64,000 nucleotides of DNA from NCBI GenBank assembly GCA_964548855.1, contig CAZJSR010000002.1, positions 28,702 through 92,701 of the forward strand, read 5' to 3'. Under the pieces are notes generated by a model. The model made no database searches. It was not told where the DNA came from and saw only the letters and a program-made list of their open reading frames with translations. The position numbers and the translations under genes are program-made. Shown piece by piece: positions 1 to 64,000 of the stretch; position 1 is the stretch's first letter; each line of letters begins with the position of its first letter. Source of the stretch: an uncultured Anaeroplasmataceae bacterium (GTDB lineage Bacteria; Bacillota_I; Bacilli_A; Acholeplasmatales; Anaeroplasmataceae).

Positions 1-1116
1 TTAGGATTAAAAGAGTTAAAAATATTTAATGCTGACGACTATAAACATCAACAAATGAATGAAACAAGTGAAGAATTTCGTAAAATTACAATGAAAGTCC
101 TTGTTATGCAACTTGCTAGTACGACAATTATGGATCTTGTAGCATATGGAGGTGCTGGTTTAGGTATTGCGATAGCGGTATATGAGAGTGCATTTTCTAC
201 TCTAAATCCTATTGCTTGTTTGTTCATATGTCTTTTGGCTGTTGAATTTTTCTTGCCACTTCGTGCATTCGGAAGTGCTTTTCATGTCGCAATGAATGGC
301 GCAAGTGCAGGTAAAAAGATATTATCAATTTTAAATACCGAAGAGCCAAAGTGGCAAGATAAAATGGTTAGTGATTATAATATAGATATTAAAAATGTTA
401 CGTTTTCATATGATGAAAATCGTAATGTATTGGAAGATGTATCTATGAGTTTTCCAAATAAAGGATTTATGGCAATAGTAGGCGAGAGTGGTTCAGGTAA
501 ATCTACTATTGTAAATATGATTATGGGTTCATTAAGACCTAATAAAGGTGAAGTAATGATTGGAAATACTAGTATTAATGAACTTAGTAGAGAAAATTAT
601 TATTCACACATTTCAGTTGTAAGTTATAATACTTATATTTTTAATGAAACAGTTAGAGAAAATTTTTTAATGGCTAGCCCATATATTAAAGACGAGGAAA
701 TTTATAATGCCTTAGAATTAGTAAATTTAAAGGATTTTATATTAAATAATGGTGGATTAGATAAATTAATCATTGAAGATGCGAATAATCTTTCAGGCGG
801 TGAGAGGCAACGTTTAGCTCTTGCGATTAATTTAGTAGCAAATAAAGATATATATATATTTGATGAAGCCACAAGTAATATTGATGTTGAAAGTGAAATT
901 ATTATTATGAATAATATAAAGAAATTATCACTTAATAAACTTGTAATTGTTATTTCTCACAGACTTTTAAATGTCATAGATGCTAATTATATATATTATA
1001 TGAAAAATGGAAGAGTTTCTGAATGTGGAAATCACAAACAATTGCTTAAGATAGATGGTGGATATAAAAATATGTATACTACACAAAAACAATTAGAGGA
1101 GGGATACTTATTATGA
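1..1116 (+). CDS. ABC exporter fused permease/ATPase, CydD-like subunit (5' end outside the window)
   Basis: Frame 1 is open from nt 1 (LGLKELKIFNADDYKHQQ precedes the first Met at 55), so the gene is cut by the window edge. The C-terminal NBD has Walker A GESGSGKST, signature LSGGERQRL, Walker B IYIFDEATS and H-loop ISHR. The TGA stop overlaps the next start (ATGATGA). Confidence 0.85.
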   Translation, partial: LGLKELKIFNADDYKHQQMNETSEEFRKITMKVLVMQLASTTIMDLVAYGGAGLGIAIAVYESAFSTLNPIACLFICLLAVEFFLPLRAFGSAFHVAMNGASAGKKILSILNTEEPKWQDKMVSDYNIDIKNVTFSYDENRNVLEDVSMSFPNKGFMAIVGESGSGKSTIVNMIMGSLRPNKGEVMIGNTSINELSRENYYSHISVVSYNTYIFNETVRENFLMASPYIKDEEIYNALELVNLKDFILNNGGLDKLIIEDANNLSGGERQRLALAINLVANKDIYIFDEATSNIDVESEIIIMNNIKKLSLNKLVIVISHRLLNVIDANYIYYMKNGRVSECGNHKQLLKIDGGYKNMYTTQKQLEEGYLL

Positions 1117-2798
1117 TGAAACAAAAAATAAGAAGAAGTGGTTTAAAGATCATGTCAAGTCTAATTGTATTGTTAGGTAGTCTCTCATATATTATGATAC
1201 TTGCTGTAATAAATGGTAGTTTGGGATTTATATGTGCAATGGGTGTAACTGTAGTTGGCGCAATAGGTGTTGCGAAAATATTAGGTGAGACTATTTGCCT
1301 ATCTTATACCTTAATTATTATACTCTTGGTTTTGTTTGGAGTACTTAGAGGTATTTTAAGGTATTTTGAGCAATATAGTAATCATTATATAGCGTTTAAA
1401 TTACTTGCAGTATTAAGAGATAAAATATTTGCTAAACTTAGAAAACTTGCACCTCAAGAACTTGATAATGATAAAAAGGGAAGTATTATTGCGTTGATTA
1501 CTAGTGATATAGAAACATTAGAAGTCTTTTATGCACATACTATATCTCCAATATGTATTGCTTGTATAGTTTCTTTATTATCAATGTTATTTGTAGGGCT
1601 TATATCTTCTTGGTATCTCGTAATTATTCAATTTATTTCATATATTGTAATAGGAATTATAGTTCCGATTATTTCATCAAAAAAATTAAAAAGTTCAGGT
1701 GTTATTTATAGAAATGAGTTTTCTAGTTTCAATGCTTATTTTTTAGATAGTATAAAAGGAATTAAAGATATTGTTCTTAATAATAACGCATCTTTAAGAA
1801 ATATGGAAGTTAATAGAAGAAGTGATAAATTATTAACAGAAACTAAAAAAATGAAAAACGATATAACCAAATCATCTTCAATAGTTGAAATGCTTGTATC
1901 AATTTGTATTTTCTTATCGCTTTTATTAGGTATCTTCCTTGTAAAAAAAGAAATTGTATCATTTGGTAGAATGTTAATTGCGATTGTCACTATATTTAGT
2001 TCATTTGGACCAGTAATTGCGATATCTTCATTGCCAGGAAATTTAACACAAACACTCGCAAGTGGAAATAGAGTTCTTGATTTGCTTGCAAAAGAGCCTC
2101 AAGTAAAAGAAATTAAAAGTAAAAATGATATTGTATATCATAATCTAGATGTAAAGAATTTATCATTTTCATATAATAATCAAATAGAAGTTTTAAAAGA
2201 TATAAGTCTAAGAGCTAAAAAGGGCGAAATAATAGGAATAGTAGGAGACAGTGGTTCTGGAAAGTCAACGCTACTTAAACTTTTATTAAGGTTTTGGCAA
2301 AAGTCTAGAGGAAATATAGAATATAATGGAATTGATATTGAGAATATTAATACAAACAGCCTTCTTGAAAATGTAACGATGGTAAGTCAGTCTACATATT
2401 TATTTGATGAAACTATAGAAGATAATATACGTCTTGCATTTTTAGATGCCAAACCAGAAGATATATATAACGCATGTAAGATGGCGTCTATTCATGATTT
2501 TATTATGGGCCTTCCTTTAGGATATAAAACTCCAGTAGGAATGTTGGGTGATAATTTATCAGCAGGTGAGAAACAAAGAATTGGATTAGCCAGGGCTTTC
2601 TTAAGAGGTAGTCAGCTTATTTTGCTTGATGAACCAACAAGTAATGTTGATAGTATTAATGAAGGTATTATTTTAAAATCCTTAAAAGAACAAAAGAGCA
2701 AAAAAAGTATTATTTTAGTATCTCATAGAGAATCCACTATGGCTATTGCAGATAGGGTATATCGTATTGAAAAAGGTATTATTTATGAATACAAGTGA
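1113..2798 (+). CDS. ABC exporter fused permease/ATPase, CydC-like subunit
   Basis: N-terminal 6-TM-type domain, then an NBD with Walker A GDSGSGKST, signature LSAGEKQRI, Walker B LILLDEPTS and H-loop VSHR. Translationally coupled to the upstream paralog. Confidence 0.85.
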   Translation: MMKQKIRRSGLKIMSSLIVLLGSLSYIMILAVINGSLGFICAMGVTVVGAIGVAKILGETICLSYTLIIILLVLFGVLRGILRYFEQYSNHYIAFKLLAVLRDKIFAKLRKLAPQELDNDKKGSIIALITSDIETLEVFYAHTISPICIACIVSLLSMLFVGLISSWYLVIIQFISYIVIGIIVPIISSKKLKSSGVIYRNEFSSFNAYFLDSIKGIKDIVLNNNASLRNMEVNRRSDKLLTETKKMKNDITKSSSIVEMLVSICIFLSLLLGIFLVKKEIVSFGRMLIAIVTIFSSFGPVIAISSLPGNLTQTLASGNRVLDLLAKEPQVKEIKSKNDIVYHNLDVKNLSFSYNNQIEVLKDISLRAKKGEIIGIVGDSGSGKSTLLKLLLRFWQKSRGNIEYNGIDIENINTNSLLENVTMVSQSTYLFDETIEDNIRLAFLDAKPEDIYNACKMASIHDFIMGLPLGYKTPVGMLGDNLSAGEKQRIGLARAFLRGSQLILLDEPTSNVDSINEGIILKSLKEQKSKKSIILVSHRESTMAIADRVYRIEKGIIYEYK

Positions 2799-2810
2799 TG
2801 GAGAAATATA

Positions 2811-3221
2811 ATGAAATTAAAAAAAATATTATGGATTATAGTTGGATTTATAGGTCTTATACTTGGGGCAATTGGGGCATTTTTACCAATTCTTCCATCT
2901 GTCCCATTTTTATTATTGGCACTATTTGGATTTGGAAAAAGTTCAGAAAAGTTGCATAATTGGTTTATTAAAACAAAACTTTATAAGAATAATTTAGAAT
3001 CATTTGTAAAAGGCCAAGGTATGACCTGGAAAACTAAGGTAAAAATTATACTTACAGTAACGCTACTTATGGCCATTGGTTTTTTTATGATGTTTAGAAA
3101 AAGATTATATATACCATGTACTGTACTAGCATTGGTTTGGATTGTTCACTTAATATATTTTATATTTGGTGTGAAAAAATATAAAGGAAATAAAATAAAT
3201 GACGAAATAAGTACCGAGTAA
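2811..3221 (+). CDS. YbaN/DUF454 family small inner-membrane protein
   Basis: The N-terminus GFIGLILGAIGAFLPILPSVPFLLLALFGF is the typical YbaN-family signature. Size is 136 aa with predicted TM helices. Starts 12 nt after the upstream stop. Confidence 0.65.
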   Translation: MKLKKILWIIVGFIGLILGAIGAFLPILPSVPFLLLALFGFGKSSEKLHNWFIKTKLYKNNLESFVKGQGMTWKTKVKIILTVTLLMAIGFFMMFRKRLYIPCTVLALVWIVHLIYFIFGVKKYKGNKINDEISTE

Positions 3222-3245
3222 AATCGGTAAAAAAATAAGAGAGGA

Positions 3246-3261
3246 GTTAGCGTATGCTAAC
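3246..3261. other. Perfect 6-bp-stem hairpin/palindrome GTTAGC-GTAT-GCTAAC between ybaN-like gene and first MacB-like gene
   Basis: Read directly from the sequence. No T-run follows, so it is not a convincing terminator. It could be an operator or an RNA processing element. Confidence 0.3.
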
Positions 3262-3275
3262 TATAGGAATAGTAT

Positions 3276-5348
3276 ATGTCATTACTAAGATTAAATAATA
3301 TAGGTAAAATATATGATTCAAATAATATTTTAACTATTGGATTAAGAAATATTAATCTTGAATTTGATTTTAACGAATTTGTTACTATAGAAGGAGAAAG
3401 CGGTTCAGGTAAATCGACCCTTCTTAATGTTATTGGCGCAAACGATACTTATGAAGAAGGTGAAATGTATTTAAATGGTTGTGAAACATCTCATTTTACA
3501 AAGGCAGAATGGGAAAGTTATAGGCAAAAATATATTGCGACTATTTTTCAAGATTTTAATATTATTGAAAATCTAACGGTAGTTGAAAATATTGAACTTG
3601 CGCTCCTTAGAATTGAAGATAAAAAAATAAGAAGAAAGAAAGCTTTAGAGCTTATAAAAAAAGTAGGACTTATTAATCAATATAATCAAAAAGGTAGTAA
3701 ATTATCAGGTGGAGAAAAACAAAGAACAGTTATTGCACGCGCATTAGCTAAGGATGCGCCAATAATACTAGCTGATGAACCAACAGGGGCTTTAGATGTT
3801 AAATCATCACGAGAAATTGCAAAGTTACTTAAGGATGTATCGCAAGATAAACTTATAATAGTTGTAACTCATAATCCAGAGTTTTTTTCAGATTATGCAA
3901 CTCGTAGAGTAACTATATTTGACGGAAATGTTAAAGAAGATAATGTTATTGAAAAGAAAAACAGTGAAGTTAAAAAAGAAATATTTGATAGTATTAACAG
4001 TAGAAAAAAAGTATTAAGAGATACTATAAATATAGGAACTCTTAATTACAAAAGTAGACCTAAGTTTACAACTATGATGAGTTTTGCATTACTTGTTTGT
4101 GCCATAACTTTGTTTATTATTTTATCACTTGTAAAAAGTACGCTTATAAAACCCATTACTACTTTTATAGATGATGTTCCTATAAGTGGTAAAGTAATAG
4201 TTTTAAACGATAAAGGACTATTCACAGAAGAAGAACTTGATGAGACTTCTAATATTACAAATGCTGGGTTTTATTTACTAGATAATACGTATTCAGAATT
4301 TAAGGTGAATATTTCTAAAAAAAGTGGTATGATTTCATCTTATCAAGTTAATTGTGTTTATTCGCCATATCAATATAATTTAAAAAAAGGGAACGCTGTT
4401 TTAGAGATTCCGAGGTCGTATTTAAAAGACAAAGATAAGATTATTAATGTTTTTAAAAACGCTAATGTTGGAATTGATAATATCTCTGTTAAAACAACAC
4501 TTACAAATAATGATGTAATGCTTTATTTATCACATTATGATGTTACTAATAACGGAGTAAAAATAAAATCGATAAATACGACTATGAAGTTAGGAGAATT
4601 AGAGGTAAATGTATATGCATTTGAATCGTCTGATCTTTTAAATCAAGGTGAAATAATGCTTATTAATTCAAATACTTATCAAGCTACAAAATATAAAGCT
4701 ATATTTTCTTTAGATTCAACCAGGTTATATGATATTATCGATGATTCATTAATTGATGAGACAAAAAGTGGACTTATAGTTAAACTTAGTGAAGAAGATT
4801 ATAAAAAAGTATTTGAAACACCAATAACTACTTCAAATCAGTCAGCATTATATTTTGAAAACGATAAGTTAGCTATGAAATATTTGGATAATCTTCCGAC
4901 AGGTGTTATGGGAATGTTATCTAATAGTAAAGTATATGTAAATAATGCAGGAGAGATATATGAAATGAATATTATTTATTATATATCTCTAATTATGATT
5001 TGTATTCTTTTAGCCGCATTAATTAGTGTTATATTTAGCAGAAGTGTTAAGGTATTTCAAACTGATTATGCTGTTTATAGAACACTTGGAATATCAAATA
5101 AAATATCTTCACTATCACTTCATGTTCAAATGACGTTAATTTTTTTACCAACTATTATATTATTGCCTTTAATAAGTTTGATTACTGTTTTAATTCCAAA
5201 TCTTAATATTGGATTTATAACAATTGGTGATTATTTATTTATAGAAATAATGCTTTTATTAATTGTTCAATTTGTGGCATTCACTTTTAATAAATCCATA
5301 AATAGTCAATCAATAAGAAAAACACTTAGAAGGGGGATAAAAGGTTAA
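3276..5348 (+). CDS. MacB-architecture ABC protein: N-terminal ATPase fused to 4-TM FtsX-type permease with a ~280-aa extracytoplasmic domain
   Basis: ATPase motifs are intact: Walker A GESGSGKST, signature LSGGEKQRT, Walker B IILADEPTGALD, H-loop VTHN. TM1 is FTTMMSFALLVCAITLFIILSLV, followed by a long hydrophilic domain and three C-terminal TMs with an FtsX-like YRTLGIS motif. Confidence 0.85.
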   Translation: MSLLRLNNIGKIYDSNNILTIGLRNINLEFDFNEFVTIEGESGSGKSTLLNVIGANDTYEEGEMYLNGCETSHFTKAEWESYRQKYIATIFQDFNIIENLTVVENIELALLRIEDKKIRRKKALELIKKVGLINQYNQKGSKLSGGEKQRTVIARALAKDAPIILADEPTGALDVKSSREIAKLLKDVSQDKLIIVVTHNPEFFSDYATRRVTIFDGNVKEDNVIEKKNSEVKKEIFDSINSRKKVLRDTINIGTLNYKSRPKFTTMMSFALLVCAITLFIILSLVKSTLIKPITTFIDDVPISGKVIVLNDKGLFTEEELDETSNITNAGFYLLDNTYSEFKVNISKKSGMISSYQVNCVYSPYQYNLKKGNAVLEIPRSYLKDKDKIINVFKNANVGIDNISVKTTLTNNDVMLYLSHYDVTNNGVKIKSINTTMKLGELEVNVYAFESSDLLNQGEIMLINSNTYQATKYKAIFSLDSTRLYDIIDDSLIDETKSGLIVKLSEEDYKKVFETPITTSNQSALYFENDKLAMKYLDNLPTGVMGMLSNSKVYVNNAGEIYEMNIIYYISLIMICILLAALISVIFSRSVKVFQTDYAVYRTLGISNKISSLSLHVQMTLIFLPTIILLPLISLITVLIPNLNIGFITIGDYLFIEIMLLLIVQFVAFTFNKSINSQSIRKTLRRGIKG

Positions 5349-5349
5349 T

Positions 5350-7605
5350 ATGGCTAAGATAATAGTAGAAAATATAGTTAAAACGTTTAATAAACGGTCG
5401 AGAAATGCTAATAAAGTATTAAAGGGTGTTTCCTTCAGTCTTCCAGAAAAAGGTTTAGTATGTATTTTCGGAAAAAGCGGAAGTGGAAAAACTACACTTC
5501 TTAATATCATTGGTGGTCTTGAAAAGCCTGATATGGGAAAAGTATATATAGATGGTGTTGATACATCTGTTAATACTGATAAAATTAGGAATACTAAGAT
5601 TGGTTTTATATTTCAAAATTATTACCTTGAAAAAGGGTATACGGTAAAAGAAATTCTAAAAAATCAAATGATTATCGCAGGTTTTAAAGATGAAATTGAA
5701 ATAAATAGACGATGTGAAGAATCATTAAAACTCGTATCAATGGAACGCTTTAAAAACAAACAAGGTGATACGCTATCTGGTGGACAACAACAAAGAGTTG
5801 CGATAGCTAGAGCTATTTTAAAAGGTAGTGACATTATTCTAGCGGATGAGCCAACTGGAAATCTTGATGCTTTAAATACTATACAAGTTATGGAGATATT
5901 AAAAGAGATATCGAAAACTAAACTTGTTGTTATGGTAACACATGAGGTTACTTTAATTAAGAAATATGCTACTAGTAACATAATGATAGTAGATGGACAA
6001 TTAGTTGAAGATAGTAATATATCTGATTTAGATATAGCATCATCTACATATGATGTTAATAATAAAAATGAATTAAATAGCGATATGTTATTAACTTTTA
6101 AAGAAAGTACTTCAAAAAGAAATGGTAGATTATTTAGATTTAAGAATTTCTTTAAAAGAAACGACGAAAAAAAGTTTACAACGGCTAATATATTTAAACA
6201 AATATTTTTATTAGTAATATCGTTAGTTATATGTTTTTTATCATTTAAAATTTATGAAATATATAATTCTAAATTAGAAACAAAGCCAATTTTAGAAAAT
6301 ACGGTATATACTAATTTAAATTCTTATTCTGTATTACGTAGATGTGATGAAAGTAAGTATGAATGTGTAGATTTTTTTGATATAGAAATGAAAACAGGAA
6401 GTTTTAGTTATGCACAGTTATCTAGCCTTTCTGGTATAGAGGTAAAATATACACCTAAATCAATTGAACAGGATGAAATGCTTGATATTTTATATGGTAG
6501 AATGCCTGAAGGTAATGAAGTAGTTGTATCAAGGAAAATGGCTGAGGTTTTAAAAAAAGAATTTAGAGTTAAGGACTTAAATCAAGATAAGGCGATAACT
6601 CTAATGACATTCGATAGACAGTATAATATAGTTGGAATTACACCAGGAGATGAAAAAGAAATATATTTTAATAAAGTTGATTACGTTAATTTCTTAGGAG
6701 TATATAATAAAATATCATTTGATGATAACGGACATATTTTATTTAAAGATAGTTATAGTGAAATGTCTTATAGTGCTCAAATTCTTTTATATGATGATGT
6801 ATTAGATAATGATAAAGTTTTAGTTGAGCTGAATCGAAATTCTCTTTATAAAATGATGTCAAATACAAAAGAGGCTGATTACGAGGTTGATAAAACTAAT
6901 TCAGTTTTAAAAACAAAACCGTATTCTATACAACTATCAGGAAGTAAGGTTTATGTAGAACGTTTTGAAATTACAAGAGATGTTATGCAAACAGACATTA
7001 GAATATATGTAAACAAAAATGTGTTAAAAAATATATTTGTATATATTTCACCAAATCTTGATGTATTGTCATTAGGTGAAAATCAATGTTATTTTGAAAT
7101 AAAAGCTAGCAATGATAATAGTTTTACATCTTTAAAAAAAGAACTTAGAGATTTAGGAGTAACAACAGTAAATATTAGTAGAATATATGAAATGAATAGT
7201 AATGAATTAAAAGATTCTATGAAAGGTGAATTGTATCTTTTTATTGTAGTTATTATTTTATTGTTAATTATTTACTTCTTTATTGAGAAATCAGGAAGTA
7301 TAAAAAATAGTAAAGAATATGGTATTTATCGCGCAATAGGAGTTAATAAAGGAAATTTATTATTTAAAGAAACAGTTAACGCTATTTTAAATAATATTTT
7401 AAGTTATTTTATCTTCTTTGCAATAACGGTAATTTTAATTTCAATTAGATATTGGGTAATGAATATTTCATTCTTAGAATTTATAGGAATATCATTGATA
7501 AATTTTGTGATTTCATCAATCATTATGATTTTATTGTCGATTATTCCATACTTGTTTGTCTTGACAAATAGTCCTTCAGAGATTTTGGCAAGATATGATA
7601 TATAG
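5350..7605 (+). CDS. MacB-architecture ABC protein (ATPase-FtsX fusion), partner of 3276..5348
   Basis: ATPase motifs are intact: Walker A GKSGSGKTT, signature LSGGQQQRV, Walker B IILADEPTGNLD, H-loop VTHE. It has a single TM, a ~330-aa extracytoplasmic domain and a C-terminal FtsX-like 3-TM bundle (YGIYRAIGVNKG). Starts 1 nt after the upstream stop. Confidence 0.85.
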   Translation: MAKIIVENIVKTFNKRSRNANKVLKGVSFSLPEKGLVCIFGKSGSGKTTLLNIIGGLEKPDMGKVYIDGVDTSVNTDKIRNTKIGFIFQNYYLEKGYTVKEILKNQMIIAGFKDEIEINRRCEESLKLVSMERFKNKQGDTLSGGQQQRVAIARAILKGSDIILADEPTGNLDALNTIQVMEILKEISKTKLVVMVTHEVTLIKKYATSNIMIVDGQLVEDSNISDLDIASSTYDVNNKNELNSDMLLTFKESTSKRNGRLFRFKNFFKRNDEKKFTTANIFKQIFLLVISLVICFLSFKIYEIYNSKLETKPILENTVYTNLNSYSVLRRCDESKYECVDFFDIEMKTGSFSYAQLSSLSGIEVKYTPKSIEQDEMLDILYGRMPEGNEVVVSRKMAEVLKKEFRVKDLNQDKAITLMTFDRQYNIVGITPGDEKEIYFNKVDYVNFLGVYNKISFDDNGHILFKDSYSEMSYSAQILLYDDVLDNDKVLVELNRNSLYKMMSNTKEADYEVDKTNSVLKTKPYSIQLSGSKVYVERFEITRDVMQTDIRIYVNKNVLKNIFVYISPNLDVLSLGENQCYFEIKASNDNSFTSLKKELRDLGVTTVNISRIYEMNSNELKDSMKGELYLFIVVIILLLIIYFFIEKSGSIKNSKEYGIYRAIGVNKGNLLFKETVNAILNNILSYFIFFAITVILISIRYWVMNISFLEFIGISLINFVISSIIMILLSIIPYLFVLTNSPSEILARYDI

Positions 7606-7625
7606 TTAATTAGAGGAGATTTATT

Positions 7626-10600
7626 ATGGTAAAGGTTAAGAAAAGTTTTTTTACAGTAGTAATGTCAATTTTACTTATTGTATTTATGTATATGCTTTGT
7701 GCATGTAAGAGTAAAGAATTTACAGTTACATTTAATGTTTTAGGAAAAACACAAACTGTAGAAGTTATAGATGGAAAAGTAGAATTTCCATCAGACCCTG
7801 AAAAAGAATATTATCAATTTAGAGGATGGTATAAAACTGATACTTTTTTAGAAGGTAGTGAATTTACAAAGGATACAGAAGTTAAAGAAAATTTAACAGT
7901 ATACGCTTATTTCGCACCTATTTATGTTGGAATTTCAGTTAATGGTAGTAAAACTACTGATATTAAATTAGAAGATTTAAAAACAAAAACAGAAGAATAT
8001 AAATCAGATGCAAGTAGTAAGAATCTTACATTTGATGGGTGGTATATAGATCAAGGATACACAACTAAATATAGTTCACAAGATGCAGATAATCTTTATG
8101 CTAGATATATGGCAGAAGTAGTGTTTGATAATGGATATGAGGTTGTTTATAAAACATTAGTGCAAACTGAAACTTCAGTTTCAAGACCGGAAGATTCATT
8201 AATTGTAAAGAATTATATGGATAGTGAAGATATATCATTTGAAACAGAAGATGGAAATGAATATGATTTTAATTCTATTATTCAAGCAAATACTAAAATC
8301 AATGTTAAATGGAAGAGCCCGTATTTAATTTATAAGAAGATAGAAGGTACTACGAATTATGCCGCTATTGGATTTGAAAGTGAACATGCATCAGAAGTAA
8401 CTCAGTTTCCGTGTTTATCGATTTTATCAAAAAACGTAAATATTAAAGATACTGCAGGAAACAGATTAAACGCAAATGTTGTTGCCCTAGATGCAGATGG
8501 AATATCTTTTGATTCTTATCGTTTTAATAGTTGCATAGAAGGTGCGAAGAAGATTATTTTCGCAGAAGGTATTGAACGTATATCATCATTACAAGGTAAT
8601 GTAGCTACTATTGTTGAGGAAATAGTATTTCCAAAATCACTTAAAATTTTAGAAAAATCAATTTGGTATTTTGATAATTTAAAATCAATCGAATTACCAT
8701 CTAATGTAGAAGTAATAATAGATTGTTTTTGGAAACATTTTATGGATTATACTAATGGATTATATCGAGGTAAATATGAATATGATTTTGATATTGTTAT
8801 TCCAAGTAGTGTAAAAAGTTTAGCTTTGGTGCCACTTAATGTAGTTTTTTCTAATGATTCAAATTATTATATTGAGGACAATCAAATATATAAACTTGAC
8901 AATGGTAGCGTCTCATTAGTATCTATTATGCAAGATAGTGTATCAGATGGAAAATTATACATTAAAGAAGGTGTAGAAAAAATACATGTTGGTATTCTTA
9001 ATAAATTAGAGTTTGATTATTTGTATTTACCAGGCACAATATCAGGTGTTTTATATACTGCCCCAAATACAGATTATGATATGATTTATGATGGTAAATA
9101 TTTAACAGACCACGAGTATATAACTTCTCCATCATCTTCTAAAATGCATACTGATGCATATACTATTTTAGATAATTTAGAATCTATTTCATATGTTATT
9201 TTTAATACAAGTTCATATCCTTTCCAATCTAATGAATTATTTAAAGGAGAGGTTAATAATAATATTTTAACATATGACCGTATGGATGAAACTAAATTAG
9301 TGTTTATTGCACAGGTATTAGAAGGTAATATTAATTTAAATATTGATTATAGAAATTCAATGATCGATGATAGTAAAAATAGTGTTGTTTTAACTATTCC
9401 TACAAACACAGTTTTAGATGAATATGAATTATTAGATGAAATAGGTATAACAAGTGAAGCTCTTGGAATGAAAATAAAGGTAACTTCAATTACTCAGTTT
9501 GGTGAAGACTATGTTTTTGGACAAAAGGATTGTAACCAATATATAAGCATTGTATATGAATATGATGTATTAGGATTTACGTATGAAGAAAATACTGATT
9601 TAAAATATACTGTAACAGGATTTGATCAAACAACAGCGCAAGAACTAGAAAATGGAACGTATCTTGTGATTATTCCGGATGTTTTAAATGATATAGAAAT
9701 TACAGAGATTTCTGAAAATGCTTTTAAAGATAACAATAGAATATCAAAAGTATATATTGGTAAATATGTAAAAGTAATTGGAAGTCAAGCATTTATGAAC
9801 ACATCAAATTTAGAATATTTATCAATTACACCAGGAAGTCTTGAAACAATAGAACAAAGTGCATTTGAGAATTTAGGATGTATTTATGAAGATGGAAAAT
9901 GGAATAGAAATCCTGAAATGCCTAAATTTGAGTTTACAAATTTTACAGGAAGAACAGCATATGTCTATATTCCGCTATCTAAGTTAAAAACAGTAAAGCC
10001 CTATGCATTCAAGTCAATGGCAATTTCAACTTTTATGCCAGTAAAGGGAGAGGAAAGTCGTACTCTTGCGGAATTTAATTATGGTGAAGATGTTATGAAT
10101 GGCAGTGCAGTTATAGGAGAGTTCTATTATTTAGTTGATGTTAATAGCGACATTATAGCACTTGCTAGATACAAAGATATTGAACAAGTAGAACGTATTA
10201 GTTGTATTGACACTTCAAAGAGTGTAATGGTTAATATGTGGGATGTAGAAGTAGTTGCGACTGTAAGTGGTGAAAAGAGTGATAATACATTTAGTGTAGG
10301 TTTTAGTTTACGTACTTTCGCATCATTCATGGGAGAATCTAGTGATCTTAATGTTTTACGCTTTGAATTAATGGAAGGTTCAGTGTATTATCGTGATTCT
10401 GTTTGTTTTGGTATTGTAAGCAAAGTTCATAAAAATGCTTTTACAGATATGGGTATATTCTCTAATAAAGGTTATGCAACTATTGAGTATTATAATCGTG
10501 ATGGAGATGTATGGATTACTAAAGAAGATATAGTAGAACAAAATAGTTTAATATTTGAAGATGGATGGTGGGAAGGTATTAAGAATAGTGAAAATACTGC

Positions 10601-10646
10601 CGTTTTAGAAGATAAAGTAGAGGGTTCTACTAGTTTATTAGTTTAA
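7626..10646 (+). CDS. Large surface lipoprotein with InlB-B (Listeria-Bacteroides, Flg_new-type) repeats and BspA-type leucine-rich repeats
   Basis: Signal peptide with lipobox-like LCAC|K. There are repeated F(R/D)GWY motifs (YQFRGWYKTDTF, LTFDGWYIDQGYTT). BspA/LRR_5-like segments are present (ISENAFKDNNRISKVYIGKYVKVIGSQAFMNTSNLEYLSI; FPKSLKILEKSIWYFDNLKSIELP). Length is 1006 aa. Confidence 0.75.
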   Translation: MVKVKKSFFTVVMSILLIVFMYMLCACKSKEFTVTFNVLGKTQTVEVIDGKVEFPSDPEKEYYQFRGWYKTDTFLEGSEFTKDTEVKENLTVYAYFAPIYVGISVNGSKTTDIKLEDLKTKTEEYKSDASSKNLTFDGWYIDQGYTTKYSSQDADNLYARYMAEVVFDNGYEVVYKTLVQTETSVSRPEDSLIVKNYMDSEDISFETEDGNEYDFNSIIQANTKINVKWKSPYLIYKKIEGTTNYAAIGFESEHASEVTQFPCLSILSKNVNIKDTAGNRLNANVVALDADGISFDSYRFNSCIEGAKKIIFAEGIERISSLQGNVATIVEEIVFPKSLKILEKSIWYFDNLKSIELPSNVEVIIDCFWKHFMDYTNGLYRGKYEYDFDIVIPSSVKSLALVPLNVVFSNDSNYYIEDNQIYKLDNGSVSLVSIMQDSVSDGKLYIKEGVEKIHVGILNKLEFDYLYLPGTISGVLYTAPNTDYDMIYDGKYLTDHEYITSPSSSKMHTDAYTILDNLESISYVIFNTSSYPFQSNELFKGEVNNNILTYDRMDETKLVFIAQVLEGNINLNIDYRNSMIDDSKNSVVLTIPTNTVLDEYELLDEIGITSEALGMKIKVTSITQFGEDYVFGQKDCNQYISIVYEYDVLGFTYEENTDLKYTVTGFDQTTAQELENGTYLVIIPDVLNDIEITEISENAFKDNNRISKVYIGKYVKVIGSQAFMNTSNLEYLSITPGSLETIEQSAFENLGCIYEDGKWNRNPEMPKFEFTNFTGRTAYVYIPLSKLKTVKPYAFKSMAISTFMPVKGEESRTLAEFNYGEDVMNGSAVIGEFYYLVDVNSDIIALARYKDIEQVERISCIDTSKSVMVNMWDVEVVATVSGEKSDNTFSVGFSLRTFASFMGESSDLNVLRFELMEGSVYYRDSVCFGIVSKVHKNAFTDMGIFSNKGYATIEYYNRDGDVWITKEDIVEQNSLIFEDGWWEGIKNSENTAVLEDKVEGSTSLLV

Positions 10647-10675
10647 TTAATGTGTGCTAAGTGAGGACAACGCAA

Positions 10676-13600
10676 ATGAAGAAGTTTTTAACGATACTAT
10701 TATCTTGTGTAATGTTGTTGTTTATAGTCACATCATGTAATTCGAATAATCAGTTTAAAACGCCACAAGAAGCACTTGAGAATGTTTATGGTAATCAAGA
10801 ATATAAAATATCATTTATGTCAGAGGGACTATCAGTCCCTCTAGACAGTATGAACTATACTGCGAATAATATGCCAAAACTGCCTGTACCTGAAAAGATA
10901 GGGTATATATTTTCAGGTTGGTATTTAGATGAGAAACTTACAATTCCTTATACTGATGGTATCTTGTATTTATATATGAAAGATGTAACATTATATCCAA
11001 AATGGGAAAAAGAAAGTTTTTTAGCAAACGGAAAGTATGATATAGAATATGAAGCTAATATTATAGAAGATAGTGTTGTCAAAGGACTTAAAACTGATGA
11101 TTATGGCGGATATATTGATTTTACTGAATGTTTAGTAAAAGATGAAATATATCTAGAAAAGAGCGATGATAAATTTCTTTTAAAGTTACAATATGATACA
11201 AAAGTTACAATTCCAATGTTTACCAATGCAGGTGATGTATTTACTGTGAAAATATCATCATTAATGGATAGTTCTATTGTTATAAGTGATAGGATTAATT
11301 CACTTGCTGATCCTAAAAAAACAGTATTTATTGATTTAACAAATTTTTCTTTGGAGGATACATTATATCTAGATATTCAAACTACTAATTGGTTTACTGA
11401 TGGATTATCTGATTCTTCAAGATTAGAGACTGTAACAAGGTATACAGTTGCGATAAATTTTACAAAAATTATAGGATTTTCATCATCTTATGTAGACACT
11501 AGTGTGCCACTTGAAAAAGGATATTATCTTGTCAAGTCATATTATGCTAAACAAGATAATAGTGCTACGATGGCAGATTCTTTTAATCCTGTATATTCAT
11601 ACCTTTATTCTGATGGTAACGAAAACTATAAATTGATTAAACAAAATATTGCGTATGCAGGACTAACATCTTCATCAGGTATTACTCTTGAAAATACAAA
11701 GGATAATTATTACAATCGCTTAATGTCGTTTATACCTATTCAGTTATTTTATGAGATTACTAATGTACCTGAAACAAAAGATGTGGTTACTTCAGATTAT
11801 TATCCTTTAACATATGGCGCAAAATATTATGGTGATTATGCAATGGAATATCATGCAGATAGTGGTAAGTTTTATAATATATATGATTTAGGAAGTAATT
11901 TAGACAGTAGTTATATGACAATGAATGCTGTAACGGGTTTTATGGAAGTAGCTTCTGGGATGGGATTTAATAATCTAATATTAAGAATTGATTATAAACA
12001 TATGACAAAATTAGCAGAGGTTGATTATGAACCTCTAAGCGGGGATAGTTTTCAATATGAAACAAACATTGAATATTATCCAGGAAGCACAAATGATCTT
12101 GTTAAGCGTGATATGAATTACGACCTAATGAAAGAAAATGGCTTAGTTACTGAAATGGTTAATTTTTATTTCACTGCACCATTTTTAGGACTATCTACAA
12201 ATGATTATAAACAATGTAGTAGTCGAATTTGTGTTACTCCAACAAAAGGTACTAATTCTCAAACTATATCAGATTCACGTTACCGTATGGCATATTTTAC
12301 TGTAAATCATCAAATCTATGGATATGATTATAAATCAGAAGATAAATTATATGCGGATATTATGGGTGTTACATCAATGTCTGATGATGGTATGCGTTAT
12401 AATCGTGAGATAAAAAATGGAAAAAGTTGTGAAGTAGGAGATGTTATTAGACTATCCGATATATATAATACAAAATGTGATTCAAAAACAGATTTCTCAT
12501 CTGTTTTATGGACTGTCTACAATATGAAAGATGGTAAGGTTTTATTTGATGATAAAGTAAATTTAAAAAATTCAACATTTATATTTGAAAAAGATGTTGC
12601 GGTTTTATTTGAGAATAAAACTAGGGATGGTACAAAATATTCTCTTGTTGAATTGGCTTTATATGAAGAACCAAAGGTGACAATTAAAAATAATGATAAA
12701 TATCCCTACGATCCACAAGCTACATATGTAGTAGGAGATAAAGTATCTTTTCCATACGTTACTTATTCATGGATGGGGAATATTGCGAATATGATAGATT
12801 CTTTTTTTGAAGATCCAACATCTACAAGTGATTCTTCAAGTATAAACTTACTTCGTAGTGCGATATATAAAGAAGTTGATGGAGTATATGTATGGTATGA
12901 TGGTGTTGGATATAATGAAACTACCTTTGTGGTTCCGTCAGAGAAATTTATAGTGGTATATGAGTTTACAAATATTTATGGTGAAATATATCACTATTCT
13001 ATTCCTTTTGTTTCTAATAGTCAGTCACGTTATAGTATAGTTGATAATAATGACAATTTAATTGATGAAGGAACTATAAAGTATAATTCAGAAGGAAAGA
13101 GATCATCTATTTCAGTTTCACTTGAATCAAAAAGAATAAATAAAGAAAATTATAATGATATTTTATTTTCATCTTATAAATTAAATATTTCTGGATTTAC
13201 TCGCGATTTTAAGTTGTCAGAATATAGTATAGTAACAGATACTATAGAAGAAGATGTATTAGTTATAGATGATAGTGATATTTGTAATATATTATGGGAT
13301 AAAATAAAGACACAAAAATATGCGGCTATTAAACTAGTATATAAAATAGGTGACGATACAATTAGTGCTACATATTACTATAATATGAATTTTAGTGGTA
13401 AGATGACTTGTGAATTAATGGATTATAATGATTATTTTACAAATCAAGAATATAGTTTTGTTGTGCCATCTTTATATGATTTAGAAGGAAATTTCCTAAC
13501 GAATGGCTCAGCATCTTGTCCATATCGCTATGCAAAATTAGATAAAGATAAATATCAATATAAATTATTATTTACTCAATCAGGATGTTATGACATTACT

Positions 13601-14431
13601 CAAAATTATTATATAGGTTCTATTAATCTTCATTTTACTCAAACTATTTATGTTTGGAATGATAATGTTGATATTTCGATAACTTATATAACGGATCTAA
13701 GAAGACCATTCAATGATGGTTCTTTGGAGCGTACAGTTAAATATAATCTTAAAGAAGCAATATATTCTTTAAAAAAGACTGGATTTGATGAGTGTGTTCC
13801 TGCAGGGGATATTTTATATGGTTGGTCATTAAAAGAAGGAAGTTATGATTGTGAAGTAAGAAGTGGAAATGTAATAGAAAACTTTATTTCTAAGTATAAT
13901 TCAAAATCACTTATTTTATACGCAATATGGGATAGTGGTCTTGAATTAACAGTAAATAGAGGAGATGGTATTACATATACTAAAAAGTATTATTTAGATT
14001 CGTTTATTAGATATAGTATATCGTCTTCGGATTTTGAAGTTATAACTTTAGATGGCTATAAGAATACTGGATGGATTTGTGATATTTGGAATGGTTGTAT
14101 GATTACATCAATAAATGTTAGTCCATCAAGAATCGATTGGGAAAATGCTACATTTATAGTTAATCCTGTGTTTAAAAAAGAATTTACAGTAAAATATGAG
14201 GTTAACAGCATCTATTCAAATTCTTTCTTTAGAAATGAGATAGTATTAGATGGAAATTACATTAGTTCTGTATTTAACAAAGTTAATGTTAATTGTAAAG
14301 TATTAGGATATAAATTTGTTGGATGGTATATTAAAGGTGATGAAACACAAACAGTAATAGATTTAGAAATGTATCCTATAACAAAAGATGTTATATTTGT
14401 TGCGAAGTTTGTGCCTGATGTGGAGGTATAA
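10676..14431 (+). CDS. Giant surface lipoprotein with N- and C-terminal InlB-B (Flg_new-type) repeats
   Basis: MKKFLTILLSCVMLLFIVTSC|NSN is a classic lipoprotein signal peptide. ATG 10676 is preferred over GTG 10661 because a GAGGA Shine-Dalgarno lies upstream. Repeat motifs: YIFSGWYLDEKLTIPY, ILYGWSLKEGS, YKNTGWICD, YKFVGWYIKGDETQ. The ~1000-aa central region had no motif I recognised. Confidence 0.75.
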   Translation: MKKFLTILLSCVMLLFIVTSCNSNNQFKTPQEALENVYGNQEYKISFMSEGLSVPLDSMNYTANNMPKLPVPEKIGYIFSGWYLDEKLTIPYTDGILYLYMKDVTLYPKWEKESFLANGKYDIEYEANIIEDSVVKGLKTDDYGGYIDFTECLVKDEIYLEKSDDKFLLKLQYDTKVTIPMFTNAGDVFTVKISSLMDSSIVISDRINSLADPKKTVFIDLTNFSLEDTLYLDIQTTNWFTDGLSDSSRLETVTRYTVAINFTKIIGFSSSYVDTSVPLEKGYYLVKSYYAKQDNSATMADSFNPVYSYLYSDGNENYKLIKQNIAYAGLTSSSGITLENTKDNYYNRLMSFIPIQLFYEITNVPETKDVVTSDYYPLTYGAKYYGDYAMEYHADSGKFYNIYDLGSNLDSSYMTMNAVTGFMEVASGMGFNNLILRIDYKHMTKLAEVDYEPLSGDSFQYETNIEYYPGSTNDLVKRDMNYDLMKENGLVTEMVNFYFTAPFLGLSTNDYKQCSSRICVTPTKGTNSQTISDSRYRMAYFTVNHQIYGYDYKSEDKLYADIMGVTSMSDDGMRYNREIKNGKSCEVGDVIRLSDIYNTKCDSKTDFSSVLWTVYNMKDGKVLFDDKVNLKNSTFIFEKDVAVLFENKTRDGTKYSLVELALYEEPKVTIKNNDKYPYDPQATYVVGDKVSFPYVTYSWMGNIANMIDSFFEDPTSTSDSSSINLLRSAIYKEVDGVYVWYDGVGYNETTFVVPSEKFIVVYEFTNIYGEIYHYSIPFVSNSQSRYSIVDNNDNLIDEGTIKYNSEGKRSSISVSLESKRINKENYNDILFSSYKLNISGFTRDFKLSEYSIVTDTIEEDVLVIDDSDICNILWDKIKTQKYAAIKLVYKIGDDTISATYYYNMNFSGKMTCELMDYNDYFTNQEYSFVVPSLYDLEGNFLTNGSASCPYRYAKLDKDKYQYKLLFTQSGCYDITQNYYIGSINLHFTQTIYVWNDNVDISITYITDLRRPFNDGSLERTVKYNLKEAIYSLKKTGFDECVPAGDILYGWSLKEGSYDCEVRSGNVIENFISKYNSKSLILYAIWDSGLELTVNRGDGITYTKKYYLDSFIRYSISSSDFEVITLDGYKNTGWICDIWNGCMITSINVSPSRIDWENATFIVNPVFKKEFTVKYEVNSIYSNSFFRNEIVLDGNYISSVFNKVNVNCKVLGYKFVGWYIKGDETQTVIDLEMYPITKDVIFVAKFVPDVEV

Positions 14432-14432
14432 A

Positions 14433-15683
14433 ATGTTAAAGAATGTGATAAAAAAAGTTATCATGATCGTGTTTATGTTGTTTTTAATATTGCCTATTTT
14501 AACAAATATTAATGCCATATCTTTGTTAAATGATGGATTATATGAAGTCTCTATAAATCTAAGTGGTCTTAAAATGGGTAAAGATAATTTTACAAGTAAG
14601 GCTAATTTAGAAAAGAAAAATGAATATTATTATCTAACGTTTGGACATAGCGCTAGTGTTTCTGATATGAAACTTGATTCTGGTAATAAACAGGTAGGCT
14701 ATACATGTTTTAAAAAAGATGATTGGACGATGTATACTTATACATTAAATGAAACAAGAGTTAATGATAGTCTTTCGTTTAAAGCATTTATTAAAGCTAT
14801 GAATAAAGATGTTAATTTTAATATTTCACTTGATCTTGATAATGCAAAATATATAGGAGAAGTATTAGAAGATGATGAAAGACCAGCACCTTATGTTCCG
14901 GTATTTTCTTCAAGTTCGTCATCTAAGTATACTTTAAAAGTAGGCACAATATTTCCAATTCCAAAATTGACGGCATGTCTTGGAGATGAGATATGTGATA
15001 TAAAAACTACGGCATGGTATAATATGAATCTTGTAGAAATAAAAGATGGGAAATTAATATTAGAAAATATCGGGACATATGAACTAGTTTTTAAAGCAAC
15101 AAGTCCATCTTATAAAACATCTTTAAATAACGATACATTTAGTGAATTGAAAATTGTAATAGAATCAACTAATTCTGGTAATGAAATAGTTAAGGTGGAA
15201 GATATAAATAATGTTTTACCTCTAAATACTAATATCATCGTAGGTTCTTTAGATAGCAGTGCTTTAGAATATAATGAAGCCAAAAAATGTATTGCTAAAA
15301 TTGCGGATAACTTTCAAGTTTTCTCACTAGAATTAGTAGACGATAATGGGAATCAAATTAGTATAGAAGATTCTTTACTATTATCATTTAGAGTAGATGA
15401 TTATTTTGATAGAACTAAAGTAGAAGTATATTATATGGATGATAATGGTCTTAAATTAATTAATTGTGATAATTATGGTAGATATATAAGCATAGAAAGT
15501 TTAAATACTGGTATTTATATTGTATGTGTACCAGGGGTAGCATTTGTGATGCCAATGTGGGGTTATGTTTTAATATTATGTGGATGGTTGATAGTTATTG
15601 GTCTATTAATAACATTGATTATTATTCTAGTAAAAAAGAAAAATAAAAGAGATAAAAATATATTAGGAGCTGTAGAACAATAA
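14433..15683 (+). CDS. Cell-surface protein: signal peptide, NEAT-like N-terminal domain, Ig-like middle region, C-terminal TM anchor
   Basis: GGAGGT Shine-Dalgarno 6 nt upstream of ATG 14433, so the 14388 extension is rejected. Signal peptide is MLKNVIKKVIMIVFMLFLILPILTNINA. The segment LNDGLYEVSINL...KKNEYYYLTFGHSASVSDMKLD...AFIKAMNKDVNFNISLDLD follows the NEAT-domain pattern as I recall it. C-terminal TM is WGYVLILCGWLIVIGLLITLIIILV followed by KKKNKRDK. Confidence 0.7.
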   Translation: MLKNVIKKVIMIVFMLFLILPILTNINAISLLNDGLYEVSINLSGLKMGKDNFTSKANLEKKNEYYYLTFGHSASVSDMKLDSGNKQVGYTCFKKDDWTMYTYTLNETRVNDSLSFKAFIKAMNKDVNFNISLDLDNAKYIGEVLEDDERPAPYVPVFSSSSSSKYTLKVGTIFPIPKLTACLGDEICDIKTTAWYNMNLVEIKDGKLILENIGTYELVFKATSPSYKTSLNNDTFSELKIVIESTNSGNEIVKVEDINNVLPLNTNIIVGSLDSSALEYNEAKKCIAKIADNFQVFSLELVDDNGNQISIEDSLLLSFRVDDYFDRTKVEVYYMDDNGLKLINCDNYGRYISIESLNTGIYIVCVPGVAFVMPMWGYVLILCGWLIVIGLLITLIIILVKKKNKRDKNILGAVEQ

Positions 15684-15722
15684 ATTCTATAAGTTGTATT
15701 TTTAATGTAACTATTAGAATCA

Positions 15723-15741
15723 GGAGCTACAGCTCCTTTTT
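15723..15741 (+). terminator. Rho-independent terminator ending the ABC-lipoprotein operon
   Basis: GGAGC-TACA-GCTCC stem-loop followed by TTTTT, 40 nt after the stop at 15683. Confidence 0.7.
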
Positions 15742-15793
15742 ATGTTTTATTTTGTATTTTTTTTTATTTCACATATTATAAATTATATTTAAA

Positions 15794-15802
15794 TGATATA
15801 AT
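15794..15802 (+). promoter_or_regulatory. Extended -10 promoter element (TGaTATAAT) for the alarmone synthetase/ABC operon
   Basis: TGATATAAT read directly, about 30 nt upstream of ATG 15834 and downstream of the terminator at 15723. Confidence 0.5.
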
Positions 15803-15833
15803 TTACTTGAATAATACGATGGGTGGTAAATAT

Positions 15834-16529
15834 ATGGATTATAATAAAGGACTGATTATAGAGAAATTTAAAGCATTAATGGATGAAACTTTATCAGGTG
15901 CAAATAGACTTGAGATAATTAAAGAAATTACAATGCCTTTTCAACAAATGATGATGTCATATCAATGTGCGATTAAAGAAATCGAAACTAAACTAGAAGT
16001 TCTTAATTTAGAATATTCGCTTAATAATGAACAAAATCCAATTGAATCTATTAAATCTAGAATTAAATCAATAGAAAGTATTGTTGATAAGATTAAAAGA
16101 AAAAAAATTGACATTACTGTAGAAAATGTTGAAGAAAAGATAATGGATATCGCAGGTATTAGAGTTATAGTAAATTTTCCAGAGGATGTATATAAAATAA
16201 GAGATGGATTATTATTACAAGACGATATATATTTAATAGAAGAGAAAGATTATATAAAAAATCCAAAAGAAAATGGGTATAGATCTCTTCATTTAATTGT
16301 TAAAATTCCTATTTTTTTATCATCAGGGAAGAAATTTGTTCCAGTTGAAATTCAAATTAGAACAATTGCGATGAATTTTTGGGCATCGCTTGAACATCAA
16401 TTAAGATATAAGAAAAATATTGATAATAAAGAATCTATTTCTTTATCTTTAAAACAACTTGCATGTGAATCTGCAAATTTAGACTTGAGAATGGAAATGT
16501 TAAAAAAAGAAATAAATAATAAAAATTAG
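15834..16529 (+). CDS. Small alarmone synthetase (RelP/RelQ-type GTP pyrophosphokinase, RelA_SpoT synthetase domain only)
   Basis: Motifs DIAGIRVIVNF, ENGYRSLHLIV and VEIQIRTIAMNFWASLEHQLRYK match the RelP/RelQ (YwaC/YjbM) synthetase core. Size is ~231 aa from ATG 15834 (GGGTGGT Shine-Dalgarno); the ORF-track TTG at 15807 is less likely. Confidence 0.85.
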   Translation: MDYNKGLIIEKFKALMDETLSGANRLEIIKEITMPFQQMMMSYQCAIKEIETKLEVLNLEYSLNNEQNPIESIKSRIKSIESIVDKIKRKKIDITVENVEEKIMDIAGIRVIVNFPEDVYKIRDGLLLQDDIYLIEEKDYIKNPKENGYRSLHLIVKIPIFLSSGKKFVPVEIQIRTIAMNFWASLEHQLRYKKNIDNKESISLSLKQLACESANLDLRMEMLKKEINNKN

Positions 16530-16538
16530 GGAGAATTT

Positions 16539-19070
16539 ATGATTACAATTAATGGCTTAACAAAGATTTATAAAGGAAAAAACGAAACAAAAGCCCTTAA
16601 TAATGTATCTTTAAAATTGCCAGATAAAGGTTTTGTCTTTATCTTTGGTCAAAGTGGAAGTGGGAAATCAACATTACTTAATTTGATTGGTGGTCTTGAT
16701 GATATAACTGAGGGAGAAATATTTTATAATAATCTTAATATCAAAGAATTTACGTCATCAGAGTTAGATATTTTTAGAAGTAACTATTTAGGTTTTATAT
16801 TTCAAGATTTTAATTTATATGACAATATGACAGTATATCAAAATGTATTATGTAGTTTAGAATTATCAAATAATAAATCTAAAGATATTCTTGATATTTT
16901 AAAAAAATTAGGTCTTGAGGGATTAGATGGTAGATATATCACAGAACTTTCAGGAGGCGAGAGACAAAGAGTTGCGATAGCTCGTGCATTGATTAAAGAT
17001 TCATCTTTAATTTTAGCCGATGAACCAACAGGAAATCTAGATCCTAATACATCTATACAAATATTAGATCTTTTAAAGGAAATATCAAATGAAAAATTAG
17101 TTATTATGGTATCTCATAATAAATTAGATGGAAATTTATATGCTGATAGAATTATCGAATTAAGCGAGGGCTGTGTAATATCTGATAAAACTCGAAGAGA
17201 TAATTATCAAAATGAATTCGAGATTAATAATGATGAAATAATTCTTCCGTCTTATAAAGATTTAACAAATGATGAAATTTTAGAATTTAATGAAGTATTA
17301 CAAAGTGGTAATGTGAAAAAAATCACTCAATTAGACAATGGTTTTGATGAGACTAAAAATATTATAGAGACGAAAAAAGAAATAGAGTTAAAGAAAAATA
17401 AGGTTAGTATTTTATCGTTATTTAAATTTTTGAAGATGTTTATGTTAAAAAGAAAATATGTAAGAATTTTTTCTATCTTAATTATTGTGCTTATATTTAT
17501 TGTATCTAGTTTAATGATATCTTTTATTACATATAAAAATAACACAAGATACATACATAATGATGCAGATTATTATGTACTAAGTAAGGGTTCAGATAAA
17601 CCCTTTGAAAATTCAGTTCATTATGCACCTTTATATGAAATAGATGATAATGATATTAGTGCATTTAATAGTACTAATTATAAAGGTAATGTTTATAAGC
17701 TAAATAACTATAGTTTTACAATTAATGGTTCAAGTAATTATATACTACATAAAATGACTAATGATTTAAGAAGTATTGAAGATTTTTATTTAAAATCTAC
17801 ATATGGTACTTTAGTATGTGATGATTCTTTTTTTAATACATTGTTTAAAGGAAACGAAGTAATTAAGACTGATTATAAAGATTATGGTATCTTAGTTACA
17901 GACTATGTTGCGGATTCTATGATGTATTATGTAAGTAATCAGTATAAGAGTTATAATGATATTTTAGGGTATAAAAAAATAAATCCTAAAGAGTATTATA
18001 TAAATGGAATTATTAAAACAAATTATAAAGAAAAATATAAAGATATTATTTCTTTATATGAAAAAGATAAAAACACTGCCGCAGATAAGGCAAGAGATTT
18101 AGATATTTATGAAGAATTTCTTAATGATGTTAATAAAAGACTTGGAGTAACATATAGCCTAAATCCAAATTTCTTATCAGATTTATATGAATATGATAAT
18201 GCTGGAGTTACTATAAATACATATACGTTTTCATCTAATGATTATAATTATAAAAGAGATAGTTCAGCTATTAGTTTTTATATAGATAAAAGTATTAACG
18301 ATGATGAAATTATTTTAAACTATAGTTTGTATAATAAAATATTTAATACTAATTACACTATGAGCAATTATAAGATAGAAAATCATACGGTTAAATTAGA
18401 AATGTTTGAGTATAATAATAGGACAATATATGAAAAAGAATTTAAGATAAAATCTTTAAGCTATGAAAATAAGGTATCAGAAAATGTTTATTCTGAATTA
18501 AATAAGAATACGATAGTAAATATAGGACTATATTTAGATAACCTTTCAAATAGTCATGATGTTATAGATATGATGTGTAAATATAATTTTTATTTATTAG
18601 AGCCGGACTTTTATAGTGAACTTGTTATATGGAAAGTTTCAACTAGTTTCCAAGTCTTAATAACATGCTTACTAGTTGTCTTAATTTTAGTATTATTTAT
18701 ATATGTAGTTATGTACGGAATTAATAATATTAAATCTAATTATAAAGAAATAGGAATATATAAATCGTTAGGTGGTAAATACAGGCATATAGGTATAACT
18801 TTAATAATGGATGCGCTAATAACTTGTGCTATAATTTGGATATTATGTTTTATATTTACTAAGACCTTAACTAATTTTTCAAATTATGTACTGACAAAGG
18901 CTTTTGAGAGTATTTTAAATATTAAGATTTATAGTACTGTGTTCTTACAAATTAATAATATTACATTATTTAGAAATTTAAGTATTTTATTACTCATAAT
19001 GCTTGTTGCGTCTATAATTCCATTTTTATTATTAAGAAGACTTAAACCAATAAAAATATTAAAATATTAG
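16539..19070 (+). CDS. MacB-architecture ABC protein (ATPase-FtsX fusion) with ~350-aa extracytoplasmic domain
   Basis: Intact Walker A GQSGSGKST, signature LSGGERQRV, Walker B LILADEPTGNLD and H-loop VSHN. It has a TM after residue ~305, a long Tyr/Asn-rich extracytoplasmic domain and a C-terminal FtsX-like bundle (IGIYKSLGGKYRHI). Starts 9 nt after the synthetase stop. Confidence 0.85.
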   Translation: MITINGLTKIYKGKNETKALNNVSLKLPDKGFVFIFGQSGSGKSTLLNLIGGLDDITEGEIFYNNLNIKEFTSSELDIFRSNYLGFIFQDFNLYDNMTVYQNVLCSLELSNNKSKDILDILKKLGLEGLDGRYITELSGGERQRVAIARALIKDSSLILADEPTGNLDPNTSIQILDLLKEISNEKLVIMVSHNKLDGNLYADRIIELSEGCVISDKTRRDNYQNEFEINNDEIILPSYKDLTNDEILEFNEVLQSGNVKKITQLDNGFDETKNIIETKKEIELKKNKVSILSLFKFLKMFMLKRKYVRIFSILIIVLIFIVSSLMISFITYKNNTRYIHNDADYYVLSKGSDKPFENSVHYAPLYEIDDNDISAFNSTNYKGNVYKLNNYSFTINGSSNYILHKMTNDLRSIEDFYLKSTYGTLVCDDSFFNTLFKGNEVIKTDYKDYGILVTDYVADSMMYYVSNQYKSYNDILGYKKINPKEYYINGIIKTNYKEKYKDIISLYEKDKNTAADKARDLDIYEEFLNDVNKRLGVTYSLNPNFLSDLYEYDNAGVTINTYTFSSNDYNYKRDSSAISFYIDKSINDDEIILNYSLYNKIFNTNYTMSNYKIENHTVKLEMFEYNNRTIYEKEFKIKSLSYENKVSENVYSELNKNTIVNIGLYLDNLSNSHDVIDMMCKYNFYLLEPDFYSELVIWKVSTSFQVLITCLLVVLILVLFIYVVMYGINNIKSNYKEIGIYKSLGGKYRHIGITLIMDALITCAIIWILCFIFTKTLTNFSNYVLTKAFESILNIKIYSTVFLQINNITLFRNLSILLLIMLVASIIPFLLLRRLKPIKILKY

Positions 19071-19080
19071 GGAGGATTTT

Positions 19081-21642
19081 ATGATTGAATTAAAAAATGT
19101 ATCTAAGATATATAAAGATAAAAACAAACGTAAAGTCCTTGCTTTAAATGATGTATCATTAAAACTACCTGATAGTGGCATGGTGTTTATTTTTGGTAAA
19201 AGTGGTAGTGGAAAATCTACAATGTTAAATTTGATTAGTGGTCTAGATAAGGTAACTAGTGGTGATATTATTGTAGATAATAAGAAATTCAGTGAGTTTA
19301 AAGAAGGAGATTTTGATGGTTATAGGGGAAGTTATTTAGGTATTATCTTTCAAGATTATCATCTTCTAGAAGAACTCACTGTAAGAGAAAATCTCGCTCT
19401 TGCAGGAGATTTAGCTAACGAAACGCCTGATTTATTATCCTTACTTAAAGAAGTAGAATTAAATGAGAGTTATTTAGATAAATATCCTTGCCAATTATCA
19501 GGTGGTGAACGTCAAAGAGTTGCGATTGCACGTACTTTAGGGAAAAAATCAAAAGTAATTTTAGCGGACGAACCAACAGGAAATCTTGATTTAGCTAACC
19601 GTATTCAAATATTTGATATTCTACATAAAATATCAAAGGATGTTTTAGTTTTGGTTGTATCCCATAATACTATTGATGCCGCAAATTATGCTGATAGAAT
19701 TATTACATTAGATAATGGTATGGTAATATATGATAAAATAAGAAAACCTGAATATGATAATAATTTTAAGGTAGTTGATTCTAAGGCATATTTGCCGCAC
19801 AATAAAAATTTAAAACAAGAAGAAATAAACTCGCTATATAATGTATCTAGTGTTGTTCAAATGGACGATGGTTTAATTGATAATATAGAAGATATTAAAG
19901 TAACAAAAGAAGCTTCATTTGTTTCAGGTAAATTAGAACGTAAGAAATTTTTAAAATTATTTAAAAGTTTCTTTAAAAAAAGAAAATTATCTAAAGTTCT
20001 TGTGATATTTATATCAGCTGTATTAATTTCATTATTCTATGTATTTCAATCATATTGCAGTTTTGACTCGAATGACATACAAAAAAATGAGCTTATCAAT
20101 AACAATGAGGTATCTCTTGCGCTTAGAAAAGTAGAATATGTAGGAAATGGTAATGTTACGTCTGATAGTTTGAAGGAAATATCATATGAAGATTATAATG
20201 CGTTTAAGAATACTGACTATAAAGGTAACGTTTTTAAATTATATAATACATGTATAAATTTTGAGGTTTCAGATATTAGTAATCAAAAATATATAACACC
20301 TGAAGAAAATACCGCAAGTTTTTATGCACTTGAATCTTATGGAGTATTAGAGTGTAATGAGAAATTTTTAATATCAGTTTATGGTAAAAATAACAAATTA
20401 GATATTCTTGCTGAAAGTAAAGAAAAAAAAGAGTATGGAATAGTCTTAACTGATTATTTAGCGGATGGAATACTTCATTATAATAAAAGTATAAAATCTT
20501 ATGATGATTTAGTTGGGTTATTTGATTCTGAGTATAATAAAATATATGTAAATATGATTATTAATACAGGTTATAAAGAAAAATATAGTAGTCTTATTAG
20601 TATATATGAAAGATTATTTGATTTAGATAAATCAAACGATCCTAATTTAGATGAGATATATAATGATAGTATGTATATGAGTTTTTTATACGAAGTTAAT
20701 AAATATTTAGCCGTTGCGTATTCTTTTAGTGATAATTATTACGAAACACTTCTTGAAAATAATTTTTTAGATACCATACATTCAGCTACAATATCTAATA
20801 TTTATAATGGTAAAACCTATAAGTCTTTTAATTATTATAAAATAAAAAGAGATTATTCACTAAAAGATAATGAAATGGTTGTAAGTAGTGAATACTATAA
20901 AACTATGTTTGACTGTTCAGATAGTGATGTTGAAAATTTTATTCCTCATAGTGTGAAATTTATCATTAGAAATGATAATGGCAATTATGAAAAAGAATTT
21001 TTTATAAAAGAAATTGTATCATATAAAGGTAGATATGTATTTGTAAGTAGTGATGTGTTTGATGATATTATACCTAAAACGATTATAAATTATGGAATGT
21101 ATTTCGATAATGTTAAAGATATAGATAAAGTTTTAAACATTAAAGGAAATGAATATTTATATTTATCTTTAACTGTAGAAGGTGTAGGGCTTATTGAAAA
21201 GTCTATAAAAATCTTTGGTGATTTTTTAATGATTTTCGCCGTCTTATTCCTATGTATTTGTGTTTTATACTTAGTATCTTTTGGATATAAAAACATCAAG
21301 CAAAATATTTATGAAATAAGTATTTTAGTATCTCTTGGAGGAAGAAAAAAAGATGTTAGTAAAATATTTATTTTAGATACTTTAGTAGTTGGAGTGGGTA
21401 TTATTATTCTTTCAACAATTGGAATGTATATTGCCTCAGTATCTTCAAATAGTATATTAGTTAATGCGTTTGAAAGTAGATTTAGTGTTAATTTATATGA
21501 TCTAAAAATAATTGATTATAAGTTTAATCAAGTAGTATTAGATTTGTTTATTACTGTTGTGATAGTATATGTTTCTGCGATAATTCCGACATTCTTTATC
21601 AGAAGAATGAGTCTTACAGATGCCCTTAAGGCTAAAGAATAA
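19081..21642 (+). CDS. MacB-architecture ABC protein (ATPase-FtsX fusion), tandem paralog of 16539..19070
   Basis: Intact Walker A GKSGSGKST, signature LSGGERQRV, Walker B VILADEPTGNLD and H-loop VSHN. It shares extracytoplasmic motifs with the upstream gene (DYKGNVFKLYN vs NYKGNVYKLNN; YGIVLTDYLADG vs YGILVTDYVADS; NTGYKEKYSSLISIYE vs KTNYKEKYKDIISLYE). Confidence 0.85.
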   Translation: MIELKNVSKIYKDKNKRKVLALNDVSLKLPDSGMVFIFGKSGSGKSTMLNLISGLDKVTSGDIIVDNKKFSEFKEGDFDGYRGSYLGIIFQDYHLLEELTVRENLALAGDLANETPDLLSLLKEVELNESYLDKYPCQLSGGERQRVAIARTLGKKSKVILADEPTGNLDLANRIQIFDILHKISKDVLVLVVSHNTIDAANYADRIITLDNGMVIYDKIRKPEYDNNFKVVDSKAYLPHNKNLKQEEINSLYNVSSVVQMDDGLIDNIEDIKVTKEASFVSGKLERKKFLKLFKSFFKKRKLSKVLVIFISAVLISLFYVFQSYCSFDSNDIQKNELINNNEVSLALRKVEYVGNGNVTSDSLKEISYEDYNAFKNTDYKGNVFKLYNTCINFEVSDISNQKYITPEENTASFYALESYGVLECNEKFLISVYGKNNKLDILAESKEKKEYGIVLTDYLADGILHYNKSIKSYDDLVGLFDSEYNKIYVNMIINTGYKEKYSSLISIYERLFDLDKSNDPNLDEIYNDSMYMSFLYEVNKYLAVAYSFSDNYYETLLENNFLDTIHSATISNIYNGKTYKSFNYYKIKRDYSLKDNEMVVSSEYYKTMFDCSDSDVENFIPHSVKFIIRNDNGNYEKEFFIKEIVSYKGRYVFVSSDVFDDIIPKTIINYGMYFDNVKDIDKVLNIKGNEYLYLSLTVEGVGLIEKSIKIFGDFLMIFAVLFLCICVLYLVSFGYKNIKQNIYEISILVSLGGRKKDVSKIFILDTLVVGVGIIILSTIGMYIASVSSNSILVNAFESRFSVNLYDLKIIDYKFNQVVLDLFITVVIVYVSAIIPTFFIRRMSLTDALKAKE

Positions 21643-21647
21643 AGAAA

Positions 21648-21677
21648 AATAGACATTTTTATGTCTATTTTTTTTTG
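21648..21677. terminator. Bidirectional rho-independent terminator between the convergent ABC gene and the Crp/Fnr gene
   Basis: AAATAGACAT-TTTT-ATGTCTATTT stem followed by a T-run on the + strand and preceded by an A-rich tract. It overlaps the stop of the minus-strand gene. Confidence 0.7.
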
Positions 21678-22348
21678 ATGATTTTGTATGATCTTTCATC
21701 AAAATCAATTATACCTTCTTTTTTTAATTTGTTTAGTTCGATTGAAAGTGCACTTCTTTCTACTCCTAAATATGTTGCGAGTTCTGTTTGATTAAAGGGA
21801 ATTTTAAAATATTTTTTCTTTCCATTTGATTGAGTTTTTAGATAAGAAAGAACTTTTAATCTTGTTTTTGACTGGCACATTGCGTGAATTCTATTTGTTG
21901 ATGTTAATAACATATTAGATATGTTAAGAAAAGTATGTTTTTGACAATCAATATGTCTTTTGCATCTATTTTCACATGGATTTAAAAAACGATATCCGTC
22001 ACATACTAATATCACGCAATCTTCAAGCGCAATTAATTCTTCATTAGATATTTCTGATTCATTTAGAATATATTCTATTCCAAATATATCGTCTTTTATA
22101 TAATCTCTATTAATAATTTCTTTTCCATTAATATCCATTGTATAGCTTCTTGCATGTCCTGATGCGATTATATAAATATTAGATGATTTTTCTAATGGTG
22201 CGACTATGGTTGAATGTTTTTTATAATGTTGTACTCTAACATTAAAACACCTAAGTATAGCTCTGAAATTTTGTTCATCTAGATTTTTAAAATATACACA
22301 ATCTTTTATTATCTTCTCCATAATTATATGTTGTTGGAATTCCAACAC
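21665..22348 (-). CDS. Crp/Fnr-family transcriptional regulator with a central Cys cluster
   Basis: N-terminal cNMP-binding-like beta-roll region and a C-terminal HTH (FNQTELATYLGVERSALSIELNKLKKEGII). A Cys cluster PCENRCKRHIDC lies between the two domains. The start is ambiguous: GTG at 22348 or ATG at 22321 (MEKIIKD). Confidence 0.75.
   Translation of the reverse strand: MLEFQQHIIMEKIIKDCVYFKNLDEQNFRAILRCFNVRVQHYKKHSTIVAPLEKSSNIYIIASGHARSYTMDINGKEIINRDYIKDDIFGIEYILNESEISNEELIALEDCVILVCDGYRFLNPCENRCKRHIDCQKHTFLNISNMLLTSTNRIHAMCQSKTRLKVLSYLKTQSNGKKKYFKIPFNQTELATYLGVERSALSIELNKLKKEGIIDFDERSYKIIKKK
22332..22347. promoter_or_regulatory. Perfect 16-bp palindrome TGTTGGAATTCCAACA (5-6-5 Crp/Fnr-type layout) in the crp-like/nrdD divergent region
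   Basis: Read directly. Its centre lies about 41-42 bp upstream of the TSS predicted from the TATAAT at 22369..22374, and no good -35 hexamer is present. Confidence 0.5.
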
Positions 22349-22368
22349 CTTTCATATTTTTATTATAC

Positions 22369-22374
22369 TATAAT
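22369..22374 (+). promoter_or_regulatory. Candidate -10 hexamer (TATAAT) of the nrdD promoter
   Basis: TATAAT lies 37 nt upstream of the nrdD ATG. The -35 region is poor, consistent with an activator-dependent promoter. Confidence 0.4.
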
Positions 22375-22410
22375 ACATATGCGATGTAAAGAAGGAAAGG
22401 GAGGATTAGA

Positions 22411-24573
22411 ATGAACGTTATAAAAAGAAGCGGTAAAGAAGTAGTATTCGATGAAACAAAAATTTATAACGCGATACTAAAAGCTAATGAATCAGTAGAT
22501 GAAAGAAGATATAGACTAACAGATGCTGAAATATTAGAAATCGTTCAAAAGGTTAATGAAAAAGCAAATTCATTAGGAAGAGCAGTAGGAGTAGAAGAAA
22601 TTCAAGATTATGTTGAAGAGGCTATTATGTTAGATGGTAAATATAAGGTTGCGAAATCTTATATAACATATCGTTATAGACATCACCTAATGCGTCAAAG
22701 TAACACAACAGATGAATATATCTTGTCTTTAATTGATGGAGAAAATGAGGAAGTTAAACAAGAAAATTCTAATAAGAATCCAACAGTTAATAGTGTACAA
22801 AGAGATTATATGGCAGGTGAAGTATCTAAGGATATAACTAATAGATTTTTACTTCCAGAAGATATTAAGAATGCTCACAAAAATGGACTTATTCATTTCC
22901 ATGATGCTGATTATTTTGCACAACATATGCATAACTGTGATTTAGTTAATTTAGAGGACATGTTACAAAATGGAACAGTTATCAGCCAAACATTAATTGA
23001 AAAACCACATAGTTTTTCAACAGCTTGTAATATAGCTACTCAAATAATTGCGCAAGTCGCATCAAGTCAATATGGTGGACAATCAATTTCACTTGCACAT
23101 TTAGCGCCGTTTGTTGATATTAGTCGTAAGAAGATTAAAACACAAGTTATTGAAGAATATAAAAAAATAGGTGCAAATGTATCTGATGACGTTATTAATG
23201 AAGTTGTTGAAACGAGATTACGTCTTGAAGTTGAAAGAGGAGTACAAACTATTCAATATCAAGTTGTAACATTAATGACAACTAACGGACAAGCTCCTTT
23301 TATAACAGAATTTATGTATTTAAATGAAGCTAAAAATGATGTTGAAAGAGATGATTTAGCTTTGATTATTGAAGAAACTTTAAAACAAAGAATGAAGGGA
23401 ATTAAAAATGAAAAGGGTGTGTATATAACACCTGCATTCCCTAAGATTATTTATGTACTAGAAGAAGATAATATTTCAGAGGATTCTAAATATTATTATT
23501 TAACAGAACTTGCGGCTAAATGTACAGCTAAAAGAATGGTTCCTGATTATATATCAGAAAAGATAATGAAACAATTAAAACAAGGTAATTGTTATCCAGT
23601 AATGGGATGTAGAAGTGCACTTTCTGTGTGGCATGATGAATCTGGTAAACCTAAATTTTATGGAAGATTTAATCAAGGTGTTGTTACAATTAATCTAGTA
23701 GATGTTGCGTGTAGTGCCGCTGACTTAGATGAATTTTGGAAGATTTTAGATGAAAGATTAGAATTATGTCATAGAGCATTAAGATTACGCCATGAAAGAT
23801 TAAAAGGAACAAAGAGTGATGTTGCGCCTATTTTATGGCAACATGGTGCTCTTGCGAGATTAAAACCAGGTGAAACAATTGATAAGTTATTATATGGTGG
23901 ATATTCAACTATATCATTAGGATTTGCAGGATTATGGGAAACTGTATATAAGCTAATAGGACGTAAATTAACAGAAGAAGAAGGCCAAGAATTAGGAATT
24001 AAGATTCTTGAATATATGGATGAAAAATGTGATTTATGGACTAAAGATGAGAATGTTGCGTATTCTATTTATGGTACACCACTTGAATCTACAACTTATA
24101 AATTCGCGAAATCACTACAAAAACGTTTTGGTATTATAAAGGGTGTAACAGATAGAAATTATATTACTAATAGTTATCATGTTCATGTAACTGAAGATAT
24201 AGATGCGTTTACTAAACTTAAAACAGAAAGTAAATTCCAATCACTATCTTTAGGGGGAGCGATATCTTATGTTGAAGTACCTAATATGCAAGATAATATT
24301 CCTGCAGTACTTCAAGTTATTAAGTTTATATATAATAATATAATGTATGCCGAACTTAATACAAAGAGTGACTACTGTCAAAAATGTCAATACGATGGAG
24401 AAATAAAAATCGTTACTGACAGTTCTGAAAAATTAATTTGGGAATGTCCTAATTGTGGTAATAGGGACCAAACTACAATGAATGTTGCAAGAAGAACATG
24501 TGGATATATCGGAAGTCAGTTCTGGAATCAAGGTAGAACTCAAGAAATAAAGGATAGAAAACTTCATTTATAA
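22411..24573 (+). CDS. nrdD: Anaerobic ribonucleoside-triphosphate reductase (class III RNR)
   Basis: N-terminal ATP-cone (VIKRSGKEVVFDETKI). C-terminal Zn ribbon CQKCQYDGE...CPNCGN, followed by the glycyl-radical motif RRTCGYIG. Strong GGGAGG Shine-Dalgarno. Length is 720 aa. Confidence 0.95.
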   Translation: MNVIKRSGKEVVFDETKIYNAILKANESVDERRYRLTDAEILEIVQKVNEKANSLGRAVGVEEIQDYVEEAIMLDGKYKVAKSYITYRYRHHLMRQSNTTDEYILSLIDGENEEVKQENSNKNPTVNSVQRDYMAGEVSKDITNRFLLPEDIKNAHKNGLIHFHDADYFAQHMHNCDLVNLEDMLQNGTVISQTLIEKPHSFSTACNIATQIIAQVASSQYGGQSISLAHLAPFVDISRKKIKTQVIEEYKKIGANVSDDVINEVVETRLRLEVERGVQTIQYQVVTLMTTNGQAPFITEFMYLNEAKNDVERDDLALIIEETLKQRMKGIKNEKGVYITPAFPKIIYVLEEDNISEDSKYYYLTELAAKCTAKRMVPDYISEKIMKQLKQGNCYPVMGCRSALSVWHDESGKPKFYGRFNQGVVTINLVDVACSAADLDEFWKILDERLELCHRALRLRHERLKGTKSDVAPILWQHGALARLKPGETIDKLLYGGYSTISLGFAGLWETVYKLIGRKLTEEEGQELGIKILEYMDEKCDLWTKDENVAYSIYGTPLESTTYKFAKSLQKRFGIIKGVTDRNYITNSYHVHVTEDIDAFTKLKTESKFQSLSLGGAISYVEVPNMQDNIPAVLQVIKFIYNNIMYAELNTKSDYCQKCQYDGEIKIVTDSSEKLIWECPNCGNRDQTTMNVARRTCGYIGSQFWNQGRTQEIKDRKLHL

Positions 24574-24582
24574 AATAATAAA

Positions 24583-24611
24583 ATCAACCAAAAAAATGGT
24601 TGATTTTTTTT
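24583..24611 (+). terminator. Rho-independent terminator of nrdD
   Basis: ATCAACCA-AAAAAA-TGGTTGAT stem followed by a T-run. Confidence 0.8.
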
Positions 24612-24612
24612 A

Positions 24613-24640
24613 TAAAAAAATAAGTGGCATTAAGCCACTT
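24613..24640 (-). terminator. Rho-independent terminator of gdhA
   Basis: AAGTGGC-ATTAA-GCCACTT stem. On the minus strand it is followed by a 7-8 nt T-run and lies 10 nt past the gdhA stop. Confidence 0.75.
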
Positions 24641-24649
24641 ATATAAATC

Positions 24650-26050
<1,401 letters not shown>

Positions 26051-26273
26051 CTATTTGTAGTATAGCACCAATTTTTTTAAAAAAAATATTTAAGATGTGA
26101 ATAAATTAAAAAAACATTTTTTTTTGAATTATGTTCGTTTTTTTAATGTTTTTTAAATATTTTTTTCATAATAATTAAGAAAACATAGAAAATATACGAA
26201 TTTCATTTTGTATTTTATTCGAAATTAAGAACTATTTTTGAATAATCTTTAATGGGAAAAATATTGAATATAA

Positions 26274-26302
26274 TTGATTGTTTTACCAATTAATTATATA
26301 AT
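26274..26302 (+). promoter_or_regulatory. Sigma-A-type promoter of the purine permease gene (-35 TTGATT, 17-nt spacer, -10 TATAAT)
   Basis: Hexamers and spacing were counted directly. It lies 60 nt upstream of the GTG start. Confidence 0.55.
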
Positions 26303-26361
26303 ACTTCTATAGAATGATTTGTTTAAAAGAACAAATTAAATATTAACGGAGGAAAAGAATC

Positions 26362-27972
26362 GTGGAAAACAATCAAGAAAAAGATCTTGAAGAAGTAGTA
26401 GAAACTTCTTCAGATGAATCTGAAGGAATTAAAACTTATGATGATTCAAATGCGTCTAAGATTGATAAATTCTTCGGAGTCACAAAGTATGGATCAACTA
26501 TGAAGGTTGAAATCATGGCAGGAATCGTAACATTCTTAGCTATGTGTTATATTTTAGTAGTAAATCCAAATTCAATTTTATATGCCGGACAACAAGATCC
26601 AATGTGGGCATCAATCTTTATCGCAACAGCTATTGGAGCGGTACTTGGTACATTATTAATGGCACTTTTAGCAAAAATGCCATTCGCACAAGCACCTGGA
26701 TTAGGGCTTAACTCTGCAGTAGGTTCAATTATAGGTGGAGGTATAGGAGCGTACTCAAGTACTTATGGTAATCTCCATTACTCTTTTGGAAATGCAATGT
26801 TATTAGTATTAATAAGCGGAGTACTTTTCTTAATATTGTCAGTTGTGCCAATAGGAAAGAATAAAGAAACTGGCAAGTTTGTAACATTAAGAGAAAAAAT
26901 ATTTGATGGAATGCCTGTTGCTGTTCGTAAGGCAATATCAGTAGGTATTGGTTTATTTATTGCATTTATCGGTCTTCAAAATGCTAAAATAATAGTTAAT
27001 AATGATTTTACATTAGTTCAATTAGTAGGCTTCAATCAAAAAGGCGCATGGAAACTTGGTGGAGAAGCATGTTGTGCAATAGTAGGAATATTCTCATTTG
27101 CAGTAATTGCGGTATTATCTCATTTTAAAGTTAAAGGTGCAATTATTATAGGAATATTATCAGCTACAGTTCTTGCGATTCCTTTAAAAGTTGCGAATAT
27201 TGATATCCTAACTGGAGATGCTGGCATTACTTGGAAATTCTGGGAAAACTTCAAAAACTTTTTCAAATCAACAGAAGAAGGTGGAGTAGCCTTCGCAGCG
27301 TTTAGAGATGGACTTAATATGCCAAAAGGATCATTTATGACATCAGTAATGATAGTTATAACATTCTCAATGATAGATATGTTCGATACAATGGGAACAG
27401 TAGTAGGATGTGCTACGAATGCTGGATTAATTGAAAAAGACGGAAAACCTCATAACTATAATAAGATCATGGTTTCAGATTCAATCGCAACTGTTGCAGG
27501 TGCTTGTTTAGGTACATCAACAGTTACTACATTTGTTGAATCAGGTTCAGGAATCGCAGTAGGTGGAAAAACAGGAATGACTTCTCTTGTAACAGCTATC
27601 CTATTCTTCCTTTCTATATTCTTGTTACCAATATTTGCGTTTATTCCAACAGCTGCGGCATCAGGTGCATTAATGTATGTTGGTGTATTAATGATGTCAA
27701 ACGTTAAGAGTATTGATTTTAGTAGTCCATTAAATGCTGTACCTGCATTTATTACTATTATAATGATGCCTCTTGCATATTCAATCACAACAGGTATCGG
27801 AATGGGAATTATTTCTTATGTACTTATTAACTCAATCGCATGGGTTGTTGAATTTATTCAATATAAGTTAGGTAAAAAAGAAGAAAAACCAAAATGGAAT
27901 ATTTCAGTAGTATGTCTTGTAATATTCATTTTATTCTTAGTTTACTTCTTTGTTCCTACATCATTTAAATAA
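26362..27972 (+). CDS. NCS2/AzgA-family purine (adenine/guanine/hypoxanthine) permease with an acidic N-terminal extension
   Basis: Polytopic membrane protein with AzgA/PbuG-like motifs (MKVEIMAGIVTFLAMCYILVVNP, FAQAPGLGLN, TTFVESGSGIAVGGKTG). GTG start with a GGAGGA Shine-Dalgarno. Confidence 0.85.
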   Translation: MENNQEKDLEEVVETSSDESEGIKTYDDSNASKIDKFFGVTKYGSTMKVEIMAGIVTFLAMCYILVVNPNSILYAGQQDPMWASIFIATAIGAVLGTLLMALLAKMPFAQAPGLGLNSAVGSIIGGGIGAYSSTYGNLHYSFGNAMLLVLISGVLFLILSVVPIGKNKETGKFVTLREKIFDGMPVAVRKAISVGIGLFIAFIGLQNAKIIVNNDFTLVQLVGFNQKGAWKLGGEACCAIVGIFSFAVIAVLSHFKVKGAIIIGILSATVLAIPLKVANIDILTGDAGITWKFWENFKNFFKSTEEGGVAFAAFRDGLNMPKGSFMTSVMIVITFSMIDMFDTMGTVVGCATNAGLIEKDGKPHNYNKIMVSDSIATVAGACLGTSTVTTFVESGSGIAVGGKTGMTSLVTAILFFLSIFLLPIFAFIPTAAASGALMYVGVLMMSNVKSIDFSSPLNAVPAFITIIMMPLAYSITTGIGMGIISYVLINSIAWVVEFIQYKLGKKEEKPKWNISVVCLVIFILFLVYFFVPTSFK

Positions 27973-27983
27973 AAGTATTAAGG

Positions 27984-28011
27984 GCTATCTTTATTATAAG
28001 ATAGCTTTTTT
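27984..28011 (+). terminator. Rho-independent terminator of the permease gene
   Basis: GCTATCTT-TATTAT-AAGATAGC stem followed by TTTTTT. Confidence 0.8.
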
Positions 28012-28068
28012 ATTTAAAATAATAACTTGTTTTTATTGTTAATTTTATAAACTTAATTTATAATAATT

Positions 28069-28737
28069 ATGGTGTTTAATATGTTAGAAAAAAAATGGAC
28101 TTCTGTTTTTATGTATCAAGAATCATCAAAAATAGATATAGAAAAATTTAATAGAGAGTTAAATATAAAATATAAGTTTGATAAATTATCATTAATTTTA
28201 TTAATAATAGGAATAGTATCAATATTTTTAAATATATTATCAATGTACTTTATAGTACTTACTACAGGTAGTTTTTGTTTCCTTCTTTTTCATAGAAGAA
28301 AAGTAAATGATAAAAGAAAACTAGAAAAACTAGACTTGTTAGAAAAGATTATTATAAAAGAATCTAAAGGTTTTATACCTATAAGTGCTGTATACCCAGT
28401 ATATTTATCTTTAGATAATAAAAATAAGATATTTACTTTGTTTTATCAAGATAAAGAATATATTAAAGTAGAATATGAAGATATTTTATCATACGATATA
28501 TATATTGATAGAACCAAAGCTGGCGCAAGACTTCCAGAACTACCAGACCCTAGAATGAGATCATATATTATTGAGATTACATTTAAAGATAATAAAAAGG
28601 CCGAAATTGGGTTTAGTAATAATAATAAATATTTCTTATTAAATGGGAAATATACATACCTACAATACGCAAATACTAAATCTATTAATAAGCTTGCGAC
28701 TGTATTTGATAAAATAATAAAGAATAAAAGAGTATAA
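28069..28737 (+). CDS. Hypothetical membrane protein (two N-terminal TMs plus ~140-aa soluble domain)
   Basis: Contains a hydrophobic hairpin LSLILLIIGIVSIFLNILSMYFIVLTTGSFCFLLF. I recognised no family motif. Monocistronic, lying between two strong terminators. Confidence 0.5.
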   Translation: MVFNMLEKKWTSVFMYQESSKIDIEKFNRELNIKYKFDKLSLILLIIGIVSIFLNILSMYFIVLTTGSFCFLLFHRRKVNDKRKLEKLDLLEKIIIKESKGFIPISAVYPVYLSLDNKNKIFTLFYQDKEYIKVEYEDILSYDIYIDRTKAGARLPELPDPRMRSYIIEITFKDNKKAEIGFSNNNKYFLLNGKYTYLQYANTKSINKLATVFDKIIKNKRV

Positions 28738-28739
28738 AA

Positions 28740-28770
28740 ATAGAACTTGGAATTTTTCTCCAAGTTCTAT
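28740..28770. terminator. Strong bidirectional terminator (12-bp stem) shared by the hypothetical gene and hflX
   Basis: ATAGAACTTGGA-ATTTTTC-TCCAAGTTCTAT. T-runs are available on both strands. Confidence 0.8.
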
Positions 28771-28771
28771 T

Positions 28772-30037
28772 TTATATTATAAAGTTATCGATTTCATAGA
28801 ATTCAAGTTGTTTGTAATATTTTTTATCAATAGATACTTCATAAATAACATATGAAGGAGTATAAGATTTATATTTAATAATACCATGTGTTTCAATAAT
28901 GTTTATGAGTTTACCATTTGTATAAGGTATATTTAATTTTAAATCTATCATATATGAAATAGTATTATCATAAATATAATCTAATAGTTTATCCACGTTA
29001 TAATTATCATAATTAGAATATAATATATTTTCAGCACCTGTGATCATAAAATCTTTATTTAAACACTTATCATATTTGTTAAAAACTAAAAGTGTTTTAA
29101 TGTTACTACATCCTAAATTATTTAGCGTTTCAGCTGTAACGGCATATTGTTCATTGAAATAAGGACTAGAAACATCAATGATATGTAAAATTAAATCAGC
29201 ATTTTTAATTTCTTTAAGTGTACTATTAAATGAATTAATAAGATGATGAGGAAGTTTGCTTACAAAACCTATTGTATCTGTTAAAAGGAATTTATGCTTT
29301 TTATAAGTAATGCTTCTTGTTTTAGTACTAAGAGTTGCGAAGAGTTCATCTTTTGCGTAAACCATTTTTTCACTATCTTCTTTTGTATACTCTATTATTT
29401 TATTTAAAGTACTACTTTTTCCTGCGTTAGTATAGCCAACTAACGCAACTATAGGAATATTATTTTCCTTTCTTTTTTCAGTTTGCCTATCTTTCATTTC
29501 TTTTATTTTAACAAGTTCTTTTGTACATCTAGATATATTGGCTAGAAGAACTCTTTTATCTAATTCTTGTCTTGTTTCACCTTTTCCTTTATTATGTAAA
29601 GAAGAAGAACCACCTTGTCTATCTTCCTTGTTTTTTATAATAGAAAGTCTTGGGAGTAGATAACGACTTTTCGCAAGATTTATTTCTAATATAGCTTCCC
29701 TACTTTGTGCTCGCAAGGCAAAAATACTTAAAATTACATATGTTCTATCAATAACCTCTACATTTAAATATTCACTTATGTTTCTTAGTTGGCTTAATGT
29801 TAGTTCATCATCAAATACTACTAAGTCTATATTAGTAACTGTCAATAACTCTTTTACCTCTTTAATTTTTCCACTGCCTACAAGATACTCTTTGTTAGGT
29901 TTATCTAATTTTTGACTTATATGGTGTTTTATATCTATATCTATGCTTTTGCATAGATTTTTCATTTCACATGTCAAATATGATATATCATAAGTGTTTG
30001 TTTTGGTATCTAATAAAACTAATATTGCATTTCTCAA
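28772..30037 (-). CDS. hflX: GTPase HflX
   Basis: HflX N-terminal domain, then a G domain with G1 GYTNAGKSST and G3 DTIGF. The G4 motif appears to be NKYD (in VFNKYDK); that reading is less certain. Length is 421 aa. Confidence 0.9.
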   Translation of the reverse strand: MRNAILVLLDTKTNTYDISYLTCEMKNLCKSIDIDIKHHISQKLDKPNKEYLVGSGKIKEVKELLTVTNIDLVVFDDELTLSQLRNISEYLNVEVIDRTYVILSIFALRAQSREAILEINLAKSRYLLPRLSIIKNKEDRQGGSSSLHNKGKGETRQELDKRVLLANISRCTKELVKIKEMKDRQTEKRKENNIPIVALVGYTNAGKSSTLNKIIEYTKEDSEKMVYAKDELFATLSTKTRSITYKKHKFLLTDTIGFVSKLPHHLINSFNSTLKEIKNADLILHIIDVSSPYFNEQYAVTAETLNNLGCSNIKTLLVFNKYDKCLNKDFMITGAENILYSNYDNYNVDKLLDYIYDNTISYMIDLKLNIPYTNGKLINIIETHGIIKYKSYTPSYVIYEVSIDKKYYKQLEFYEIDNFII

Positions 30038-30118
30038 AATATCACCAACTTAATTATATCATATTGTATGTATTTAGAAAAATTGACATATAATATATAG
30101 ACTAAAAGGAGGAAAATT

Positions 30119-31978
30119 ATGCTAGAAAATTTTAGTAAAGTGGCTTTAAATATATTAAATACTATGAAGATAATGTCATCTACAAAAACATTAGGAAGTG
30201 AATATTTACTAAGTGCAATGTACAACATAGAAGACTCATTATGTCGTTTTTTATTTAATGAATATAATGTTGATATTAAAGAATTAGAAGAAGAATTAGA
30301 AAAGATAGAAATATTAAGACATGATGAGTTAGTTTATACAAAAGAATTAGAAAAAATATTTTCGTATGCCTTAGAATTATCAAGTGATAATTTAGTATCA
30401 GATGAACATTTATTTATGGCAATTTTAAATAATAAAGATAGTATAGCGTATGATATTCTTATAAGATTAGGGTTTGATATTAATGAACTCATTAATGATG
30501 TTAATGAAATATATGAATTTAAAGATAGTCTATCTGATATACCATATCTTTACAATATGACTAATAATAATACTTATAATTATGTAGGTATTAGTAACTA
30601 CATTGAACAAATTATGGTTATTTTAAAAAGGAAGAATAAAAATAATCCTATTTTAATAGGTAATGCAGGTGTAGGTAAAAGTGCAATTGTAGAAGGACTT
30701 GCATCTTATATTAAAGATAATAATTTAGGTTTAGAAATTGTTTCTTTGAATATAGGAAGTATGTTATCTGGGACTAAATATCGTGGGGATTTTGAAGAAA
30801 GGTTAGATAACGTAGTTAAGGCTATAATAAAGAAGAAAAATGTAATTGTATTTATTGATGAAATACATACTATAGTAGGAAGTGGATCAAGCGAGTCAGC
30901 TTTAGATATATCTAATATGTTAAAACCATATCTTGCAAGAAATGATTTTAAAGTGATAGGTGCGACTACTATAAATGAATATAATAAGTATATTTTAAAA
31001 GATAAGGCACTTCAAAGAAGATTTGAGAAGGTGTTTGTAAAAGAACCTAGTGTTATAGATACTAAAAAAATAATGTATGGCATTATTGATGATTATGAAA
31101 AGTATCATAATGTTTTAGTAAAAAAGGACATATTAGATTATATTGTAAATATATGCGATAAAAGGATAATAACGAAAAAAAGGCCTGATAAGTGTATTGA
31201 TATTCTTGATTCAATGATGAGTTATTTAAGTTTGAAGAATATTAAAGAAGCTAGAATGAGTGATGTTGATGAGACAATTAATCGTATTTTAGGATATAAA
31301 GAAAATGATGAAGATATTTATTTTAAATCGTTGTTAAAATATTACTTTATGTATGAAAATAATATGAATGACAAAATCATCATGAAATTAAGATATGGCG
31401 GGAATAAAGAAGGATATGATATCCTTATTAATGATTTAAAGAAACTATATGGTATAGAAGATGAAATGATTCTTGATCTTAATTTGGAATTAATTAATAA
31501 TAATTCATTAATCGGGAATTACTCTAATGATGGAATACTTATTGAGCATTTAAAAAGTTATCCTACTAGTGTCATTTCACTAAGCAATTATCACGATTCA
31601 TATTATGAGATTTCAAATATTTTTAATGATATGGTAGATAAAGGTTATATTTTAGACTCAAATTTAAATCATATTAGTACTAAGAATGTAATTTTGATTT
31701 ATCAAAATATTATTGATTCATCTAATATTGGATTTAATTCAAAATCATTAGATTCTAACAGTTTTGATTTAATAATTACATATGATAAAAAAACAAGGTT
31801 TTATAATGACAATTACATTAAAACACTGAAAAAATATAATATAGAGGCTAGTATAATGTTTGATATAGATGACAACAATAAGAAAATAGTAAATGATATG
31901 GTATATGAAATAGTTGAAAATAAGAGAACTGGAGACATTACAATTTATGAAGAAAATGGTATAATCAAATATAGATAA
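30119..31978 (+). CDS. ClpC/ClpB-like AAA+ protein with Clp_N domain, intact D1 and degenerate D2
   Basis: Two Clp_N repeats are present. D1 has Walker A GNAGVGKSAIVEGLA, Walker B VFIDEIH and the ALQRRF motif. The D2-equivalent region aligns to ClpC D2 but reads RYGGNKEG where Walker A should be and ISLSNYHDS where LLDEIEKAH should be. AAGGAGG Shine-Dalgarno. Confidence 0.8.
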   Translation: MLENFSKVALNILNTMKIMSSTKTLGSEYLLSAMYNIEDSLCRFLFNEYNVDIKELEEELEKIEILRHDELVYTKELEKIFSYALELSSDNLVSDEHLFMAILNNKDSIAYDILIRLGFDINELINDVNEIYEFKDSLSDIPYLYNMTNNNTYNYVGISNYIEQIMVILKRKNKNNPILIGNAGVGKSAIVEGLASYIKDNNLGLEIVSLNIGSMLSGTKYRGDFEERLDNVVKAIIKKKNVIVFIDEIHTIVGSGSSESALDISNMLKPYLARNDFKVIGATTINEYNKYILKDKALQRRFEKVFVKEPSVIDTKKIMYGIIDDYEKYHNVLVKKDILDYIVNICDKRIITKKRPDKCIDILDSMMSYLSLKNIKEARMSDVDETINRILGYKENDEDIYFKSLLKYYFMYENNMNDKIIMKLRYGGNKEGYDILINDLKKLYGIEDEMILDLNLELINNNSLIGNYSNDGILIEHLKSYPTSVISLSNYHDSYYEISNIFNDMVDKGYILDSNLNHISTKNVILIYQNIIDSSNIGFNSKSLDSNSFDLIITYDKKTRFYNDNYIKTLKKYNIEASIMFDIDDNNKKIVNDMVYEIVENKRTGDITIYEENGIIKYR

Positions 31979-31981
31979 TTT

Positions 31982-32004
31982 CCACTATGCTAATAGTGGT
32001 TTTT
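31982..32004 (+). terminator. Rho-independent terminator after the clpC-like gene
   Basis: CCACTAT-GCTA-ATAGTGG stem followed by TTTTT. Confidence 0.75.
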
Positions 32005-32034
32005 GTTATATAATCAATTTAAGGAGTGATAAAT

Positions 32035-32802
32035 ATGGATGGAGTTATTAATTATTTTCATGATAATCTATGGCTTAGATTATTAGTAGATGGTTATTTA
32101 TTATTAACTGTTTGTATATTAGTAGGACAATTTATTTTTAAAAACAGAAGAGCACTTGATTTTACGATAATGGAATTAATTGTAATATTCATTGCGGCTA
32201 TAAGTCATTATTTAGATCTTACCGTCAGCAAATGGCTATTTTTATATTTGTCATTAGTACTCCCAATATTTTTAGTAATCGCGCTTGCACCTGATATTAG
32301 GCGTGGAATAAGCCCTAAGGTTAAAAGTGATGCGAAACATGAACTTCTAACATCTTCAACTCAGGAAACAAAAACCGCTATTATTGATGCGGTGTTATTT
32401 CTTGCATCAAGAAAAATAGGGGCTCTAATAACAGTTGAGAAAAATATATCACTTGACCAATATGCAGAAAAAGCTATATCACTTAATTCTGATGTAACAA
32501 AAGAATTATTAATAAATATTTTTACACCACTTACACCACTTCATGATGGAGGGGTTATTATTAGAGGTAATAAAATTAGATGTGCTGGTGCATATTACGT
32601 TCTTGCTCAAAAAACAGATGATATCGATAAAACAACAGGTTCTAGACATAGAGCTGGAATAGGTATATCAGAAGTAAGTGATGCCTTAACTATTATTTGT
32701 TCTGAGGAAACAGGAAATATAAGTCTTGCGATAGAAGGAATTTTAATTAAAGCTAATGAAAGAGAGAAAATACAAGAATATTTAGATATGTTCTTAAAGT
32801 AA
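32035..32802 (+). CDS. cdaA: Diadenylate cyclase CdaA (membrane-anchored DAC domain)
   Basis: Three N-terminal TMs. DAC motifs GALITVE, PLHDGGVIIRG and TGSRHRAGIGISE. AAGGAG Shine-Dalgarno 8 nt upstream of ATG 32035. Confidence 0.9.
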   Translation: MDGVINYFHDNLWLRLLVDGYLLLTVCILVGQFIFKNRRALDFTIMELIVIFIAAISHYLDLTVSKWLFLYLSLVLPIFLVIALAPDIRRGISPKVKSDAKHELLTSSTQETKTAIIDAVLFLASRKIGALITVEKNISLDQYAEKAISLNSDVTKELLINIFTPLTPLHDGGVIIRGNKIRCAGAYYVLAQKTDDIDKTTGSRHRAGIGISEVSDALTIICSEETGNISLAIEGILIKANEREKIQEYLDMFLK

Positions 32803-32813
32803 TAGGTGATTTT

Positions 32814-32999
32814 ATGAGATTGTTTAGTGAAATATTAAAATTAATATTTTGTCCATTGTGGTTTTTTTACAATCATAACGCAAATGAGAAAATCACACAA
32901 ACAAAAAAAGAATATATAAAATATGTTATTATTGTTTTAATAGTACTACTGATATTATTAATAGTATATTTAAGAGAAATTGTTGGATTATTTAAGTAA
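32814..32999 (+). CDS. Small (61 aa) single-TM membrane protein co-transcribed with cdaA
   Basis: AGGTGA Shine-Dalgarno 5 nt upstream. TM segment is YVIIVLIVLLILLIVYL. It sits between cdaA and the PAS/GGDEF-like gene with 11-nt and 10-nt gaps. Confidence 0.5.
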   Translation: MRLFSEILKLIFCPLWFFYNHNANEKITQTKKEYIKYVIIVLIVLLILLIVYLREIVGLFK

Positions 33000-33009
33000 G
33001 AGGTATTGT

Positions 33010-34587
33010 ATGTTTTTAAAATTAGCATGGTTAATATGTGGTTTAATATTGGCTATTATTTTGTTAATTGTATTTATTAGACAATGTATTATAGAAAAGA
33101 AATTTTATAAATTTAAAATAATATTATCATTGGTTTTTATAGGGATATTAGCTTTTGATTTTGCATTTTATACACAAATTGAAGAAATGAATACTCATGT
33201 ATTTAAATATATTAGAGATATTTCGGGATTATGTGTGATTGTTCTTGTTGGTATATGTTTTTTAATTTGTGTAAATATGTCAAGTTTGAAAACTAATTTA
33301 GATCAAGAATTTTTAAAAGCCTTAGAAACTGATAAAGTATTTGTTTTATTAGATAAGAAAGATAAAATCAAGGAAATATCAACATCATTTATTGGTCTTG
33401 CAGGCATTGATAATAAAAAAGAAGTATTAGGTATGAAATTCTTTGATTTTATTGAAAAGAATTTCAATCTTATTGCTTTAAACGATACAGAAATTAAATT
33501 ATCTAGATTAAAAGAATATTTTAAAATGTATGCATCAGAAGCTAAAGAAGGAGATAAAGCTCAAAGAGAGTTTCTTATGACTAAAAAAGAAGGCGGTTCA
33601 CCATTTGTTTTAAATTTTATGGATCTTGCGATTTTTACAGCTGAGAAATATTCTGGACATTTATTAATGGGAGATTTAGATTCAGGAACTAATTTATTAA
33701 GTGCTCAAAGAGAATTAACAGATAAGAAAAATGAACTTGATAATATTAAAGGAAGATTCCAAGCATTATTATCTATTACAGACGAAGCTGTTTTCTTTTA
33801 TGATTTAGATAAAAAATATATATGGGGAAATGATTCTTTAGTTAAAATGCTTAATTTAAATGGAAATACAATCGGAAGAAGTGAATTTGAGTCATATATT
33901 CATAAAGATGATTTACCTTTATATAATAAGACGATGTCAGATTTAACACAAAATAATCCTAATTATAGTGTAAAGTATAGATTTAAGACAGGTGCTAACT
34001 ACGAATTCGTTCATGAGAAAGGAAAAAGAATTTTTTCAAGGGGCGAAAGTGATGAAATAGCAGGTACTATTGAATTAATAAGTTCTGAACATTATGAACG
34101 AAGTAATATGCCAATATTAGATTCAATTAAAGATGAAGCACAACTTCTTGCGGATGTTGATTCCTATTATCGTAATAGAGCTCAATTTATGGTTTTTATG
34201 TTTAGAATTTCTAATTTACCTGAAATAAATGAAAAATATGGAAGAAGCATTGGAAATATGGTTTTAGGTGAATATGTTAAAACTATAAAGGAAAAATTAA
34301 TTAATGATAATTTATTATATCGTATAAGTGGTCTTGATTTTGTTGGTATAATATCTGATGGAAGAAAGATGAATTTATTAAAGACAGGACTTGAACGTCA
34401 AGTGTTTACACATGTTACAATGAATTATGGAAACATGGCAATTGATATTGAAGCTAACTTTGGTGTTGGATATAGTACAGATGATAATAACGCCAAGGGC
34501 CTTATAAAAGGATGTTTTAATGCTGTCAATACATCATGCCTACCTGCAGTAAATACAAACTATATGTTTGTAAGGGACATAAGATAA
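33010..34587 (+). CDS. Membrane-anchored PAS-domain protein with a degenerate (SGLDF) GGDEF-like C-terminal domain
   Basis: AAGAGG Shine-Dalgarno before ATG 33010. Three N-terminal TMs. PAS-like segment ITDEAVFFYDLDKKYIWGNDSLVKMLN...YSVKYRFKTGANYEFVHEKGKRIF. The C-terminal domain follows the GGDEF fold pattern (EINEKYGRSIGNMVLGEYVKTIKEKL...LLYRISGLDFVGIISD) but lacks the GG(D/E)EF motif and the upstream metal-binding Asp. Confidence 0.75.
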   Translation: MFLKLAWLICGLILAIILLIVFIRQCIIEKKFYKFKIILSLVFIGILAFDFAFYTQIEEMNTHVFKYIRDISGLCVIVLVGICFLICVNMSSLKTNLDQEFLKALETDKVFVLLDKKDKIKEISTSFIGLAGIDNKKEVLGMKFFDFIEKNFNLIALNDTEIKLSRLKEYFKMYASEAKEGDKAQREFLMTKKEGGSPFVLNFMDLAIFTAEKYSGHLLMGDLDSGTNLLSAQRELTDKKNELDNIKGRFQALLSITDEAVFFYDLDKKYIWGNDSLVKMLNLNGNTIGRSEFESYIHKDDLPLYNKTMSDLTQNNPNYSVKYRFKTGANYEFVHEKGKRIFSRGESDEIAGTIELISSEHYERSNMPILDSIKDEAQLLADVDSYYRNRAQFMVFMFRISNLPEINEKYGRSIGNMVLGEYVKTIKEKLINDNLLYRISGLDFVGIISDGRKMNLLKTGLERQVFTHVTMNYGNMAIDIEANFGVGYSTDDNNAKGLIKGCFNAVNTSCLPAVNTNYMFVRDIR

Positions 34588-35090
34588 TGGATAAAAAAGA
34601 ATTAAGGAAAGAATTACTTGAAAAAAGGAAATATTTAAATGATGTATCATCTTTGCTTATTTTAGATTTAATTAATAGTGAAGTATTAGACAAATATCAT
34701 AATATAGGAATATATTATCCTCTTAAGGGTGAAATAAATATACTTCCTATTATGGATTATTTTAAGGATAAAAAATTCTATTTTCCTAAAACAATAGGAA
34801 ATGATATTCAGTTTTATCAAAATACTAATAAATTTAAAAAAGGTCCTTTTAATGTAATGGAACCAGTATCAAATGTTGTAGTTTCAAGGGATTCGATTGA
34901 TGTTTTTATTATTCCATGTGTTGGAATAACTAAAGATAATAAAAGAGTTGGATATGGAAAAGGATATTATGATAGATATCTAGATTCATATAAAGGATTT
35001 AAGATAGCGCTTAATTATAAAGAATTGTCAAATTTAGATTTTAATGCTGATAAATATGATGTTAAGTTAGATTATGTATTGGTAAGGTGA
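34587..35090 (+). CDS. 5-formyltetrahydrofolate cyclo-ligase (MTHFS)
   Basis: MDKKELRKELLEKRK is a typical MTHFS N-terminus, and the C-terminal motif is GYGKGYYDRYL. The start overlaps the previous stop (TAATG), so the 34536 extension is rejected. Confidence 0.8.
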   Translation: MDKKELRKELLEKRKYLNDVSSLLILDLINSEVLDKYHNIGIYYPLKGEINILPIMDYFKDKKFYFPKTIGNDIQFYQNTNKFKKGPFNVMEPVSNVVVSRDSIDVFIIPCVGITKDNKRVGYGKGYYDRYLDSYKGFKIALNYKELSNLDFNADKYDVKLDYVLVR

Positions 35091-35094
35091 GATA

Positions 35095-35742
35095 GTGTAT
35101 AGTGTAATTATTCCGATGGCTGGTAGTGGCAAAAGAGCTAAAGTATCAAAGAATAAAGCGTTATTAGAACTTAATGGAAAGCCGATGTTTATGTATTCTT
35201 ATGAATTATTTAAATCTTATGGATTTGAAATAATTTTAGTATGTAAAGAACATGAAATAAATATTGTTAGAAGTTATGTTGATAGTAATACTAAAATAGT
35301 TCTTGGTTCTGATACTAGAGCTAAAAGTGTATATAATGGAATAAAAGTGGCGACTAGTGAATATGTTTTTATTCATGATGCCGCAAGACCATTTTTAAAT
35401 AGAAAAATAGTAGATGAATTACTAGAAACGATTAAGAATAATGATGCTGCTTTTGTTGCCATAACTCCAAAAGATACAATTAGAAACATTAATAATAATG
35501 TTTTAAATAGAGAAACATTACTTATGGCTCAAACTCCTCAAGTAATGAAAAAAGATGATATTTTATATGCATATAACAAAGTATTTTTGGATAATGTAGA
35601 AATTACTGATGATATTCAAGCATTAGAACTATATACTAATATTAAAGCGAAAGTTGTTTATGGAGATGATATGAATTTTAAAGTAACTACTCCATACGAT
35701 GTAAAAATTGCGTCTTATTTAGCTAAGGAGAATTTTAAATGA
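35095..35742 (+). CDS. ispD: 2-C-methyl-D-erythritol 4-phosphate cytidylyltransferase
   Basis: N-terminal VIIPMAGSGKRAK...NKALLELNGKPM, plus IHDAARPF and TPQV motifs. GTG start. Confidence 0.85.
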   Translation: MYSVIIPMAGSGKRAKVSKNKALLELNGKPMFMYSYELFKSYGFEIILVCKEHEINIVRSYVDSNTKIVLGSDTRAKSVYNGIKVATSEYVFIHDAARPFLNRKIVDELLETIKNNDAAFVAITPKDTIRNINNNVLNRETLLMAQTPQVMKKDDILYAYNKVFLDNVEITDDIQALELYTNIKAKVVYGDDMNFKVTTPYDVKIASYLAKENFK

Positions 35743-36221
35743 TAAGAATTGGTCATGCATGGGACACTCATAAATTAGTGAGTGGTAGAAAACTTTATTT
35801 AGGTGGATTATTAATTCCTTCAGATGTAGGTCTATTAGGTCATAGTGATGCGGATGTTGTTTTACATGCTATCGCAGAATCGTTACTTGGATCTCTTGCG
35901 TTAGGTGACTTAGGAATGCATTTTTCTGATAAGGATGAGAAGAATAAAGATATTAATTCTAAAGTTATTCTAAATTACTGCCATAATTTGATAAAAGAAA
36001 AAGGTTATCATATTGTTAATATTGACTTGACTATTTACAGTGAGTTTATTAAAATATCACCGTTAAGAGATAAAATTAGAGAATCTATTTCTAATATTTT
36101 AAATCTTGATATTAGTTTTATTTCAGTAAAAGCTACAACATATGAAAAAATGGGCTTTATTGGAAGAGGAGAAGCAATTGCAGCGGAGTCTGTTTGTTTG
36201 GTGGGTGATAGTCATGAATAA
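35739..36221 (+). CDS. ispF: 2-C-methyl-D-erythritol 2,4-cyclodiphosphate synthase
   Basis: IRIGHAWDTHKL and GHSDADVVLHAI motifs. 160 aa. 4-nt overlap with ispD. Confidence 0.9.
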   Translation: MIRIGHAWDTHKLVSGRKLYLGGLLIPSDVGLLGHSDADVVLHAIAESLLGSLALGDLGMHFSDKDEKNKDINSKVILNYCHNLIKEKGYHIVNIDLTIYSEFIKISPLRDKIRESISNILNLDISFISVKATTYEKMGFIGRGEAIAAESVCLVGDSHE

Positions 36222-37131
36222 AATATTAGATATAATAAAAGGTTTTTTTATAGGTATTGCGAATGTAATTCCTGGTTTTTCAGGAGGTACAATGGCTATT
36301 ATATTAAAAATATATGATAGATTAATTAGTGGGCTAAGTAATATTTTAAAACAGCCTTTAAAGGTTATAAAAGATTTATGGGCGGTTGCGCTTGGACTTT
36401 GTCTTGGAATTGTATTTTCAATATTTACAGTTGTTTTACTGTTAAATAAATTTCCAATCCCTACAACGTTATTCTTTGTGGGATTAATTTTAGGGTCAAT
36501 TCCATCAATTTATAAAGAAGCAAATTCAAATAATACAAGTAAGATTAATTACTTATGGATGTTTTTAGCGATAATTTTTATGATAGCTTTACCATTTATT
36601 AATTTTGGTGAGACTTCACAATCATTAAGTGCAATGAAGATTATTATTATATTCTTTATGGGGCTTATAGCCGCGGCTACTATGGTAATACCTGGTGTTT
36701 CTGGGTCTCTTACCTTAATGGCATTAGGTTATTATACTTTCATTATGACAAGTATTAAGACTCTAATTGATAAGTTTATTCATTTTGATTTTAGTGCAAT
36801 GAAAGATCCATTTATAATAACTTTAGTATTTGGAATTGGTTGTGTACTTGGTATTTTCTTTATTGCAAAATTAATTAATATGGCAATAAAGAAAAATAAA
36901 ACATGCGTTTATTTTATTATATTAGGTTTATTAATAGGATCGCCTGTCTCTATTTTATATAAGGTAATGACATCAAGTGAATATACTATTAATTATGCTA
37001 GTGTATGGATGTGGATAATTGGAGTGGTATTATTAATTATAGGTACATCAGTTCCAATTGTGCTTGAAAATTATGTTAATAAAAAAGAAAAAAATATAGA
37101 AGAGATAAATACTATAAGTGAGACTGAATAG
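36214..37131 (+). CDS. DUF368-family polytopic membrane protein (family implicated in undecaprenyl-phosphate translocation)
   Basis: The DUF368 signature is duplicated: GIANVIPGFSGGTMAIIL and AATMVIPGVSGSLTLMALG. ATG 36214 overlaps the ispF stop, so the 36142 extension is rejected. Confidence 0.75.
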   Translation: MNKILDIIKGFFIGIANVIPGFSGGTMAIILKIYDRLISGLSNILKQPLKVIKDLWAVALGLCLGIVFSIFTVVLLLNKFPIPTTLFFVGLILGSIPSIYKEANSNNTSKINYLWMFLAIIFMIALPFINFGETSQSLSAMKIIIIFFMGLIAAATMVIPGVSGSLTLMALGYYTFIMTSIKTLIDKFIHFDFSAMKDPFIITLVFGIGCVLGIFFIAKLINMAIKKNKTCVYFIILGLLIGSPVSILYKVMTSSEYTINYASVWMWIIGVVLLIIGTSVPIVLENYVNKKEKNIEEINTISETE

Positions 37132-37158
37132 AGTGTCTAAGATACTCTATTTTTTTTG
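37129..37158 (+). terminator. Rho-independent terminator ending the cdaA-to-DUF368 operon
   Basis: TAGAGTGTC-TAA-GATACTCTA stem (one G-U pair) followed by TTTTTTTT. It overlaps the TAG stop. Confidence 0.7.
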
Positions 37159-37348
37159 CCATTTTTTCCTAAAAAAAATTGTCTAAAATACTATAATTTG
37201 AATTTAATATTTAATTATTAATCTTATTTATTAGAAATGATATTCATAAATAATGCTTGAATGTGTTTAAGATAAATATATCTATATTACTAGTATATAT
37301 GACATGCATAAAAAGAAGATATATGTCATAAATATTATTGGTGATATA

Positions 37349-37657
37349 ATGGATTTCGTAAAAAAAGATATTTTAGTTGATAATAAGGAATTTTGGACAC
37401 TTGAGGTGAAATTAGCAAAAACAACTCTAATTATGGTGGGAAATAATAAAGGATTTATAATGTGTGGTGCATTAAATGTTTCTATTTATAATACCGAAAG
37501 AATGAAAGAAAGAAAAGTAATATGTGCAAATGTTCTTGGAGTAAAAAGTGTAGAGGATATGTTAGACGGATATATTAATGACTCAACATTAGAAGCATAT
37601 AAAATAGGAATTAGACAAGGTATGAGTGTACGTGAAGCCTTATCGTTATTATCTTAA
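37349..37657 (+). CDS. YunC-like DUF1805 protein
   Basis: The segment LEVKLAKTTLIMVGNNKGFIMCGALNV matches the DUF1805/YunC pattern. ATG 37349 with a GGTGA Shine-Dalgarno is preferred over 37304. Confidence 0.6.
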   Translation: MDFVKKDILVDNKEFWTLEVKLAKTTLIMVGNNKGFIMCGALNVSIYNTERMKERKVICANVLGVKSVEDMLDGYINDSTLEAYKIGIRQGMSVREALSLLS

Positions 37658-38267
37658 GAAAAAATGGTTGTGGATATTTATAATTCTAGGAGGCTTTCTT
37701 ATTAGAATGTCTATAGGATATTTTGGTGATGCGATAAAACTTTATACAATACAAGTATCAAATGAGTATGCATCTGAAATAATCGAAGATGTGCTTAAAA
37801 GTGATTTGTTAGAAGTAATCGAAGAAGGTAGTATGATGAGTCAAATATTGAATTCTGAAGGTGATGTTGTATACTCTTATTTAGATACATATAAGGTAAA
37901 TAAAATAAGGGGGATGGCTCAAAATAAAATAATAGATGCCATACATACTATAGAAAATCAAAAGGGATTTCAAAAAGTAGATATTCCTTTTGGTTATTTT
38001 TTTTCAAGGAATATGTTTTTATCAGATGGTATAAAGGTACCTATAAATTTAGATGTTGTAGGAAGCCATAGTGTAGATATAAGTGTTTTAGCTACTCCAT
38101 ATGGCATAAATAGTAGTGTTGTTGAGATTTTTTTAGATGTAACTATAAATGTACAAATAACAATCCCTTTTCAAGAAGAAGCAATTGTTTGTAAGCAAAG
38201 TATTCCCCTTTCAGTTGAAATAATAAATAGTGATGTACCAGAGTATTATTTTAATAAAACAGGATAG
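37626..38267 (+). CDS. YunB-like (sporulation protein YunB family) membrane-anchored protein
   Basis: N-terminal TM, then a YunB-like C-terminal pattern: VDIPFGYFFS...GIKVPINLDVVGSHSVDISVLATPYGINSSVVEIFLDVTINVQITIPF...IPLSVEIINSDVPEYY. Non-ATG start; overlaps the yunC-like gene. Confidence 0.6.
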   Translation: MYVKPYRYYLKKKWLWIFIILGGFLIRMSIGYFGDAIKLYTIQVSNEYASEIIEDVLKSDLLEVIEEGSMMSQILNSEGDVVYSYLDTYKVNKIRGMAQNKIIDAIHTIENQKGFQKVDIPFGYFFSRNMFLSDGIKVPINLDVVGSHSVDISVLATPYGINSSVVEIFLDVTINVQITIPFQEEAIVCKQSIPLSVEIINSDVPEYYFNKTG

Positions 38268-38287
38268 GTGGTATAATAAAATAATAT

Positions 38288-38316
38288 TTGTTAGTTTTTA
38301 TAACTTATGCTATAAT
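38288..38316 (+). promoter_or_regulatory. Promoter (-35 TTGTTA, 17-nt spacer including extended TGc, -10 TATAAT) for the yutD-nifU-pgi operon
   Basis: Hexamers and spacing were counted directly from the sequence. Confidence 0.5.
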
Positions 38317-38343
38317 TGATACGTATTTGATACACGAAAGGGT

Positions 38344-39015
38344 GTGAGTTCGAGTTTTATCTCGAGTGTTATGGTAATAAAGACTACAAAAGGATATTTC
38401 GAAGTAATAAAAAATGTAAGAGATGCCCTTAATATTGAACTATTTCAAAATAAATATTTAGAAGAATATTTTGATTCTTATTTATATATTGTTGGTGATA
38501 TTGCTTCAAATACATTAAGACTTAAAGGTTTTAGTGTTAATCCAGGTAAAGAAAATTACTATAAGAATATACCAGATTATTTATGTGAATCATGTGCATA
38601 TAGAGGAGCTTATTATATATTAAAAAGATTAAATGAATCCGAGTATAATAATTTATTAGAAAAATATGCTAAGAATCCTAATTTAAATATAACAGTAGGA
38701 GAACCTCAAGGTTTTGTGATAGAGAAGAAACCATTTGATAAAGAACAACTAAATTTAGAATCATCTGAACCAAGAAGTCCACATATTGTTCTTGATATGA
38801 ATAGAATTAATACTATTAAAACAAGACAATTACCAGATGAATTAAGAGATGATCCTAAAACTGTTGAAAGATATAATAGAGAAGCAAAAGGAAATCAAAT
38901 TAAGAAGAATATTCAAAAGCCTCAATCTCAAAACCAATCTCAAAATCAAAAAAATAATAAAAAGGCTTTTAATAAAGACCAAAATAGAAAAGCTTTTACT
39001 AATAACAAAAAATAG
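38344..39015 (+). CDS. YutD-like (DUF1027) protein with Lys/Gln/Asn-rich C-terminal tail
   Basis: YFEVIKNVRDALNIELFQNKYLEEYFDSYLYIVGDIASNTLRLKGF matches the YutD family pattern. The tail reads KPQSQNQSQNQKNNKKAFNKDQNRK. The start is uncertain: GTG 38344 or the internal ATG (MVIKTTKG). Confidence 0.6.
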   Translation: MSSSFISSVMVIKTTKGYFEVIKNVRDALNIELFQNKYLEEYFDSYLYIVGDIASNTLRLKGFSVNPGKENYYKNIPDYLCESCAYRGAYYILKRLNESEYNNLLEKYAKNPNLNITVGEPQGFVIEKKPFDKEQLNLESSEPRSPHIVLDMNRINTIKTRQLPDELRDDPKTVERYNREAKGNQIKKNIQKPQSQNQSQNQKNNKKAFNKDQNRKAFTNNKK

Positions 39016-39023
39016 GTGACATT

Positions 39024-39287
39024 ATGAATACAATTGAACAAATAAAAAATATTATCGGAAAAATTCGTCCATATCTTAATAGTGAAGGTGGAGATTTAGA
39101 ATTTTTAGGATACAAAGATGGAATTGTCTATGTTAGAATGCTTGGTGCATGTGCTGACTGTGGAATGCTTGATATGACATTAACTGATGGAATTGAATCT
39201 ATGTTAAAAGAAGAAATTCCTGCTGTAGTAGGTGTTAAAAATATATTAGATTTAGAAGATCCGATATTAGCGGATTTAGAGAAATAG
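39024..39287 (+). CDS. NifU-C/Nfu-type Fe-S cluster carrier (YutI-like)
   Basis: IRPYLNSEGGDLEFLGY...VRMLGACADCGM carries the Nfu CxxC motif. 87 aa. Confidence 0.85.
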   Translation: MNTIEQIKNIIGKIRPYLNSEGGDLEFLGYKDGIVYVRMLGACADCGMLDMTLTDGIESMLKEEIPAVVGVKNILDLEDPILADLEK

Positions 39288-39296
39288 GATATAATT

Positions 39297-40604
39297 ATGA
39301 AAATAGATTTTAAATATACTGAAGAATTTTATAATGAAGAAGAGTATAGTTTTGCATATAGTAAGGCTTTAGAGTCAAATAATATTTTAAATGAAAAAAA
39401 TGGTCCTGGAAATGAATATTTAGGTTGGCTTGATCTTCCGTTTAATATTAACAAAGAAGAAATCAAACGAATAAAAGAATATGCTAAAGAAATAAAAGAA
39501 AACTCTAAAGCTTTAGTTGTAATAGGTATAGGTGGATCATATTTAGGAGCTAAAAGCGCAATTGAGATGTTATCAAATTATTTAGATAGACAAATAGAAA
39601 TAATATTTGTTGGAAACAATATGTCTTCTAGTTATATATATGAAGTAATAAATAAAGTTAAAGATATTGATTTTAGTGTAAATATTATTTCTAAATCAGG
39701 TTCTACAACAGAAACTAGTATTGCGACTAGATTATTTTTAGATTTGTTAAATAAGAAATATAAATCTAAAGCACATGAAAGAGTATATGCTACAACTGAT
39801 TCTTATAAAGGAATTTTAAATCAAATCTGTAAGAAGAAAAATATACGTATACTTGATATTCCTTCAAATATTGGAGGTAGATATAGTGTGCTAACATCAG
39901 TAGGTCTTCTTCCTATTTGTGTTGCAGGTTTTGATATTGATAAAATACTAGAAGGTGCAAGATGTGCATATAATGATACTAAAAAGACTGATAATGATGC
40001 GATTAGATATGCTTCTTTAAGATACTTGTTTTATAAGAAAGATTATAATATTGAAATATTGTCATGTTTTGAACCCAAACTTAGAGATTTTATCGAATGG
40101 TATAAACAATTATTTGCAGAGTCAGAGGGAAAAAATCATAAGGGATTATTCCCAACAGGCGCAATTTTTTCAACAGATCTTCATTCTATAGGTCAAATGA
40201 TTCAAGATGGTAATAGAAATATAATAGAAACTATTATCAATATTGAAAAACCTATGTATGATCTTAAAGTATGCGAAATGGAAGATAATTTAGATAATCT
40301 GGATTTTATATTAAATGAAAGTATTAATGAAATCAATAAAAAGGCTCTGAAAGCTACAGCTCTTGCTCATAAAGCTGGTGGAGTTCCTATTATAATTATA
40401 AATATAGAAGAATTAAATGAATTTAATTATGGATATTTAGTTTATTTTTATATGTATACATGTGCACTTAGTGCATATTCATTAGATGTAAATCCATTTG
40501 ATCAACCCGGTGTTGAATCATATAAGAAAAATATGTTTGCGTTAATTGGAAAGCCAGGATATGAAGATATTAAAGAAGAATTATTAAAAGGAATAGGTGA
40601 ATAA
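39297..40604 (+). CDS. pgi: Glucose-6-phosphate isomerase
   Basis: Firmicute-type short PGI (435 aa) with motifs VVIGIGGSYLGAK, ISKSGSTTET and GGRYSVLTSVG. Confidence 0.9.
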   Translation: MKIDFKYTEEFYNEEEYSFAYSKALESNNILNEKNGPGNEYLGWLDLPFNINKEEIKRIKEYAKEIKENSKALVVIGIGGSYLGAKSAIEMLSNYLDRQIEIIFVGNNMSSSYIYEVINKVKDIDFSVNIISKSGSTTETSIATRLFLDLLNKKYKSKAHERVYATTDSYKGILNQICKKKNIRILDIPSNIGGRYSVLTSVGLLPICVAGFDIDKILEGARCAYNDTKKTDNDAIRYASLRYLFYKKDYNIEILSCFEPKLRDFIEWYKQLFAESEGKNHKGLFPTGAIFSTDLHSIGQMIQDGNRNIIETIINIEKPMYDLKVCEMEDNLDNLDFILNESINEINKKALKATALAHKAGGVPIIIINIEELNEFNYGYLVYFYMYTCALSAYSLDVNPFDQPGVESYKKNMFALIGKPGYEDIKEELLKGIGE

Positions 40605-40606
40605 TT

Positions 40607-41092
40607 ATGTTTTTAGTTTCAAGCGAAGGCGGATCTTTAGCAGTTGTTATAATATTGACATTGATTTCGTTATTAGTGTTTGGATTTAATTTGTTCTTTA
40701 TAATTAAATATATTGTAAAAGTATTTAAGGGAGATAATATAAAGGCTGAAAAAAATATTGCGTATGCAGGATATAGTGCGATATTAGCTATGATAGTATT
40801 GTTTTTAGTATATTATTTATTCTCTACTATTGAATTATATCATGAGATAGAAGAAGTTACATATTATGGTTTGATTCTTCTTGTGGCTATAATTCCAGTA
40901 ATTATTTTATTACTAATCTCAGATCTTAAGCAAATTAGTTGGATGAAAGGTTTATCTACATCAGAAAGAGAAACTTTAAATGTAGGACTTAAAGATAGAA
41001 AACCATTAGTATACGTAATGATTGTGTTATTATTAATAACTACGTCATTATTCGGACTTAATTTTGAAAAGTTTATTATTTATCTTATTTAA
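40607..41092 (+). CDS. Hypothetical 4-TM membrane protein
   Basis: Four hydrophobic helices with no recognisable motif. Starts 2 nt after the pgi stop. Confidence 0.45.
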   Translation: MFLVSSEGGSLAVVIILTLISLLVFGFNLFFIIKYIVKVFKGDNIKAEKNIAYAGYSAILAMIVLFLVYYLFSTIELYHEIEEVTYYGLILLVAIIPVIILLLISDLKQISWMKGLSTSERETLNVGLKDRKPLVYVMIVLLLITTSLFGLNFEKFIIYLI

Positions 41093-41112
41093 GGGAGGCA
41101 ATGCCTCCTTTT
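41093..41112 (+). terminator. Weak rho-independent terminator
   Basis: GGAGGC-AAT-GCCTCC stem followed by only TTTT. Confidence 0.45.
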
Positions 41113-41135
41113 AAGAATTATAAGGAAGTGATATT

Positions 41136-42923
41136 TTGATTTTCAATAAGCATATTAATAAGTACTATTTAAGATACTTAGGTTTATTATTAATTGGACT
41201 TAGTGCTTTATTAATTGTTGACTATATTCAGTTATATATTCCAGAAGTACTAGGTAAAATAGTTGATATAATAAACGGAAGACTGGATTTAAATATTAAT
41301 AAACTAATTTTAAATGTTGTTTTTATTGCGATTGGATTATGTATTGGTAGAATATGCTTTAGATTAACTATTTTTTATGTGTCTAATAAAATTCAAGCAA
41401 ATTTAAGAAATGAATTGTTTTTAAAAGCTGAAAAATTATCTCTTAAATTCTACCATGAAAATAAAGTAGGAAGCATAATGACATTATTTACATCTGATTT
41501 AGAAACGATTGAAGAGTTTTTAGGTTGGGGGAGTGTAATGTTAGTTGATGCGTCTTTTTTATCGATTTTAGTAGTCGTTAAAATGCTTAGACTTGATTAT
41601 ATGTTATCTTTGATTTGTTTTGTCCCTATTATTTTATTAATTATTTGGGGACTTTTAGTAGAAAGAATCATGACTAAAAAATGGGATTTAAGGCAAGCTA
41701 ATTTCGATAGATTATATGATTATACTCAAGAAAATTTCACGGGAATAAGAGTAATAAAGGCGTTTGTTAAAGAAAATCAAGAAATTCATTATTTTTCGAA
41801 ACTTGCGAGAAAAAATAAAGATGTATGTGTGGAATATGCTAAATCATCAGTCATATTTGATGTCTTAATTGAAGTATTAATTGCGGGTATAATGTTAATA
41901 TTATTAGGTTTAGGTGGATATTTTGCTTATTCATATATAAAAAACGATGCGGTTATTATTTTAAATCATACTATTAAAATGACATCTGGAAATTTGGTTA
42001 CCTTTATAGCTTACTTTGAATCATTAGTTTGGCCTATGATTGCGCTTGGTAGAATTGTTGCGATGCGTAGTAGAGCGAAATCAAGTCTTATAAGAATTTC
42101 TAGATTCTTAGATGCAAAAGAAGATATTAAAAATCCAGAAAATGCGGTTGTTTTAAAAGATGTATCAGGGAAAATAGAATTTAAGAATTTCTCATTTAGA
42201 TTTCCAGATAGTAAATTAGATTCAGTTTCTAATATATCTTTAACAATAAATCCAGGAGAACTTATTGGCGTTATTGGAAAAGTAGGAAGTGGAAAATCAA
42301 CGTTATTTAATTCTTTATTAAGATTTTATAACTTAAATAGTGATTCTTTATTTATTGATGATATTGATATTATGAAGTGTGATATAAAATCTCTTAGAGA
42401 TAATATTTCATGTGTATTACAAGATAATTTTTTATTTAGTGATAAAGTAAGAAATAATATTGCATTTTCAAATCCTAATTATGACATAGATGAAATAGAA
42501 TTTGCAGCTAAATTTTCTGATGTTGATAAAGATATTAAAGATCTTAATGATGGATATGATACTATAACAGGTGAAAGAGGTGTATCTTTATCTGGAGGAC
42601 AGAAACAAAGAGTATCTATTGCAAGAGCGTTTATTAAAGATTCGCCTATTATGATACTTGATGATAGCGTTTCTGCAGTAGATGTTAAAACAGAAGAAAT
42701 GATATTAAAAAATATAAGAGAATATCGTAAATCTAAAACAACAATAATTATCGCATCAAGAGTCTCTACAGTTATAAATATGGATAGAATAATAGTATTA
42801 AATGATGGAAAATTAGAAGCATTTGATAGACCTTCAAATTTATTAGAAAAATCTGAAACTTTTAAGAAAATGGTATATCTTCAAACTCTCGAGCGAGAAT
42901 TGGAGGGTGAGAAAAATGAGTAA
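41136..42923 (+). CDS. ABC exporter fused permease/ATPase (heterodimeric multidrug-type, subunit 1)
   Basis: 6-TM domain plus NBD with Walker A GKVGSGKST, signature LSGGQKQRV and Walker B IMILDDSVSAVD. TTG start with an AAGGAAG Shine-Dalgarno. Confidence 0.85.
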   Translation: MIFNKHINKYYLRYLGLLLIGLSALLIVDYIQLYIPEVLGKIVDIINGRLDLNINKLILNVVFIAIGLCIGRICFRLTIFYVSNKIQANLRNELFLKAEKLSLKFYHENKVGSIMTLFTSDLETIEEFLGWGSVMLVDASFLSILVVVKMLRLDYMLSLICFVPIILLIIWGLLVERIMTKKWDLRQANFDRLYDYTQENFTGIRVIKAFVKENQEIHYFSKLARKNKDVCVEYAKSSVIFDVLIEVLIAGIMLILLGLGGYFAYSYIKNDAVIILNHTIKMTSGNLVTFIAYFESLVWPMIALGRIVAMRSRAKSSLIRISRFLDAKEDIKNPENAVVLKDVSGKIEFKNFSFRFPDSKLDSVSNISLTINPGELIGVIGKVGSGKSTLFNSLLRFYNLNSDSLFIDDIDIMKCDIKSLRDNISCVLQDNFLFSDKVRNNIAFSNPNYDIDEIEFAAKFSDVDKDIKDLNDGYDTITGERGVSLSGGQKQRVSIARAFIKDSPIMILDDSVSAVDVKTEEMILKNIREYRKSKTTIIIASRVSTVINMDRIIVLNDGKLEAFDRPSNLLEKSETFKKMVYLQTLERELEGEKNE

Positions 42924-44679
42924 AGAATTACTATCAATGAATGATAGAAAAATGTCTTTTAAAGAGATTTTTAAACGTAATTTAAAGTATATAAAAACTG
43001 AAAGAAAAGGGTTTATCATCTCATTTATATTAATAATATTAAACATAATTTTAGATGTATTATTACCTCTAATTGTAAGTGAAATTATAAATAGGTTAGA
43101 GACTTTATGTAATTATCATATTATTTTAACACTTTCTATATCCTATTTTGGGATTTCTGTCATTAATCAATTAATGGTTTATATTTATTCAATGATCCTT
43201 CAAAAATCAGGTCAAGAAATTGTTTATCAACTAAGAATGGAAGTATTTTCTCATATTGAAAATATGAGCCAAAATCAATTTGATGTAATGCCGGTTGGCT
43301 CTTTAGTTACGAGAGTGTGTTCGTATACTGCCTCCGTATCAGAATTATTCACAAATGATTTAGTAAAGATTTTAAAGAATATTACTAAAGTAATTGGTGT
43401 TTATGCAATAATGATGATAATATCATACAAACTTGGACTAATTATGTTATTATTTATAATTGTATTAGCTGTCGTTACAGTAGTATTTAGTAAAATAAGC
43501 ACAAGATTATTTAGAGAAGAAAGAAAATATGTATCTAATGTAAATACATATCTAAGTGAAAATCTTTCAGGAATGAAGGTTACACAAATATTCAATCAAG
43601 AAGAAAGAAAGTATAATGAATTTTATACTATCTCGGAATCTTTAAGAAAAACAAGAATGAAGGTTGTTAGAGCTTTTGCGTTATATAGACCTTTTGTAAC
43701 GTTATTATATTATTTAAGTATTGCGGTTGTATTATATGTTGGATTAAAGATTAAACTTAGTGCTGGTGAAATAGTTGCGTTTTATATGTATATATGGCAT
43801 TTCTTTAATCCGATTGAAGAGATGTCAGATCAACTAAATAATTTAAATAAAGCTTTTAGTGCATCAGAAAGACTATTTAACATTCTTGATATAAAGCCTG
43901 ATGTAAAAGATAGTGTAGATGCACTAGATGTTCCTTCATTTAAAGGTAAAATAGAATTTAGGAATGTGTGGTTCGCCTATAACGATGAAGATTGGATTTT
44001 AAAAGATGTTTCATTTGTTATAAATCCGAAAGAGACGGTTGCGTTTGTTGGAGCAACAGGTGCAGGTAAAACTACTATATTAGGTCTTATAGTAAGAAAC
44101 TATGAGATTCAAAAGGGACAAATACTAATTGATGATATTGATATTTCTAAAATAAAAATTTCATCATTGAGAAAAGCTATTGGTCAAATGCTTCAAGATG
44201 TATTTATGTTCTCAGGAACTATTAAGTCAAATATAAATCTTCATGATGATTCATATAGTGATGAGGTTATTGAGGGTGTATGTCAGTATGTTAATGCGTC
44301 TTCATTTATAAATAAATTACCATCTAAATTAGATTATGAGGTTCTTGAACGTGGAGAAAATTTAAGTCAAGGACAAAGACAACTTATATCTTTTTCAAGA
44401 ACTGTTTTACATAAGCCTCAAATATTAATATTAGATGAAGCTACCGCAAATATTGATACTCAAACTGAAGCGATTATTCAAGATTCTTTAGAGAAAATTA
44501 AAAATATAGGAACGATGCTAGTTGTTGCGCATAGATTATCTACTATACAACATGCTAGTAAAATAATTGTACTTCAAAAGGGACAAATAATAGAAACTGG
44601 TAATCATCAAGAATTATTAAAAAAACATGGATATTATTATAAACTTTATAAGCTTCAATATGAAAATGGAGGGAACTAA
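42916..44679 (+). CDS. ABC exporter fused permease/ATPase (heterodimeric multidrug-type, subunit 2)
   Basis: Walker A GATGAGKTT, signature LSQGQRQLI, Walker B ILILDEATANID and H-loop VAHR. ATG 42916 follows a GGAGGG Shine-Dalgarno and overlaps the upstream stop (ATGAGTAA). Confidence 0.85.
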   Translation: MSKELLSMNDRKMSFKEIFKRNLKYIKTERKGFIISFILIILNIILDVLLPLIVSEIINRLETLCNYHIILTLSISYFGISVINQLMVYIYSMILQKSGQEIVYQLRMEVFSHIENMSQNQFDVMPVGSLVTRVCSYTASVSELFTNDLVKILKNITKVIGVYAIMMIISYKLGLIMLLFIIVLAVVTVVFSKISTRLFREERKYVSNVNTYLSENLSGMKVTQIFNQEERKYNEFYTISESLRKTRMKVVRAFALYRPFVTLLYYLSIAVVLYVGLKIKLSAGEIVAFYMYIWHFFNPIEEMSDQLNNLNKAFSASERLFNILDIKPDVKDSVDALDVPSFKGKIEFRNVWFAYNDEDWILKDVSFVINPKETVAFVGATGAGKTTILGLIVRNYEIQKGQILIDDIDISKIKISSLRKAIGQMLQDVFMFSGTIKSNINLHDDSYSDEVIEGVCQYVNASSFINKLPSKLDYEVLERGENLSQGQRQLISFSRTVLHKPQILILDEATANIDTQTEAIIQDSLEKIKNIGTMLVVAHRLSTIQHASKIIVLQKGQIIETGNHQELLKKHGYYYKLYKLQYENGGN

Positions 44680-45561
44680 ATGTATACACTTAATCATGTG
44701 AAAGGAAAAACTTACTATATTGATGGACCAACTAATTGTGGTGTTTATATATTAAATGATAATAATGATGTATTGTTATTTGATTGCGGTACTGAATCAG
44801 ATGGTATAGAAATATATAATACACTTCTAAAACACAATATGAATATAACACATTTGGTTTTTAGTCATTGTCATAGTGACCACGCAGGTGGATGGGAATA
44901 CATCTATAAAAAAACAAATTGTAAAATGATTGCCTCTAAGGTGGAAAGGGGATTTTTTAGAGACCCTAAGCTTGATATAGGATTTTTATATGGTGGATAT
45001 CCTCTTGATGAGTATGATGGAAAATTAATGCATATTGACATGAATGATGAAATATACGCTTTAGATGAAATACCACTAGGTGTTTCATGGTTTCACCTGC
45101 CAGGGCACCACTGGGGGATGATAGGTATAAAAACTAGTGATGATGTGTATTTTGTTGCGGATACACTTGGTTCAATTGAATTAATTGATAAGGCTCATAT
45201 TTTATTAATATATGATGTTAAGGGATATTTAGATTCACTTGATTTTGTAAAGTCATTAGATGGTAAGATGGTTATACCTTCACATAGTCCTGCTACAACG
45301 AATATTAAACCAGTAGTAGAATTTAATAGAAAAACTATGTATGAAATAATGGATGTAATACTTGATTATTTACATGAAGAACATAACTGTACTGAATGTG
45401 CATCTTATATTTTTGAGTATTATAATTTAAGGATATCATATAATAAATATATGCTTATATTATCTACAGTAAGAAGTTATTTGTCATTTTTGAGTAATAA
45501 CAAAAGAATAATCAATTATTTTAAAGATAATCGATTAGTATTCAAAAATTTAGAAAAGTAA
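44680..45561 (+). CDS. MBL-fold metallo-hydrolase
   Basis: HxHxDH motif in SHCHSDHAGG. Start directly abuts the ABC stop (TAAATG). Confidence 0.75.
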   Translation: MYTLNHVKGKTYYIDGPTNCGVYILNDNNDVLLFDCGTESDGIEIYNTLLKHNMNITHLVFSHCHSDHAGGWEYIYKKTNCKMIASKVERGFFRDPKLDIGFLYGGYPLDEYDGKLMHIDMNDEIYALDEIPLGVSWFHLPGHHWGMIGIKTSDDVYFVADTLGSIELIDKAHILLIYDVKGYLDSLDFVKSLDGKMVIPSHSPATTNIKPVVEFNRKTMYEIMDVILDYLHEEHNCTECASYIFEYYNLRISYNKYMLILSTVRSYLSFLSNNKRIINYFKDNRLVFKNLEK

Positions 45562-45590
45562 TTGACATTCATTTTGATAAAGCGTATTAT
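45562..45590 (+). promoter_or_regulatory. Sigma-A-type promoter (-35 TTGACA, 17-nt spacer, -10 TATTAT) driving the T-box leader
   Basis: Hexamers and spacing were counted directly. It begins immediately after the MBL gene stop. Confidence 0.65.
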
Positions 45591-45599
45591 ATAGTTAAT

Positions 45600-45875
45600 T
45601 TAATATAGAAACCGATGATGCGGAGATAAAGGCAAATATGACTTTAAAGAGAATTTGTGATGGTGGAATACAAATATGATACAGTTTGTCAAATGGACCG
45701 CTGAGGGCGTAGTCAAATGAGAAATCAGAGTATTCTACGACGTTATAGACAAACGTAAAAAGTCTAGGATATGTTAGTATCCTTATAAGAGCACAATTTA
45801 ATTGTGAAGCAAGGTGGCACCGCGGATAATATTAATGATTCGTCCTTGACAGAAATTCTGTCGAGGATTTTTTTG
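45600..45875 (+). promoter_or_regulatory. T-box riboswitch leader, tryptophan specifier (UGG)
   Basis: Stem I AGAGA-type element with a GGUGGAA distal loop. Candidate specifier AAA-UGG-A at 45694..45696. Conserved T-box AAGGUGGCACCGCGG at 45811..45825, where UGGC can pair with a GCCA acceptor end. A 10-bp terminator stem (45843..45867) is followed by an 8-nt U-run. Confidence 0.85.
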
Positions 45876-45897
45876 TATATAACAAAAGGGTGATAAT

Positions 45898-45945
45898 ATG
45901 AAAAAGAAATGGTGGCGCAGTGCGCCGAATATGAAAAACAAGTAA
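45898..45945 (+). CDS. Candidate 15-codon leader/mini-ORF MKKKWWRSAPNMKNK with tandem Trp codons
   Basis: ATG is preceded by AAAGGGTGATAAT, and the same 16-nt RBS-to-ATG context occurs at the mgsA start (55894..55909). Tandem TGG TGG lies at 45910..45915 and overlaps a GC-rich hairpin GGCGC-AGT-GCGCC (45914..45926). Too short to prove coding from sequence alone. Confidence 0.35.
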   Translation: MKKKWWRSAPNMKNK

Positions 45946-45994
45946 ATAAGTAAATAAGATAATTAATATTAAATAAAAGATAGGAGAATATAAA

Positions 45995-47245
45995 ATGAAA
46001 ATTAATGATGTAGATTTTGAAATATATTTAAAAAATTATCCAACAGAGGATGGATATTTCGGACCTTATGGAGGTACATACACAGCACAAGAGTTAAAGC
46101 CAGCGCTTGATGAGATTAAGAATGCATATCAAACAATATGTCATTCAAGTCAATTTATAAATGAACTTAGAAGAATTAGAAAAGAATTTCAAGGAAGACC
46201 TACTCCAATATACCATTGTGAAAAATTATCAAAGTATTGTGGTGGTGCTCAAATATATTTAAAAAGAGAAGATTTAAACCACACAGGAGCTCATAAATTA
46301 AACCACTGTATGGGTGAAGGATTATTAGCTAAATTTATGGGTAAAAAGAAAATTATAGCAGAAACAGGTGCTGGACAACATGGGGTTGCGCTTGCGACTG
46401 CGGCTGCATATTTTGGACTTGAATGTGATATTTATATGGGGGCAGTTGATATAAAGAAACAAGCGCCAAATGTATCAAGAATGAAATTACTAGGTGCTAA
46501 TGTAATAGAGGTTACAGCTGGTCAACAAACTTTAAAAGAAGCAGTAGATGCGGCTTTTGATGCATATTTAAAAGAGTATAAAGACTGTATATATTGTATT
46601 GGTACAGTATGTGGTCCTCATCCATTTCCATTAATGGTACGTGACTTTCAATCTGTTGTAGGTATTGAAGCACGTGAACAATTCAAGGAAATGACAGGAC
46701 TTCTTCCTGATGTTGTTACAGCATGTGTAGGTGGAGGAAGTAATTCAGCAGGAATGTTTATACCATTTTTAAATGATCCAGTGAAAATAGTAGGTGTAGA
46801 ACCTCTTGGAAAAGGTCCAGAAAGAGGACAACATGCGGCATCTATTACTTATGGTACTGAAGGTGTAATGCATGGATTTAACTCAATCATGTTAAAAGAC
46901 GAAAATGGAGAACCAGATAAAGTATATTCAGTCGCATCAGGTCTTGATTATCCTGGTGTAGGTCCTGAACATGCATTTTTAAAGAGTGTTGGTCGTGTTG
47001 AATATGATACAATTTCAGATGATGAAGCCATAGAAGCATTCTTTACATTATCAAGATTAGAAGGAATAATCCCAGCTATTGAATCAAGTCATGCAGTAGC
47101 TTATGCAATGCGTCTTGCTCGAACTACTAAAAAGACAGGTACTATATTAGTATGCCTTTCTGGTAGAGGTGATAAGGATATGGATTATATTATAGAAAAC
47201 TATGGAATTGATTATTTAGAAAAGAAAGGAATCAATCTTAAGTAA
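45995..47245 (+). CDS. trpB: Tryptophan synthase beta chain (stand-alone in this window)
   Basis: Motifs GYFGPYGG, the PLP-lysine region [24 protein letters not shown] and GGGSN. TAGGAGA Shine-Dalgarno. Length is 416 aa. Confidence 0.9.
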
Positions 47246-47260
47246 AATTGGAGGACGGTT

Positions 47261-48016
47261 ATGAGTTGGGATTTTAATTTATATTTAAAATTTGCTGATG
47301 AAAGAAAACAACCTTGCGTTGATTTGTTATCGCAATTGAATGGAAAATATGATAGAATACTCGATTTAGGTTGTGGCCCAGGAAATAGTACGAATAATCT
47401 TTTTAATAAATTTGGTAATTGTGAAATAGTTGGTTTTGATTCAGATGAAAACATGCTTTCAAAGGCTCAAAAAGATTTACCTAATATTAAATTTATTAAA
47501 GGGTATGCTCCAGATGATTTTAATAAATTAGAAGGAAAATTCGATTTGGTATTTTCAAATGCTTGTATTCACTGGATTAAAGAACAAGAAAATTTAATTG
47601 ATGGAGTATATAATCTATTAAATGAAAATGGAGTTTTTGCGGTTCAAATTCCTCTTACTGATGAATCACAGTTTTATAATATATTATATGATGTTATAGA
47701 TGAAAAGTGGCCTAAACTTAAAGTAATAAAGAATTTTTATAATTTAGATCAACATGGATATTATAATAATCTAAAAAAGAGATTTAATAATGTGAAAATT
47801 TGGAAAACTGATTATTATCATATAATAGATAAAAATTTGGTTCTTGAGTGGTATAAAGGTAGTGGACTTCGTCCTTATCTTGAATTGTTAGATGCAAATG
47901 AAAAGGAATTATTTTTAAATGATTTACAAGATGTAATTAATAAAAAATATCAATTACTTGATGATGGAAATGTCTTTTTAATAATGCCTAGATTATTCTT
48001 TATCGCAAAAAAATAA
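47261..48016 (+). CDS. Class I SAM-dependent methyltransferase, trans-aconitate methyltransferase (Tam)-like
   Basis: WDFNLYLKFADERKQPCVDLLSQL plus the SAM motif I ILDLGCGPGNST resemble the Tam N-terminus. Starts 15 nt after trpB with a GGAGGA Shine-Dalgarno. Confidence 0.65.
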   Translation: MSWDFNLYLKFADERKQPCVDLLSQLNGKYDRILDLGCGPGNSTNNLFNKFGNCEIVGFDSDENMLSKAQKDLPNIKFIKGYAPDDFNKLEGKFDLVFSNACIHWIKEQENLIDGVYNLLNENGVFAVQIPLTDESQFYNILYDVIDEKWPKLKVIKNFYNLDQHGYYNNLKKRFNNVKIWKTDYYHIIDKNLVLEWYKGSGLRPYLELLDANEKELFLNDLQDVINKKYQLLDDGNVFLIMPRLFFIAKK

Positions 48017-48033
48017 ATTAATAATTTCTATGT

Positions 48034-48084
48034 AAAAAAAAGGAAGATAGTCATTAAATTTAATTAATGATTTTCTTCCTTTTT
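48034..48084. terminator. Bidirectional terminator between the methyltransferase gene and the convergent EAL gene
   Basis: An A-run precedes AGGAAGA...TCATTAA-ATTTAA-TTAATGA...TCTTCCT, which is followed by a T-run. Confidence 0.7.
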
Positions 48085-48087
48085 ATA

Positions 48088-50013
48088 TTATTTATCTTTT
48101 TTGTTTTCTTTAATAAATTTAATGAAGTCATCTAATTTTATTGGTTTAGAGTAATAGAATCCTTGTATATACTCACATCCAAGTTTTTTAAAGAAATTCA
48201 CTTCACTTACATCTTCTATACCTTCTACTAATACTTTAATATTAGATATATTAAACATAGATATAGTTTTTTCTACTATTGGTTTCATTTTAATGTTGTT
48301 TATTTCTTTGACAAACGATTTGTCTATTTTAACTAAATTAATAGGTAATGACAAAACATGTCTTATATTTGAATATCCTGTACCATAATCATCAAGAGAG
48401 AATGAAAAGCCAAATTCTTTTAATTCATAAATATTTTTATACGCTATATCATCATCACTTAATGAATAAGTTTCAGTTATTTCAAGATTAATATATTTTG
48501 GATCAATATTGTAAAATTTAGTAATGCTAATAATATTTTTAGCAAAATTAATATCCATCAATTGTTTTGGTGAAACGTTGATTTCAATATATTTTAATCC
48601 AAGTGTTTCAAAATCAGAAGATTTAATAAACTCACAAACACATCTAAATACAAGCTCTCCTATTTTTAATATATCTCCGTTTTCTTCACAAACTGGAATA
48701 AATAATGTTGGAGAATAGTATTTATTGTTATCTCCCTTTAATCTAATTAATGCTTCAGCTGATTCAAATTTGTTATTACTTGTATTAATGATGGGTTGAT
48801 AAAAAACCTCAAATCTATTATTTTTGAATCCTTCATCTATTAGTTTTGGCATTTTTGATAATAAATCAAATTTTTCTCTTGTATTTTTTTCAATATCTTT
48901 ATAATATACGTAATTACTATTTGAAAAATTTATACCTTTTAGATAACTGAATGTTATCATAAAATTATAGTCCGTTATATCTTTGTTACATAAGATGACA
49001 CATATATTAGTTTTAATAATAGAAGAAGGTATATCACTACAAATAGGTTTGCTATCAATTAAAATATTATAATGTTCAATAAAGGTAGATATTTTATCAT
49101 AATCATCATAATCAATAATAATTGAGTATTTTCCATCATTGTTATAGTAAATATCACCTTTTAGCTTTGTCATTTTTAGTATTTCTTTTAATTTTTTAGT
49201 ATATTGTCTTTTTATTTTAATAAGTTCATCTATAGTTACGATATTTGTTATACGGTTATAGTCTTTCATCCATAAAATTATAGTAGGGAACACTCTTTTG
49301 TAAGAAAAATCAATAACTAAATCATGAGTATATGCATAATTTTTCTTACAGTTTGTTTGTACATCAATTCGTTCTTCTGGATTTTCAATTATGATTATTA
49401 AAAATAAAGAAGTAATTGCGACTCCAAACATTTCTATATATATTGTTTTAATAGAGGATTGTAATACTATAGTTATGGTAACTATTAAAATATTTATGAT
49501 TGTTACAACTGTTTTTTCGTTAGTATAATGTCGTCTTAATATAACTAGTAAGGTTAATATTAAGATAAAATATGAGAATGTAGAAATACCTAATAATATA
49601 AACCAATTTCCTGTAACTAAAATATTTGATTCTATTGAAAACATAAATTTAGTAAATAAATTAATTATAATAGAAATAATGAAGATAGAGTATGGAAGAA
49701 AATATAAGATAGAAAAACATTTATTTTTCTTAAGTACCCAATCTATTCTTAATGTTTTCATTATGTAATATACATAGTACAAGATAATGAAATTTCTAAT
49801 AATAAGGTATATACTGGTGATTATTAAAGAAGTTGTATTAGATAAATTTGGATTACTTGCGAGGATGTTTAAAATGGCCCCTATAATTCCTAAAACCGCT
49901 ATTTGTATTACTATTATAGTGGTATCAAGAACATACAATTTCTTATAAAAAATCGAGAATATTACTAACATAAACAGCAAGATTGCGACAATTTCACCAT
50001 AAAAATTATACAT
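48088..50013 (-). CDS. Polytopic membrane protein with degenerate GGDEF-like middle domain and intact EAL (c-di-GMP phosphodiesterase) domain
   Basis: About 6-7 N-terminal TMs. EAL motifs: FEVFYQPII, ESAEALIRL, NLEITE, SLDDYGTGYSN, KIDKSF, VLVEGIED, IQGFYYSKP. The middle domain reads YNNDGKYSIII where RxGGDEF would be expected. Confidence 0.8.
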   Translation of the reverse strand: MYNFYGEIVAILLFMLVIFSIFYKKLYVLDTTIIVIQIAVLGIIGAILNILASNPNLSNTTSLIITSIYLIIRNFIILYYVYYIMKTLRIDWVLKKNKCFSILYFLPYSIFIISIIINLFTKFMFSIESNILVTGNWFILLGISTFSYFILILTLLVILRRHYTNEKTVVTIINILIVTITIVLQSSIKTIYIEMFGVAITSLFLIIIIENPEERIDVQTNCKKNYAYTHDLVIDFSYKRVFPTIILWMKDYNRITNIVTIDELIKIKRQYTKKLKEILKMTKLKGDIYYNNDGKYSIIIDYDDYDKISTFIEHYNILIDSKPICSDIPSSIIKTNICVILCNKDITDYNFMITFSYLKGINFSNSNYVYYKDIEKNTREKFDLLSKMPKLIDEGFKNNRFEVFYQPIINTSNNKFESAEALIRLKGDNNKYYSPTLFIPVCEENGDILKIGELVFRCVCEFIKSSDFETLGLKYIEINVSPKQLMDINFAKNIISITKFYNIDPKYINLEITETYSLSDDDIAYKNIYELKEFGFSFSLDDYGTGYSNIRHVLSLPINLVKIDKSFVKEINNIKMKPIVEKTISMFNISNIKVLVEGIEDVSEVNFFKKLGCEYIQGFYYSKPIKLDDFIKFIKENKKDK

Positions 50014-50135
50014 AATCTCACCACCTTTATTGTTGGTTTATATATTTATAATAACATATTATTTAATTTTATTAAATAGTTTTCATTTAATAACTATCTG
50101 TGATAAAATTAATTGTATGAATTAGGAGAATGATT

Positions 50136-51878
50136 ATGGTAATAACATTAGATAACGCATCATTTAAATATTTAGATAAACCGATATTAGATAAAGTATC
50201 AATAAGTTTTGATGATACTAAACATGTTGGAGTTGTTGGAGTAAATGGTACAGGGAAATCCACACTTTTAAAAATTTTAGTTGGCTTAGAAAAATTAAAT
50301 AGTGGAACTATTACTAAATCAGGGAACATGATTATTTCATATTTAGAACAAAATCCCGTCTTTAAAGACAATCAAACTATAATGGATGTAATAAAAGAAT
50401 ATGATGATAAAAATCATAAAATAAATGAATATGAATATAAAAGTATCTTAAATAAAATGAAACTATTTAATCATGATGCTATAACTAATAATTTATCAGG
50501 TGGAGAAAAGAAAAGATTAGCTCTAGCGATTGCGCTTGTAAAATATTGTGATGTTTTAATATTAGATGAACCAACTAACCATTTAGATAACGATATGATA
50601 CTTTTTTTAGAAAAGTACCTACAACGATTTAAAAAAGGACTTATTATGGTTACTCACGATAGATATTTTTTAGAAAGAGTATGTAATAAGATGATTGAAT
50701 TAGATGATGGACATTTATATTCATATGATGCGAATTATTCTAAATTTCTTACCCTAAAACAAGAAAGACTTGAAGCTTTAATTCATAGTGAACAAAAGTG
50801 GAAAAGCCTATATAAACATGAACTTCAATGGATGAGAAGAGGTGCACAGGCTAGAAGTACAAAACAAAAGAAGAGAATTGAAAGATTTCAAGAATTAGAA
50901 AAAGTAGAATTTTCTAAAACAAACACTTTAGAGATAAGTAGTGTAGAAACGCGTCTTGGTAAGAAACTTATTGAAATATATAATGGAAAAAAAGAATTTG
51001 ATAATAAACTATTATTTGAAAATTTTAATTTTATGTTAGGAAAATCTGATATAGTAGGTATTGTTGGAGATAATGGATGTGGAAAATCCACATTATTTAA
51101 AATACTTAATCAAGAAGAAAATTTAACAGAGGGTAGAATAGAATTTGGAACTACTCTTAAAATTGGGTATTTTTCTCAACATATGGAAAACATTGATCCA
51201 TCTTTAAGCGCAATTGATTATATAAAGGATAAACAAGAGTTAATTGAAACGATTGATGGTACAATTAGCGCAAAAGAATTGTTAGATAGGTTTAATTTTG
51301 ATTCTGACTTGAAATATACTAAAGTAAAAATGTTATCAGGTGGAGAAAAAAGAAGACTTCAACTTATTAGTGTACTTATGACAAATCCTAATGTGTTAAT
51401 ATTAGATGAGCCAACTAATGATTTGGATATAGATACACTTGAAGCATTAGAGGATTATTTATTAGATTTTAAAGGTCCTGTTTTAGTAGTAAGTCATGAT
51501 AGATATTTTTTAGATAAAATATGTAATAGACTTTTAGTGTTTGAAAATTCTATGATTAATGAATATATGATGAATTTTTCCGAATATTTAGAATTGGATA
51601 AAAAAATAGAAAAACAAACTAAAAGTAATAAGTCTTATGAAAAAGTAAGAATAGGACTTACTTCTAAAGAAAAGAATGAATTAGAATCTTTACCAGGAAT
51701 AATTGAAAAACTAGAAAATGATATAAAAGAATTAAAAAACAAAGAAAAAGAGAATTATACTAATTATCATGAATTACTAAAAATCTCTAATGAAATATCT
51801 GAAATTAATAGAAACATAGACGAAAAAACTGAAAGATATTTCTATTTGTTAGAACTTAAAGAGAGTTATAAGATATGA
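50136..51878 (+). CDS. ABC-F family ATPase (two NBDs, C-terminal coiled-coil; Uup-like)
   Basis: NBD1 has GVNGTGKST, LSGGEKKRL and LILDEPTNHLD. NBD2 has GDNGCGKST, LSGGEKRRL and LILDEPTNDLD. No TM segments. ATG 50136 has better spacing from the AGGAGA Shine-Dalgarno than 50130. Confidence 0.85.
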   Translation: MVITLDNASFKYLDKPILDKVSISFDDTKHVGVVGVNGTGKSTLLKILVGLEKLNSGTITKSGNMIISYLEQNPVFKDNQTIMDVIKEYDDKNHKINEYEYKSILNKMKLFNHDAITNNLSGGEKKRLALAIALVKYCDVLILDEPTNHLDNDMILFLEKYLQRFKKGLIMVTHDRYFLERVCNKMIELDDGHLYSYDANYSKFLTLKQERLEALIHSEQKWKSLYKHELQWMRRGAQARSTKQKKRIERFQELEKVEFSKTNTLEISSVETRLGKKLIEIYNGKKEFDNKLLFENFNFMLGKSDIVGIVGDNGCGKSTLFKILNQEENLTEGRIEFGTTLKIGYFSQHMENIDPSLSAIDYIKDKQELIETIDGTISAKELLDRFNFDSDLKYTKVKMLSGGEKRRLQLISVLMTNPNVLILDEPTNDLDIDTLEALEDYLLDFKGPVLVVSHDRYFLDKICNRLLVFENSMINEYMMNFSEYLELDKKIEKQTKSNKSYEKVRIGLTSKEKNELESLPGIIEKLENDIKELKNKEKENYTNYHELLKISNEISEINRNIDEKTERYFYLLELKESYKI

Positions 51879-52549
51879 AGTCATTAAATATAAAAAGTAA
51901 TAATGGAAATTATGAAATAGTAACTAGTGAAATAAATACTAAAGAAATTGGGTATATTATAATTAATAGTGGGGATAACTTTACAGTTTTAGAAGCTATT
52001 GATTTAATGAAAAAATATAATCCTAAAAAAATATATATTACATATAATTGTAATATTGAAAATGATTATCCATATAGTTTTAGTGTTTATGAATATGAAT
52101 ATAAATATATACTTACAAAATCATATAAGGATATTAAGTTAGTTTTAGTCGATTTAAATAATAGAAATGAATTATTAGATATGATTAATTCTAATACAAG
52201 AGATATATTAAGTACATACACTCTTGATAATTATGATATAATGGATATGGTACATAACAAAAATACATATTATTTCATATATAAAAAAGAATATATTGGA
52301 TGCGCTAGTATAAATGGTGATTTAATAGATTATTTTATTATAAAAAAACAATTTAGAAATCAAGGATTAGGTAGTATGTGTTTATCTAAGTTATTGTATA
52401 AACTAAATAAGGATACTAAAGTATTATTATCTAGTGATAATAAAGAAGGAATTAGTTTTTTTGAAAAAAATGCATTTATTAAGACGAAAATAGTAAATGA
52501 TTGGTATGAGGTATTAGATGAAAAGAAGGATAACAAAAGAAGAATATGA
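51875..52549 (+). CDS. GNAT-family N-acetyltransferase with uncharacterised N-terminal half
   Basis: Acetyl-CoA-binding motif in KKQFRNQGLGSMCLSKLL. 4-nt overlap with the ABC-F gene. Confidence 0.55.
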   Translation: MKSLNIKSNNGNYEIVTSEINTKEIGYIIINSGDNFTVLEAIDLMKKYNPKKIYITYNCNIENDYPYSFSVYEYEYKYILTKSYKDIKLVLVDLNNRNELLDMINSNTRDILSTYTLDNYDIMDMVHNKNTYYFIYKKEYIGCASINGDLIDYFIIKKQFRNQGLGSMCLSKLLYKLNKDTKVLLSSDNKEGISFFEKNAFIKTKIVNDWYEVLDEKKDNKRRI

Positions 52550-52835
52550 AAATGCCGTAAGGATACGTGCTAAAATCGCTAATATAGTTAATATATCACT
52601 TACATTAATATCGATTGTTGTAATACTTGTATCGGTGTTTTTAGCGATGTTTAATGTCATGTCCTATACAGTTATGGGAGTAATTGTACCACTTGCGTTA
52701 ATAGTTTATCTAGCAATGGGAGTTATATCTCAAAAAAATGATTCTAGAAAGTCAGTAATGATTGTCTATATTGTTTTAATAAGTATTTGTGCAATTGTCT
52801 TTTTTGTAGACTTTGTATATTTATTAATTAGCTAA
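52518..52835 (+). CDS. Small 3-TM membrane protein
   Basis: GAGGT Shine-Dalgarno and three hydrophobic helices. Overlaps the GNAT gene 3' end by 32 nt. Confidence 0.45.
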   Translation: MKRRITKEEYENAVRIRAKIANIVNISLTLISIVVILVSVFLAMFNVMSYTVMGVIVPLALIVYLAMGVISQKNDSRKSVMIVYIVLISICAIVFFVDFVYLLIS

Positions 52836-52857
52836 TCCAAGATAATCTTGGATTTTT
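52836..52857 (+). terminator. Rho-independent terminator
   Basis: TCCAAGA-TAA-TCTTGGA stem followed by TTTTT, immediately after the stop. Confidence 0.75.
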
Positions 52858-52876
52858 ATACGAGGAGAAGGTAAAT

Positions 52877-55744
52877 ATGTTTATTAAATTAGAAAGTAAA
52901 TTCATTGAAGAAATAAATAGTAATGTTACAGTTTATTCACATGATAAAACAAAAGCTCGTCTTTGTACTATTGAAAATGATGATCCAAACAAAGTATTTT
53001 CAATAGCTTTTAGAACGCCACCAATGGATAATACAGGACTTACACATATCCTTGAACATTCAGTATTATGTGGAAGTAAAAAATTCCCTTTAAAAGACCC
53101 TTTTGTTGAACTTCTTAAGGGATCTTTAAATACATTTTTAAATGCGTTTACATTTCCAGATAAAACAATGTATCCTGTCGCAAGTATGAATGATAAGGAT
53201 TTTAAAAACTTGATGCATGTATATTTAGACGCAGTATTTTATCCTAACATTTACAAACATGAAGAAATATTCAAACAAGAAGGGTGGCATTATCATTTAG
53301 AAAATAAAGATGATCCTATTACTTTAAATGGTGTTGTATATAATGAAATGAAAGGCGTTTTTTCAGATCCTGAACAAGTTTTAGGAAGATGTATTATGCA
53401 TTCTTTATATCCTAATATATCTTATGGATTAGAGTCAGGTGGAGATCCTAATTATATACCTGATTTAAGTTATGATAAATTTAAGGAATTTCATAAGAAA
53501 TATTATCATCCAAGTAATTCATATATATTCCTATATGGAAATTGTGATATGGAAGAAAGAATGAATTTTATTGAAAATGAATATTTAAATGATTTTACAT
53601 ATAATGATTTTGACACATCTATAAAGGTTGAGGAACCTTTTAGAAATGAGGTATATGAGGAATATCAATATCCAATTGATAGTGATACAGAAATAAATAA
53701 TAATTATTATTTGTCATATAATGTTTCAATTGGAAATACGTTAGATATTAAGAAATGTATAGCTCTTGATGTATTGACAGAAATCTTAATGTCAGCCGAA
53801 GGTGCACCTGTAAAAGAGGCGATACTTAATTTAAACATCTGTGAAGATATCGATGTTTTATATGAAAATGGTATTTATCAACCTTATTTAAGTATATGTT
53901 TAATAAAGAGTGATAAAGCACATTTAGAGACATTTAGAAATGTATTAGAAGATACTTTAAAAAATGTGAAAATTGATAAAGAAAGATTAAAGGCTTCTTT
54001 GAAATTTAGAGAATTTAAAGTAAGAGAAGCTAAATATGATGGTCCTAAGGGATTGTTATATCAAATGAATATGTTAGACAGTTGGCTATATAATGATAAT
54101 ATGCCATATCATAAATTATGTGTATTAGATTATTTTAAAGAGTTATATGATTTAATTGATACTAATTATTATTATGATTTAATTAATGAATGTATCTTAA
54201 ATAATAATCATAAGAGTATTGTAGTATTAACACCTTCAAAAACTTATAAGAAGGAACAAGATGATAAGCTTATTTTAAAACTTGAAAATTACAAGGCTTC
54301 TCTTAGTGAAGAAGAGATAGAGCGTTTAATAAAGGATACTGAAAATCTTAAGATATATCAAGATACTCCCGCAACTATTGAGGAGATTAATTCATTACCA
54401 AGATTAGAATTAGAGGATTTAAATCCAGAGCCTATTAAATTAAAATGTGAAAAAATTCATGAAAATTATGATATATATTTTAGTGATTATTTTACTAATA
54501 ACATTGGATATCTTGATTTAGTATTTGATATATCACAGTTTGATGATGAATTATTAAAGTATACTAGATTAGTATCGCAGTTATTAATGAAACTAGATAC
54601 CAAAAATAGAAGTTATACTGATATAGATAAGGATATTAAATTATATACTGGGGGTATTAATTTTTCATACAAAATATTTAATGATAACGATAATAAAACA
54701 AAAGTATTATTAAGTTTAAAATGTAGTATGTTAGATGATAACTTAGATAATTCTTTTGAATTAATTAATGATATATTATTTAACACAGTATTTGATGATA
54801 CAAAGAGAATTAATAATTTATTATTACAATTTAAGAGTTCCCTTGAAAGTTATGCTTCAGGCAGTGGTCATCAAGTGTCTTTAACTAGGGCGAAATCATA
54901 TATAAATGAACTTGATTATATTAAAGATATTACAGCAGGACTTGGATATATGGATTTTATATCTGACGTTGTTTTGAAATTTTCAACAAATAAAGATGAG
55001 ATAATAGAAAAACTAATGAATGCTTATAATGTTTTTAAAAATAAATCTTTATTTATGGTGTCTATAACTTCTTTAAAAAATCAATGTGATAATATAATAT
55101 GTAAGACAAATGAAATATATTCTTTATTAAATGATAACGAAATAAGATGTGAAAATAAAAGAACATTAAAACGTCTTAATGAAGGAATAAAGACTCAGTT
55201 TAATGTTAATTATGTATCTAGAGCGATAAGATTTAACAATGAATATAGTGGGGCTTTATTAGTTCTTAAAAACGCTATAAGCCTTGACTATTTATGGATG
55301 AATGTAAGAGTTAAGGGTGGAGCATATGGCGCAATGATTTCTATTACTAGTGATAATATGTTAGGTCTTACTAGCTATAGAGATCCAAATATTAAAAATA
55401 CAAATGAAATATATAATAATTTAGGAGATTATATTTTAAATTTAGATATTACTGATGAGGATATGCTTAAATATAAAATAGGAGCAATAGGAGCATTAGA
55501 TGATTCAATGCATGTCTCTACAATGGGAGAACTCGCATTTTTAGAATATATTTGTAATAGAGGGTATGAATATAAAAGAAAAATAAGAAAAGAAATTATA
55601 AATGCCACATTAGAAGAACTTAAGTCTTATGGAGAAGATATTAAACGTGCTTTAAGTGAGATGAATATTTGTGTTATTGGATTTGATGGTCTTATAGATG
55701 AGAATAAGGAGTTATTTAATAATATAAGAAAATTAATGAAATAA
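52877..55744 (+). CDS. M16C-family (PreP/insulinase-like) zinc metallopeptidase
   Basis: Inverted zincin motif HILEHSVLCGS (HxxEH) with the downstream Glu region in YNEMKG. The 955-aa four-domain size is typical of M16C. Confidence 0.85.
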   Translation: MFIKLESKFIEEINSNVTVYSHDKTKARLCTIENDDPNKVFSIAFRTPPMDNTGLTHILEHSVLCGSKKFPLKDPFVELLKGSLNTFLNAFTFPDKTMYPVASMNDKDFKNLMHVYLDAVFYPNIYKHEEIFKQEGWHYHLENKDDPITLNGVVYNEMKGVFSDPEQVLGRCIMHSLYPNISYGLESGGDPNYIPDLSYDKFKEFHKKYYHPSNSYIFLYGNCDMEERMNFIENEYLNDFTYNDFDTSIKVEEPFRNEVYEEYQYPIDSDTEINNNYYLSYNVSIGNTLDIKKCIALDVLTEILMSAEGAPVKEAILNLNICEDIDVLYENGIYQPYLSICLIKSDKAHLETFRNVLEDTLKNVKIDKERLKASLKFREFKVREAKYDGPKGLLYQMNMLDSWLYNDNMPYHKLCVLDYFKELYDLIDTNYYYDLINECILNNNHKSIVVLTPSKTYKKEQDDKLILKLENYKASLSEEEIERLIKDTENLKIYQDTPATIEEINSLPRLELEDLNPEPIKLKCEKIHENYDIYFSDYFTNNIGYLDLVFDISQFDDELLKYTRLVSQLLMKLDTKNRSYTDIDKDIKLYTGGINFSYKIFNDNDNKTKVLLSLKCSMLDDNLDNSFELINDILFNTVFDDTKRINNLLLQFKSSLESYASGSGHQVSLTRAKSYINELDYIKDITAGLGYMDFISDVVLKFSTNKDEIIEKLMNAYNVFKNKSLFMVSITSLKNQCDNIICKTNEIYSLLNDNEIRCENKRTLKRLNEGIKTQFNVNYVSRAIRFNNEYSGALLVLKNAISLDYLWMNVRVKGGAYGAMISITSDNMLGLTSYRDPNIKNTNEIYNNLGDYILNLDITDEDMLKYKIGAIGALDDSMHVSTMGELAFLEYICNRGYEYKRKIRKEIINATLEELKSYGEDIKRALSEMNICVIGFDGLIDENKELFNNIRKLMK

Positions 55745-55757
55745 TATAAACTAATGA

Positions 55758-55792
55758 AAAGAGATGCATATTTTATTGTTATCTCTTTTTTA
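55758..55792 (+). terminator. Rho-independent terminator of the M16C gene
   Basis: AAAGAGAT...ATCTCTTT stem (15-nt loop) followed by a T-run. Confidence 0.55.
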
Positions 55793-55906
55793 TTTAAATG
55801 AGTTTATAATAATCTTGTAAAAAAATATGTATAAAATACATATTTAAATGTGATATACTAATAAATGAAGATGATAATTATTTTCGCTTTAAGAAAGGGT
55901 GATAAT

Positions 55907-56272
55907 ATGAGAATTGCGTTAATTGCTCATGATAAAAAGAAATCAGAAATTATTAAACTAGCAATAAAGTATAAGGACTTTTTTGAGAAACATGAATTAT
56001 ATGCGACAGGCACAACAGGTACGCTTATAATGGGAGAAACAGGATTAAATATTATTAGAATGAAGTCAGGACCACTTGGTGGCGATCAACAAATTGGAGC
56101 GATGGTTGCGGAGGGGAAAATTGATTTAATATTATTTTTAAGAGATCCTCTAACGGCTCAACCTCATGAACCTGATGTATCAGCACTTTTAAGATTATGT
56201 GATGTACAAAATATACCTCTTGCGACAAATTATAATAGTGCTGAAGCTATGATTAAAGCTTTTAATATGTAG
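55907..56272 (+). CDS. mgsA: Methylglyoxal synthase
   Basis: Motifs [31 protein letters not shown] and [19 protein letters not shown] Shine-Dalgarno before ATG 55907, so the 55865 extension is rejected. Confidence 0.9.
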
Positions 56273-56274
56273 GA

Positions 56275-56304
56275 ATATGCAGATTAATTTCTGCATATTT
56301 TTTT
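56275..56304 (+). terminator. Rho-independent terminator of mgsA
   Basis: ATATGCAG-ATTAATTT-CTGCATAT stem followed by a 7-nt T-run. It occupies the first 30 nt of ORF-track ORF 56277. Confidence 0.7.
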
Positions 56305-56306
56305 AT

Positions 56307-56948
56307 ATGAGAAAGATATATATTATATTTAATTTATTGGTTTTTATTTTGTGTTATTTTTTAGTTAAAGATGTTAACTCGTTAGAGTTTAGTTGCATTT
56401 ATATAGATCCAGGTCATGGCGGGATTGATGGTGGTGCATACAATGATGATATATTAGAGAAAGATTTGAATTTGGAAGTTTCTTTAAAGTTAAGAGATAT
56501 TTTTGTTAAGGAAGGATATAATGTTATTCTTACAAGGGACAAAGATTGTTCTCTTGGTAATAATAAGAGATCAGATTTAATAGAAAGAGCGAATATGATA
56601 AATGAAAGTAACGCATTGCTTTTTATAAGTATTCATATGAATAAATACAGTGATTCAAAATATAAAGGCGCACAGGTGTTTTATAGTAATGTTAATGAAA
56701 TGAATAAAAGTGCGGCTTATTTGATACAAGAAAGAATTAAGAAGAATTTAAAAAATACAACTAGAAATGAAAAAGAAATAAAGGGGATATATTTATTAGA
56801 TAATGTAAAAACGCCAGGTGTATTAGTTGAATGTGGTTTCTTATCTAATTATGAGGAAAGGATTAATTTATGTAATCCTAACTATCAGGGTGTTCTTGCA
56901 AGATGTATTTATTTAGGATGTAGGGATTTTTTAATTAAATATCAATAG
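56307..56948 (+). CDS. N-acetylmuramoyl-L-alanine amidase (Amidase_3, CwlD-like)
   Basis: Signal/TM MRKIYIIFNLLVFILCYFLV. Motifs IDPGHGGIDGGA, SIHMN and LVECGFLSN. The start is moved to 56307 because the upstream 30 nt form the mgsA terminator. No clear Shine-Dalgarno. Confidence 0.75.
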   Translation: MRKIYIIFNLLVFILCYFLVKDVNSLEFSCIYIDPGHGGIDGGAYNDDILEKDLNLEVSLKLRDIFVKEGYNVILTRDKDCSLGNNKRSDLIERANMINESNALLFISIHMNKYSDSKYKGAQVFYSNVNEMNKSAAYLIQERIKKNLKNTTRNEKEIKGIYLLDNVKTPGVLVECGFLSNYEERINLCNPNYQGVLARCIYLGCRDFLIKYQ

Positions 56949-56963
56949 GTTTATGTAGAAATG

Positions 56964-56972
56964 TGGTATAAT
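56964..56972 (+). promoter_or_regulatory. Extended -10 element (TGgTATAAT) upstream of tsaE
   Basis: Read directly, 33 nt upstream of the tsaE ATG. Confidence 0.45.
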
Positions 56973-57004
56973 ATCTTTGAATATTAGAAGAAAGGATTTT
57001 TAAT

Positions 57005-57457
57005 ATGATACGTACAGTTTTTACAAATAGTTATGAACAAACAATTGAATTAGGTAAGACTATTGGTGATATGTTAAATGTAGGTGATGTTGTATTATTA
57101 GATGGTGATTTAGGTGCTGGAAAAACAACGTTTACTAAGGGGATTGGAATATCACTTGGTGTAAGTAGAGTTATTAATTCTCCTACTTTTACTATTGTTA
57201 AAGAATATGTTGGTTCAAAAGCTAAATTATATCATCTAGATTTATATAGGTTAGATGGAGTTAATGAAGATTTTGATTTAGAAGAATATTTTTTAGATGA
57301 TGCGATATGTGTTTGTGAGTGGCCATTTCAAGCATCAGATATTTTACCTAGTGAATATTTAATGATAAATATTAAAAGAATCGATGATAATAAAAGAGAA
57401 TTTATTATAGAAGGTAAAGGAAAATATGAAAAATTAGTAGGTGAATTAAATGTATAA
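57005..57457 (+). CDS. tsaE: tRNA t6A37 biosynthesis ATPase TsaE
   Basis: The Walker A context LDGDLGAGKTTFTKG and the SPTFT motif are present. 150 aa. Canonical tsaE-tsaB-rimI-tsaD order. Confidence 0.9.
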   Translation: MIRTVFTNSYEQTIELGKTIGDMLNVGDVVLLDGDLGAGKTTFTKGIGISLGVSRVINSPTFTIVKEYVGSKAKLYHLDLYRLDGVNEDFDLEEYFLDDAICVCEWPFQASDILPSEYLMINIKRIDDNKREFIIEGKGKYEKLVGELNV

Positions 57458-58028
57458 TCTTATTGTAGATTCTTCGACTAAAACGTTATATGTAGCACTT
57501 TTAACTGAAAATGAAGTTATATCTGAAAGATATCTTGTTGGAAAAAATGATCATGCTAAAAATATTTTAGTTCAAATAGAAGAAATTTTAAAAAGTAATA
57601 ACCTTGAAATATCAAAGTTAGATCGTATTATTTGTGGACAAGGTCCTGGAAGTTATACTGGTGTTAGAATGGCGGTTACTATAGGTAAAATGGTCGCTGT
57701 AAATTCTAATGTTAAGTTATATGGAATTTCAACTCTATATTTAATGTCATCATACTATGATGGAAAGGTTCTTTCTTATATAGACGCAAGAAGAGGGAAT
57801 TCTTTTAATGCAGTTTATGATAATGATATCGAAGTTCTTACTGAGGGATTAAGGCCTACTTTAGATATTTTAAAAGAATATAATGATTATCAAATAGTAG
57901 ATGAGGATTCTTTTAAAGTAAATCCTTTAAAAGTTTTGAAAAAAGCGAAGCTTATTAATAATCCTCACGGATTTATTCCTAATTACTTAAGAGAAACGGA
58001 AGCTGAAAGGAATAAAAAGAATGATTAG
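57450..58028 (+). CDS. tsaB: tRNA t6A37 biosynthesis protein TsaB
   Basis: GQGPGSYTGVRMAVTIGK motif. Position is between tsaE and rimI, with overlapping start. Confidence 0.85.
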   Translation: MYNLIVDSSTKTLYVALLTENEVISERYLVGKNDHAKNILVQIEEILKSNNLEISKLDRIICGQGPGSYTGVRMAVTIGKMVAVNSNVKLYGISTLYLMSSYYDGKVLSYIDARRGNSFNAVYDNDIEVLTEGLRPTLDILKEYNDYQIVDEDSFKVNPLKVLKKAKLINNPHGFIPNYLRETEAERNKKND

Positions 58029-58452
58029 ATGTATTAAACAAAGTGATGTAAAAACAATCGTTGAAGATGAAAAAAGAATATTTGGAGATTCTTTAGGCGA
58101 AGGCACTCTTCTTAACGGTATATCAAATGATATGTATCGTTATTTCGTTTGTGAGGAAGATGAAAAGATTATTTCTTATATCGGACTTTGGATTGACAGT
58201 AATATTGCCCAGGTTCTCAATTTCTATGTAAATGAAGAATATAGAAATAAAGGATATGGTAAGAAAATGTTAGAATATGCTTTAGAGTACTTAGATAGTT
58301 TAGATGTAAATACTATATCATTAGAGGTTAGACCTTCTAATTTAAATGCGATTGATTTATATGAAAAATATGGTTTTTCGTATTCACATAAGAGAAAATA
58401 TTATTATAATGATGGTGAGGACGCATATGTTCTTATCAAGAGAAAGGACTAA
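58021..58452 (+). CDS. rimI: Ribosomal-protein-alanine N-acetyltransferase (GNAT)
   Basis: GNAT motif [15 protein letters not shown]. 143 aa. Lies in the conserved slot between tsaB and tsaD. Confidence 0.8.
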
Positions 58453-58454
58453 TT

Positions 58455-59459
58455 ATGTTAGTAATGGGAGTTGAATCAAGTTGTGATGAGACATCTGTCT
58501 CAATTGTAAGAGATGGTAAAGAAGTTTTATCTAATATTGTGTTAAGCCAAATTGATATTCATAAGGAATTTGGAGGGGTAGTTCCTGAAATAGCTTCAAG
58601 ACACCATGTATATAATGTTAGTATGGTCTTTGAAGAAGCGTTAAAAACTGCAGATGTAGATGCGTCTATGATTGATTTAGTTGCGGTAACATATGGACCT
58701 GGTTTAATAGGTTCTCTTCTTGTTGGAGTTAATGCGGCGAAGACTTTTGCGATGGTTTATAATAAACCTATAATTGGGGTTAATCATTTAGCAGGACATA
58801 TATATGCAAATCAAATAGAACATGAAATGAAATTTCCTTTGATTGCGCTTTTAGTTTCTGGGGGTAATACAGAACTTATATACATGAAAGATCATTTCAA
58901 TTTTGAAATAATAGGAGAAACTCTAGATGATGCGGTAGGGGAATCTTATGACAAAGTCGCAAGAGTTATGGGACTTGAGTATCCAGGAGGTCCTAAGGTT
59001 GATAAGTTAGCACATGAAGGTAAGCCTACGTATAATATACCAAGAGTTTATTTAGGTAATGATAATTTTAATTTTAGTTTTTCGGGACTTAAGAGTCATG
59101 TTATAAATCTACATCATAACGCTATGCAAAGAAATGAAGAAATTAATGTAGCAAATTTATGTCGTAGTTTTCAAGATAGTGTTGTTGAGGTATTAGTAGA
59201 TAAAACATTAAAGGCCGCGAAGCAATATAATGTTAAACAAATAATAGTCGCAGGTGGTGTTTCTGCGAATAGAGGATTAAAAGAAAGATTTATGTTAATG
59301 AATCATGAAGAATATGAAATATGTATTCCTTCAATAAAATATTGTACAGATAACGCTGCGATGATTGCGGTAGCTGGATATTATCAATATCAAAAAACTA
59401 AAAAGACGGATGATATGAGCTTAAATGCTGATGCATCATTGGAATTATTAAGTTTATGA
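58455..59459 (+). CDS. tsaD: tRNA N6-adenosine threonylcarbamoyltransferase TsaD
   Basis: Motifs [22 protein letters not shown] and GGVSAN. Confidence 0.95.
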
Positions 59460-59504
59460 TGAAAATATAGAAAATATTTGATATACTAAAAGTGGTGAGT
59501 AAAA

Positions 59505-61148
59505 ATGGAAATAAATAATTTTATAAAAACACAAATGCAATCAGATTTAGAAAATAAAGTAGTAGATGAAATAGTTACTCGTTTTCCACCTGAACCTAAT
59601 GCATATTTGCATATTGGACATGCACGTGCAATGGTGACAAATTTTGAACTTGCGAAATGTTTTGGTGGATATACAAATTTAAGATTTGATGATACTAATC
59701 CAACAAAGGAAGATAATGAATTTGTTGAGGCTATTATAAATGATATTAAATGGTTAGGTTATACTCCTAAAAATATTTATTTTGGTAGTGATTATTTTGA
59801 TATGGATTATGAAATAGCTGTCAGTTTAATAAAAAAAGGACTTGCATATGTAGATGATTTATCTCAAGAAGAAATGAGTAAATATCGTGGTACATTAACT
59901 AAGCCAGGAGAAAATAGTCCATATCGTGATAGAAGTGTTTCTGAAAATTTAAAGTTATTTGAAGAAATGAAAAATGGTGTTTATAAAGATGGTGAAAAAA
60001 CATTAAGAGCTAAAATAGATATGGCACATCCAAATATGAATATGAGAGACCCTGCGTTATATCGTATTATACATACAGAACATCATAGACAAAAAGATAA
60101 GTGGTGTATTTATCCAATGTATGATTTTGCACATCCTCTTCAAGATGCCAAAGAAGGAATAACACATTCTTTATGTTCGCTTGAATATGACAACCATCGC
60201 ATACTTTATGATTGGGTTATTGATAATTGCGATATAGTAAAAAAACCACATCAATATGAATTTGGTAGATTAAATATATCTAATACTGTTTTATCAAAGA
60301 GATATTTAAGAGCTTTAGTAGATTCTAAAAAAGTTTCAGGATATGATGACCCACGTATGCCAACTTTAGTAGGTTTACGTAGACGTGGATATACACCTGA
60401 GGCTATTAAAGAATTTATATTATCTACAGGTTTATCAAGAGTAAATAGTGAAATTTCATGGGATGTACTTGATGGATTCTTACGTGAAGACTTAAAGCTT
60501 AAAGCTATAAGACCTAACGCTATAATTGATCCTGTAAAACTTGTTATAGACAATTATCCAGAAGGACAAATTGAATATTTAGATATGCCAAATAATCAAG
60601 AGGTTTTAGAAATGGGAACTCATAAGATCGCGTTTTCTAAATATCTATATATTGAAAGAGAAGACTTTGTTGAACAAAAGCCTAATAAAAAATGGAAACG
60701 TCTTTCTTTAGATGTTGAGGTTAGATTAATGCATGCGTATTTTGTTAAGGCTACAAGTGTTGAAAAAGATGAAGAAGGAAATATTACTTGTATTCACGCA
60801 ACATATGATCCACAAACAAAGAGTGGTTCTGGATTTAATGAGCGTAAACCTAATGGTAATATCCATTTTGTAGAAGCTACTACAGCTATTAATGCTGAAT
60901 TTAGATTATTTGATTCTTTAATTTCTCCTGAAACTGAAGAAACTAAAGATTTAGACTTTATGCAAAGATTAAATCCTGATTCATTAGTTATAAAAAACGG
61001 ATATGTTGAAGAATATATTAAGGATACAAAACCACTTGATAAATTCCAATTTGTAAGAACTGGATATTTTACAACGGATAAGGATTCTACTAAAGAAAAA
61101 TTAGTATTTAATAGAACTTGTGGACTTAAGAGTTCATTTAAATTATAG
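59505..61148 (+). CDS. glnS: Glutamine--tRNA ligase
   Basis: GlnRS-type N-terminus TRFPPEPNAYLHIGHARA (HIGH), the KMSKS equivalent VLSKR, and a C-terminal anticodon-binding beta-barrel region. 547 aa. Confidence 0.85.
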   Translation: MEINNFIKTQMQSDLENKVVDEIVTRFPPEPNAYLHIGHARAMVTNFELAKCFGGYTNLRFDDTNPTKEDNEFVEAIINDIKWLGYTPKNIYFGSDYFDMDYEIAVSLIKKGLAYVDDLSQEEMSKYRGTLTKPGENSPYRDRSVSENLKLFEEMKNGVYKDGEKTLRAKIDMAHPNMNMRDPALYRIIHTEHHRQKDKWCIYPMYDFAHPLQDAKEGITHSLCSLEYDNHRILYDWVIDNCDIVKKPHQYEFGRLNISNTVLSKRYLRALVDSKKVSGYDDPRMPTLVGLRRRGYTPEAIKEFILSTGLSRVNSEISWDVLDGFLREDLKLKAIRPNAIIDPVKLVIDNYPEGQIEYLDMPNNQEVLEMGTHKIAFSKYLYIEREDFVEQKPNKKWKRLSLDVEVRLMHAYFVKATSVEKDEEGNITCIHATYDPQTKSGSGFNERKPNGNIHFVEATTAINAEFRLFDSLISPETEETKDLDFMQRLNPDSLVIKNGYVEEYIKDTKPLDKFQFVRTGYFTTDKDSTKEKLVFNRTCGLKSSFKL

Positions 61149-61173
61149 AAAAAGCCGAAAGGCTTTTTTATTT
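61149..61173 (+). terminator. Rho-independent terminator of the tsaE-glnS operon
   Basis: AAAGCC-GAAA-GGCTTT stem followed by a T-run, directly after the TAG stop. Confidence 0.8.
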
Positions 61174-61299
61174 TATATTAAATATGGCTATTAATTGATT
61201 CATTAAAATAAAATACTAAAAAAATATATATACAATTAATTATATTTATTTTCTAATATTAATAGATAATACTTTTTACATGATAAAATATAGTTTTAA

Positions 61300-61491
61300 A
61301 TTTATGAAGTAGAGGCAAATGGAGAGGTTTATACATCATATTATTATGATTCGTGGGATAAATATTTATTAGTAAGAGCTTTATCAGCAAATGTGACATT
61401 TGAAAAAATATCTGACTATGATGTACCTAGGGAGTATTTAAATGAGAGTTTTGATATAAGAAAAGAAGATGATGAGGGAGTGTGGTTATAG
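61300..61491 (+). pseudogene. Start-less 3' remnant of a YD-repeat-like gene
   Basis: 63 sense codons (IYEVEANGEVYTSYYYDSWDKYLL...DDEGVWL) run up to a TAG, with no in-frame start codon and with stops just upstream. The composition and motif resemble the downstream lipoprotein gene. Confidence 0.35.
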
Positions 61492-62745
61492 ATGAAGAAA
61501 ATAAAATATTTATTAATAGTATTCATTTTTACTATATGTCTTTCTTCATGTATATCAAATGAAACATATGAAGGCCCTAAACACATTCACAAAGGAACTA
61601 ATCAATATATTACAGAAGATAATAGCAATAATATAGATAATAAGGTTTATAAAAAAAGAATTTTCACATGCACATCATGTGGATTTATAATAGAGTATGT
61701 GGATAATCCTGATGGAGGCGTATGTAGAAAAGAAATTCAAAATGAATACGATGAGACAAATAATGAAACAAAGGTTATAGAAAGTGTTTTTACATCTTCA
61801 GAACATCTAGATAATCGTACAACGATTATAAAAAAAGATAAAGAAGAAGAAAGAGAAATATTATATTATGATTATGGTTCGTCACAAAAAGTTATAAAAA
61901 ACGTTCACTATAAAACTATATACGATGATTTAGTAAATATAAAGATAAGGTATTGTACTGAAGAAGATATAAATTCAAAAAGAACTAGTTATTATACTAA
62001 TGAATACGAATACAATTCAAATGGAAATGTTATAAAAAATTTAAATACATATTATTATTCTAGTTTTAGTGATATTATGGGAAGTGAATTACGTTAATAT
62101 ACATATGATGAATTTAATAGAATTATTAAGGAAATATATATAAATAAATATTTCAATGAAATAGAAAGTGTAACAGAATACAAATATAATGAAGATGGTA
62201 CATTATGTGAAAAAAATATCACGGATAAATATTCCGAATATTCACATAATAAAAAGGATGTATACATTATAAAATATCATACAAGTGGGCGTATATTGTC
62301 AAAAAGAGCGATTAAATATACTGATGAATTGGAACGAAGTGATATTGAGTATATTTATTTTTCAGGTGGAGATATAAAATTAAAAAAAGAACGATACCCT
62401 TATGAAGAAATCATCACAGATTATACTATATATGATGATGTTTTTTGTACAATTACAAAAACAAGGTATAGTTATGGAACAAAATGTATAGAAGTATTTG
62501 AATATGATAAAAGTAATTGTCTTTTAAATTATATGAATACGTATGATGATGGGTTAAGATCTATAAGTAAACATACTATTGAAATTGATGGAGCAAAAGA
62601 AATTACCAAATATTATTATCCTAATTCTGATATTCTAAGTATGAAAATAATCAAGGAATCTTATTCTAAGACAGGATTATATAGTTTAAAGATAGAATAT
62701 TATGATGAAACAGGTAAACTCACTGAAACTTATAAATATAAATAG
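61492..62745 (+). pseudogene. YD-repeat-like lipoprotein gene interrupted by a single in-frame TAA (62095..62097)
   Basis: ORFs 61492..62097 and 62296..62745 are in the same frame. The 198 nt between them contain no further stop and continue the repeat pattern (…SELR*YTYDEFNRIIKE…EYKYNEDGTLCEK…). Lipoprotein signal is MKKIKYLLIVFIFTICLSSC. Recurrent Y-x-Y-(D/N)-x-x-G/N-x-h motifs are present. Confidence 0.6.
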
Positions 62746-62930
62746 TTATATCTATTTTACATATTAAAATTAATAAGCTAATACTTACTCTAAATTTGAA
62801 TATTGTGATTAAAAAAAGCCGAGCGAATTTTAATTAATACCCCAAGTCACGGGTATAAATAAAACAATGTATTATTTAACTGAACTAACTAATTCCCTAT
62901 GTAATATGAGATTAAAATTCAATCATAATG

Positions 62931-62968
62931 AAGCTGATTGTACAGTTGTACTTTCAGCTTTTATTGTT
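62931..62968 (+). terminator. Orphan terminator-like hairpin in a 415-nt non-coding gap
   Basis: AAGCTGA-tt-GTAC-AGTT-GTAC-tt-TCAGCTT is followed by a T-rich tract (TTATTGTTGTTT). It lies about 185 nt downstream of the nearest stop codon. Confidence 0.4.
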
Positions 62969-63134
62969 GTTTGTAACACTCTAAGTGAGTATTTCTAGGA
63001 GATAAAATTTTTAAAAAAAGTGTGAATTTTTACCAAAATCTAAGAAGGCAAGTTAATGAAAATAAATATCACGTTTATAATAGTTTAAAACTGTTTCTTT
63101 AACTAGATATTTATTTAATAATATAGTATAATAG

Positions 63135-64000
<866 letters not shown>

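Follow-up and report, generated by a model that had tools for sequence, protein, structure and literature searches.

A conserved five-gene surface cassette of uncultured gut Clostridia with a predicted NEAT-fold protein and a candidate role in heme or iron capture

Our comparative analysis of a 64-kb stretch of bacterial DNA (64,000 nucleotides, hereafter the window) identified a five-gene cassette, A1-A2-LP1-LP2-SP (positions 3276-15683), that is invariant across one clade of uncultured Clostridia from the gut. The cassette represents an undescribed surface apparatus of these abundant human-gut bacteria. We infer that the interval 3276-21642 comprises three independent units, namely the cassette, a small alarmone synthetase (SAS) and the ABC pair B1/B2, and that the cassette is an iron-regulated surface module capturing heme or an iron source, a reading to which we give roughly an even chance of being correct. 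The iron/heme theme comes from context absent from the first-pass annotation of this DNA: a shared putative operator together with conserved regulator and CydDC-like genes.

Organization of the interval

The interval contains eight co-oriented genes (Table 1). The first-pass annotation had counted nine, while its coordinates, sizes, topologies and shared orientation were all reproduced. Intergenic gaps measure 1 nt (A1/A2), 20 nt (A2/LP1), 14-29 nt (LP1/LP2) and 1 nt (LP2/SP) in the left half, and 9 nt (SAS/B1) and 10 nt (B1/B2) in the right half. The sole break across the eight genes, at 15684-15833, consists of a hairpin (15722-15737) with a T-run followed by an extended -10 element, in agreement with the single terminator/promoter interruption previously placed near 15.7 kb. 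Positions 3246-15745 are one operon, which includes the putative operator, A1, A2, LP1, LP2, SP and the terminator.

Table 1. Location and main characteristics of the features discussed, in window positions.
Feature	Position	Strand	Description	Evidence
CydD-like gene	55-1116	+	ABC exporter; 5' end cut by the window	
CydC-like gene	1113-2798	+	ABC exporter	
DUF454 gene	2811-3221	+	Membrane protein	Pfam DUF454, 110 bits
Palindrome	3246-3261	.	GTTAGCGTATGCTAAC; putative operator or "iron box" located 14 nt ahead of the A1 initiation codon	
A1	3276-5348	+	690 aa; fused ATPase, TM1, extracytoplasmic domain, 3 TMs	
A2	5350-7605	+	751 aa; second fused ATPase-permease	
LP1	7626-10646	+	1006-aa lipoprotein; Flg_new and BspA-type LRR_5 domains	Pfam
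LP2	10676-14431	+	1251 aa from ATG; Flg_new domains, large middle part without model match	
SP	14433-15683	+	416 aa; predicted NEAT-fold anchored protein	AlphaFold2, Foldseek, family scan, alignment
Intrinsic terminator	15722-15745	+	Cassette transcript end	6-bp GC-rich stem, then T-run
Extended -10 element	15794-15802	+	TGaTATAAT; promoter element for SAS-B1-B2	Direct sequence reading
SAS	15834-16529	+	231 aa; small alarmone synthetase, outside the conserved cassette	Pfam RelA_SpoT, 120 bits
B1	16539-19070	+	843 aa; fused type VII ABC, paralogue of B2	
B2	19081-21642	+	853 aa; fused type VII ABC	

All four ABC proteins possess an N-terminal MacB/LolD/FtsE-type ATPase, in which the Walker A, Q-loop, signature, Walker B and H-loop motifs are all intact, followed by TM1, a large extracytoplasmic domain (~283 aa in A1, ~327 aa in A2, about 374 and 393 aa in B1 and B2) and three C-terminal TMs. 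The single layout earlier assigned to them is therefore borne out by ATPase motifs and topology in 4/4 proteins, but B2 alone exceeds the Pfam FtsX cutoff (37.4 bits), with B1 just under it (25.3 versus 25.5). Signatures of MacB_PCD, Porter and Sabre were not detectable by sequence in these proteins. The profile-HMM searches suggested in the first-pass annotation also matched the ABC ATPases, Flg_new, LRR_5 and RelA_SpoT, and placed NEAT below threshold.

Conservation of the cassette

About 150 related loci were compared for the whole stretch, and 80 metagenome loci were used for the cassette counts. A2 follows A1 in 81/81 loci, while LP1 is present in 58 of 61 and LP2 in 56 of 59; the three exceptions are disruptions in which A2 is also truncated or rearranged. 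Gene order and sizes are identical in every intact relative examined, which makes LP1, LP2 and SP credible partners of A1/A2. The same constancy is observed in loci L064-66, L067/68, L069, L070/71 and L075, where the downstream genes are different in each. Across relatives, identity reaches 48-68% for the ABC proteins and only 37-47% for the lipoproteins and SP. Relative to L064, with full collinearity, these values are 68% for the ABC proteins (A1, 68%) and 37-47% for LP1 (39%), LP2 (37%) and SP. The proposal that the lipoproteins and the anchored protein are partners of the ABC proteins is thus sustained for the left half, its five-gene order being kept despite such low lipoprotein and SP identity. 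The description of two giant lipoproteins was likewise accurate, and both lipoboxes are kept in orthologues.

Conservation of linkage in relatives, set beforehand as the test that could refute the original idea, was found for A1-A2-LP1-LP2-SP and not for SAS-B1-B2. In every other lineage compared, the cassette is not followed by the latter genes, and SAS was not found beside the cassette or beside B-type ABCs outside the window organism. B-type ABCs occur singly or in pairs in 58 loci of other genomes (GTDB, gut MAG); in these GTDB loci and in L072, no SAS, Flg_new/LRR lipoprotein or A-type ABC adjoins them. Given that the SAS-B1-B2 linkage is absent elsewhere, both the proposed alarmone link and the notion of two ABC pairs bracketing their cargo reflect accidents of this genome. 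It is hardly credible, then, that the eight genes make up a single 18-kb envelope system, with the enclosed lipoproteins served by two ABC pairs and linked to envelope stress by SAS: the co-oriented, tightly packed genes, the spacing of only 9-10 nt among SAS, B1 and B2, and the accessory appearance of the stretch would fit it, but a terminator and a promoter lie between the halves, and the expected linkage in relatives has already failed at both SAS and the B-type ABCs.

B1 and B2 share 37% identity over their full length and, judging from sequence comparisons, belong to a separate type VII ABC family without conserved gene partners. This family comprises 702 cluster representatives, almost all of about 870 aa, and its profile matched LolF, YtrF, LolE and MacB in the PDB, with the best alignment to LolF and LolE. 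SAS is a stand-alone unit, and merely a shared promoter joins it to B1/B2 in this organism. Previously designated a RelP/Q-type synthetase, it consists of a single RelA_SpoT domain and matches the YjbM-type NCBIfam model at 182 bits, short of the required 320.

The anchored protein SP

SP is composed of a signal peptide, a NEAT-fold domain (~residues 33-142), two more beta-sandwich domains, a TM anchor and a basic tail, with an invariant juxtamembrane motif, CVPGVAFxMPMWGY. Structure prediction confidently assigns the NEAT fold: the AlphaFold2 model has a pLDDT of 85.9, and Foldseek matched it to IsdX1, Hbp2-N2, IsdX2-N5, IsdA, IsdC and Shp with a probability of 1.00. The earlier "NEAT-like" label therefore holds at the level of the fold and of the family, where NEAT was detected in 24 of 38 members and Shp in 13 of 38, whereas the window protein itself remains sub-threshold in Pfam (15.9 bits). 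Neither canonical NEAT motif, SxxxxY (MGxDNF instead) nor YxxxY, is present in SP. Two invariant Met residues occupy heme-pocket positions: the 3-10 "lip" helix contributes Met48 and the beta7-beta8 loop contributes Met123. Clostridial NEATs without YXXXY that keep the Met in the beta7-beta8 loop still bind heme, and Shp ligates heme through two Met residues (PMC4143258, PMC5026354).

Regulatory context

Among loci with enough sequence, a CydC-like gene lies upstream of A1 in 35/36 and a CydD-like gene in 31/31. The window copies are 66-72% identical to their L064 orthologues; the best NCBIfam matches fall below cutoff, with CydC scoring 299 bits against 329 and the L064 orthologue of the other gene matching CydD at 396 bits against 435. 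In relatives, genes for an ECF transporter (S, T, AA') occupy the position of the DUF454 gene. A divergent, DtxR/MntR-like regulator of the HTH129 type is found upstream of the cassette in 21 of 30 loci; in the window organism, a gene lying shortly before the first position of the window, and preceded by two palindromes, encodes a 126-aa regulator with 56% identity to HTH129. The subfamily linked to the cassette has lost the canonical MntR/DtxR metal-ligand motif.

The palindrome before A1 (GTTAGC-N4-GCTAAC) has one perfect copy only in the 64 kb, and 61 of 71 loci carry at least one copy within 400 nt upstream of A1. It also precedes the regulator operon and, at one gut MAG locus (L021), feoA and feoB. 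In 2.24 Mb of loci, nearly all copies with at most one mismatch are located before A1, regulators, CydD-like genes or feoA/feoB. Since this putative operator is also found ahead of iron-uptake genes, the cassette probably handles heme or iron. The palindrome could alternatively be an RNA hairpin instead of a DNA operator.

This arrangement bears on the idea of heme detoxification, in which A1/A2 would pull heme from the outer leaflet, with SP and the lipoproteins as an extracellular sink. Known Hrt systems are heme-induced through HssRS, ChrSA, HrtR or FhtR, with no operator in common with feoAB; HrtB is a small protein not fused to HrtA, and efflux needs no two lipoproteins of >1000 aa. Detoxification consequently appears quite unlikely, even though HrtBA, a type VII ABC, extracts membrane heme (PMC9271180), the NEAT fold of SP would be anchored beside the membrane, and a CydDC-like heme/thiol exporter pair always adjoins the cassette.

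The A1/A2 pair and its lipoproteins

Sequence features suggest that A1 and A2 are probably the halves of a heterodimeric type VII ABC. The likeness of A2 to A1 is confined to the ATPase, and the TM bundle of A1 is strongly conserved. The C-terminal halves of both proteins gave zero Pfam matches even at E<=10; the assignment of an FtsX-type bundle is based on topology and on weak similarity to the B family in profile-profile comparisons (probability 64-89%). The A1-family profile has no match in the PDB, the extracytoplasmic domains of A1 and A2 match nothing known, and the predicted structure of A2 has a pLDDT of only 44.6.

A pair of unlike permease halves recalls LolC/LolE, and the strict co-inheritance of the ABC pair with two lipoproteins, their conserved lipoboxes and the alignment of the related B family to LolF and LolE would all suit a Lol-like surface display system, where A1/A2 extract or position LP1 and LP2, SP is accessory, and any iron/heme link is only regulatory or absent. 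We regard this as unlikely: A1/A2 have no detectable similarity to Lol proteins, we know of no need for lipoprotein extraction in monoderm bacteria, and neither the invariant NEAT pocket residues of SP nor the operator common to feoAB and the CydDC-like operon would be explained.

LRR domains of the BspA type and Flg_new domains are characteristic of adhesins, LP1 and LP2 are fast-evolving, and the best NCBIfam match of the ATPases is a "putative bacteriocin export" subfamily. These features could indicate an adhesin complex that binds the host or glycans, made of the LRR and Flg_new lipoproteins and an Ig-like anchored protein, and sharing a transcript with an ABC of the antimicrobial-peptide or bacteriocin type, without a heme role. 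However, the ATPase match is below cutoff and generic for the MacB clade, and the NEAT fold with its invariant pocket Met, the DtxR-family regulators and the feoAB-shared operator would be left unexplained, making this a very improbable account.

Proposed mechanism

Under our preferred reading of heme or iron capture, the cassette would be repressed through the putative operator whenever there is abundant iron or a related signal. Once expressed, the cassette would assemble a surface machine in which LP1 and LP2, through their LRR and Flg_new domains, bind an iron or heme source, and SP may take heme into its Met-lined NEAT pocket in the manner of Shp or clostridial NEATs. A heme importer of the IsdEF/HtsABC type, a heme oxygenase and a sortase are all absent from the cassette. 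Type VII ABCs act on the external side of the membrane without moving substrates through it, and to our knowledge none serves uptake. The A1/A2 heterodimer would supply ATP-driven mechanical work, either stripping the ligand or handing it over among the lipoproteins, SP and the membrane, or, in the manner of HrtBA, shifting heme into the outer leaflet or from it. Docking would likely take place at the invariant juxtamembrane motif of SP.

Comparison with known systems

The window ABC proteins belong to the same ATPase clade as MacB, LolCDE, LolDF and YtrEF and share with them one TM, a large extracytoplasmic domain and three further TMs. The fused layout is that of MacB and the pairing of unlike halves that of LolC/LolE, but no adaptor, LolA or TolC partner occurs here. 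HrtBA, itself a type VII ABC, acts on outer-leaflet heme without transport across the membrane (PMC9271180). In contrast with A1/A2, HrtB and HrtA are separate proteins; the complex they form is homodimeric, its extracytoplasmic domain is small, and the system is heme-induced and has no lipoprotein or NEAT partners, both of which the cassette has.

In relatives of the window organism, the ECF transporter directly between the CydDC-like genes and A1 resembles, by position, LhaSTA, an ECF-type heme importer inside the isd NEAT locus of S. lugdunensis (PMC7299338); in the window, the DUF454 gene replaces the ECF genes. The heme-binding, iron-regulated ChtD/ChtE of C. perfringens (PMC4143258, PMC5026354) share with SP a NEAT fold without YXXXY and a beta7-beta8 Met flanked by two conserved Phe. 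Unlike them, SP also lacks SxxxxY (MGxDNF) and falls below the Pfam cutoff, and the Cht locus differs from the cassette in that a Fur box precedes its sortase and conventional importer genes.

Bacillus cereus IlsA and B. anthracis Hal combine NEAT and LRR at the cell surface to capture heme, hemoglobin and ferritin (PMC2777315). The cassette likewise unites these modules, but they belong to different proteins encoded by a single operon, are coupled to an ABC pair and are anchored by lipid and a TM helix instead of SLH or sortase.

The Streptococcus pyogenes sia system (Shr, Shp, HtsABC) with HupY, repressed by MtsR, has, like the cassette, a DtxR-family regulator and an LRR-containing surface component, Shr and HupY in the former and a lipoprotein in the latter (PMC6593403, PMC5026354). 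Its operator sequence differs, its receptors are LPXTG proteins with NEAT domains and not lipoproteins of >1000 aa with Flg_new, and, where the cassette encodes two fused type VII ABC proteins, it has a type II importer whose binding protein is a lipoprotein. Shp is a small NEAT-like relay protein with a C-terminal TM segment, to which SP is comparable, and its two Met heme ligands (PMC5026354) have counterparts in the two invariant Met of SP at corresponding structural elements.

Organization of the interval

The interval comprises three units: a five-gene cassette encoding two ABC proteins with fused ATPase and permease (A1, A2), two giant lipoproteins (LP1, LP2) and an anchored surface protein (SP), which constitutes one conserved operon; a gene for a small alarmone synthetase (SAS); and a second pair of fused ABC proteins (B1, B2). 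The ORF positions proposed in the first-pass annotation match exactly those we read in the window (G+C ~27%), where we count eight genes instead of nine. Its description is largely correct, apart from the view of the locus as a single integrated 18-kb system, which finds no support. Intergenic spacing is 1-29 nt throughout, except for a break at 15684-15833. The source organism, an uncultured gut bacterium, is also found in several Logan assemblies.

Genes and intergenic signals of the interval, with window coordinates
Feature	Position	Length or context
A1	3276-5348	690 aa
A2	5350-7605	751 aa
LP1	7626-10646	1006 aa
LP2	10676-14431	1251 aa counted from ATG
SP	14433-15683	416 aa
GC-rich hairpin + T-run	15722-15745	within 15684-15833 break
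Extended -10 element (TGaTATAAT)	15794-15802	within 15684-15833 break
SAS	15834-16529	231 aa
B1	16539-19070	843 aa
B2	19081-21642	853 aa

The longest-ORF starts of LP2 (GTG 10661) and SP (ATG 14388) are probably wrong; gene calls on sister contigs and the positions of the signal peptides favour ATG 10676 and ATG 14433, respectively. The database entry P0277 (703 aa, Flg_new) appears to be the end of LP2 fused to SP.

Immediately to the right of B2 (21665-24573), a minus-strand Crp/Fnr-type regulator (cNMP_binding, HTH_Crp_2) diverges from a 720-aa ORF that looks, by appearance only, like an anaerobic ribonucleotide reductase; both genes are also present in comparison loci L001-L003. Further along, second-messenger genes for a c-di-AMP cyclase with a DAC domain and for one GGDEF and one EAL protein lie within ~18 kb (32026-34587 and 48088-50013); with SAS added, nucleotide signalling is richly represented in the window. 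The ORF at 45995-47245 is preceded by a T-box leader (45606-45850; 94.5 bits, just over the gathering score).

Conservation of the five-gene cassette

The left-hand linkage noted earlier, between an ABC pair, lipoproteins and an anchored protein, is conserved across related loci. A search with the C-terminal half of A2 gave more than 1000 relatives; the top 120 are ~63% identical, 754-aa proteins from a very abundant gut species. One of these A2 orthologues (P0270) is indexed in 3,444 collection blocks and occurs on at least 1,000 contigs; its sources are named "Candidatus Fimenecus sp." or "Christensenellaceae bacterium." In the comparison loci L064-L066, the upstream genes encode, in order, a DtxR-like regulator, an HTH protein, a CydD-like/CydC-like pair and ECF components (S, T, AA'). 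These are followed by A1 (690 aa), A2 (754), LP1 (1009, Flg_new and LRR_5), LP2 (1276, Flg_new) and SP (417), and then by MntR-like, WYL and LexA genes; SAS and B-type genes are absent from this context. The proteins compared with their window counterparts are all collinear, with identities of 68% for A1 and A2, 39% for LP1, 37% for LP2, 47% for SP and 66-72% for the CydDC-like pair.

Four further lineages, reached via divergent SP homologues, keep all five genes in unchanged order. Their downstream neighbours are CNNM (L067), BAAT/LCM/PEMT (L069), trigger factor/Lon (L070) and LCM/TetR (L075). A DtxR-WYL-LexA set was considered as an obligatory downstream partner and rejected, being present in two lineages only.

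A metagenome scan with the C-terminal half of A1 added 80 loci (48-64% identical), mostly labelled human gut metagenome. Counting only loci with enough sequence, A1 is followed by A2 in 81 of 81, LP1 in 58 of 61, LP2 in 56 of 59 and SP in 9 of 9. It is preceded by the ECF ATPase (46/49), the CydC-like gene (35/36), the CydD-like gene (31/31) and a DtxR/MntR-like regulator of the type we call HTH129 (21/30). The cassette sits in a larger conserved set composed of a regulator, the CydDC-like pair, ECF genes (in relatives) or DUF454 (in the window's organism) and the cassette itself. Lipoboxes are kept in the LP1 and LP2 orthologues, and no intact A1-A2 pair without its lipoproteins was seen among the loci examined.

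In the three exceptions A2 is also truncated or altered: L088 has a deletion, L104 a rearrangement and L131 an insertion. In these Fimenecus-type loci, A2 through SP are lost or interrupted, which implies that the cassette is dispensable in some strains; the L088 deletion is joined to the downstream MntR-like gene, and the L131 insertion carries a serine recombinase.

A shared palindrome and its linked regulators

A perfect palindrome, GTTAGCGTATGCTAAC (3246-3261), lies 14 nt before the A1 start and is the sole perfect copy in the 64-kb window. One to three copies of the general form GTTAGC-N4-GCTAAC occur in the 400 nt upstream of A1 in 61 of 71 loci, against a chance expectation of ~0.015 per locus; the half-sites are conserved across loci and the 4-nt spacer is variable. 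The palindrome is also present ahead of the CydDC-like operon, before its first gene, which encodes the regulator. In the window's own organism, a contig reaching 5.5 kb left of the window (L157) encodes, directly before the CydD-like gene, a 126-aa regulator (p126; L157:1458-1907) that is 56% identical to HTH129, with two palindromes between the regulator promoter and its start codon. Copies with at most one mismatch, searched for across the 2.24 Mb of fetched loci, are found almost only before A1, the linked regulators, the CydD-like gene and a few small genes. Among the genes so preceded is one for a 147-aa Cys-rich protein (L106:2291, L118:2089), whose counterpart at L066 989-1432 is annotated YgbA_NO; in some lineages it separates the regulator from the CydD-like gene.

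The regulator, CydDC-like and cassette genes thus share a putative operator, which is also present at feoAB. The latter case comes from L021, a Clostridia MAG that is unrelated and entered the comparison through its B-type ABC protein; there, palindromes at 4311-4326 and 4668-4683 precede feoA (4346-4564, Pfam 50.6 bits) and feoB (4718-6721, FeoB_N 187.8 bits). The first of these copies follows closely on a TTGACA/TATAAT promoter. Their position before feoA and feoB suggests an iron box common to gut Clostridia. Alternatively, the palindrome may be an RNA hairpin and not a DNA operator.

As a DNA operator, the element has candidate partners in the linked regulators, which belong to the DtxR/MntR family; as in a regulon of this family, such a regulator lies nearby and the palindrome precedes the target operons. 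The metal-ligand motif EExACRxEH is absent from the universally linked HTH129/p126 subfamily, where DAxNATCAxS replaces it and HLxxHCGT is conserved; it is kept only by the extra MntR-like regulators in Fimenecus-type loci. Because the canonical ligand motif is replaced, this subfamily may, judging from its sequence, sense a signal other than Mn or Fe. The palindrome and the divergent DtxR-like regulator provide a handle for mapping an iron-type regulon in these genomes.

Two kinds of ABC proteins

All four ABC proteins match ABC_tran at the N-terminus (102-116 bits), and their ATPases have L_ocin_972_ABC (the "bacteriocin export" subfamily), LolD, FtsE and MacB as top NCBIfam matches; a PDB search with B2 retrieved MJ0796, LolD and MacB as top matches. 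The layout described in the first-pass annotation, with an intact ATPase, TM1, an extracytoplasmic domain and three C-terminal TMs, is seen in every one of them by motif reading and hydropathy. The catalytic motifs are intact, TM1 falls at 268-331, and the domain between TM1 and TM2 measures 283 aa in A1, 327 in A2, 374 in B1 and 393 in B2. MacB_PCD, the Porter/Sabre-type periplasmic domain, has no Pfam match in any of the four. The FtsX bundle attributed to all of them is borne out by Pfam (PF02687) in B2 (37.4 bits, over the cutoff) and narrowly missed by B1 (25.3 bits against a cutoff of 25.5, 0.2 bits short), whereas A1 and A2 give no match even at E<=10.

B1 and B2 are paralogues over their full length (37% identity). 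The B-family profile matches LolF (1e-10), YtrF (5e-10), LolE and MacB in the PDB; on these matches, the pair is firmly predicted to be of type VII. The likeness of A1 to A2, and of both to the B pair, is confined in direct comparison to the ATPase. Besides a common motif just past TM2 (EYGIYRAIG or DYAVYRTLG), the sole tie of A1/A2 to the B family consists of weak profile-profile matches across TM2-TM4 (hhalign probability 64%, 89% and 80%). An A1 profile found nothing relevant in the PDB, and the AlphaFold2 model of A2, built from an alignment of 12 close sequences, is unusable (pLDDT 44.6).

The B family and the alarmone synthetase as separate units

When the extracytoplasmic and TM regions of B1 and B2 were used for an exhaustive profile search, 702 cluster representatives were retrieved, of which 204 fell below 1e-30; almost all are 860-880 aa long and match end to end. 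A word-indexed search with the C-terminal half of B2 found 7 proteins only. Scanning one genome per GTDB species for the B family yielded 58 loci, every one in an uncultured MAG of animal or human gut origin (Anaeroplasmataceae, Bacilli, Clostridia, Oscillospiraceae and Christensenellales). The gene is solitary in most Clostridia and forms a tandem pair in L005-L010, L020, L034, L039, L048 and L055. The extracytoplasmic motif (I/V)(I/L)TDYxAD(S/G) is invariant in the family (window 16539-21642; loci L005-L063).

No homologue of SAS, an A-type ABC, LP1, LP2 or SP adjoins a B-type gene in these 58 loci, where the neighbours are unrelated housekeeping genes; a further pair, in L072, has genes for an amidase, DegV and UPRTase at its sides. 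When neighbours within 5 kb were clustered, the sole recurrent item was a ~300-aa ORF in 11 loci, which we tentatively take to be shared synteny of related MAGs. B1 and B2 belong to a type VII family of their own, which has no conserved partners and was found only in uncultured gut Firmicutes.

SAS contains a single RelA_SpoT domain (PF04607, 120 bits, residues 84-204) without hydrolase or regulatory domains, and its size agrees with that of RelQ/RelP-type small alarmone synthetases (~210-240 aa, single synthetase domain). It scores 182 bits against the NCBIfam YjbM model, under the equivalog cutoff of 320. SAS was rejected as a component of either ABC system. Since B-type loci elsewhere lack SAS and cassette homologues, the SAS-B1-B2 arrangement is specific to the window's organism, and the proposed linkage of these genes to the cassette does not extend to the other lineages examined. 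Co-oriented, tight packing in one genome had merged three unrelated units, a lesson of method.

A predicted NEAT fold with a methionine-lined pocket

The SP family (146 matches, 39-48% identical, 402-444 aa) has a fixed architecture. The window SP, labelled NEAT-like in the earlier reading, scores below the Pfam cutoff (PF05031, 15.9 bits against 32.8); the label is supported by its relatives and by the predicted structure. Pfam NEAT is matched by 24 of 38 relatives at E<=0.1 (best 1.6e-6), and HemeBinding_Shp and an Ig-like surface domain by 13 of 38 each. In the AlphaFold2 model (pLDDT 85.9, pTM 0.71), a signal helix is followed by three beta-sandwich domains, the first at ~33-142, and by a TM helix spanning 375-415. 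Sequence profiles of SP found nothing relevant in the PDB; a Foldseek search of the PDB with the model retrieved NEAT domains at probability 1.00, namely IsdH, IsdB, IsdX1 (TM 0.64, rmsd 3.9), Hbp2-N2 (TM 0.69, rmsd 3.4), IsdX2-N5, IsdA, IsdC and Shp 2q7a (TM 0.57). The model contains the eight-stranded beta-sandwich and 3-10 lip helix that characterize NEAT domains.

The SxxxxY (3-10 helix) and YxxxY (beta8) motifs are missing from the SP-family alignment. The lip helix instead reads M48-G-x-D-N-F and the beta7-beta8 loop A-x-I-N-A-M123, with two conserved Phe flanking M123. Across 38 sequences neither Met varies, and the two are positioned at the lip and beta7/beta8 elements of the model, which shows a NEAT fold with a predicted Met-lined pocket. 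SP resembles the "Clostridial group" of NEAT domains, in which YXXXY is absent and the beta7-beta8 loop Met and two Phe are conserved (PMC4143258). Heme-binding clostridial NEATs without YxxxY have been reported (PMC4143258, PMC5026354), including ChtD and ChtE of C. perfringens, which bind heme without these Tyr residues (PMC5026354). The heme ligands of Shp are Met66 and Met153 (PMC5026354), and the invariant M48 and M123 lie at matching model elements, a correspondence drawn between elements and not by residue-level superposition.

Outside the pocket, the most conserved stretch is the nearly invariant juxtamembrane CVPGVAFxMPMWGY (~360-378), which surpasses both Ig-like domains in conservation. 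This motif may serve in sorting or in docking a partner, of which we prefer a docking site.

Proposed function and relation to known systems

The left two-thirds of the interval is a genuine conserved module that has not been described, with a likely iron/heme theme unforeseen in the first-pass annotation. We interpret the cassette as a surface machine under iron-type regulation that would serve the use of heme or of some other iron source. Known type VII ABCs act at the outer face of the membrane; for this reason we favour ATP-driven extraction or hand-over of a ligand or of lipoproteins by A1/A2, over transmembrane import, as the role they would play. Their action is the least specifiable step of the model. 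In its most complete form, which we offer as a tentative and on balance unlikely scheme, a type VII ABC heterodimer would act as an ATP-driven motor that strips heme or iron off carriers of host or dietary origin held by LP1/LP2 and passes it along a bis-Met NEAT relay, independently of sortase and under a new DtxR-family sensor and operator.

If true, this would be a new sortase-independent heme/iron capture pathway in dominant uncultured human-gut Clostridia. The carriers of the cassette are very abundant members of this group, and almost nothing is known about how such strict anaerobes acquire or tolerate heme and iron. To our knowledge, work on NEAT systems has dealt with pathogens, in which they always come with sortases and conventional importers. 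Of the components that mark heme acquisition loci of the Isd/Shr/Cht type, neither the cassette genes nor their conserved neighbours include a sortase/LPXTG system, a type II importer with binding lipoprotein or a heme oxygenase. In the literature searched, we found no precedent for a type VII ABC heterodimer combined with two giant lipoproteins and a NEAT relay in the absence of these components.

By analogy, each pairing within the cassette does have a precedent. NEAT and LRR modules are paired in IlsA, Hal and Shr (PMC2777315, PMC9945957), and a DtxR-family repressor governs Shr, Shp and the LRR protein HupY (PMC6593403). HrtBA is a type VII ABC acting on heme at the outer leaflet (PMC9271180), and LhaSTA is an ECF heme importer within a NEAT locus (PMC7299338). 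Relative to these systems, a NEAT relay coupled to a type VII heterodimer and two >1000-aa lipoproteins would broaden the uses of MacB-type mechanotransmission.

Follow-up and report, generated by a model that had tools for sequence, protein, structure and literature searches.

A 15-codon open reading frame with tandem Trp codons, situated between a Trp-specifier T-box and a stand-alone trpB gene in the 64,000-nucleotide stretch of DNA that we analyzed (hereafter the window), belongs to a widespread, apparently undescribed family of Trp-containing leader peptides in gut Firmicutes, and the leader most likely supplies a second check on tryptophan supply, one that relies on the ribosome. In the reading that we favor, to which we would give roughly an even chance, the mini-ORF is a translated leader of a tandem-Trp (WW) subtype at which Trp scarcity would park a ribosome and so raise trpB output after transcription. 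An initial annotation of this DNA had suggested a two-layer sensor of tRNA-Trp status, with the T-box acting on transcription and the mini-ORF on the mRNA downstream; this idea finds support in outline, in that a T-box followed by a Trp-codon leader is a conserved arrangement and, judged by sequence comparison, a real one.

Table 1 Features of the T-box-trpB region, in window coordinates.
Feature	Position	Strand	Basis or remarks
Promoter-like TTGACA-17-TATTAT	45562..45590	+	11/12 consensus positions; consensus match only; 5' of the T-box leader
T-box leader RNA, Trp specifier	45606..45850	+	Rfam RF00230, 94.5 bits, E 2e-19, full model 1-219
T-box intrinsic terminator (12-bp stem-loop 45842-45868 plus T-run)	45842..45875	+	Terminator scan
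Leader SD region AAAGGGTGAT	45885..45894	+	16-mer with ATG identical to mgsA start
Leader ORF MKKKWWRSAPNMKNK-stop, WW subtype	45898..45945	+	Read from sequence; motif conserved in other species
GC hairpin GGCGC-AGT-GCGCC	45914..45926	+	Arms 45914-18 and 45922-26; predicted in MFE and centroid structures
C-free spacer without predicted structure; trpB SD AGGAG at 45982-45986	45946..45994	+	Sequence, folding
Stand-alone trpB (tryptophan synthase beta, 416 aa)	45995..47245	+	TIGR00263, 536.9 bits

Both ends of this arrangement are well defined. The T-box match exceeds the RF00230 gathering score of 93, its UGG specifier (45694-45696) is followed by a conserved purine (AAA-UGG-A-CC at 45691-45699), and the T-box sequence GGUGGCACCGCG at 45813-45824 holds the bulge UGGC (45815-45818); covariance score, UGG specifier with purine, UGGN bulge and competing terminator, by which we recognize a Trp T-box, are thus all present. 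The covariance model and the terminator scan bear out the complete Trp-specifier T-box ending at 45875 that had first been read from the letters, and the model sets the boundaries of the leader RNA. The placement of the trpB start about 120 nt past the terminator likewise agrees with the ORF and with its score against TIGR00263 (cutoff 392). The next gene after trpB is trans-aconitate-methyltransferase-like and not trpA. As the window TrpB contains no Trp residues, the UGG codons of the leader are the sole Trp codons on the transcript; TrpB is Trp-free in 58 of 59 leader loci, and this confinement of Trp codons to the leader fits a sensor role. Between 45876 and 45995 the terminator scan found no further plus-strand terminator-like site, as the initial annotation had stated, and no Rfam family matched within 45860-46010 even at E <= 10.

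The mini-ORF itself opens at ATG 45898 and closes at a TAA (45943-45945), with UGG UGG at codons 5-6 (45910-45915) and an Arg codon, CGC, directly after (45916-45918); CGC accounts for none of the 49 Arg codons in four neighboring genes. Its SD region contains GGUGAU, which we take to pair with the 3' end of 16S rRNA. There are exactly two copies of the 16-mer AAAGGGTGATAATATG in the window, at 45885 and 55894, where 0.01 would be expected. The second (55894-55909) is the start of mgsA, and the protein read from the mgsA ATG matches TIGR00160 from profile position 3 onward. The exact match and this alignment together uphold the earlier view that the leader ATG has a good RBS in a context shared with mgsA. 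A WW-containing ORF with SD and start arose in 1 of 3000 dinucleotide shuffles of the T-box-trpB gap, and no further copy of the leader module was found in the window.

The comparison with other loci covers 98 non-identical trpB loci that have a T-box and come from gut metagenomes of human, ruminant and other origin. A mini-ORF with SD and start codon that encodes [R/K]-W(W)-R lies between T-box and trpB in 53 of the 98, against 0.2 in dinucleotide shuffles (maximum 1), and a short ORF with a Trp codon is kept after the T-box in 53-62 T-box loci. The specifier of the upstream T-box is UGG in 58 of the 59 leader loci, and Rfam confirmed T-boxes in 11 of 20 loci tested. That the window ORF arose by chance and has no function, as the initial annotation had allowed for so short a frame, we consider highly improbable. 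It is indeed very short, and the closest TrpB relatives do not carry it, but the shuffling results are hard to reconcile with chance, the six residues WWRSAP recur in another locus (L040; leader MKKDRRWWRSAPSKEN) at the equivalent position, and the arrangement is conserved in dozens of species. Because start, frame and Trp codon are kept in so many species, we reject this explanation, which the comparative data effectively refute.

Alignment of 60 non-identical leaders gave the family consensus M-x-L-L-T-K-R-W-R. The Leu, Thr and Lys positions vary synonymously (5, 4 and 2 codons, respectively) while the residues are kept, and a translated sequence is therefore indicated. Trp is the best conserved residue, along with its flanking Arg: Arg precedes it in 58 of the 60 leaders, with CGA as the codon in 55, and follows it in 56, always as CGN. 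The Trp stands at codon 7 or 8 in 48 leaders, whereas the distance from Trp to the stop codon ranges from 0 to 33 codons; from this combination of a fixed Trp position and a variable tail we conclude that the critical event takes place at or before the W-R codons. A single Trp is present in 53 leaders and a tandem WW in 7. One Lachnospiraceae locus has the leader MKKDRRWWRSAP. In many loci the T-run is 9-23 nt from the leader ATG, with a strong SD directly past the terminator. In four loci (L095, L096, L018 and L042) a UGA stands at the Trp position or beyond it, and genetic code 4 was considered and rejected as a general explanation: long ORFs were unchanged under it in L095, L096 and L135, and some ORFs became longer in L018 and L042.

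Within this family the window leader is, by its sequence, a divergent member, since it has neither the L-L-T segment nor the CGA codon: K-K-K stands in place of L-L-T, and AAA (Lys) precedes the UGG pair. It shares with the family an SD and start codon 5' of a stand-alone, Trp-free trpB, a basic residue before an early WW and a CGN Arg after it; the CGA before UGG and the hydrophobic-hydrophobic-Thr element are absent. Similar departures are seen elsewhere in the WW subtype, where the codon before UGG is CGU in L040, CGC in L141 and L145 and AUA in L124, four loci that also lack L-L-T; L102 and L137 keep CGA. The initial annotation had asked whether the ATG, the WW pair and the hairpin are conserved in relatives. 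Start, frame and a Trp codon are; the WW pair and the hairpin are confined to a minority subtype (7/60).

The hairpin that begins in the second UGG codon had been described as strikingly GC-rich for this genome, and no other perfect all-GC 5-bp hairpin with a 3-5-nt loop exists in the window (GC 26.9%). A 5-6-bp GC hairpin starting from the second UGG is present in the window and in L040, L124, L137, L141 and L145 and absent from L102; it is retained in 5 of the 7 other WW-type loci, with z-scores of -2.2 to -2.7 for three. One may therefore ask whether the conserved entity is an RNA-level element, in which CGAUGGCG or UGGUGGCGC...GCGCC together with the hairpin is bound by a factor or is structural, and the ORF is secondary. 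The nucleotide invariance of CGA and CGN, the uniqueness of the hairpin in the window and the retention of the GCGCC arm in differing reading frames of the WW subtype (SAP, SVRR, MMRQ) are all in keeping with such an element. We nevertheless regard it as decidedly improbable, given that SD, start and frame are kept in about 60 loci while the third positions of Leu, Thr and Lys vary, that the hairpin is missing from most single-W members, that the WW-subtype hairpin displays no two-sided covariation and that the region has no Rfam match. A general hairpin at the Trp codon was rejected for the family as a whole (mean z -0.29, p 0.09), and the structure is a feature of the WW subtype only.

The sequence of events that we propose begins when uncharged tRNA-Trp builds up, upon which the T-box, judging from its family membership, would allow read-through. 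A ribosome would then load at the strong SD right after the terminator and reach the UGG codon or codons within 5-8 codons, where it would park if charged Trp-tRNA were scarce; the flanking Arg codons (CGA before UGG in most members, CGN after it in all), together with the conserved upstream residues, probably slows UGG decoding or stabilizes the parked complex. Because the stall site is very near the start codon, the parked ribosome would block its own initiation site, and standard footprint sizes suggest that neither a queue nor a collision would follow. It would then most likely serve as a 5' roadblock that shields the read-through mRNA from decay and thereby increases trpB expression, which is the weakest step of the proposal. 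When Trp-tRNA is restored, the ribosome would run off and the message would no longer be protected. The charging of tRNA-Trp would in this way be checked twice, by the T-box at transcription and by the leader afterwards. We infer the direction of regulation from trpB biology only. The roadblock step has a parallel in B. subtilis, where a stalled ribosome stabilizes long stretches of downstream mRNA, e.g., in ermC, and T-box leaders are processed just 5' of their terminator (PMC3997798).

A constitutive 5' element could act at the same place with no Trp sensing at all, either as an mRNA stabilizer or as an insulator of the trpB RBS from the folded T-box, with the Trp incidental to some conserved RNA motif or peptide. 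SD-dependent 5' stabilizers are known in B. subtilis (PMC3997798), and the strong SD that follows the terminator so closely in many loci would suit one. This explanation appears improbable, however, as Trp and its flanking Arg are the best conserved residues, TrpB is otherwise Trp-free, and the leader was found only beside Trp-regulated trpB in about 0.93 Mb of loci.

Two other routes from the leader to trpB, translational coupling and unmasking of the trpB RBS, had been offered by the initial annotation, and neither is likely in the window. We assessed unmasking by folding the 60 leaders with a constrained partition function, a ribosome being placed either at UGG or at the stop codon: mean accessibility of the trpB RBS was 0.50 in the free RNA, 0.52 with a stalled ribosome and 0.58 with a ribosome at the stop, and no systematic switch was apparent. 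In the window the RBS lies in an unstructured, C-free and AT-rich spacer and is unpaired in any case, and a ribosome at UGG leaves its predicted accessibility unchanged. A tandem 8-mer, TAAATAAG x2, occupies 45943-45958, beginning at the leader stop codon.

Coupling has its model in rtpLP, the leader peptide of the B. subtilis at operon. It contains three Trp codons, and its stop codon overlaps the rtpA SD, such that a terminating ribosome blocks initiation. Were the trpB leader of this type, ribosomes finishing it would block the trpB SD or re-initiate there, and a stall at UGG would alter trpB initiation. The window stop codon, though, is 49 nt before the trpB ATG and about 37 nt before the SD, which it neither overlaps nor abuts; in the family the distance from stop to ATG is spread over -14 to 108 nt without a preference for any value, and the unstructured spacer has a predicted RBS accessibility that does not depend on ribosome position. 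In favor of coupling, a minority of loci have the stop 19-30 nt from the trpB ATG (L038, L033, L137, L051, L141 and L145), and in others the leader overlaps it (the L129-L140 group, L040 and L059). In spite of these and of the exact precedent in the at operon (PMC10327191, PMC4027176), we find this type of control quite improbable here.

Further loci carry the leader in other settings. Copies without a T-box occur in L139, L012, L014 and L117, and the module has been gained or lost repeatedly over the TrpB tree; for these two reasons it may well act on its own. Among the closest relatives of the window TrpB (84-89% identity), most are devoid of both leader and T-box, from which it follows that the module is dispensable. 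In three of the T-box-less copies, which are Christensenella-like (L012, L014 and L117), the leader stop abuts an intrinsic terminator, in a geometry where a ribosome at UGG would not disturb the terminator, whereas one that had reached the stop would mask it. This geometry does not fit a scheme in which stalling switches expression on, unless an antiterminator was missed.

These terminators also bear on classical trpL-type attenuation and on leader-controlled, Rho-dependent polarity of the tnaC type. For either mechanism one could point to the intrinsic terminator directly 3' of the Christensenella-like leaders and to the 9-mer UGG UGG CGC that the window has in common with E. coli trpL, yet no terminator follows the window leader, its spacer does not fold, and, because that spacer contains no C, there is no plausible Rho loading site. 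We think attenuation or polarity very improbable in the window. A Rho loading site was rejected for the family also, whose spacers are AT-rich (G 7%, C 10%).

A more serious alternative is that the nascent M-x-L-L-T-K-R-W-R peptide stalls the ribosome when a small molecule (free L-Trp or indole, for instance) occupies the exit tunnel, in the manner of TnaC. If free Trp were the ligand, stalling would turn trpB off, and T-box and peptide would report on different quantities, uncharged tRNA and free Trp, respectively. Several features of the family are those of an arrest peptide: conservation is at the amino-acid level with synonymous codon variation, the length of the nascent chain at the Trp is fixed while the C-terminal tail varies, and most leaders have one Trp. 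R-W-R also follows the +X+ pattern of the motif at which macrolide leaders stall. The feedback in the Christensenella-like loci would be sensible only if excess Trp caused the stall, and the sole Trp T-box found before trpE is leaderless, which may mean that the leader goes with stand-alone trpB genes whose products use indole. TnaC is also a precedent for the sensing of free Trp by a short leader (PMC8429421). On the other hand, the second Trp of the WW variants would suit a codon sensor well and an exact binding pocket poorly, the window peptide lacks L-L-T, a pocket for the peptide gives no reason for the invariant choice of CGA and CGN, which operates at the level of nucleotides or tRNA, and the family bears no likeness to the W-x3-D-x7-P of TnaC, nor does the window have a rut-like, C-rich spacer. 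On balance we judge a TnaC-like arrest peptide rather unlikely.

Regardless, the peptide conservation and the fixed CGA/CGN codons, as read from the alignment, suggest more than a plain hungry-codon sensor. A single Trp within a strongly conserved peptide resembles nascent-peptide arrest, as in TnaC and the Erm leaders, more than a classical hungry-codon leader. One may tentatively entertain, as a possibility that is unlikely but not slight, that M-x-L-L-T-K-R-W-R with CGA-UGG-CGN defines a new family of sequence-specific arrest peptides of gut Firmicutes that is portable (behind T-boxes, before intrinsic terminators or alone) and that would read, within the ribosome, free Trp or indole, or else Trp-tRNA hypersensitively via a P-site I:A wobble.

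T-boxes are usually regarded as self-sufficient switches, and we know of essentially no second, ribosome-based sensor on a T-box leader apart from that of the B. subtilis at operon. The tandem arrangement of T-box and leader is found in about 60% of the T-box-carrying trpB loci in our sample, and the leader peptide is far more strongly conserved than classical hungry-codon leaders, which defines a candidate stalling sequence of 7-9 residues with an unusual, fixed codon context. The arrangement also has a bearing on how gut Trp auxotrophs control indole salvage via stand-alone TrpB.

Among known systems, E. coli trpL offers a short W-W-R leader whose 9-mer UGGUGGCGC is identical in the window and which senses charged tRNA-Trp via the translating ribosome. 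The tandem Trp codons are shared, but the terminator and antiterminator hairpins that overlap the trpL ORF have no counterpart: the window has no terminator or alternative hairpins (1:2, 2:3, 3:4) after the leader, and the small GC hairpin is the sole structure predicted there. The leader described here is, moreover, an add-on behind a T-box, and most members of its family have one Trp codon. TnaC is likewise short, has one essential Trp among conserved neighbors and acts as a nascent-chain-dependent sensor of the Trp pathway; it differs in that it has 24 aa with W12, D16 and P24, stalls at its stop codon and works via Rho (PMC8429421, PMC8450073). In our family the Trp-to-stop distance varies too widely for W-x3-D-x7-P at the stop, and the C-free window spacer holds no rut site. 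With the ermC-type leaders of Firmicutes (ErmCL) the proposed likeness lies in a ribosome that stops early, no more than ~10 codons into the leader, and stabilizes the mRNA as a 5' roadblock; there, macrolides induce the stall, which in addition unfolds a hairpin that sequesters an RBS, and no such hairpin is predicted here (PMC3997798, PMC9178857), while the presumed signal at trpB is tRNA-Trp charging.

A full-text literature search for a leader peptide of trpB or of a T-box gave rtpLP as the only precedent, and this direct precedent, located behind the T-box of the at operon, had not been mentioned by the initial annotation. In B. subtilis, according to two accounts (PMC10327191, PMC4027176) that cite Chen & Yanofsky (2003, 2004), expression of anti-TRAP is governed both by a T-box and by a leader peptide on which ribosomes stall in a tRNA-dependent manner: a Trp T-box, a very short ORF with Trp codons (rtpLP) and the regulated gene follow one another on one transcript (rtpA-ycbK), just as T-box, leader and trpB do in the window. 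The regulated gene is anti-TRAP there and trpB here, and the trpB leaders form a family with a conserved peptide and fixed Arg codons. In the at operon, as these accounts describe it, uncharged tRNA-Trp is detected once during transcription and again during translation, and we propose that the trpB leader would likewise provide a second reading of the same signal.

Between its Trp T-box and trpB, the window carries a 15-codon ORF with tandem Trp codons, and this leader is a real feature of the locus (see table). The initial annotation had described the T-box, the mini-ORF, a shared 16-mer, a hairpin and the lack of a second terminator, and all of these statements were correct on re-examination. 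The 16-mer AAAGGGTGATAATATG, which includes the leader ATG, provides an identical RBS and start context at 45885-45900 and 55894-55909, its only two copies in the window (0.01 second copies expected); the copy at 55894 is the start of mgsA, whose product, read from that ATG, matches the methylglyoxal synthase profile from its position 3 onward. The hairpin is the sole perfect all-GC 5-bp hairpin in 64 kb, at a window GC content of 26.9%, and a terminator scan found no other plus-strand terminator-like sites between the T-box terminator and trpB. Among the 49 Arg codons of four genes neighbouring the leader, 36 are AGA and none is CGC. A tandem 8-mer (TAAATAAG TAAATAAG, 45943-45958) begins at the leader stop codon and yields a second in-frame TAA four codons on.

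Features of the trpB upstream region in the window
Feature	Position	Strand	Basis or remark
Promoter, near-consensus	45562-45590		Consensus match
T-box leader	45606-45850	+	Rfam T-box model, full length, 94.5 bits (gathering score 93)
Trp specifier UGG, then conserved purine	45694-45696	+	Rfam alignment
T-box sequence GGUGGCACCGCG	45813-45824	+	Rfam alignment
T-box terminator, 12-bp stem-loop	45842-45868, then T-run to 45875	+	Terminator scan
Leader ORF MKKKWWRSAPNMKNK	ATG 45898, stop 45943-45945	+	Within the 119-nt gap before trpB
Hairpin GGCGC-AGT-GCGCC	45914-45926		Overlaps second UGG
trpB	45995-47245	+	TIGR00263, 536.9 bits, cutoff 392

Chance, which had been left open for so short an ORF, is a poor explanation. 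An ORF with an SD, a start codon and tandem Trp codons arose in only 1 of 3000 dinucleotide shuffles of the gap, and comparison of trpB loci from species-representative genomes (80) and metagenomes (80) provided stronger evidence. About 100 of these loci have a T-box core motif upstream of trpB, at a bimodal distance (roughly 60-100 or 130-250 nt), and the long-distance class holds an SD, a start codon and a short ORF with a conserved core, typically MLLTKRWRS. An ORF with [R/K]-W(W)-R occurs in 53 of 98 non-identical T-box loci versus 0.2 in shuffles (maximum 1). The Rfam T-box model matched at its gathering score in 11 of 20 tested loci, and 58 of the 59 leader loci show the UGG specifier pattern. 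Full-text literature searches found no description of a trpB leader of this type and no Rfam family covers the trpB leader region; the element belongs to a widespread, apparently undescribed leader-peptide family.

We then considered the anatomy of 60 non-identical leaders, numbering positions relative to Trp. Leu predominates at -5 and -4 (33 and 39 leaders; five codons), Thr at -3 (36; four codons) and Lys at -2 (49; AAA 38, AAG 11), and this synonymous variation indicates that the peptide is under selection and hence that the leader is translated. Arg occupies -1 in 58 leaders (CGA in 55) and +1 in 56 (CGU 24, CGC 15, CGA 14, CGG 3; AGA and AGG never); the fixed CGA and exclusive CGN indicate a further constraint, acting on codon or tRNA, in these low-GC organisms. 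In 48 leaders the Trp falls at codon 7 or 8. Beyond W-R, the tail comprises between 0 and 33 codons. Leader stop and trpB ATG lie anywhere from -14 to 108 nt apart, without a favoured value, and the spacer between them is unconserved in sequence, very rich in A and T (G 7%, C 10%) and free of terminators. Of 59 leader loci, 58 encode a TrpB devoid of Trp, the window's among them, so that the leader holds the transcript's only Trp codons. The gene stands alone, with varying genes downstream and no trpA-like gene recognised there among the loci examined; in one Anaeroplasmataceae MAG (L053, 2639-4449) a group II intron (RF02001, RF01998, RF00029) lies directly downstream.

Two Trp codons occur in 7 of the 60 leaders (the window, L040, L102, L124, L137, L141 and L145). 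The leader of L040, a Lachnospiraceae MAG, is MKKDRRWWRSAPSKEN and has WWRSAP in common with the window, with Ser encoded by UCC rather than AGU. A 5-6 bp GC hairpin starts in the second UGG of six of the seven, and its 3' arm GCGCC is read in differing frames (SAP, SVRR or MMRQ), which argues that the hairpin is kept at the RNA level. Two-sided covariation was not found in this hairpin because the UGG-CGC codons fix the 5' arm, and no significant hairpin was detected across the single-Trp majority (mean z -0.29). The window leader has neither L-L-T nor the CGA codon and is therefore a divergent member, very likely within the family judging by its position, SD, K-W-W-R(CGC) core and hairpin. 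On the TrpB tree, leaders are scattered through a large Clostridia clade amid T-box-only loci and loci with neither element, and the forms with two Trp codons group together. On this tree the window is the sole locus with both elements in its own clade of Acholeplasmatales-like rumen MAGs (84-89% identity), most of which have neither; L135, whose TrpB is truncated in the contig, is a second case and its leader is MKKMNILFRWCI. The T-box-leader-trpB cassette may have undergone horizontal transfer or frequent loss. The window TrpB is 75-78% identical to that of many Clostridia, a different class.

The leader module is autonomous, as it is also found without any T-box. In L139 a promoter is followed by MLLTKRWRSSR (71-80 nt upstream of trpB), 30 nt and trpB. 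Three Christensenella-like loci (L012, L014 and L117, with trpB starting at 3001, 3001 and 2501) have a promoter, a 5' hairpin and a leader M-x-I-L-S-K/R-R-W-R/C (MNILSKRWRCHLI and similar), with an intrinsic terminator hairpin and U-run beginning one or two bases past the leader stop; these elements lie about 100-340 nt upstream of trpB, which begins 100-190 nt beyond the terminator. The 5' hairpin and terminator contain mutually near-duplicate segments, and in constrained folding a ribosome at UGG left the terminator intact and one at the stop codon masked its 5' arm. Other variants were also observed. In L130/L134 (about 3770-4110) another Trp T-box lies beyond trpB, ahead of a trpE-like gene, and lacks a KRWR leader. 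L095 and L096 carry, about 100 nt before trpB, a Trp T-box, then an SD and the four-codon ORF ATG ATA TTT ACT TGA AGG, with UGA at the family's UGG position and then Arg; leaders of L018 and L042 end KRW-UGA. Under genetic code 4, long ORFs were unchanged in L095, L096 and L135, and some were longer in L018 and L042. In a further set of loci (L102, L141/L145, L029 and L126, between T-box terminator and leader SD; L059, L063 and L017) a second strong hairpin and U-run separates T-box terminator and leader, and in some loci an upstream anti-SD stretch is predicted to pair with the leader's own SD.

On sequence grounds, several mechanisms are excluded for the window. Classical attenuation fails for want of a terminator or alternative hairpins after the leader, and Rho control because C is absent from the 49-nt spacer. 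Occlusion of the SD by a terminating ribosome, as in rtpLP, does not fit a stop about 37 nt ahead of the SD, at a spacing that varies across the family. Unmasking of the trpB RBS, an option raised in the initial annotation, fails because no pairing hides that RBS and placing a ribosome at UGG leaves its predicted accessibility the same. With these excluded, the remaining mechanism must hinge on a ribosome positioned at W-R, not on downstream geometry. The best explanation overall, on which we are evenly poised, is that conservation reflects a second sensor of charged tRNA-Trp: when Trp-tRNA is scarce a ribosome would park at UGG, its pause probably sensitised or stabilised by its surroundings (a CGA codon in the P site, a C following UGG and conserved upstream residues), and so near the start it would occlude its own initiation site. 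As a tentative output we favour, by inference, protection of the message by this parked ribosome, on the strength of two facts from B. subtilis (PMC3997798): stalled ribosomes stabilise long stretches of downstream RNA by acting as 5' roadblocks, and T-box leaders undergo processing immediately 5' of their terminator. The main rival, a TnaC-like nascent-peptide arrest responding to free Trp or indole (PMC8429421), better accounts for leaders with one Trp, for conservation of the peptide and for the layout of the Christensenella-like loci; it accounts less well for the variants with two Trp codons and the codon-level constraints, and we regard it as unlikely.

The E. coli trpL leader has W-W-R and the 9-mer UGGUGGCGC in common with the window leader, but acts via a terminator that the window lacks. 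The nearest known parallel is the at operon of B. subtilis, in which a T-box and tRNA-dependent ribosome stalling on a leader peptide, rtpLP, both control expression of anti-TRAP (PMC10327191, PMC4027176). Its arrangement is alike in outline; the two-layer tRNA-Trp sensor proposed initially is supported to that extent, as a T-box plus a conserved Trp-codon leader, and is not unprecedented. The regulated gene nevertheless differs, as does the position of the stop relative to the SD, the defining feature of the rtpLP mechanism, and the trpB leader family is further set apart by its conserved peptide.
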